Below are positions 1 through 64,000 of a stretch of DNA of 64,000 nt, piece after piece. The position numbers and the translations under genes were made by a program. The stretch comes from Eledone cirrhosa (taxonomy: Eukaryota). The DNA is taken from the NCBI GenBank assembly GCA_964016885.1, contig OZ024757.1, positions 1,612,001-1,676,000 on the forward strand. Direction: 5' to 3'. Positions within the stretch are counted from its first letter, which is position 1; each line of letters opens with the position of its first letter. The notes beneath the pieces were generated by a model. It did not search any database. It had not been told where the DNA came from and saw nothing but the letters and a program-made list of their open reading frames with translations.

Positions 1-1143
1 GTGCAGAGGACCTGCGCAGACTGGAGAGGAACGAAGCATGTATGCACTGTTGGATGTGTAATAGTAATATACGCGAACGGCAAAGCATAAATGAACTAAG
101 TGAGAAATTAGGAATAAGAGGGATCAAATGCTGTTTACTTGAGAGAAGACTACATTGGTATGGTCACGTGATGCGCATGAAAGACGACAGCTGTATAAAA
201 GAATGCAGGGCAATGAAAATTGATGGAAGCTGCGGAGAAAACAGCCACAGGAAACAAGTACCACCAAACTCTGGGAGGGCTCTGTAGAAACAGTAGACAG
301 CTTCTGCTACCTAGGTGACCGAATTAGCAGTGGAGGTGGGTGTTTGGAAAGTACAATAACTAGGGTAAGAACAGGATGGAAGAAGTTCAGGGAGCTACTG
401 TCACTGCTAGCTGCAAAAGGCTTTTCCCTCAAAATGAAAGGCAGACTGTGTGATGCGTGTATACGAACAGCAATGTTACATGGTAGTGAGACCCAGGCAC
501 TGTCTGTGGAAGACTTGCGTAGATTAGAAAGAAATGAAGCCTGCATGCTCCGATGGATGTGTAATAGTAATATACGCGAATGGCAAAGCATAAATGAATT
601 GAGAGAGAGACTGAGCATAAGAGGAATCAAATGTTGTGTGCAGGAGAGGCGGTTTCGTTGGTATGGACATGTGATGCGTATGAAGGATGACAGCTGCATA
701 AAAAGGTGCAGAGCACTAGAAGTCGATGAAAACCGCGGAGTGGGGAGACCCAAGAAGACCTGGGATGAGGTGATAAAAGCCGACCTTACCCAATTACACC
801 TCTCAAAGGCAACGACACACAACCGTGACCTCTGGCGTCATGCCATAATACAGAAGACCTGACCCCCCATGGATTCAAGCCAAAGCTGAAGCATATAGAC
901 AATATGCCCCACACCCTCCCACTGCAAAGTGGTCGTGGAGGTGCCACAGCAAAAAAGCACCCAGCCCTCACTGTAAATGAGGTTGGTGTTAGGAAGGGCA
1001 TCCAGCAGTAGAAATCAAGCCAGAATCAGTTCCCGTATGAGCAAGACAAAGTCAGCCAACCGGACACTGCCCACAACAGGACAACCCGTCTAACCCATGC
1101 TAGCGTGGAAGAACGGACGTAAAACGGTGACGATGATGATGAT
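1..1143 (+). mobile_element. RTE-clade LINE 3' fragments (two partly redundant RT C-terminal pieces) with 3' UTR and (GAT)n tail
   Basis: ORFs 42-287 and 344-862 carry RTE motifs ([26 protein letters not shown]). The tail ends ctaacccatgctagcgtggaagaacggacgtaaaac+(gat)n. Confidence 0.9.
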
Positions 1144-1480
1144 ATTTATACCTACACACATATAAATATATATACCTACATACATTTATATATAAATATA
1201 TATACATATACATATGCATATTTATACATATATATTTATATATACACACACACATACATCCCTACATTCATAAATATACATACATATATATATATATACA
1301 TACCTATACACACAGGTATACACACACACACATACATACATAGACACGCATGGATACGCCCACATTGATATACACACACATACATACATATACACACATA
1401 TATACACCCACACACACACACACACAACCATATACACACACATACATACACACACCCACATCCCCCCCCCCCCCGCCCCC
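1144..1480. repeat. Compound (TA)/(CA) microsatellite
   Basis: Direct reading of the sequence. Confidence 0.9.
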
Positions 1481-1875
1481 AGTAGAAAGATTAGTTGGGT
1501 GTGACATCAGTAAAAAATAGAGAAAAACAAATAAAAAAATCTCAAGTCATTAAAAAAACAACAAAAAAACCCAGAAAAACTTGACGTCATAATGAGCTTA
1601 ATTAATGTTGATCGTTAGAGAAGATTATATATGTATCACCTTGTGTGATGTGGTGGCTATCATGATAGCTACATATGTATCACCTTTGTGTGATGTGGTG
1701 GCTATAATGGGGTTCAACTATATATACATCCACTCATCACTTCATCACCATCTCGTTTAACCCTTTCATCAATGGGTTTCTAATTAAATACACCCTATTT
1801 TAATTAATCAATTAATGAAGAATTTTGATGGGATTTGCTACTAAAATTATTAATTATTTCATTACTCAAAGATGA

Positions 1876-3954
1876 GAGAGTCACTCCAGGTAGAGCTGCT
1901 ACTTCTCCGAATTGAGAGATCACAGCTCTGATACTATGGACATGTGGTTAGAATGTCTCAGGAAAGAATAACTGGAGAGTCACTCCAGGTAGAGCTGCTA
2001 CTTCTCCGAATTGAGAGATCACAGCTCTGATACTATGGACATGTGGTTAGAATGTTCCAGGAAAGAATCTCAGGAGAGTCACTTCAGGTAGAGCTGTTAC
2101 TTCTCTGATTTGACAGATCACAGCTCTGATACTATGGACATATGGTTAGAATGTTCCAGGAAAGAATCTCTGGAGAGTCACTCCAGGTAGAGCTGTTACT
2201 TCTCTGAATTGACAGATCACAGCTCTGATACTATGGACATGTGGTTATAATGTCTCAGGTAAGAATCACTGGAGAGTCGCTCCAGGTAGAGCTGCTACTT
2301 CTCTGAATTGAGATAACACAGCTCTGATACTATGGACATGTGGTTAGAATGTCTCAGGTAAGAATCACTGGAGAGTCACTCCAGGTAGAGCTGTTACTTC
2401 TCTGATTTGACAGATCACAGCTCTGATACTATGGACATGTGGTTAGAATGTCTCAGGAAAGAATAACTGGAGAGTCACTCCAGGTAGAGCTGTTACTTCT
2501 CTGAATTGACAGATCACAGCTCTGATGCTCTGGACATGTGGTCAGAATGTCTCAGGAAAGAATAACTGGAGAGTCACTCCAGGTAGAGCTGTTACTTCTC
2601 AGAATTGACAGATCACAGCTCTGATACTATGGACATGTGGTTAGAATGTTCCAGGAAAGAATCTCTGGAGAGTCACTCCAGGTAGAGCTGTTACTTCTCA
2701 GAATTGAGAGATCACAGGTTTGATACTATGGACATGTGCTTAGAATGTCTCAGGAAAGAATAACTGGAGAGTCACTCCAGGTAGAGCTGTTACTTCTCAG
2801 AATTGAGAGATCACAGGTTTGATACTATGGACATGTGCTTAGAATGTCTCAGGAAAGAATAACCGGAGAGTCACTCCAGGTAGAGCTGTTACTTCTCAGA
2901 ATTGACAGATCACAGCTCTGATGCTATGGACATGTGGTTAGAATGTCTCAGGAAAGAATAACTGGAGAGTCACTCCAGGTAGAGCTGCTACTTCTCTGAA
3001 TTGACAGATCACAGCTCTGATGCTATGGACATGTGGTTAGAATGTTCCAGGAAAGAATCTCTGGAGAGTCACTCCAGGTAGAGCTGTTACTTCTCTGAAT
3101 TGACAGATCACAGCTCTGATACTATGGACATGTGGTTATAATGTCTCAGGTAAGAATCACTGGAGAGTCGCTCCAGGTAGAGCTGCTACTTCTCTGAATT
3201 GAGATAACACAGCTCTGATACTATGGACATGTGGTTATAATGACTCAGGTAAGAATAACTGGAGAGTCACTCCAGGTAGAGCTGCTACTTCTCTGAATTG
3301 AGATAACACAGCTCTGATACTATGGACATGTGGTTAGAATGTCTCAGGAAAGAATAACTGGAGAGTCACTCCAGGTAGAGCTGTTACTTCTCTGAATTGA
3401 CAGATCACAGCTCTGATGCTCTGGACATGTGGTCAGAATGTCTCAGGAAAGAATAACTGGAGAGTCACTCCAGGTAGAGCTGTTACTTCTCAGAATTGAC
3501 AGATCACAGCTCTGATACTATGGACATGTGGTTAGAATGTTCCAGGAAAGAATCTCTGGAGAGTCACTCCAGGTAGAGCTGTTACTTCTCAGAATTGAGA
3601 GATCACAGGTTTGATACTATGGACATGTGCTTAGAATGTCTCAGGAAAGAATAACTGGAGAGTCACTCCAGGTAGAGCTGTTACTTCTCAGAATTGACAG
3701 ATCACAGCTCTGATGCTATGGACATGTGGTTAGAATGTCTCAGGAAAGAATAACTGGAGAGTCACTCCAGGTAGAGCTGCTACTTCTCAGAATTGACAGA
3801 TCACAGCTCTGATGCTATGGACATGTGGTTAGAATGTCTCAGGTAAGAATCTCTGGAGAGTCACTCCAGGTAGAGCTGTTACTTCTCAGAATTGACAGAT
3901 CACAGCTCTGATGCTATGGACATGTGGTTAGAATGTCTCAGGAAAGAATCACTG
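1876..3954 (+). repeat. 99-bp tandem satellite, 21 units, derived from RTE LINE coding sequence
   Basis: Unit gagagtcactccaggtagagctg...ggaaagaataactg starts at 1876, 1975 and so on; 2079/99=21. It translates as ESLQVELLLLRIERSQL*YYGHVVRMSQERIT. Confidence 0.95.
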
Positions 3955-4118
3955 GACAGATTTTACAGACAAAACCAACCTGCAGGAGACCCAGGGAGAG
4001 ACCCGAATCAAGATGGTTTGATAACATCCATGAGCTTGGCTGATCTCACTTGAGGATCCAGCCAGATTAGTTGGAAACGGTTGCTTTTGACAGGACCTGC
4101 TGGAAGGAATGTTTGACG
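3955..4118 (+). pseudogene. Decayed RTE LINE RT C-terminus continuing from the 99-bp satellite
   Basis: Reads QILQTKPTCRRPRERPESRWFDNIHELG*SHLRIQPD*LETVAFDRTCWKECL, matching the RTE pattern RPRGRP..RW...DR..W. Confidence 0.75.
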
Positions 4119-4120
4119 AT

Positions 4121-4348
4121 TCAGCTTAGTGGTTAGAGCATTGGACTTGCAATCGGAAGGTTGTGAGTTCGATATCGGCCATTGCCTTTCCCTTGGACCT
4201 CATTGGTGGCGTGGAGAAGGAAGACTGGTATGCATAGGCAACTATTGGTCTTCCACAAACAACCTTGCCCGGACTTGTGCCTCGGAGGAAAACTTTCTAG
4301 GTGCAAATCCCATGGTCATTCGTGACCGGAGGGGGTCTTTACTCTCTT
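4121..4348 (+). mobile_element. tRNA-derived SINE
   Basis: A-box-like tagtggttagagc and B-box-like gagttcgat, then a non-tRNA body ending in a TA array. Confidence 0.65.
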
Positions 4349-6620
<2,272 letters not shown>

Positions 6621-6689
6621 AATCAACTTTACCCTCGCCAAAAATTCTTGGTCCTGTGCCTAAATTAGAAACCATTATTACCTCCCTTT

Positions 6690-6815
6690 ATGATCTGAGT
6701 TCAAATCCCGCCAAGGTTCACTTTGCCCTTCATACTTACGGGGTCGATAAAATAAAGTACCAGTAATACACTGGGTAATTGCTGGCCTTGTGCCAAAAGT
6801 AGAAACAGTTATTAT
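6690..6815 (+). mobile_element. SINE with Deu/Nin-like central domain
   Basis: gagttcaaatccc B-box plus gcccttcatacttacggggtcgataaaataaagtaccag. The same family occurs at 14889, 22430, 30735 and 37700. Confidence 0.7.
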
Positions 6816-6884
6816 TATGTGTTTTGATTTCAGGTTTGGGCCCCACAGTTCAGCCAACCCCCCACTACCCCCCCCCCCCCCCCC

Positions 6885-7326
6885 ACCGTAATAAATGGAG
6901 AAAGACTGTATATAAGGGAAAAGTTGCCTTTGAGGCATCTCGAATCGCATACGAGAAAGTAAAGCTGGATGTGAGGAAGGACATTGCTGTTGCACTTCCA
7001 GTGGCGAAGGTCCTCCTATGGTGCTGACATGCAGCGTCTGTGCGAGACCCTGCTTCAGCAAAGCTGGACTCGAAAGTCATCTTCGCAGTCATAAAGTAAG
7101 ACCAGTGGTTGACTACCAGGCTGCTGTTGGAGATGCTACTCATCATGCTTGCCAAGCATGTGGTAGAGAATGTAAATCAGCAGGAGGGCTCAAACGACAT
7201 GCAAAAGTACATCAACTCCAACCACAGCCGGCTATTCCCAGTGAATGTTTTGGTTGCCGAGTCTGTGCAAGACATTTTAGATCAATGGCTGGGCTAAAAA
7301 GCCACATTCGATTGCAGCACCATTAA
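6885..7326 (+). pseudogene. RTE LINE ORF C-terminus with three C2H2 zinc fingers (frameshifted)
   Basis: RNKWRKTVYKGKVAFEASR followed by CSVC..GLESHLRSH, CQAC..GLKRHAKVH and CRVC..GLKSHIRLQH. Confidence 0.65.
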
Positions 7327-7692
7327 TATATATGTGAGTGTATTTTTTGTTTGTTTTTTGTATATATATGTATGTATCATCATGAATGGGTATGCTGTTA
7401 ACCCACCAGGAGTGAGAGACCCATAGTTCTTGTTAAGACATTATTCTCAGAGAAGGAAAACTCAATGGCAGCCAATGATGCTGACTTGGTCTTCATTCTG
7501 GAAACCTGTCACCATTGTTCAGAGAGTTGGATTGGCATAGTGTAAGGCCTTTCTTCACTTAACCTTTCAGCATTTAAATTGGCCTTATCCGGCCAGAATC
7601 CTCACATCTTTCTGTTCAAAGCAGCTGTAACTGGCCGCTCATACTGATGTTAAGGTATTGTTTTCAAAATAAATCTCATAGATTCGATATTA

Positions 7693-8545
7693 TACAATAG
7701 TATATATAATGTAAATGTTATGTGAGATATTATGTGAGGTAAAGCCTTTACTGTGAAAATACAATAGTATATATAGAGTAATGTAAATGTTATGTGAGGT
7801 AAACCTTTACTGTGAAAATACAATAGTATATATAGAGTAATGTAAATGTTATGTGAGATATTATGTGATGTGAAGCCTTTACTGTGAAAATACAATAGTA
7901 TATATATAGAGTAATGTAAATGTTATGAGATATTATGTGAGGTGAAGCCTTTACTGTGAAAATACAATAGTATATATAGAGTAATGTAAATGTTATGTGA
8001 GATATTATGTGGAGTAAAGCCTTTACTGTGAAAATACAATAGTATATATAGAGTCATGTAAATGTTATGTGAGATATTATGTGGAGTAAAGCCTTTACTG
8101 TGAAAATACAATAGTATATATAGAGTAATGTAAATGTTATGTGAGGTAAACCTTTACTGTGAAAATACAATAGTATATATAGAGTAATGTAAATGTTATG
8201 TGAGATATTATGTGAGGTAAGCCTTTACTGTGAAAATACAATAGTATATATAGAGTAATGTAAATATTATGTGAGATATTATGTGAGGTAAACCTATACT
8301 GTGAAAATACAATAGTATATATAGAGTAATGTAAATATTATGTGAGATATTATGTGAGGTAAACCTTTACTGTGAAAATACAATAGTATATATATAGAGT
8401 AATGTAAATATTATGTGAGATATTATGTGAGGTAAAGCCTTTACTGTGAAAATACAATAGTATATATATAGAGTAATGTAAATATTATGTGAGATATTAT
8501 GTGAGGTAAACCTTTACTGTGAAAATACAATAGTATATATAGAAT
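7693..8545 (-). repeat. 72-bp satellite array (3' flank of Tx1 copy 1)
   Basis: Unit ctctatatatactattgtattttcacagtaaaggctttacctcacataatatctcacataacatttacatta on the minus strand. Confidence 0.95.
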
Positions 8546-8782
8546 GGTTTCTTTATTTTCCACTAGGGCACAAAAGGTAGGGACAGATACAAGGGGGGAA
8601 GTTTACATATAATTAACGAGTACAAAAATATAACAATGAAATAACAACAACAAACGAAGTCCTCAATAGGGAGGGGGCATTAACATGGGTCGCACACACC
8701 CCGGAAAAAATGTGCAACCCTTCTCCTCAGGAGCACAAAGAGTAGGTGCTTCCCTCGTCTCCTCTTTTTCCTCTTCTTTCAC

Positions 8783-11700
8783 CTACAGGCTGATATAGAG
8801 AGAAGACCCATTCACTCTGGCCATTCTCCCTACTTTCACCCACCTTTCATAAAACTTGCTGGGGTAGAGCACCTCTCTCTCCATTCTGATCCTTCTTTTA
8901 AAATGGTATTTGAAAAAGGGGACCAGTTGTTGGCCGGAGAGAAAGGTGTCTGACCTCAGCCCTTTCAGCCTCGTCCACCATACAACTTCTTTAGCCATGG
9001 CTATCACACAGAGAAAAACCGCCTCTCCTTCGTTTTTGAAAGGGGGAGGCGGTTTGATCGTGACAATGGACTCGGTGGTCAACCGGATTGGTCCCACCCT
9101 CGACAGTAGTCGTTCCACATAGCCCCACAGGTCAGCAATGCCTGGGCAGTGTACGAATGCGTGCGCAACGGTTTCGTCATCATGCACGCATCTCGGACAG
9201 ATCTTATTCAAAGGATCTCTACCCAGGCTCCCATGCCTGTGGAGCTTGTCTCGAACGGGTAGAGCCCCTCGGTAGCACTGCCAAGCCAGGGACTTTTGGA
9301 AGTTGTCCATCGGTCCAGGGCCAAACGTCCTACCGAACAGACTGGCCAGTTCATCTTCCTCCATGCCTAGAGCTTCTCCGAGAGCATCGTCGCACCTGCT
9401 GCGTACCAACCCTCTATAGAATGTCGAGGTGGAGTCTCCACTGATTGCCGGGTCCGCTTTCCAGAGGGCCGTGAGCGCCTGGGCACATTCAATGTGCCAG
9501 TCGCCCACTTTTCTCGGTCTTTGCTTGACCCAGGATTGCAGCTCGGTGAGCGAGACGAGTCTGGGAAAGGCTCGCCTCACAAACGGGGCCCACACCGGTT
9601 GACCGGTGAGGAATACCTGGAGGTGCCGTAGCCTTAATGCGTGTTTACGCATCTGTAGCCACGGCATCCCCAGCCCTCCTTTCGAAGGGTGTTGACAGCA
9701 GATGGATCTCCTCACCAAAGGGGTCCGCTTGTTCCAAAGAAATTGGAACAGTGCGCACTCCATTTTGGCGAGTCTTTTCACTGGGCAAGGCACGACGGTC
9801 AAGCGGTAGTAGATGACGGATGCTATATAAGTATTCGCCACCTCCGCTCAACCTTTCAGGGATAGTTTGCACTGGGCCCACTTCTGGGTGAGTGCAAACA
9901 CCCTGGCCGTTACCTTGTTCCAGTTTTTCTCCACCTGGAGGTCTGGTCCGAACCAGACCCCAAGCAGCTTCACCGGGCCCTCCGTCCAGCGTCCGACGAC
10001 GTCGTTGGAGGGCATCGGTTTGCCTCTCCATGTTCCGAGTTGCAAACCGACGGACTTGTCCCGGTTCAGCTTGGCTCCCGTAAACCTTTCATATTCCTCC
10101 AGTAAGGTGCCGATCTCACCGATTTGCGAGGTTTTCGACACCATTACTGTCACGTCATCGGCGTAGGCCGACGCCGCTTTCTGCAATCCCGGTTCCAAAG
10201 GGATGCCCTGCAACCGCTCCAACTTCCGCAGTAGTGGCTCAAGAGCCAGCACATACAGTAGGGAGGAGAGAGGGCATCCCTGTCGGATGGATTGCATGAT
10301 TTGGAACGGCTCCGAGAGGTGGCCGTTCACCTTGACCCTTGAGCAGACGTTGCTGCTGTGCATCGCAGCAATCCAACCCCTAAAAACGGGTCCGAAGCCT
10401 GCCGCCGCGAGCACCGCATCCAGGTAACGATGGTCAACCCTATCGAAAGCTTTAGATTGATCCAAGTTGATCAGGGCCCCACCAAAGCCGGGTTCGTTCC
10501 CTACCCTCTCTACGATGTATCGCATGAGGTGGAGGTTGTCGTGTATGGACCTGGACGGGATTGCGCATGTCTGCGCTTCTCCCACCAGGTTCCCGACGAC
10601 AAGTGCCAACCTCTTCGCTAACACCTTGGCCAAAATCTTTAACTCTGTATTTAGCAGAGTTATGGGCCTGAAGTTACTTATGTCATCCCCTTGTTCTCAT
10701 CCTTCCTCACCAGCGTAACTACGCCCTTGGTCACAGAACTGGGAATTCTCCCGTTCTGCTGCCAGTTGCAGTAGACCGCTTCGAGGATATCGGAGAACAA
10801 GTCCGGCATCGCTACATATAACTCGTATGGTAGACCATCGAGACCCGGGGATTTGCGTTTGCCGCATTGGCTCAGCGCCGCCCCTATCTCAGCAGCTGAA
10901 ATCGTCCTTTCGCAGGACTTCGCCTCCGCGTCCGAGAGGCGCGGCAGACCGTCGAGGTATGGATTGAAATCCATAGTCTCACCCGGCGCACCGCCCCTCT
11001 CGAACAGTCGTGCAAAGTGCCGCTGAAAGGCCGCACACATCTGCCCAGGTTCAAGGATCACACGCCCATCCTGGTCCTTCAAAGACCGAATCGTGGACTT
11101 GTTCCCACTTTTTGCCTCTGTCACTCGGGCCCAGCTCACAGCTTTGGCTCCCTCATTACCCAGAGCACGTATTTTACTCCTGACAACGCAGCCTTCATGC
11201 TTCACCTCAAAGAACTGGTCTAAGGCCATTCTTGATGCTAGCACGCCGGCTACATTGCCACTCCTAATCGCCTCTTCTACTCTATCTACTAATTCCCTTT
11301 CCATCTTGTTCCTATCCCTTGCTAATTCCTGACTAAAACCTATCGATTCTATTCTAATTGCTCTCTTAAGAGAGCTCCACCACCTGTTGTTGACAATTGC
11401 CCCTGTCAAACTCTGCTTAACTAACGTGCTAATCCGTTTACTGTAAGCTTTGCTTCTCGGTAAGGACAAGTTCAGCTTGCAGTAACCGGGTCCCTGTCTA
11501 TGGGTTCTATCAAGGTTGGCTATGCAGGTCACTAACTTGTGATCCGAATAGTCAACCATGAACATTTTTGGACAGCTAAATGTGTCCCTATCCTTCTCTC
11601 TAACTAGGACCCTATCTAGGTACGACCTAGATGTTCCACTGCGATTGGTCCACGTCCATAGTGGTACAGTCGGAAAATCTAGTCGATATCTATCGGCCAG

Positions 11701-12219
11701 GTCAAATCGGCCGATTAACCTTTTGAGGCTTTTACACCCCCCTCTATTGGCACATGCCCCTACATAGTCCCAACGTGCATCCAGGATACCATTCCAGTCC
11801 CCCACTAAAAGCAAGGAGCGGGACGTTCCCAGAAAAGTTTCCAGACGTTGGAAGTATTCCGGCCGCGCTGCCCAAAAAGGGGCGTACACAGCTATTAGTC
11901 TAAGGGCTCCACTTTCACTACTGCCGACGTCTAAAACCACCAGTCGACCCTCCAGGTCCAGGTGCACCTTCTGTATGGCGAGGCCCAGGTGTTTTCGCAG
12001 CAGAACGACAACTCCACCCCCACCCACCGGTTGACAGAGAGATGCGAAGATCTCAAAGTCGTCGAAGAGGGGTGCCAGTTGGTGCTCACTGCTGATCCTG
12101 GACTCGCAAATAGCCATTACATCCATTCTATGCGACCTGAGATTGTTTAAAAGTTTGCCTTGTTTCCAAGACAGTCCCAGGCCACGTACATTCAGACACC
12201 CAACTCTTATATCAGCCAT
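8783..12219 (-). pseudogene. Tx1 ORF2 (APE endonuclease, RT, C-terminal zinc motif) with one frameshift (~10690) and one stop (9848)
   Basis: Motifs LNVRGL, LLVGDWN, LDRVLV, SDH; KSPGLDGL, DQSKAFDRVDH, RQGCPLS, YADD; CPRC..ETVAHAFVHC. Confidence 0.9.
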
Positions 12220-12240
12220 GTTGGTTAAAAGAGGAAGGAC

Positions 12241-13968
12241 CTACCTGTTCGGCTCCTGAGGAGCAGGTTGCACAATATCCATGGGCGTATTGGAGGGGTT
12301 GTTTGGTGGGGTGTTGTTCTGTGGTGGAGTGGGGGTGTTTGGTGAGGTGTGGGTGGGGAAACGTTTCAAGAGGACGCGGTTATAGGGTCGAGTACATGTT
12401 TTCCACACGTCCTCAGGAAAGTTCTCTCTTAGTTTTGCATAGGTGTCCATTGGGAGTCTTATCATTTTTAAATGCGGTTTGTTGGCTGCGCTTGCAAAGA
12501 ATTGCCCTTCAGTTTCCACCGAAGGGTCTTTGTGTATTGTTTTTACTAGTTCTTTGTTATTTGTGTTAATGTATGTATACTGTTTTATTTGTGTTGTGTT
12601 TGTTTGTTGTTCTTGTGTGTGCTTACGTTTTGTTGTATGTGTTATGTTTTGGGGTGGGGCGGATTTTGTTTGTTCTGTTTGTTTTGTTTTTGTTGGTGGT
12701 TGTGTGTTTGTTTCGTTTATGTTCGAGTGGTGCTTTCTTTTTTTCCTTTTTACAGGTTGGAAGGGTTCCCCCTCTTCGTCACTAGGTGCCGTTTCCGCTG
12801 GGTCCTCGTCCGTGCTGTCGGGTAGTGGTGTATTTTGGGGTTTTGTTGTATTTGTGTGTGTTTTGGGAGTTGTTTTGGGTGGCGCCGTGTCTTGTGTTAT
12901 TTTTCCGTGTTGTTTTTGTTGTTGTTGTGGTGGTGGTGGTGGAGGTGGTGGCGGTGGTGGTGTGTGGGGTGTAGGCAAAAGAGCCTTTTTTTTTGTCAAT
13001 TGAGGACAAGCAGCCCTTAGATGACCCCTGCTTGAACAGTAGTAACATATGGGCCTCCTACCCTCGGCTGAAATATATATAAATGTTTCTCCATCGAGGG
13101 ACACCCTCTGTGGTATTCTAGCTATTCGTTCTGGTCTCATTTGGACCAGAACCTCCACGCTCAAACCGCCGAAAACGTCTGTGGTGACTTCTCCTACTGA
13201 AAGGATTCCGTCCTCGTCTTCTAAAAATCCTGTTAGTACCCAGGAAATGCATGCATTTGGCCGGATTCCGGAGACCCTTATCTTCTGCGTTCTTTTCCCT
13301 AAATATGTGGGGAAAAATGTATGTAGCTTGGAAACAATTGGCGCCACAGAGTATTTCCTGGCCGTCAATTGATCCTTCATTAGGACCGTTATATTCCCAT
13401 AGAGTGGCCCTTTTTGTATGAACGATATATCACTCCACACATTTTTTAGGACCAGCTCAATCTCTTTTTGGGATAATTGAGTTGGTTTCCTTGTTATGTT
13501 AGAAATTGTTCTGAAAGATATCGTTCTTAGCGTCGTGTCTCTTTTGATTTCTTGTGGGGAGGTGATTGTGAAGTCTCCTCCTTCTTTGAAAGTTACATAC
13601 TGTTTCGCTTCCTTCATCTTTTCTCTCAGAGTTGTAATGTCCAGTTGCTTGCAGGTTTGTGTTTTCCGGACCGCCTGTGCAAAGGAGGCACCAGTAGTGG
13701 GTTCGCTTTGTTTGGTGTTATCGTTATTTTTTCCTTGGTTGGTGTTGTGACTATTGCTGTTATTGTCGTTGTTGTTTTTGTCTGCGTTTATGTGACTTTC
13801 TGGCTTTTCACCCATTTTTACAAATTTTTCTTTTAATTCCGTGTTCCATGTTTCTTTTGCAGAAGTGAGGAGGGAAGACTTAGAGCCTTGTGCTTCTAGC
13901 TTCTCTGTATCACCTTTCTTAGGGGGCGTGGCTTTCACGTTAGGATGAGATGTGAAAATTCCGTCCAT
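12241..13968 (-). CDS. Tx1 ORF1 nucleic-acid-binding protein with CCHC knuckle and Pro/Thr/Gln-rich tail
   Basis: Open frame from ATG 13968; CYYCSSRGHLRAAC fits CX2CX4HX4C. Confidence 0.85.
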   Translation of the reverse strand: MDGIFTSHPNVKATPPKKGDTEKLEAQGSKSSLLTSAKETWNTELKEKFVKMGEKPESHINADKNNNDNNSNSHNTNQGKNNDNTKQSEPTTGASFAQAVRKTQTCKQLDITTLREKMKEAKQYVTFKEGGDFTITSPQEIKRDTTLRTISFRTISNITRKPTQLSQKEIELVLKNVWSDISFIQKGPLYGNITVLMKDQLTARKYSVAPIVSKLHTFFPTYLGKRTQKIRVSGIRPNACISWVLTGFLEDEDGILSVGEVTTDVFGGLSVEVLVQMRPERIARIPQRVSLDGETFIYISAEGRRPICYYCSSRGHLRAACPQLTKKKALLPTPHTPPPPPPPPPPPQQQQKQHGKITQDTAPPKTTPKTHTNTTKPQNTPLPDSTDEDPAETAPSDEEGEPFQPVKRKKRKHHSNINETNTQPPTKTKQTEQTKSAPPQNITHTTKRKHTQEQQTNTTQIKQYTYINTNNKELVKTIHKDPSVETEGQFFASAANKPHLKMIRLPMDTYAKLRENFPEDVWKTCTRPYNRVLLKRFPTHTSPNTPTPPQNNTPPNNPSNTPMDIVQPAPQEPNR

Positions 13969-14178
13969 TTCTATTAGTTTGCCATAATAAATTTTTAACT
14001 GGAAAATTCGCCCCAAAAAGGGGCGAAAATAAATAAACTCAAAGTTTGACGACCAAGGCAAGGGGTTAATGTATATTACAGTATAAAAAAATTAATCAAA
14101 ACTCACTTTTGAGTAAGTAAATCCGACTCGGTAGCCGAGCTTGTTCACACACGTCAACACACGTCTCTCGTATACGAG

Positions 14179-14682
14179 ATGTTATGTGAGATATTATGTG
14201 AGGTAAGCCTTTACTGTGAAAATACAATAGTATATATAGAGTAATGTAAATGTTATGTGAGATATTATGTGAGGTAAAGCCTTTACTGTGAAAATACAAT
14301 AGTATATATAGAGTAATGTAAATGTTATGTGAGATATGTGAGGTAAAGCCTTTACTGTGAAAATACAATAGTATATATAGAGTAATGTAAATGTTATGTG
14401 AGATATTATGTGAGGTGAAGCCTTTACTGTGAAAATACAATAGTATATATAGAGTAATGTAAATGTTATGTGAGATATTATGTGAGGTAAAGCCTTTACT
14501 GTGAAAATACAATAGTATATATAGAGTCATGTAAATGTTATGTGAGATATTATGTGAGGTAAAGCCTTTACTGTGAAAATACAATAGTATATATATAGAG
14601 TAATGTAAATGTTATGTGAGATATTATGTGAGGTAAAGTCTTTACTGTGAAAATACAATAGTATATATAGAGTAATGTAAAT
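14179..14682 (-). repeat. 72-bp satellite array (5' flank of Tx1 copy 1)
   Basis: Same unit, running into the MITE TIR. Confidence 0.95.
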
Positions 14683-14888
14683 GCTAAAGGGTTAAATAAG
14701 TTTCAAACTGAAGCATTGCTTCATCTAAATATGTGTTGCATGAACTTGTTTCTTTCACTGCAACATATACAGAAGGGAGTCTAAGTCCTTGGCAGGACTA
14801 AAAAGTCTTATTTGTGCCACCCAGGTATGAGAAGAAGGTCAAGGAATGGCAATTCTTAAAACTGAGATGCAGCCGTTATATATATATA

Positions 14889-15047
14889 TGCTTTCCAGCA
14901 TAGTTATGTCCCTTTACGTCCCTTTACGGTCTGAGTTCAAATCCCGCCGAGGTTAACTTTGCCTTTCATCCTTACGGGGTCGATAAAATAAAGTACCAGT
15001 AATGTACTGGGTAATTGCTGGCCTTGTGCCAAAAGTAGAAACAGTTA
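14889..15047 (+). mobile_element. SINE, Deu/Nin-like family
   Basis: gagttcaaatcccgccgagg...gcctttcatccttacggggtcgataaaataaagtaccag. Confidence 0.7.
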
Positions 15048-15059
15048 TTTATATATAAG

Positions 15060-15340
15060 GTCTAAAGTCTGTCTTAAGCCAGAAGGCTCATTTAGCCGGT
15101 GCTTATCCCAGTTCCATGGTGTGAAGTGACTGTGAGTACAAGACTACCCCCTGGACAGGATGCCAGTCCATTGCAGGGTTAAACCCCCAGCTATTGCTGG
15201 TACTCATTTTCAGCTGAGTATACTGGAGCAACATGAAATGAAGTGTCTTGCTCAAGAACACAACACACAACCCAGGAATTGAACCCACAATATTATGATT
15301 GTAAGTCCAACACCCTTACCACTAGGCCACGTGCCTCCAC
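15060..15340 (-). mobile_element. tRNA-derived SINE with CORE-like motif
   Basis: Minus strand has tggcctagtggtaaggg (A box), gggttcaattcc (B box) and tgtgttcttgagcaagacactt. Confidence 0.7.
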
Positions 15341-15347
<7 letters not shown>

Positions 15348-15371
<24 letters not shown>

Positions 15372-16412
15372 AAATATTGTATACAGTGCTCAGGTGCACT
15401 ACAACTCATCAAAAGTGTATGTATAGTACATAGGGTAATGTACAAACGTCAGGAAAATGAACAGTGCATGGGTCATGATATACAAATGTGTGCATGTGTA
15501 TGGAAGGGGGACATCAGGTGTAGTTTTGGTAAATTTCGGGAAGCATGAGGGTTTTAAAGGATGCAGTGTCTCGGCAGCTAACAACTGATGCAGGTAGTTT
15601 GTTCCATGCTTCAGAAACTCTGGGTGTGAAAAAATGTTTCCGAAAGTCATGGGAGCTGTGCTGTTTTCTGACTTTGTAGGCATGTCCACCTGTGTTAGAC
15701 ACATGGAGATCAAAAAGGTGCTCAGGGTTGTTGTTGGCAAGATGGTTAATAACTTTGTGGGTGTTTACCAAGTCCGTTGCCAGACGTCGGAGCTTCAATG
15801 AATCCATGCCCAGGGAAGCAAGGCGTTCAGAGTATGGTAGGTGTCTGATGGAAGGTATGCGCTTGGTTGCACGTTTCTGAACAGTTTCCAGGAGGTCAAT
15901 GTTCTGAACAAGATAGGGGTTCCAGACTGATGATGCGAATTCCAAGTGTGGTCGTACCATAGCTGTATACAACTGTAAATAGGTGGCTGGAGAGCGGCTA
16001 ACAAAGGTCTTGCTGAGTGATGCCAAGACACCCTCGACCTTCTTGACAATTTTAGAGATGTGCTTTGTCCAACGCAAATCGCTGCTGACAGTAATGCCCA
16101 GGTCACGTTCACAAGAGGACTTCTTGATATCAGTGTTGTGGAGGGAATATGTGAACGCTGGATTTTTCCTCCAAAAATGCATGGTGGTACAGTTGTCCAC
16201 AGCCAGCTTCAGTTGCCAGTCTGTGATCCATTGCTGCATTGTGTCCAGGTCTGATTGTATGAAAGAGTTATAGATTTCAGGATTGGCCTTTTGATTTCAA
16301 GGTACAGCTTGATGTCATCTGCCTATTTCAGTACTGTGGCATTCTTTAAGCTAGCATCTATGTCATTAATGTATGCAACAAACAAAAGGGGACCAAGAAC
16401 AGATCCCTGTGG
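15348..16412 (-). mobile_element. 5'-truncated CR1-group LINE (RT C-terminal half, (ATT)n tail)
   Basis: VPQGSVLGPLLF..YIND, a decayed ADD motif, VRPHLEFASSVWNP and FFTPRVSEAWNKLP. Confidence 0.85.
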
Positions 16413-16418
16413 TACATA

Positions 16419-16466
<48 letters not shown>

Positions 16467-16468
<2 letters not shown>

Positions 16469-17690
16469 TAGAAGGGGTATTAAATTTGTTGGAAGTCCAA
16501 CAAATATAAATGTTTATAACTGAGTTAGAGCACTCAACAGATAACTGGAGTAAATATTCAATGATATTAAATAAATGGAAACTATATTTATAAAACCATA
16601 TTTATTTTATTATATACTAGCATTAAAGCCCAGCGTTGCTCGGGGTCAGTAAGTTACCAAAGTTAGGTTGCACCACCCATTTTATGGCAGCACTTTTTGT
16701 CTGCCAGACACTGGGTGAATGAATTGCAGACCTGGACTGCCAAAGCAGGAGCTGCACCAACAGTGACAATTGTAGTTTCGCCTATGGATATTATCTCTGT
16801 GCAAAGAAGTGTTGAAATTTATTGTTTCACAGTACTTGCGCAACACGCACGTAGACGATGCCAGCCGAACAACAGAGCTGTGATGGAGTTGTTCTGCATG
16901 GTTGTCTAATGTGTTTTCTAAATTTAAGACAGTAGGGAGGGGTGTGATATGGGGGAGAGTTAGCTGCTGTTTCTAGCAGATTTAGTGACCTCAGAGGATA
17001 TGTTTTCTAAATTTAAGACAGTAGGGAGTGGTGTGTTATGGGGGAGAGTTAGCTGCTGTTTCTAGCAGGTTTAGTGACCTCATAGAGGATATTATTGTGT
17101 ATAGTAAATAAACTGATACTTCTTTCTTCCACGTTCGTTGAGATATTTTTAAAAAGATTTATCGTTATTTTTGTTGTTGTTGAATAAATTTATCTGTTGC
17201 TTTTGAATAATTGTTGTTTTGTATGAAATGTAATAATTTCTCTATGTCATTAAAGTAAATAAATGTTTGACCGTTCCACACTCAAAAACAAACGATCTCT
17301 CTCTCTCCCTCTCTTCGGCGTTCCTAAAGGAAGTTTGTAAGTTTAAGCCTATATAAGAGAAAGTTGCAGACTGTATGTAGTTTTATCGAATTTTAGGGGG
17401 AGTAGAGTGAGGGGTAAAGTGTCATGTATTTAGTTTTATCGATTATTTCCGTAATTGTGGGTGAGTTTGAATGAAATAAATAGTCGTTGACCTAAGTTCG
17501 ACCATTTACAACATTCTTACAGACTTTGAATCGAATCGGTTTGAAATTGTGCAAATGTATAAACATGGAACATGCACACACACACACACACAACAATAAC
17601 AGTATGCCTTTTATAGATATTTCAAGGGTACCAAGACACATTGGTACGCTTTCATCAGATAAAATACAAAGTTTGTTTTATAAATAGAGA
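16467..17690 (-). mobile_element. Hammerhead-bearing element fragment split by a Helitron
   Basis: 16467-16616 and 17618-17690 join into a homolog of 4922-5140. Confidence 0.7.
16617..17617 (-). mobile_element. Non-autonomous Helitron (~1 kb)
   Basis: Minus strand runs 5'-TC...cccgagcaacgctggg hairpin...CTAG-3', inserted between A and T. Its 3' end resembles the Helitron at 31182. Confidence 0.8.
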
Positions 17691-17766
17691 CATACACATG
17701 AAAATCATACCTTATCAGTTGGATATTCACTGGATAGTAAATATCCAACCGATAAGGTATATAAGG

Positions 17767-17769
<3 letters not shown>

Positions 17770-17841
<72 letters not shown>

Positions 17842-17887
17842 TATATATATTATATATATATTATATATATATATATTATATATATAT

Positions 17888-17947
<60 letters not shown>

Positions 17948-17966
17948 GTATATATATTATATATAT
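17770..17966. repeat. (TA)n microsatellite
   Basis: Direct reading of the sequence. Confidence 0.9.
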
Positions 17967-18136
17967 GTAAACTCTGATATAACACCTGCAACCCTGATGG
18001 TATCCAATGATGTTGACTTGTTCTTCTATTTGGTAAATATCATCTTGGTTAAGAGAGTGGGACTGGCTCTGTGCAGTGCCTTTGCTCACTACAAAAGCTT
18101 CACGGCACAGGCATTGCTTTATATCTGGAGATCTCT

Positions 18137-19362
18137 CTGGGTACCTTCTGTCATGTCACCAGTACTCCCCCCTTTACAGGGTAGACTGGGTACCATGTGC
18201 CATGTCACCAGTACTCTCCCCTTTACAGGGTAGACTGGGTACCTTGTGTCATGTCACCAGTACTCCCCCCTTTACAGGGTAGACTGGGTACCTTCTGTCA
18301 TGTCACCAGTACTCTCCCCTTTACAGGGTAGACTGGGTACCTACTGTCATGTCACCAGTACTCTCCCCTTTACAGGGTAGACTGGGTACCTTCTGTCATG
18401 TCACCAGTACTCTCCCCTTTACAGGGTAGACTGGGTACCTACTGTCATGTCACCAGTACTCCCCCCTTTACAGGGTAGACTGGGTACCTTCTGTCATGTC
18501 ACCAGTACTCCCCCCTTTACAGGGTAGACTGGGTACCTACTGTCATGTCTCCAGTACTCCCCCCTTTACAGGGTAGATTGGGTACCTACTGTCATGTCAC
18601 CAGTACTCCCCCCTTTACAGGGTAGATTGGGTACCTACTGCCATGTCACCAGTACTCCCCCCTTTACAGGGTAGATTGGGTACCTACTGCCATGTCACCA
18701 GTACTCCCCCCTTTACAGGGTAGACTGGGTACCTTGTGCCATGTCACCAGTACTCCCCCCTTTACAGGGTAGACTGGGTACCTTGTGCCATGTCACCAGT
18801 ACTCCCCCCTTTACAGGGTAGACTGGGTACCTTGTGCCATGTCACCAGTACTCCCCCCTTTACAGGGTAGATTGGGTACCTTGTGCCATGTCACCAGTAC
18901 TCCCCCCTTTACAGGGTTGACTGGGTACCTTCTGTCATGTCACCAGTACTCCCCCCTTTACAGGGTAGACTGGGTACCTTGTGTCATGTCACCAGTACTC
19001 CCCCCTTTACAGGGTAGACTGGGTACCTTCTGTCATGTCACCAGTACTCCCCCCTTTACAGGGTAGACTGGGTACCTTGTGCCATGTCACCAGTACTCCC
19101 CCCTTTACAGGGTAGATTGGGTACCTACTGTCATGTCACCAATACTCCCCCCTTTACAGGGTAGACTGGGTACCTACTGCCATGTCACCAGTACTCCCCC
19201 CTTTACAGGGTAGACTGGGTACCTTCTGTCATGTCACCAGTACTACCTCCTTTACAGGGTAGACTGGGTACCTTCTGCCATGTCACCAGTACCCCCCCCC
19301 CTTTACAGGGTAGACTGGGTACCTTGTGCCATGTCACTAGTACTCCCCCCTTTACAGGGTAG
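18137..19362 (+). repeat. 49-bp minisatellite, ~25 units
   Basis: Unit beginning ctgggtaccttctgtcatgtcaccagtact and ending tttacagggtaga starts at 18137, 18186, 18235 and onward. Confidence 0.95.
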
Positions 19363-19411
19363 AAGAGATCACTGGAGGGAAAGGTTGGGTATGTCTTCCA
19401 GTTGTGTCACT

Positions 19412-20045
19412 AGTCTGTGTATATGTGTGTGTGTGTCTGCGTGTGTGTCTGTGTGTTTGTGCATGTGTGTGTCTGTGTGTATGTATGTGTGTGTCTGTGT
19501 ATGTGTGTGTTTGTATGTGTGTGTCTGTGTGTCTGTGTGTATGTATGTGTGTGTCTGTGTGTGTGTTATATATGTGTCTGTGTGTGTGTATGTATATATG
19601 TATCTGTGTGTGTGTGGGGGGTGTATGTGTATGTCTGTGTATGTATATATATATGTGTGTGTGTGTGTATATATATGTGTCTGTGTGTGTGTATGTATGT
19701 GTGTGTCTGTGTGTATCTGTGCGTATATGTGTGTATGTACCTGTGTGTATGTATATATGTATCTGCGTATGTGTGTCTATGTGTGTGTCTGTGTGTGTAT
19801 GTGTCTGTGTGTGTGTGTCTGTGTATGCATGCATATCTATGTGTGCATGCATTTATGTTTGTGTGTGTATGTGTACATGTATGTGTGTAAACATGCATAT
19901 ATATGTATGTATGCACGTTTGTCTCTATGTATGTGCGTATGTATATCTGGGTGTGCTTGCATGTACGTCTGTGTGTCTGTGTGTGTGTGCATGCACATTT
20001 GTCTCTCTATGTATGCATGAGTCTGTCTATGAGTGTATGTCTGTG
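19412..20045. repeat. Degenerate (TG)n microsatellite
   Basis: Direct reading of the sequence. Confidence 0.9.
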
Positions 20046-20050
20046 TTTAT

Positions 20051-20592
20051 ATCATCATCATCATCGTTTAACATCCAACCTCCACGCTAGCATGGGTTAG
20101 ACGGGAATTGTCACACTTGAGGCAAGGTTGGTCGGGTGACCGTGTCTTGCTCGTATAGGACTGTCTGGCGGGTGTTCTACGGCTGGATGCCCTTCCTAAC
20201 ACCAACCACATTACAGTGTGGACTGGGAGGTTTTTACCGTGTTACCTACACGGCCACATTACAGCGTGGACTGTGTTTTTGTTGTGACACCTCCACGATC
20301 TCATTTATTTAGGACTGGATGTTGTGGTACCAACATAACTTTATAGAGAGAAGGTGGTGTTGGCGGGAGTGAGGTGGAGTAGGGGTAGTGGGGTGGGGTA
20401 GGGTTAGGGGGGTGGGGTGTATATTTGGTTAAGAGGTGCCTACTGACTGTAGGTTTAACTTTCTACATAGGGAACGTGGGTCTTCTGTATTACTACGTAG
20501 CACCAAAGATCTCGGTCCAGTGACATTGTCTTAGAGAGGTGTAAGTGTGTGAGGTCGGAATTTATCAGATCGTCCCAGGTTTTTCTGGGTCT
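20051..20592 (-). mobile_element. RTE LINE 3' end (last codons, 3' UTR, (GAT)n tail)
   Basis: [30 protein letters not shown], homologous to 35392-35900. Confidence 0.85.
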
Positions 20593-20599
20593 CTCTCTT

Positions 20600-20601
20600 T
20601 G

Positions 20602-20663
<62 letters not shown>

Positions 20664-21052
20664 TATGTGTGTGTGTGTGCATATATATATATATGTGTGT
20701 GTGTGCATATATATATATATATATGTGTGTGTATCTGTGTGCATACATGTATCTCGGTGTATATGTATATGTGTGTGTATGTATGTGTATGTATGTCTGT
20801 ATGTGTATATATGTATGTGTATGTGTGTGTGTATATATGTATGTATGTCTGTATATGTATATATATGTATGTATGTATGTATGTGTGTATGTGTATATAT
20901 ATATATGTATGTGTGTGTATGTATGTATGTCTGTCTGTATTTATATCTGCATGTGTATGTATATATGTGTGTATGCATGTGTATGTATATATGTGTGTAT
21001 GCATGTGTATGTATGTCTGTATGTGTATATATGTATGTGTCTGTATGTGTAT
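20600..21052. repeat. TA/TG compound microsatellite
   Basis: Direct reading of the sequence. Confidence 0.9.
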
Positions 21053-21207
21053 TTATTACAACCCTTAAAACAACAGTAATGGGTGTGAAGTCATTCACAC
21101 CAGAACTAAAGAGATGGGAGGGGAATTATCACCTCCACCACCGCCACCACCACCACACCATCAACACGTTTCATTTTGTCTGTTACTTAAGACAATCCAA
21201 TCTTCCC

Positions 21208-22155
21208 ATCTGTCTCAACTCCCACCCTCTCCTATCTCCCCCTCTCTCAACTCCCACCCTCTCTCAACTGCCACCCTCTCTTATCTCCCCCTCTCTCAAC
21301 TCCCACCCTCTCTCAACTGCCACCCTCTCCTATCTCCCCCTCTCTCAACTCCCACCCTCTCTCAACTCCCACCCTCTCCTATCTCCCCCTCTCTCAACTG
21401 CCACCCTCTCCTATCTCCCCCTCTCTCAACTGCCACCCTCTCCTATCTCCCCCCTCTCAACTGCCACCCTCTCCTCTCTCCCCCTCTCTCAACTGCCACC
21501 CTCTCCTCTCTCCCCCCTCTCAACTCCCACCCTCTCCTATCTCCCCCTCTCTCAACTGCCACCCTCTCCTATCTCCCCCTCTCTCAACTGCCACCCTCTC
21601 CTATCTCCCCCCTCTCAACTGCCACCCTCTCCTCTCTCCCCCTCTCCTCTCTCCCCCTCTCTCAACTGCCACCCTCTCCTCTCTCCCCCTCTCCTCTCTC
21701 CCCCTCTCTCAACTGCCACCCTCTCCTCTCTCCCCCTCTCTCAACTGCCACCCTCTCCTATCTCCCCCTCTCTCAACTCCCACCCTCTCCTCTCTCCCCC
21801 TCTCTCAACTGCCACCCTCTCCTATCTCCCCCTCTCTCAACTCCCACCCTCTCCTCTCTCTCAACTCCCACCCTCTCCCCCTCTCTCAACTCCCACCCTC
21901 TCCCATCTCCCCCTCTCTCAACTCCCACCCTCTCCTCTCTCAACTCTCACCCTCTCCTCTCTCCCCCTCTCTCAACTCCCACCCTCTCCCATCTCCCCCT
22001 CTCTCAACTCCCACCCTCTCCCATCTCCCCCTCTCTCAACTCCCACCCTCTCCTCTCTCAACTCTCACCCTCTCCTCTCTCCCCCTCTCTCAACTCCCAC
22101 CCTCTCCCATCTCCCCCTCTCTCAACTGCCACCCTCTCCTATCTCTCCCTCTCCT
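21208..22155 (+). repeat. Pyrimidine-rich variable-unit minisatellite (ctctcaactg/cccaccctctcctatctccccct)
   Basis: Tandem units of about 20-35 bp with extreme C/T strand bias. Confidence 0.9.
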
Positions 22156-22244
22156 TAGACTCATATTTCACCTCTCCCGAGAGTTCTCTACCAATTATAT
22201 AAGAATATTTCAGTAAATTATGTTCCACCATTTTAATAATTGTT

Positions 22245-22610
22245 TCTACTTTTGGCAAATACCCAGTGCATTACTGGTACTTTATTGTACTGGGTAATTG
22301 CTGGCCTTGTGCCAAAAGTAGAAACAATTATTAAAATGGAGGTGTATTGGCAGAATCGGTAGAGTGCCGGACGCCAGCCATGCTTTGCAGCATAGATTTA
22401 CGGCCCTTTATTTTAATAAGGGTTCCTGGCACATGACTAAGGGGAGTTGATTAAATCAAACCCAGTACGTGACTGGTACTTTATTTTATTGACCCTGTAA
22501 GGATGAAAAGCACAGCTAACTTCAGCGGGATATGAACACAGAATGTAAAGGGCCGTAACTCTATGCCACAAAGCATGTTGTCCAACGCTCTACCGATTAT
22601 TGCCAATTTA
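22245..22610. mobile_element. Cluster of SINE fragments in both orientations (Deu/Nin-like family)
   Basis: ctggccttgtgccaaaagtagaaac on +; ctggtactttattttattgaccctgtaaggatgaaaag is the reverse complement of the family core. Confidence 0.6.
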
Positions 22611-22681
22611 CTAATGAACTGATTAATAGTTTTAGTAAATCTTTTCAAATTCTACATTAAATAATTCCCGTGTCCAGTCGT

Positions 22682-22890
22682 TTGAGTGAAGTCAAGTTGA
22701 ATGGAGTCAAGTTGAGTGAAGTCAAGTTGAGTGAAGTCAAGTTGAGCTAAGTTAAGTCGAGTGATGTCAAGTTGAGCTAAGTTAAGTTGAGTGATGTCAA
22801 GTTGAGCTAAGTTAAGTCGAGTGATGTCAAGTTGAGCTAAGTTAAGTCGAGTGATGTCAAGTTGAGCTAAGTTAAGTTGAGTGAAGTTAA
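22682..22890 (+). repeat. Short-period repeat (5-bp aagtt/gagt base, 15/30-bp higher order)
   Basis: caagttgagctaagttaagtcgagtgatgt is repeated. Confidence 0.85.
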
Positions 22891-23200
22891 AATTAGGAAA
22901 AAGTTGAAGGAAAAGTCTGCAAAGCTGTAACATGTGATCCACGGAGACACTCCGCAATGTTATTGCTGAGCTACCAAACTTGCAGCAAAGATTGGATCAG
23001 GAGCAAAATTAAAACGTACTGTATCTAGGAGGCAAAGATCTCTGGGGAACTACCCTCCACCCCACCCAATACACAGCTTCCATTGTTATTCCAGAATCCC
23101 TGCATCGCTGCCAAATGGACGATAGTATATATTTCACTTAAAATTAATATTCACTGAAATTACTGTTAGCTCTTAACCCTTTAATATTTACATTACTATA

Positions 23201-23292
23201 CAAGCAAGACAACCAATCTTGCCTCACGTGGGACAATTCCCGTCTAAACCCATGCTAGTATGGAAGATAGACGTTAAACGATGATGATGATG
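23201..23292 (+). mobile_element. Short RTE-type 3' tail inserted in the first satellite unit
   Basis: ccgtctaaacccatgctagtatggaagatagacgttaaac+(gat)n. Confidence 0.75.
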
Positions 23293-23992
23293 ACTCTATA
23301 TATACTATTGTATTTTCACAGTAAAGGCTTTACCTCACATAATATCTCACATAACATTTACATTACTCTCTATATACTATTGTATTTTCACAGTAAAGGC
23401 TTTACCTCACATAATATCTCACATAACATTTACATTACTCTATATATACTATTGTATTTTCACAGTAAAGGCTTTACCTCACATATTATCTCACATAACA
23501 TTTATATTACTCTATATATACTATTGTATTTTCACAGTAAAGGCTTTACCTCACATAATATCTCACATAACATTTACATTACTCTATATATACTATTGTA
23601 TTTTCACAGTAAAGGCTTTACCTCACATAATATCTCACATAACATTTACATTACTCTATACATACTATTGTATTTTCACAGTAAAGCCTTTACCTCACAT
23701 AATATCTCACATATCTTTTACATTACTCTATATATACTATTGTATTTTCACAGTAAAGGCTTTACCTCACATATTATCTCACATAACATTTACATTACTC
23801 TATATATACTATTGTATTTTCACAGTAAAGGCTTTACCGCACATAACATTTACATTACTCTATATATACTATTGTATTTTCACAGAACATTTTATTTCAC
23901 ATAATTATCTCACATAACATTTACATTACTCTATATATACTATTGTATTTTCACAGTAAAGGCTTTACCTCACATAATATCTCACATAACAT
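23293..23992 (+). repeat. 72-bp satellite array (5' flank of Tx1 copy 2)
   Basis: Same unit; the ORF track shows a 24-aa periodicity. Confidence 0.95.
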
Positions 23993-24202
23993 CTCGTATA
24001 CGAGAGACGTGTGTTGACGTGTGTGAACAAGCTCGGCTACCGAGTCGGATTTACTTACTCAAAAAGTGAGTTTTGATTAATTTTTTATACTGTAATATAC
24101 GTTAACCCCTTGCCTTGGTCGTCAAACTTTGAGTTTATTTATTTTCGCCCCTTTTTGGGGCGAATTTTCCAGTTAAAAATTTATTACGGCAAACTAATAG
24201 AA

Positions 24203-25948
24203 ATGGACGGAATTTTCACATCTCATCCTAACGTGAAAGCCACGCCCCCTAAGAAAGGTGATACAGAGAAGCTAGAAGCACAAGGCTCTAAGTCTTCCCT
24301 CCTGACTTCTGCAAAAGAAACATGGAACACGGAATTAAAAGAAAAATTTGAAAAAATGGGTGAAAACCCAGAAAGTCACATAAACGCAGACAAAAACAAC
24401 AACGACAATAACAGCAATAGTCACAACACCAACCAAGGAAAAAATAACGATAACACCAAACAAAGCGAACCCACTACTGGTGCCTCCTTTGCACAGGCGG
24501 TCCGGAAAACACAAACCTGCAAGCAACTGGACATTACAACTCTGAGAGAAAAGATGAAGGAAGCGAAACAGTATGTAACTTTCAAAGAAGGAGGAGACTT
24601 CACAATCACCTCCCCACAAGAAATCAAAAGAGACACGACGCTAAGAACGATATCTTTCAGAACAATTTCCAACATAACAAGGAAACCAACTCAATTATCC
24701 CAAAAAGAGATTGAGCTGGTCCTAAAAAATGTGTGGAGTGATATATCGTTCATACAAAAAGGGCCACTCTATGGGAATATAACGGTCCTAATGAAGGATC
24801 AATTGACGGCCAGGAAATACTCTGTGGCACCAATTGTTTCCAAGCTACATACATTTTTCCCCACATATTTAGGGAAAAGAACGCAGAAGATAAGGGTCTC
24901 CGGAATCCGGCCAAATGCATGCATTTCCTGGGTACTAACAGGGTTTTTAGAAGACGAGGACGGAATCCTCTCAGTAGGAGAAGTCACCACAGACGTTTTC
25001 GGCGGTTTGAGCGTGGAGGTTCTGGTCCAAATGAGACCAGAACGAATCGCTAGAATACCACAGAGGGTGTCCCTCGATGGAGAAACATTTATATATATTT
25101 CAGCCGAGGGTAGGAGGCCCATATGTTACTACTGTTCAAGCAGGGGTCATCTAAGGGCTGCTTGTCCTCAATTGACAAAAAAAAAGGCTCTTTTGCCTAC
25201 ACCCCACACACCACCACCACCGCCACCACCACCACCACCACCACCTCCACCACCACCACCACAACAACAACAAAAACAACAGGGAAAAATAACACAAGAC
25301 ACGGCCCCACCCAAAACAACTCCCAAAATACACACAAATACAACAAAACCCCAAAATACACCACTACCCGACAGCACGGACGAGGACCCAGCGGAAACGG
25401 CACCTAGTGACGAAGAGGGGGAACCCTTCCAACCTGTAAAAAGGAAAAAAAGAAAGCACCACTCGAACATAAACGAAACAAACACACAACCACCAACAAA
25501 AACAAAACAAACAGAACAAACAAAATCCGCCCCACCCCAAAACATAACACATACAACAAAACGTAAGCACACACAAGAACAACAAACAAACACAACACAA
25601 ATAAAACAGTATACATACATTAACACAAATAACAAAGAACTAGTAAAAACAATACACAAAGACCCTTTGGTGGAAACTGAAGGACAATTCTTTGCAAGCG
25701 CGGCCAACAAACCGCATTTAAAAATGATAAGACTCCCAATGGACACCTATGCAAAACTAAGAGAGAACTTTCCTGAGGACGTGGGGAAAACATGTACTCG
25801 ACCCTATAACCGCGTCCTCTTGAAACGTTTCCCCACCCACACCTCACCAAACACCCCCACTCCACCACAGAACAACACCCCACCAAACAACCCCTCCAAT
25901 ACGCCCATGGATATTGTGCAACCTGCTCCTCAGGAGCCGAACAGGTAG
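24203..25948 (+). CDS. Tx1 ORF1 protein with CCHC zinc knuckle
   Basis: Open frame from ATG 24203; the poly-Pro run is 6 residues longer than in copy 1. Confidence 0.85.
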   Translation: MDGIFTSHPNVKATPPKKGDTEKLEAQGSKSSLLTSAKETWNTELKEKFEKMGENPESHINADKNNNDNNSNSHNTNQGKNNDNTKQSEPTTGASFAQAVRKTQTCKQLDITTLREKMKEAKQYVTFKEGGDFTITSPQEIKRDTTLRTISFRTISNITRKPTQLSQKEIELVLKNVWSDISFIQKGPLYGNITVLMKDQLTARKYSVAPIVSKLHTFFPTYLGKRTQKIRVSGIRPNACISWVLTGFLEDEDGILSVGEVTTDVFGGLSVEVLVQMRPERIARIPQRVSLDGETFIYISAEGRRPICYYCSSRGHLRAACPQLTKKKALLPTPHTPPPPPPPPPPPPPPPPPQQQQKQQGKITQDTAPPKTTPKIHTNTTKPQNTPLPDSTDEDPAETAPSDEEGEPFQPVKRKKRKHHSNINETNTQPPTKTKQTEQTKSAPPQNITHTTKRKHTQEQQTNTTQIKQYTYINTNNKELVKTIHKDPLVETEGQFFASAANKPHLKMIRLPMDTYAKLRENFPEDVGKTCTRPYNRVLLKRFPTHTSPNTPTPPQNNTPPNNPSNTPMDIVQPAPQEPNR

Positions 25949-25969
25949 GTCCTTCCTCTTTTAACCAAC

Positions 25970-28900
25970 ATGGCTGATATAAGAGTTGGGTGTCTGAATG
26001 TACGTGGCCTGGGACTGTCTTGGAAACAAGGCAAACTTTTAAACGATCTCAGGTCGCATAGAATGGATGTAATGGCTATTTGCGAGTCCAGGATCAGCAG
26101 CGAGCACCAACTGGCGCCCCTCTTCGACGACTTTGAGATCTTCGCATCTCTCTGTCAACCGGGGGGTGGGGGTGGAGTTGTCGTTCTGCTGCGAAAACAC
26201 CTGGGCCTCGCCATACAGAAGGTGCACCTGGACCCGGAGGGTCGACTGGTGGTTTTAGACGTCGGCAGTAGTGAAAGTGGAGCACTTAGACTAATAGCTG
26301 TGTACGCCCCTTTTTGGGCAGCGCGGCCGGAATACTTCCAACGTCTGGAAACTTTTCTGGGAACGTCCCGCTCCTTGCTTTTAGTGGGGGACTGGAATGG
26401 TATCCTGGATGCACGTTGGGACTATGTAGGGGCATGTGCCAATAGAGGGGGGTGTAAAAGCCTCAAAAGGTTAATCGGCCGATTTGACCTGGCCGATAGA
26501 TATCGACTAGATTTTCCGACTGTACCACTATGGACGTGGACTAATCGCAGTGGAACATCTAGGTCGTACCTAGATAGGGTCCTAGTTAGAGAGAACGATA
26601 GGGACACATTTAGCTGTCCAAAAATGTTCATGGTTGACTATTCGGATCACAAGTTAGTGACCTGCATAGCCAACCTTGATAGAACCCATAGACAGGGACC
26701 CGGTTACTGGAAGCTGAACTTGTCCTTACCGAGAAGCAAAGCTTACAGTAAACGGATTAGCACGTTAGTCAAGCAGAGTTTGACAGGGGCAATTGTCAAC
26801 AACAGGTGGTGGAGCTCTCTTAAGAGAGCAATTAGAATAGAATCGATAGGTTTTAGTCAGGAATTAGCAAGGGATAGGAACAAGACGGAAAGGGAATTAG
26901 TAGATAGAGTAGAAGAGGCGATTAGGAGTGGCAATGTAGCCGGCGTGCTGGCATCAAGAATGGCCTTAGACCAGTTCTTTGAGGTGAAGCATGAAGGCTG
27001 CGTTGTCAGGAGTAAAATACGTGCTCTGGGTAATGAGGGAGCCAAAGCTGTAAGCTGGGCCCCGAGTGACAGAGGCAAAAAGTGGGAACAAGTCCACGAT
27101 TCGGTCTTTGAAGGACCAGGATGGGCGTGTGATCCTTGAACCTGGGCAGATGTGTGCGGCCTTTCAGCGGCACTTTGCACGACTGTTCGAGAGGGGCGGC
27201 GCGCCGGGTGAGACTATGGATTTCAATCCATACCTCGACGGTCTGCCGCGCCTCTCGGACGCGGAGGCGAAGTCCTGCGAAAGGACGATTTCAGCTGCTG
27301 AGATAGGGGCGGCGCTGAGCCAATGCGGCAAACGCAAATCCCCGGGTCTCGATGGTCTACCATACGAGCTATATGTAGCGATGCCGGACTTGTTCTCCGA
27401 TATCCTCGAAGCGGTCTACTGCAACTGGCAGCAGAACGGGAGAATTCCCAGTTCTGTGACCAAGGGCGTAGTTACGCTGGTGAGGAAGGATGAGAACAAG
27501 GGGGATGACATAAGTAACTTCAGGCCCATAACTCTGCTAAATACAGAGTTAAAGATTTTGGCCAAGGTGTTAGCGAAGAGGTTGGCGCTTGTTGTTGGAA
27601 ACCTGGTGGGAGAAGCGCAGACATGCGCAATCCCGTCCAGGTCCATTCACGACAATCTCCACCTTATGCGATACATCATAGAGAGGGTAGGGAATGAACC
27701 CGGCTTTGGTGGGGCCCTGATCAACTTGGATCAATCTAAAGCTTTCGATAGGGTTGACCATCGTTACCTGGATGCGGTGCTCGCGGCGGCAGGCTTCGGA
27801 CCCGTTTTCAGGGGTTGGATTGCTGCGATGCACAGCAGCAACGTCTGCTCAAGGGTCAAGGTGAACGGCCACCTCTCGGAGCCGTTCCAAATCATGCGAT
27901 CCATCCGACAGGGATGCCCTCTCTCCTCCCTACTGTATGTGCTGGCTCTTGAGCCACTACTGCGGAAGTTGGAGCGGTTGCAGGGCATCCCTTTGGAACC
28001 GGGATTGCAGAAAGCGGCGTCGGCCTACGCCGATGACGTGACAGTAATGGTGTCGAAAACCTCGCAAATCGGTGAGATCGGCACCTTACTGGAGGAATAT
28101 GAAAGGTTTACGGGAGCCAAGCTGAACCGGGACAAGTCCGTCGGTTTGCAACTCGGAACATGGAGAGGCAAACCGATGCCCTCCAACGACGTCGTCGGAC
28201 GCTGGACGGAGGGCCCGGTGAAGCTGCTTGGGGTCTGGTTCGGACCAGACCTCCAGGTGGAGAAAAACTGGAACGAGGTAACGGCCAGGGTGTTTGCACT
28301 CACCCAGAAGTGGGCCCAGTGCAAACTATCCCTGAAAGGTCGAGCGGAGGTGGCGAATACTTATATAGCATCCGTCATCTACTACCGCTTGACCGTCGTG
28401 CCTTGCCCAGTGAAAAGACTCGCCAAAATGGAGTGCGCGCTGTTCCAATTTCTTTGGAACAAGCGGACCCCTTTGGTGAGGAGATCCATCTGCTGTCAAC
28501 ACCCTTCGAAAGGAGGGCTGGGGATGCCGTGGCTACAGATGCGTAAACACGCATTAAGGCTACGGCACCTCCAGGTATTCCTCACCAGTCAACCGGTGTG
28601 GGCCCCGTTTGTGAGGCGAGCCTTTCCCAGACTCGTCTCGCTCACCGAGCTGCAATCCTGGGTCAAGCAAAGACCGAGAAAAGTGGGCGACTGGCACATT
28701 GAATGTGCCCAGGCGCTCACGGCCCTCTGGAAAGCGGACCCGGCAATCAGTGGAGACTCCACCTCGACATTCTATAGAGGGTTGGTACGCAGCAGGTGCG
28801 ACGATGCTCTCGGAGAAGCTCTAGGCATGGAGGAAGATGAACTGGCCAGTCTGTTCGGTAGGACGTTTGGCCCTGGACCGATGGACAACTTCCAAAAGTC

Positions 28901-29408
28901 CCTGGCTTGGCAGTGCTACCGAGGGGCTCTACCCGTTCGAGACAAGCTCCACAGGCATGGGAGCCTGGGTAGAGATCCTTTGAATAAGATCTGTCCGAGA
29001 TGCGTGCATGATGACGAAACCGTTGCGCACGCATTCGTACACTGCCCAGGCATTGCTGACCTGTGGGGCTATGTGGAACGACTACTGTCGAGGGTGGGAC
29101 CAATCCGGTTGACTACCGAGTCCATTGTCACGATCAAACAGCCTCCCCCTTTCAAAAACGAAGGAGAGGCGGTTTTTCTCTGTGTGGTAGCCATGGCTAA
29201 AGAAGTTGTATGGTGGACGAGGCTGAAAGGGCTGAGGTCAGACACCTTTCTCTCCGGCCAACAACTGGTCCCCTTTTTCAAATACCATTTTAAAAGAAGG
29301 ATCAGAATGGAGAGAGAGGTGCTCTACCCCAGCAAGTTTTATGAAAGGTGGGTGAAAGTAGGGAGAATGGCCAGAGTGAATGGGTCTTCTCTCTATATCA
29401 GCCTGTAG
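25970..29408 (+). pseudogene. Tx1 ORF2 (APE-RT-Zn), ~1145 aa if a single +1 frameshift at ~27060 is corrected
   Basis: ORFs 25970-27139 and 27066-29408; there is an extra C in gggccccgag relative to copy 1. Confidence 0.9.
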
Positions 29409-29645
29409 GTGAAAGAAGAGGAAAAAGAGGAGACGAGGGAAGCACCTACTCTTTGTGCTCCTGAGGAGAAGGGTTACACATTTTTTCCGGGGTGTGTGCG
29501 ACCCATGTTAATGCCCCCTCCCTATTGAGGACTTCGTTTGTTGTTGTTATTTCATTGTTGTATTTTTGTACTCGTTAATTATATGTAAACTTCCCCCCTT
29601 GTATCTGTCCCTACCTTTTGTGCCCTAGTGGCAAATAAAGAAACC

Positions 29646-30495
29646 ACTCTATATATACTATTGTATTTTCACAGTAAAGGCTTTACCTCACATATCTCAC
29701 ATAACATTTACATTACTCTATATATACTATTGTATTTTCACAGTAAAGGCTTTACCTCACATAATATCTCACATAACATTTACATTACTCTATATATACT
29801 ATTGTATTTTCACAGTAAAGGCTTACCTCACATAATATCTCACATAACATTTACATTACTCTATATATACTATTGTATTTTCACAGTAAAGGCTTTACCT
29901 CACATAATATCTCACATAACATTTACATTACTCTATATATACTATTGTATTTTCACAGTAAAGGCTTTACCTCACATAATATCTCACATAACATTTATAT
30001 TACTCTATATATACTATTGTATTTTCACAGTAAAGGCTTACCTCACATAATATCTCACATAACATTTACATTACTCTATATATACTATTGTATTTTCACA
30101 GTAAAGGCTTTACCTCACATAATATCTCACATAACATTTACATTACTCTATATATACTATTGTATTTTCACAGTAAAGGCTTTACCTCACATAATATCTC
30201 ACATAACATTTACATTACGCTATATATACTATTGTATTTTCACAGTAAAGGCTTTACCTCACATATTATCTCATAACATTTACATTACTCTATATATACT
30301 ATTGTATTTTCACAGTAAAGGCTTTACCTCACATAATATCTCACATAACATTTACATTACGCTATATATACTATTGTATTTTCACAGTAAAGGCTTTACC
30401 TCACATATTATCTCATAACATTTACATTACTCTATATATACTATTGTATTTTCACAGTAAACATTTTATTTCACATAATTATCTCACATAATATC
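29646..30495 (+). repeat. 72-bp satellite array (3' flank of Tx1 copy 2)
   Basis: Same unit. Confidence 0.95.
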
Positions 30496-30734
30496 AAATC
30501 TATGAGATTTTGATATAATTTATTTTGAGAAGAATATCTTAACATAAGTATGAACAGCCAGTTACAGCTTGTTTGAACAGAAAGAGGTGAGAGAGTCCTG
30601 GCTGGATATGGTCGGTTTTAATACTAATGGGTTAATGGTTTGCTCAAAACACCGTATTTCCTTGAAGATGCTACTTTTTTCCTAAAATAAGTCACAAAAT
30701 GTAGCATGTGTCCTGGAGGCTGCAGGTTGTTTCA

Positions 30735-30892
30735 GTATCGGTAGAGGGTCGGACATGCTTTCCAGCATAATTACGTCCCTTTACGATCTGAGTTCAAATC
30801 CTGCCGAGGTTAACTTTGCCTTTCATCCTTACGGGGTCGATAAAATAAAGTACCAGTAATGTACTGGGTAATTGCTGGCCTTGTGCCTAAAA
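30735..30892 (+). mobile_element. SINE, Deu/Nin-like family
   Basis: Same core as 14889-15047. Confidence 0.7.
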
Positions 30893-30963
30893 TAGCTTCC
30901 AACAGAAATGGTCGCAATCTTTAAGGGTATGTCAATATTTATTTATAAAACTGATCTATATTA

Positions 30964-31028
30964 TATTTTATCTGATGAAAGTGCACCATAATTTGACTTG
31001 GTGTCCTTGAAATATGTATAATGAAATA
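30964..31028 (+). ncRNA. Minimal type I hammerhead ribozyme within an element fragment (30925-31162)
   Basis: tattttat-CTGATGA-aagtgcacca(loop)tggtgtcctt-GAAA-tatgta-TA-atgaaata. Confidence 0.8.
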
Positions 31029-31489
31029 AATATGGTTTTATAAATATAGTTTCCATTTGTTAATATATCATATCTTTACTCCAATAATTTGTTGAGTGCT
31101 TTATATCAGTTATAAAAAAATATTTGCTTGTTGTATCCCAACAATTTAAATATAACTTCTACATATATATATATATATATACTAGCAATTTAGCCCGGCG
31201 TTGCTCGGGTTTGTTAATTTGCTATGAAAAGTTACATACAGGTAAACGTGGCTTGAAAGCGAATAAGCTTATCAATTAAGTGCATAAAGCAGTTGAACCG
31301 GTCATTAAAAGTTACGAACCAATTAGCATTTTGGTCAATCAATGATGGGTTAATAATCTTCCAATAGCGAATTTAGTAGATCAAAGTTGCAAGATGGTGG
31401 CCCTGATGCCGCTGGGTGTCAGATCTGTCCGCCATGGGTGACCCTACCAGTTTTCCAGATGGCATAGCTCCAACACCTGCACCAACATC

Positions 31490-34400
31490 TATAGCACCTC
31501 TGTAGACGATATTGCGTGTCATCCCTTGAGGAGTGTAAGCAAAAGGTCCATTCCTGCTCCCTACGCGGGAACAGGCAACATAAAGTTGGCCATGGGAGAA
31601 GCCTGGCTCCTCCAAATGGATGTCCGCCACCGACAATGTTTGCCCTTGTGACTTGTTAATGGACATGGCAAAACATGGTCTCGCCAGAAATCGAACGGGA
31701 TATCTGACGCCGAGGGGAAAAGTTTCATCCTTGGAATGAAAACATTCTCCCCACCCCGTTACAATGGTGGCCTCAATCAAGTGGGTGTCAGTGACTTGAC
31801 AACCATGCGAGTACCGTTGCATTGCTTTGGTGGACGCAAGTTCCTTATTAGCATAATGGGACAGCCAACCCTAAGCTTAATAATGTGAGGTGGGAGACCT
31901 GGGGGCTCAAGGGAATTTAATAACTCAACCGGATAATTAACGATATCGTCGGGGTCTGACATCCGGTCGATAGATTTGAAAATGGCTCTTCACCGGGAAT
32001 CTTCTCAATCAGCTGCTTGTTAATAAAATTAACCATGGTATTTTTCGGAGCAAGGGTGGCTCTTTCGCTGAGCCAATCGAGGTTTTTAAAGTTAGGTGAG
32101 ACATTAGGAAAAACTGCTTCCCAAAGGTCAGAAGGGCTGCTCACAATGTTGCACAGGGAGTCGATTGCTATGCCGCCCTTGTCATCTGCAGGGACCTTGC
32201 CCTCACCAAGTGCTAAAAGCTAAAATATTCTGAGCAAATGCTGCAGACATGTCACCATGCAAATGAGCACGCATATTTGTGCTCAGGTACAAACTCTTCA
32301 CCTGGAGCCACAACATGGACGACTTAAGGCAGGCACGCACTTCACCAGCTCTTGTCCCTTTGGGGATGACAGGCAGCGTTTGCCGAAAATCCCCTGATAG
32401 CAGAAGGGTTACGCCACCCATAGGAGCCGTAGAATCCCTAATGTCTTTCAGGGTTCTGTTCCAATGCCTCAAGGGCACCCTTGTGTGCCATTGTGCACTC
32501 ATCCCAAACAATGAGGCAACATTTTTTGAGAACCAGAGCTTCGTGTAAACTCTTGCAGATATTGCATGTTGGTGTCTCAGTTTTTACTAAATCCAAGGGG
32601 AGTTTAAAGGTTGAATGTGCTGTCCTGCCTCCCGGCAGCAAAATAGCAGTGATCCCGGACGATGCAACAGCCAACGCAATTTTTTTTCTCCTGACGAATC
32701 TTAATGAGAATCAATTTCGTTACAAAAGTTTTTCCGGTACCCCCAGCAGCGTTTTTTATTGGGGGGTGGGGTATTTGGGTTTTTTTTATTGGGGGGATTC
32801 GTTTTTTATTTGGGGAGGGGGTATTTGAGGGGTGTCCGTTTTTTATGGGGGTGGGGGCGTTTTTTATTGGTGGGAGTCCGTTTTTTATTTGGGGGGTCCG
32901 GTTTTTATTGGGATGGCGTCCGTTTTTTATTGGGGGGGGTCCGTTTTTTATTGAGGGGGGGTCGTTTTTTATTTGGAAACCGTTTTTTATTGGGGGGGTG
33001 TCCGTTTTTATGGGGATGGGGGCGTTTTTATTGGTGGGGTCCGTTTTTTATTTGGAGGGATCTGTTTTTTATTGAGATGGGCTCGGTTTTTATTGGGGGG
33101 ATCCATTTTTTATTTGGGGAGAGAAGGGTCTGGTTTTTATGAGTGGATGATCCGTTATTTAGGGGGATCTGGTTTTTATTTGGGGGGTGGAGGGTTCATT
33201 TTTATGGGGGGGTCCGTTTTTTATTGGGGCTGGGGGATCACCCAATTCACACTTTTGAAGCAAAATGGCAAAGAGTTCCCATAGACCTTTAGGTGATTTC
33301 AACAAAGCACCCTCTGCTAAAGTGGAATCCCATTGCGAATCATCTTTCAAAAGACCACGCTTAAAGCAGGCTTCCTGGTACATATCACATATTTTTCCAT
33401 CAACAGTTTTGAGATCCTGAAAACTTTGTGGGCCTACAACTTCATGCAGAAGAAGGCGGAGATGAAAGCACTCATGTTGACTTGGGGGCACAGTGTAAAC
33501 CCTTCCAAGACAGCTGTCAAATTTTAGACCAGGATGTCTTTCAACAGCCTGACCTGACTTCTTCGCACCCAAGTGTTTTTCGACCATATAAAGTAGGATG
33601 GAACCTGGGGGTACACAATTGTTTGAGCAAATGTATCGAACTGGCAAAGTTTGAAGAAACCCGTCAGAGTGGTCTCTTTCGGATCGGCGGCCAACTTGGC
33701 GGCGGTTTGGTCCGTAAAGTAAACCCTTTGCCCATTTTCCAAATGTACCGCAAGCTGTACGGTGGCGTGGTGCCATTGGTGTAGGGGTAAACCAAATAGG
33801 CGTCAAAAAGCTTCATTGCTACTGATGTACCGCCCCGCCAGGTATTCTGTGACCTCGTCCCTGCTATTTTCAGCTTGAAATGGGAACATTGCGACATCAG
33901 AGACCTTATTTACATATTTCCATATGTATTTTATCGACTTGACAGAGTTGCAAAACTTAACGTTGATGTGGGCGTTGAACATCTTCAAGAGAAGCGAGCA
34001 GTAAGGGACCACCCATCTTTTGTCGACTTGACCTCCCTTTACTGTTGTGGTGAAGTCACCGTTCTCGGGCGGTCTCTTCCTGTACAGGGGCTACCCGTCA
34101 CCACCAGTCTGAGTCTCGTCAACAAATTTTTGGGGGGTATCCCTTACTGCATGACCCCCCTTTCAGACACGTGTGATCCTCATTAGGACCCGACGCACAC
34201 GGACCATGTTAGCTTTGACGATGTCATGTAATTCCTGGTCAGTTGCTGGGTTAGGGATTTCAGCCCAAATGAAGCTGTCTATGGCATTTGAATTGATTTT
34301 ATCAGCTAACCAAATCAAAATGTGAGCATGTGGCAGCCCTCGTTTTTGCCATTCAACGGTGAACATGTCACATTTTACACCCCCAAATACCTGACACTTT

Positions 34401-34510
34401 TTGATTAAAACCATGAGTTTAGCCAGTTTCAGTCTGAACACTCTGGCAATGAGGTCATGTCTGTTCGAATAATTTTGCCCAGGAAAAAGTTCACAGGTTA
34501 CATTCCGATT
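31490..34510 (-). pseudogene. Helitron RepHel (HUH Rep + SF1 PIF1-like helicase), fragmented
   Basis: EWQKRGLPHAHILIW, KYIWKYVNK, GGTGKTFV, IVWDECTM, GDFRQTLPV, FAMSINKSQGQTL and HGQLYVACSRV. Confidence 0.9.
32750..33237 (+). repeat. Degenerate ~18-20-bp G/T-run minisatellite inside the Helitron
   Basis: Units like ccgttttttattgggggggt. Confidence 0.85.
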
Positions 34511-34927
34511 CATATGTCTATAGCACTAACCTGTTATATGAAGTGTTATTTTGTGGGTTGTTTGCAATAAGCCGATTGAAAATGCCCCAGATAATAATTA
34601 TCTCAATACGGAAAGCTCCACTGGAGTGTTGTCATATAGGGAGTGAAGAGCGACAGAGAGAGTCAATCAGTTAAATTATAGAGAGGGGAATGATCATGAT
34701 CGATTTTTGCCCTTATTGTTGATGGATTTTTTTTTTGCTTCATGACCTTTTCCTGACCAAAAGCAATAATTGACCCGACTTTGAATAGAATCCGTTGGAA
34801 ATTGCGGACGTGAATCCGTTACAAACCTTAACACACACATCCTCAGATTTATATATATAGATATATATATATATACCATGACTGAATCTTAACCATCTAC
34901 TATGTCAGGGTATCTCATGCATCATCT

Positions 34928-34994
34928 TGTTTTATCTGATGAGGACGTACTGTTGAAGATAGCTCAGTACCTCTGAAATATGTATAATAAAATA
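34928..34994 (+). ncRNA. Minimal type I hammerhead ribozyme
   Basis: tgttttat-CTGATGA-ggacgtactg(loop)cagtacctct-GAAA-tatgta-TA-ataaaata. Confidence 0.8.
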
Positions 34995-35024
34995 TACTTG
35001 ATCACACGAATGTCTATTTTTGTT

Positions 35025-35367
35025 AAAGTGGTTAGAGCATTGGGCTTGCAATCGAAATATATATATATATATAAAGGTTGTGAGTTCAATTCTTGGACCG
35101 GATAATGTGTTGTTTCCTTGAGCAAGACATTTTATTTCACATTGCTTCAGTTTACTCAGCTGTAGAAATGAGATGATAAGGACTGGGGTCCCTATCATTC
35201 CACTGCAAAGTGGTCCTGGAGGTGCCACGGCAAAAAAGCACCCAGCACTCACTGTAAATGAGGTTGGTGTTAGGAAGGGCATCCAGCTGTAGAAATCAAG
35301 CTAGAATCAGTTCCCGTCCCACCCTTGCAAGCAGGGATAAGCGGACGAAAAATAATGATGATGATGA
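35025..35367 (+). mobile_element. tRNA-head SINE with CORE-like motif and bipartite RTE-derived tail
   Basis: agtggttagagc/gagttcaatt boxes, ttccttgagcaagaca, gttggtgttaggaagggcatcc, and a 3' end matching the RTE at 56710-56770. Confidence 0.75.
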
Positions 35368-35391
35368 TATATATATATATATATATATATA

Positions 35392-36991
35392 TATCATCAT
35401 CATCATTTAACGTCCATATTCCATGCTTGCATGGGTTTAGACGGGAGTTTTCCCACTTGAGGCAAGAGTGGTTGTCTTGCTCGCATAGGACTGTCTGGCG
35501 GGTTTTCTACGGCTGGATGCCCTTCCTAACACCAACCACATTTACAGTGTGGTACTGGGAGGTTTTTACCGTGTTACCTACACGGCCACATTACAGTGTG
35601 GACTGTGTGTTTTTTTGTCGTGACACCTACACGACCTCATTTGTTTCGGCCTGGATGTTGTGGTACCAACATAATTTTACATTGAAAGGGGTGGTGTGGA
35701 TGGGGTGGGGGTAGTGGGACGGGCGTGTATTTTGTTAGAGGTGCCTACTGACTGTAGTAGGTTTTACTTTGTATTTAGGTAAGGCGGGTCTTCTCTATTA
35801 CTGTGTAGCGCCAAAGATCTCGGTCCAGTGACATTGTCTTGGAAAGGTGTAAGTGTGTGAGGTCAGAATTTATCAAGTCGTCCCAGGTTTTTCTGGGTCT
35901 GCCTACTCCGTGGCTACTGTCTATTTTTATCGCCCTGCATTTTTTTATACAGCTGTCGTCTTTCATGCGCATCACGTGACCATACCAACGTAGTCTTCTC
36001 TCGAGTAAACAACATCTGATCCCTCTTATTTCTAATTTTTCCCTTAGTTCGTTTATGCTTTGCTGTTCACGGATATTACTATTACACATCCAGCGGAGCA
36101 TGCAAGCTTCGTTCCTCTCTAGTCTGTTTATATCCTCTGCACACAAGGCCCAGGTCTCACTTCCATGCAACATTGCTGTTCGTATGCAGGCATCATACAG
36201 CCTGCCTTTCATCTTTAGGGAGAACCCTTTAGCGGCTAATAGTGGTATAAGCTCTCTGAACTTTTTCCATCCCATTCTGACTCTAGCTAGTGTACTTTCA
36301 GAGCACCCTCCCCCACTGCTGATTTTGTCACCCAAGTAACGGAAGGTGTCCACTATTTCTATAGAACCATCTGTGCAATGGAATGAGCTAGTATTCTGTG
36401 GGCACTTGCTGCTACTTATTGCACCAGAGCACCGGCCACATATAAAATCTATGTTCTTAGTTAGCTTACCTGTGATCCCACTACATCTTTTATGCACCCA
36501 TACTTTGCATTTGGGACATAAAATGGAGTTTCTACCTACTCCTTTCCTACACACTTAGCATGGCCATTTCCCGGATGGGACCGGCGCCCTATTTTCCTTC
36601 CTACAAACTAGAACTTTAGTCTGAGACAGGTTAATTTTAAGGCCTTTTGATTCTAGGCCATGCTTCCATGTTTGGAATTTCTTCTCTAGTTCGGCCATTG
36701 ATTCAGCTATGAGCGTTATATCATCTGCGTATAGGAGTTCCCATGGGCAGCTGGTCTTGAACTCCACTGTTATAGCCTGAAGGGCAATAATAAATAGTAG
36801 GGGGCTAAGAACACCCACTTTTACGCTAAACTCTTCACTATATTCGTTGTTAATTCTAACCTTGCTGACTGTTTCTTTATACATGGCTTGTATAGCTCTC
36901 ACAAGCCATTCATCAACACCTAGTTTTCTAAGAGCCCACCAGATAATGGAGCGGGGGCCTCTGTCAAAGGCTTTCTCCAAGTCGACAAAAG

Positions 36992-36992
<1 letters not shown>
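35392..36992 (-). mobile_element. 5'-truncated RTE LINE with PHD-like insert and 3' UTR
   Basis: AFVDLEKAFDR, YADD, an in-frame stop at 36555, [12 protein letters not shown] and a (GAT)n tail. Confidence 0.9.
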
Positions 36993-37023
<31 letters not shown>

Positions 37024-37128
37024 GTCAATACTCATCTTTTTCCATTTATGAGGGTTCTTAACCCCACTATCAGGCTAAATAATTTCTTTAATTTCTTTAG
37101 TCAAAGTACGGCGATAGCTTACATTTCT

Positions 37129-37194
<66 letters not shown>

Positions 37195-37699
37195 TGTTGT
37201 CTATCAATTCAGCAGTCAGTTCTGTTGCACTAAAGTGGGAGCTGTGATTACAGAAATGTAAGGGCATGTGTATAATATATTGTAAAGGGAACACACTGGC
37301 TTGTAGACCCCAAAGATAAAAGGAAAACAAGGAATTTGAGGAAGATAAAAGGGAAGTATGTCTGTGCAGGGAATTATATAATATCTTAGGGCTGGTGTGG
37401 GTTTGGGGGTGGGCGTTAGAGAGGGGTGATGGGGGTGAGTGAGGAGGTGAGGGAAGGGGTGAGAGAGTGAAGTGAAGATGCACACAGTATATAGAAAAGA
37501 TGCAGGAGCCATTATAAAGACACCCCACCCACCCCTGTGCCACCCCACCATGCAAACACCCACCCACCCACGATGCCCCCCTCCCTCCAACACTGCACCC
37601 CCACCCTCACCCCGAGAGAGGTGCAAAGTTTCAAATCTCTTTGAAGCTAAAAGTAAATACTTTACTGTAAACACTTGAAATAGAAACCAATAATATGAT

Positions 37700-37840
37700 G
37701 AAGGCGGCTAATTAGCCGAGTCGGTAGAGCGTCAGAATTATGGTAGTTATTCCAGCTCTCTGATATCTGAGTTCAAATCTTTACCTTTCAGCCATTCGAG
37801 GTCGATAAAAAACAATACCAGTCAAATACTGGAGTTGATT
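37700..37840 (+). mobile_element. Degenerate SINE (Deu/Nin-like family)
   Basis: gagttcaaat; cctttcagccattcgaggtcgataaaa...taccag. Confidence 0.6.
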
Positions 37841-37899
37841 CTTCCTCTATATCTATTTCTCATTTCCTCTCTCTCACAGAAATCTGCTGTGTTAAGGTC

Positions 37900-53529: not shown

Positions 53530-56500
53530 CTAGTAAGACATCCTCTCTAGTGCTGGTGGCACAAATAAAAGCACCCAGTCCATGCTGTAAAGTGGCGCTG
53601 GTGTTAGGAAGGGCATCCAACCAGTGTATCAATGCCAAAACGCTTATCAGCACAGCAACAAATAGGAACAACAACAAAATATGAAGACGTCGCATCTCAG
53701 AGTTGCAACACTTAATGTTGGCACTCTCAGAGGTAGATCTGCTGAAATAGCGGAGATGCTGGAGAGAAGGCAGGTGGATGAGTGCTGCGTGCAAGAGGTG
53801 AGATGGAGAGGTGCCTCTGCGAGACTAGTCGTAGGCAAGCGTCTTAGCTATAAGCTATTCTGGGTAGGTAGGGATGATGGGTTAGGGGGAGTAGGCATTT
53901 TCCTGGCTGAGAAATGGATCAATAAGACAATAGAGGTAGTTCGAGTTAGTAATCGAATAATTAAGCTTAGATTAGTTGTAGGTAGGAGAATACTGACAAT
54001 CATCTCGGTCTATGCTCCCCAAGCAGGCCTAGGCAAAGATGAGAAAGACTGCTTTTATGAGCAACTTTTGCAAACAACCACAATGACAGAGGACGGAGAC
54101 ATCGTTATGCTAGCAGGAGACTTTAATGGTCATGTTGGACAGCTCCAGGATGGTTACACTGGGGTACATGGTGGGCACGGTTACGGTTCAAGAAATGAAG
54201 AAGGACTGAGACTTCTTGAATTTTGTGATGCGAGTACATTGACTATTTGCAACACAAACTTCCAGAAACCTGCCAATCACCTAATAACCTACAAATCTGG
54301 TGAGCACATAAGCCAGATAGACTTCCTGCTAGTTAGGCAGCGGGACAGGCAGATAGAGTCTAATACCAAGGCATACCCTGGGGAAGAATGTACCCCACAG
54401 CATAGGTTAGTTGTTAGTGATATCTCAGTAAGCAAGAGATGGAATGAGACATATAGGAAGGTGTGGAGAAGAAAGGTCTGGAAGCTAAAAGACCTTTCAC
54501 TAAAATACAAATTTAGGAAAGCCCTTCAAGGTGTATATGACGAAAAAGAAGACGATTTAGAGACGTATGACATAGATAATAACTGGAATTTCTTACGTGA
54601 CAACTTGCTGCAGGCTACTGATGAAACTTGTGGCTGGAGCAGAGCTCCAACCAGACAGAGAGTGACCTGGTGGTGGAACAGCACAGTAGATAAGGCTATT
54701 AGAGACAAAAGACTAGCATGGAAGGCTTGGAAAAAGGGTGGGAGTAGGGAAGAATATACAGCCACTAAGAGAGAAGCTAGACGTCAGGTGTACTTAGCAC
54801 GCAGGGAGGCAGAGAGTAGGAGGTTTGCCAATGTTCTGCGACGGGAAGATCAGAGGCGTGCGGTGTTCCACATTGCAAGGCAGTGTGTCAATGCAAATCA
54901 GGATGTTGTTGGAGATAAATGTGTCCGGGATGATGCCGGTGTACTTAGTGTCACGAATGACCAGAAAAAGGAGGCCTGGAAATGTCATTATGAGAGACTG
55001 AAGAATGTGGAGAACGAATGGGAGAGAGAGAAATTACCCTTGGTAGATCCGACAGAGGGACCAGCTATTGAGATTGACGAATATAGGGTCCAAGAGGCGA
55101 TTAGGGAAATGAAAAATGGTAAGGCGGCCGGACCATCGGGAATAGTTGCTGAGATGCTGAAGGCATCAGGGGACGTAGGCACTAAACTGGTTGCACGCAT
55201 CATCAATCAGGCTATATATGGTGGTGTCATACCCAAAGACTGGTGCAGCAGTATTCTCATAAATTGCTACAAAGGTAAAGGGGATGCTTTGGAGAGGAGC
55301 AATTATAGGGGTATAAAACTAATAGATCAGGTTATGAAAGTGGCAGAAAGGATTTTAGCACAACTAATTAGAGAAAGGGTCAAACTAGATGAGATGCAGT
55401 TTGGTTTTGTGCCTGGGAAGAGTACAACAGATGCCCTCTTCTTGGTGAGACAAATGCAAGAGAGGTTCTTAGAGAAGAATAAGCCACTATACTTAGCCTT
55501 TGTTGACCTAGAGAAGGCCTTTGATAGGGTACCCCGATCTGACATCTGGTGGTCCCTAAGGAAGCTAGGTGTTGAGGAATGGCTTGTGAGGACAGTGCAA
55601 ACTTTGTACAGAGGTACTCTCAGTAAAGTCAGGGTAGGAATGGAGTTTAGTGAGGAATTCCAGATACAAGTAGGAGTACATCAGGGTTCGGTCCTCAGCC
55701 CGCTCTTGTTCATTATAGTCCTCTAAGCCATAACAGAGGAGTTTAAGACTGGCTGTCCATGGGAACTTCTCTATGCTGACGATCTGGCTCTTATAGCAGA
55801 ATCAGTAGAGGAGCTAGAGAATAAATTCCGGCTATGGAAACAGCAGTTGGAAGCAAGAGGACTGAGAGTAAATCTAGCTAAGACAAAAGTGTTGATGAGT
55901 AGAAAAGAGGACAAAACCCTGATTCCGTCAGGGAAATGGCCATGTTCGATATGCAGAAAAGGAACTGGCATAAATTCTATAAAATGCACACAATGCAGGT
56001 CCTGGGTACACAAGAGATGTAGCGGGATAACAGGCAAACTAACAGGTAGGGAGAGATATGTATGCAGTAGATGTACAGGGAAATTAGACAGTAGAAGTCG
56101 CACTGATAGACACATTTTTCAAATGCGAGAGGGCGCTATAGAAGTGGTGGATAGCTTCCGGTACCTAGGAGATCAGATTAGCATGGGAGGAGGGTGTTCC
56201 GAGGCCATAGTATCTAGAATAAGGATGGGTTGGAAGAAGTTTAGGGATATGCTTCCTCTGCTGATGAAGAAGGGTTTCTCCCTGCGTACGAAAGGCCGGT
56301 TGTATGATGCCTGTGTGAGGAGCGCGATGCTGCATGGTAGTGAGACATGGGCAGCAACCGCAGAGGATATGCGACGGCTGGAGAGAAATGAGGCAAGCAT
56401 GCTCCGTTGGATGTGCAGTGTAAATGTGCGTGAACGACCCAGCATAAATGTGTTGAGAGAGAAACTGTGTCTGAGAGGGATAGAATGTAGTGTACGGGAG

Positions 56501-56770
56501 AGGAGACTGAGGTGGTATGGACATGTGATGCGCATGGAGGATGACCGATGGGTGAAGAAGTGCCAGGAAATGCCAGTGAAGGAAGACGTGGTGGAGGTAG
56601 ACCACGAAAAACATGGGCGGAGGTGGTGAGAACAGACCTCAGATCATTGAAGCTCACGGTGGAGATGACGAGGGACCGTGACGAGTGGAGAGATGCTGTG
56701 CTGAATAAGACCCGTCCCACCCTTGCAAGCAGGGAAAAGCGGATGTAAAATGATGATGATGATGATGATG
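53530..56770 (+). mobile_element. Near full-length RTE-clade LINE
   Basis: 5' UTR motif ggtgttaggaagggcatcc, a single APE-RT ORF and a (GAT)n tail at 56750-56770. Confidence 0.92.
53681..56748 (+). pseudogene. RTE ORF (APE, RT, PHD-like finger) with a stop at 55724 and a frameshift near 56580
   Basis: TLNVGTL, VQEVRW, SVYAPQ, AGDFNGHVG, QIDFLL, QFGFVPGKST, DLEKAFDRV, QGSVLSP and YADD. Confidence 0.9.
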
Positions 56771-61544
<4,774 letters not shown>

Positions 61545-62242
61545 GTAGGTCCCGGGTTGAGTCGGGGATAACCACAGTAAGTAAGGTACTCAATACATAG
61601 CAGAGTAAAAAATTTTTATTTTATAGAAGGAGCTTCTACAGGACTAGTACTGTTTCATTCAGATGAAATCTTCAAGAAGCTGGGTGTCATATTAAGTTCT
61701 GGTATTTATACATTTAGGTAGTGGCAAGGGAGGGGTGGTGGATGGGGGGGGGGGGGGTATTTAGATACACAGGACCACTTCATGGCACAGGCCGTTTTTT
61801 CTATGGGGAGTGGTCAATTAGCCAGAGTGCTTTTTTGAAATAAATAAATAAGTAAATAAATAAATAAATGAATAAATAAATAGATAAATGAATAAATAAA
61901 TAAAATAAATAAAGAAATAAATAAAAAATAAATAAATAAAAACCCCAAGAATAGTAATTCAACAGATATATAGTAGGGAAATTTAGGTGGGTTGGTAATA
62001 GAAATTAAACATTTAACAAGACCGAATCAAGGCACAGACTGGGGTGAGTGGTCAAGTTAACATACAAGCCACAGGTGGCCAGAGTGTTTTTGTAGAATGG
62101 AAAGAATAAAATATATTTACATACTCACAACCACATACAAAAACACTTACACACACACATACATATATACTTATATATATATATACACACACATATACAC
62201 ATGCGTGTGTGTGTGTGCACACCTACACATTCACACACACAT

Positions 62243-62297
<55 letters not shown>

Positions 62298-62714
62298 TGT
62301 GTGCGCATACACATACACACCCACACACATACATATACACACACACACACATACATACATACACATATATACATATATACACAGGAAAAACACAAACACA
62401 CAAATATACACACACACACGCATACACATACACACACATATATATATATATATCTACACGTACACACGCGCGCATACACATACATATACATATATATATA
62501 TATACATATATATGCATACATACACATATATATATATATACATATATATACACACCTACAGGTACGTATGTCTCTCTCATGTAAACTATACTATACATAC
62601 ATTTGCACACACATACATACACACACACACACAAACACATACATTCACACATATATATACATATATACACATACACACACACATACATATATAATCTTAT
62701 ATATATATATATAT

Positions 62715-62765
<51 letters not shown>

Positions 62766-64000
62766 CATGTATATACATATATATATATATATACATACAT
62801 ATACATACACACACACACATATATATACGTATATACATACACACGCATACAAATTTACAAGCAAACACGCATACATACACATACATACATACAAATAAGT
62901 ACACAAACGCATATGCACAAACACGCACTCGTTCGCACTCATACATGTGTCTATAATATAAAGGTAGTGGGACAAATTTTAAATTTTAAATTTTAAACTG
63001 GGCCTGATAGAGGATTAAAATAATTAATGTCACTATTAAGTTATTAATAGTATCATCAAGTAATTAATTACTATTTATTATTTATTACTTACTATTTACC
63101 ATTCACTATTCGTTACCTATCTTTTATCCTTTATCTATTCAATACCTAATCATTCACTCATAAATTAATAAATAAATAAATGAAAGAGTTAACTAACAAA
63201 CGAACAAACAAACAAGCAGATAAACAAATAAACCAGTAAATAAGCAAATAAATAAACAAGTAAATAAATAAATGGATAAATAAATAAATAAGTAAATAAA
63301 GTAACTAAATAAATAAATAAATAAATAACTAAATAAATATACAAGTTAAATAGATAAATAAATCATGAACGTGTGCGTGCAGCAGTTCATAACTGCACGT
63401 ATGCAAACATGAGCAGGTATATACGTGAATTTGTGTGTGCGGCCACGGAACTTTACTCAGAGGCATACAACACAATATATAAGACCTGGAGGGGAGGAAA
63501 GAAGGTAATAATGAGAGATAGAGGGGAGGAAAGAGGGTAATAATGAGAGATGGAGGGACGGAAATGGGAAGGGGGCTGGGGTGGGGTGGTGATATGAGGG
63601 GGAGGTCAGTCGGGGGGCCGGGGGGTCTGTAGTTTTTGTAATTTGCATAGTTCTTGTGCATGCAATTAGGGGAGTGTTCCGAGATCTTGTTGAGGAGAGG
63701 GCCTTTGGCGAATAGAATCTCATAGCTCTCGGAGATACAGAGGTCACAGCAATTATGGCCTCCCGTGTATGATCGCGCTCTCTGGAGTAGTCTCCATTGG
63801 GTCTTGAAGGGGATGGAGTTCCTTTTTAGGTGCCAGATGTGGGCGGCGAGTGTAGTTTGGTTAGATTTGTCTGGGCGCCGGAACGAATGTGTGTGGGCGT
63901 ACCAGCGAGTCTTAAAACTATTAGAAGTCATCCCGATGTACGAGTTTCTTTTTTCATCGGGGCCTGAGAGTACATCGCATATATACACGAGATCTTTTTT
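61545..64000 (-). mobile_element. Penelope-like element 3' part: GIY-YIG endonuclease plus long microsatellite-containing UTR
   Basis: VYIC...SYIGMTSNSFKTRWYAHTHSF..TTLAAHIWHLK..CDLCISESYEIL..LLNKISE..CMH at 63640-63988. The element runs off the window and its left boundary is approximate. Confidence 0.75.

Follow-up and report, generated by a model that had tools for sequence, protein, structure and literature searches.

Two LINE-bearing MITEs and their 72-bp arrays

The window, defined here as the whole 64-kb stretch of DNA that was analyzed, contains two TTAA-flanked MITEs (A and B). Each carries an array of a 72-bp repeat, and each array is interrupted by one full-length LINE. The LINE copies, labeled A and B like their MITEs, are 9 kb apart and inverted relative to each other. 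Coordinates are given in Table 1.

Table 1. Positions of the MITEs, 72-bp arrays, and LINE copies within the window.
Feature	Position	Strand	Details
MITE A body	7563-14691	-	TTAA at 7559-7562 and 14692-14695
Unique right end, MITE A	7563-7690	-	Counterpart: 30491-30631 of MITE B
72-bp array downstream of LINE A	7707-8545	-	11 units and terminal unit
LINE copy A, full length	8546-14178	-	5633 nt
Copy A ORF2	12219-8783	-	Disrupted: frameshift near 10691 and stop at 9850
Copy A ORF1	12241-13968	-	575 aa, open
72-bp array upstream of LINE A	14179-14686	-	7 units, final unit cut at position 65
MITE B body	23177-30631	+	TTAA at 23173-23176 and 30632-30635
Dispersed repeat, about 100 nt, (GAT)n tail	23190-23292	+	Inside first unit, MITE B only
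72-bp array upstream of LINE B	23293-23992	+	10 units, final unit cut at position 65
LINE copy B, full length	23993-29645	+	5653 nt
Copy B ORF1	24203-25948	+	581 aa
Copy B ORF2	25970-29408	+	Frameshift near 27060
72-bp array downstream of LINE B	29646-30491	+	11 units and terminal unit
Unique right end, MITE B	30491-30631	+	Counterpart: 7563-7690 of MITE A

Both MITEs have imperfect terminal inverted repeats of about 14 nucleotides. Non-autonomous piggyBac-type elements duplicate TTAA and have terminal inverted repeats that open with CC. By these two features, we take the host MITE to be an element of that type. Relatives of the (GAT)n-tailed repeat are located at 1079-1139, 20052-20164, and 35393-35494.

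The unique right ends of the MITEs share 77% identity by gapped BLAST, 81% in the BLAST core, and 84% over ungapped columns. The mean number of events separating two array units is 2.6 between A and B, 2.8 within A, and 2.2 within B. Worth recording is that the units are near-identical across MITEs whose ends diverge by about 18%. Since the units of A and B are alike and the MITE ends are not, the arrays exchange sequence and could carry the LINE with them. The outer flanks of the two MITEs show no collinear similarity and share dispersed repeats only. These repeats occur in mixed orientation, and an ancient inverted duplication of the flanks was rejected. The sequence-only reading had placed each array in its own MITE, with diverged ends and unrelated surroundings, and this description is confirmed.

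LINE copies A and B align at 99.04% identity, with 5578 matches, 54 mismatches, and 22 gap columns. Both are defective, B by a frameshift and A by a frameshift and a stop. The ORF1 of copy B contains a CX2CX4HX4C knuckle at amino acids 308-321 and returned no match in a Pfam search. The ORF2 of copy B contains an APE endonuclease domain (PF03372) with its APE motifs, a reverse transcriptase (RT) domain (PF00078, YADD), and a C-terminal zf-RVT domain (PF13966). The 5' UTR of copy B is 210 nucleotides in length and opens with a 12-nucleotide palindrome. At the 3' end, copy B stops 6 nucleotides after AATAAA. Both LINEs terminate in ...AATAAAGAAACC without a poly(A) tail, and folding of the 3' UTR gave no stable structure (z +1.19).

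Both LINEs are preceded by ...CTCACATAACAT and followed by A(C/T)TCTATATATAC. Parsed into units, both copies lie after position 65 of one 72-mer and before position 1 of the next, and 7 nucleotides are absent. The shared junctions and the 7-nucleotide loss that had been proposed for two nearly identical LINEs are thereby borne out, although in a tandem array a 7-nucleotide deletion is formally indistinguishable from a 65-nucleotide duplication. The two 65-mers flanking the LINE differ by three events in A and one event in B, which leans toward the deletion. Register and strand within the 72-mer are identical in both of the window copies. Under independent and random insertion, and counting the window only, the chance of both copies falling in the repeat in one register and strand is approximately 2e-5.

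The family in other runs and its placement

The LINE family is present in 8 of the 12 listed sequencing runs (five organism labels, four studies), none of which is registered as an RNA run, and one organism label may have hundreds of copies. Run X9 has a family share of 0.00 and carries no information. The empty-site joint (8543 to 14179) was seen in all four runs examined. In run X1 (organism A), one contig spans 8524-8861 end to end and extends 22 nucleotides into the repeat at a depth of 12.2, and another spans 13607-14206 and extends 28 nucleotides into the repeat at a depth of 10.2. The X1 body contigs have depths of 7.5-11, and the repeat-joined LINE is the dominant contig path in this run. 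The precise short deletion is found at the full-length 5' junction of A, B, and X1 contig 8. Read-through into the repeat was shown directly for X1, and not for X2, X4, or X10. A letter at 12796 is common to X1 and X2 but not found in A, B, or X4; X1 is therefore not simply the A and B loci. At site 12521, the B letter matches X1 and the A letter matches X4; this is a CpG site where homoplasy may occur, and it was given no weight.

An exact search of metagenome contigs for the LINE 3' end returned 0 matches. Related loci sought by alignment pattern were confirmed in 0 of 105 cases in metagenomes, 0 of 35 in prokaryote genomes, and 0 of 21 among viral sequences.

A loosely targeted, mostly dispersed LINE could prefer a short motif or structure, such as T^AA beside a TA run, with the repeat being merely its commonest good site. 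We regard this as unlikely. In its favor, the putative nick at T^AA resembles the L1 consensus (PMC1950540), and the base-level view consists of two loci and one collapsed lineage. Among many relatives, read depth is far greater over ORF2 than over ORF1, and depth in the 3' UTR falls before the end. In X10 it drops from 1139 (position 8593) to 736 (position 8559); some relatives therefore depart before the LINE end and may have other flanks. X10 behaves as an SphI+MluCI ddRAD library, which is biased against repeat-embedded ends, and its junction read-through counts were left unused. Against it, the window is rich in TA runs, yet no other piece of the LINE lies there. The X1 contigs are also unbranched over both junctions at body depth, and a precise 5' deletion would be unexpected. 

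On the other side, the rows listed, which cover 15 of the 1283 joints, 24 of the 6309 loose ends, and 24 of the 105721 pieces, include no 5'-truncated copy joined to the repeat.

The architecture is that of the L1 group, with ORF1 followed by an ORF2 containing an APE endonuclease, an RT, and a C-terminal cysteine motif. In a PDB search, the APE domain matched L1-EN structures, and the RT was nearer to L1 ORF2p (E about 1e-43) than to R2 (1e-23 or weaker). A quick tree of 36 of 37 rows (Paragonimus dropped), with no reference Tx1 or vertebrate L1 rows, grouped copy B with Argonauta and Acanthosepion in a clade of 13 rows (99). A wider clade of 20 rows (95) encloses it and also includes a fish, a ray, and a coral protein bearing the name 'TX1', separate from plant, fungal, and algal rows. 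The top Atlas cluster is named TX1 (score 0.97). The closest named proteins are cephalopod, from Argonauta hians (64%) and Acanthosepion pharaonis (51%). A CCHC zinc knuckle in ORF1 is typical of Tx1 and is not known from vertebrate L1, and ORF1 of this LINE has such a knuckle (aa 308). The domain architecture, the PDB search, the tree, and the Atlas cluster support membership in the L1/Tx1 group. The narrower assignment to the Tx1 clade in the sequence-only reading comes down to automatic names, and fungal rows of the tree bear the TX1 name too.

Probable independence of the two insertions

Of the 49 coding differences between A and B, 30 are synonymous versus 14.6 expected without selection, and 0 of 5000 simulations with the same substitution types reached 30. 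The differences include a dense patch of 9 in 110 nucleotides (P=0.0002). With the patch left out, 22 of 40 differences are synonymous versus 11.7 expected (P=0.0008), and for ORF1 alone the count is 10 of 16 versus 4.3 expected (P=0.002). This excess indicates that A and B came from different functional source elements rather than from one insertion that was later copied as DNA. The repeat units next to the junctions differ between A and B by five events, where 1.4 are expected at the rate of the LINE (P=0.013), and they resemble each other no more than A-B unit pairs drawn at random do (P=0.61). Over eight collinear unit pairs there are 24 events, versus 21 for random pairs and 5.4 if the units were co-copied.

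These results bear on a scenario that needs no endonuclease specificity, namely a single ancient insertion into an array followed by DNA-level spread of the LINE and its junctions to other MITEs by array-to-array recombination, gene conversion, or transposition of a MITE and LINE composite. Such spread would account for two full-length, inverted neighbors with identical junctions, and it fits the homogenized arrays. Unit 9 of the array upstream of LINE B resembles a terminal unit and may be a recombinant of that type, and the dense patch shows that the copies swap sequence. The scenario predicts no selection on the ORFs, whereas the synonymous excess extends across both ORFs and persists once the patch is removed. 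The flanking units of A and B are not collinear, and other organisms carry their own variants of the family. The diverged MITE ends and the insertion present only in MITE B exclude a recent transfer of the composite as a whole from one of these sites to the other. We consider DNA-level spread quite unlikely. The inverted match of 7.1 kb at 97% could suggest an artefact of assembly or a recent segmental duplication in inverted orientation. This is highly improbable, given the 54 substitutions, the different frameshifts, unit numbers, and unit variants, the unrelated outer flanks and diverged MITE ends, and the recovery of the junctions in the independent run X1; the earlier view that this is not a simple inverted duplication is upheld.

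Copies A and B, from different functional source elements, have both junctions in common, and a third lineage from another organism has them too. The LINE had been called target-specific from the window alone. What stands of that claim is independent insertion at a fixed site, on the strength of the synonymous excess, the non-collinear flanking units, and the X1 junctions. Under the criterion of Kojima, a target-specific family has one target in >20% of its flanks. The elements probably belong to a cephalopod LINE family of the APE type, a member of the L1/Tx1 group that was recently active, is sequence-specific, and inserts into the 72-bp repeat of a TTAA (piggyBac-like) MITE.

Proposed mechanism and comparison with known systems

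In the proposed mechanism, the APE domain would nick the bottom strand between unit positions 72 and 1 (5'-GAGT^AATG-3'). Reverse transcription would be primed at this nick with no poly(A) tail involved, and the top strand would be cut or resolved 7 nucleotides upstream. More speculatively, the LINE RNA may begin in the upstream repeat (co-transcription), and the cDNA end may anneal to the target so that the 7-nucleotide deletion is recopied precisely every time, a route proposed for melanogaster-type R1. The array could serve as a multicopy, dispensable, and self-renewing safe haven for the LINE.

Rfam found no HDV-like ribozyme in the LINEs; over 7400-31000 it gave 17 matches at E<=0.1, all under the gathering score and none in the LINEs or arrays. 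An HDV-like ribozyme descriptor gave 0 matches over 23900-24330, a weak result given 0 matches in 100 shuffles and no positive control. Base pairing between the 5' UTR and the repeat was rejected: one fold has a z of -2.96, but the UTR alone has a z of -2.73, and 22.6% of shuffles match the duplex. With no ribozyme found and pairing at shuffle level, co-transcription is without direct support.

An extended version, in which an independently evolved invertebrate counterpart of Tx1L/Tx1D is transcribed from the MITE repeat, copies its own 7-nucleotide deletion, and expands and homogenizes the array by nicking, so that the target satellite is cultivated, is a long shot. The locus also lends itself to the question of whether MITE-borne satellites are shaped by LINE nicking.

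Short arrays within MITEs are known from DTC84 of Donax (PMC3879986) and Xstir of Xenopus (PMC6947457). The likeness is in the internal array, and the accessible text of these two sources does not mention LINE targeting. In O. vulgaris, 80 L1-Tx1 consensus families are described, of which 13 are recently active with 421 insertions (PMC13282606); the accessible portions of that account, supplement included, contain no target analysis.

The melanogaster-type R1A of Drosophila, also an APE-type site-specific LINE, makes a precise 9-bp target deletion, for which the explanation given is that upstream target sequence is co-transcribed and anneals to the cDNA (PMC2718515). R1 belongs to another clade and targets 28S rDNA, whereas here the target is a MITE repeat, the deletion is 7 nucleotides, and co-transcription is speculative. 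The precise deletion is nearer to R1 than to Tx1L, and this way of joining would then have originated twice.

Tx1 families targeting non-autonomous DNA transposons are already known from more than one case (PMC4494074). Crocodilian Tx1-Mar, Tx1-9_AMi, and satellite-targeting Tx1 families prefer Mariner-N4_AMi, Harbinger, and satellites (Kojima 2015, PMC4494074). Those families are old, at 85-87% to their consensus, and their targeting is a preference, whereas the LINE described here is young (99%), the copies seen are placed to the exact base, and its target is a repeat inside a TTAA MITE. The class of behavior is already in print and nothing is overturned; what is added is that Tx1-type targeting of non-autonomous DNA transposons reaches beyond vertebrates to cephalopods. 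The young family, short defined target, and open endonuclease frame make APE specificity and second-strand joining directly testable.

The Tx1L site lies within the internal tandem repeat of Tx1D, and Tx1L is not known to have a poly(A) tail and makes a target-site duplication of about 23 bp. In place of that duplication, the LINE here shows the 7-nucleotide deletion (formally a 65-nucleotide duplication). Tx1L of Xenopus laevis inserts at a fixed site in the non-autonomous piggyBac element Tx1D (PMC4494074), and its endonuclease is sequence-specific (PMC1950540). Both systems combine a two-ORF APE-RT LINE, a fixed site, and a non-autonomous piggyBac-type host, and the present one looks like a parallel to Tx1L/Tx1D and to Tx1-Mar as a 'parasite of a parasite'. 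In its behavior the LINE resembles Tx1L, but the two are not the same element: the host is an invertebrate, the unit is 72 bp, the bases after the putative nick are AATG here versus AGTT in Tx1L (PMC1950540), and the hairpin loop differs from that of Tx1L as grafted in PDB 2v0r.

LINE copies, junctions and host MITEs

Self-comparison of the window identified a 7.1-kb inverted match of 97% identity between 7559-14686 and 30635-23496. It contains two full-length copies of one APE-RT LINE family, LINE A and LINE B, which are 99.04% identical and differ by 54 substitutions. Both start just after ...CTCACATAACAT and terminate in ...AATAAAGAAACC; neither has a poly(A) tail, and the next bases are A(C/T)TCTATATATAC. 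When the arrays are split into 72-bp units, both copies lie between unit positions 65 and 1, and 7 nt are absent. Within tandem repeats, loss of 7 nt is indistinguishable from a 65-nt duplication at the LINE site; the two 65-mers beside the LINE are three events apart in A and one in B, which weakly favours the deletion.

Each array lies within its own MITE (MITE A and MITE B). The unique right ends of the two MITEs are 77-84% alike, varying with the alignment, and a 100-nt insertion in the first unit is present only in MITE B. Dispersed repeats are the sole sequence common to their outer flanks. The sequence-only reading had described two LINEs about 99% identical in the same register with 7 nt missing and no poly(A), in separate TTAA-flanked MITEs with ends about 80% alike and unrelated flanks. 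This description is correct, since junctions, unit register, MITE bounds, end divergence and flanks are all as described.

A dispersed repeat of ~110 nt, probably a common SINE-like repeat, occurs in mixed orientation within 800 nt of both sides of each MITE (6678-6784, 14914-15020, 22460-22558, 30771-30877), and two of its copies are 98% identical. A second, unrelated APE-RT LINE, presumably RTE-like, is split into 681 and 244 aa and has a PHD-finger match (E 1.2e-6) downstream of its RT; related pieces lie near 35775-36371 and 275-859. Three ORF fragments had no Pfam match and look like CR1/L2-type LINE, Helitron and Penelope ends.

Coordinates of features in the window
Feature	Position	Strand	Remarks
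LINE A	8546-14178	minus	within 7.1-kb inverted match
LINE B	23993-29645	plus	within 7.1-kb inverted match
MITE A body	7563-14691		TTAA both sides, imperfect ~14-nt inverted repeats starting CC
MITE B body	23177-30631		TTAA both sides, imperfect ~14-nt inverted repeats starting CC
Second LINE	53681-56629	plus	
Minisatellite, 99-bp x21	1876-3956		
Minisatellite, 49-bp x25	18137-19363		
Minisatellite, 48-bp x44	37905-40008		
Array, 18-nt AC-rich unit	41477-48386		6.9 kb
AT-rich repeat	56771-61543		4.8 kb
ORF fragment	15514-16239	minus	
ORF fragment	33159-33776	minus	
ORF fragment	63329-63931	minus	

Coding content and classification

At 23993-24205 in LINE B, the LINE opens with a palindrome, perfect over 12 nt, and has a 5' UTR that folds better than shuffled sequence (z -2.73). 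ORF1 is open in both copies (575 aa and 581 aa) and contains a CCHC knuckle. ORF2 contains an APE endonuclease, an RT and a C-terminal zinc motif; it has a frameshift near 27060 in LINE B, and a frameshift near 10691 and a stop at 9850 in LINE A.

Among solved structures, the RT is much nearer L1 ORF2p than R2. Argonauta hians (64%) and Acanthosepion pharaonis (51%) have the nearest named proteins, which makes an octopod the probable host. Copy B clusters with both in a quick tree that used 36 rows out of 37 and was built without reference Tx1 and vertebrate L1. This clade is nested among animal sequences, one automatically named TX1, with the rows from plants, fungi and algae placed elsewhere. 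The top Atlas cluster also carries the name TX1, an automatic name shared by the fungal rows. The LINE likely belongs to the Tx1 clade. The Tx1 identity proposed earlier is supported at the level of the L1/Tx1 group. Protein P0130 (Herbaspirillum sp. label, MAG, 1775-nt contig) is 63% identical to the end of ORF2 and is probably animal DNA inside a bacterial bin.

Probable independent insertion versus DNA-level copying

Targeted independent insertion of the LINE into the 72-bp repeat is the probable origin of the two copies. The LINE was found in 8 of 12 listed sequencing runs (five organism labels, four studies); scans of metagenome, prokaryote genome and viral collections found no relatives. 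Four of the 12 runs (X1, X2, X4 and X10) were mapped on copy A extended by 33 and 38 nt of flanking sequence, and the empty-site joint, array without LINE, is present in all four. In X1 (organism A), a single contig spans the whole of 8524-8861 and thereby reaches 22 nt of the repeat (depth 12.2), and another spans 13607-14206 with 28 nt of repeat (depth 10.2). Because these depths are comparable with those of body contigs (7.5-11), the dominant path at both LINE ends in X1 is the same junction as in A and B; contigs drop rare variants, and minority flanks may exist. At position 12796, X1 and X2 share a letter that A, B and X4 lack. X2 is also fixed for a different letter at ten more of the places listed, in ORF1 and the 5' UTR, none of them an A/B difference. 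By these positions, the X1 and X2 elements are separate lineages.

Three observations were counted against targeted insertion. The rows listed cover 15 joints out of 1283, 24 loose ends out of 6309 and 24 pieces out of 105721, and none of them is a 5'-truncated copy joined to the repeat. No read-through into the repeat was directly seen among the rows listed for X2, X4 and X10. Depth in X10, 1139 at 8593, is down to 736 at 8559, before the LINE end, so relatives have part of the 3' UTR in common and may end elsewhere. A loose target preference is unlikely.

The 3' UTR stretch 8570-8650 is far deeper than its neighbours, with 1139 reads at 8593 and 31 at 8673 in X10, where an MluCI site at 8611 adds to the peak, and 106,334 and 8,100 in X4. 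This part of the LINE's tail may also occur in related families or in a short partner element. Cut sites in X10 fit SphI and MluCI, and one ORF1 fragment draws 36,971 reads (~0.6% of pairs); a copy number of ~140-980, which assumes a genome of 2.8 Gb and spans several size windows, is an order-of-magnitude guess only.

DNA-level spread of one insertion, also improbable, would likewise give identical junctions. The two arrays do exchange sequence, since their units are as alike between A and B (mean 2.6 events) as within A (2.8) or within B (2.2), and since the second unit upstream of LINE B (23857-23927) matches the terminal unit of the MITE in sequence, a sign of unequal exchange inside array B. 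Flanks copied together with the LINE would be expected to stay collinear. Against such copying, the 8 collinear unit pairs of the flanks total 24 events, where random pairs give 21 and divergence at the rate of the LINE would give 5.4, with the caveat that arrays mutate faster than unique DNA.

The coding differences also argue against it, as descent through active elements is filtered and decay after DNA copying is neutral. There are 49 differences in 1709 codons, 30 of them synonymous compared with 14.6 expected under the same substitution types (0/5000 simulations). Nine substitutions, eight of them synonymous, fall in a 110-nt RT patch (10496-10604 in A, 27587-27695 in B; P=0.0002). The patch shows that LINE copies exchange some sequence; one copy is a mosaic that took up sequence of a related subfamily through a template switch or gene conversion. 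Without the patch, 22 of 40 differences are synonymous (11.7 expected, P=0.0008), as are 10 of 16 in ORF1 alone (4.3 expected, P=0.002) and 12 of 24 in ORF2 (7.4 expected, P=0.04). The simplest reading of the excess in both ORFs is that LINE A and LINE B descend from different functional elements; extensive conversion by other members of the family could produce a similar excess. An artefact is very improbable.

Proposed mechanism and known systems

Under target-primed reverse transcription, an established process, the first nick falls at the 3' junction. As deduced from that junction, targeted insertion would begin with a bottom-strand nick at 5'-GAGT^AATG-3', and a top-strand cut 7 nt upstream would produce the 7-nt deletion. 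RNA including the upstream repeat could give cDNA that anneals to the target, and an R1-like precise 5' junction. Melanogaster-type R1 makes a precise 9-bp deletion, attributed to annealing between the cDNA and upstream target carried in the transcript, and other junctions are described as variable (Stage and Eickbush, PMC2718515). The single precise 5' junction of three lineages is consistent with this route, and co-transcription of the upstream repeat, given targeted independent insertion, has a chance of about one half. No ribozyme was found in the LINE by an Rfam search and an HDV-like descriptor, and pairing between the 5' UTR and the repeat gave no significant signal against shuffles.

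Tx1L makes a 23-bp duplication, and Tx1D has internal repeats. The insertion target of Xenopus Tx1 is Tx1D, a piggyBac family that is non-autonomous; in crocodilians, Mariner-N4_AMi is the preferred target of Tx1-Mar families, as Harbinger elements are of Tx1-9_AMi, and satellites count among Tx1 targets (Kojima 2015, PMC4494074). Nicking by the Tx1L endonuclease is almost restricted to its own target (PMC1950540). Both molluscs and Xenopus have MITEs that carry arrays (PMC3879986; PMC6947457). In the accessible text of two octopus studies, 80 L1-Tx1 families are given without target analysis (PMC13282606) and L1-Tx1 is mentioned solely as expanded (PMC8967140). No paper on a cephalopod Tx1 target was found; subscription journals, Repbase Reports, Dfam or a Zenodo library may contain the family. 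The cephalopod LINE family in the MITE-borne 72-bp repeat is real and probably target-specific. It resembles R1 in its deletion-type junction, and would work similarly to Tx1L in Tx1D, inside a MITE-borne 72-bp repeat.
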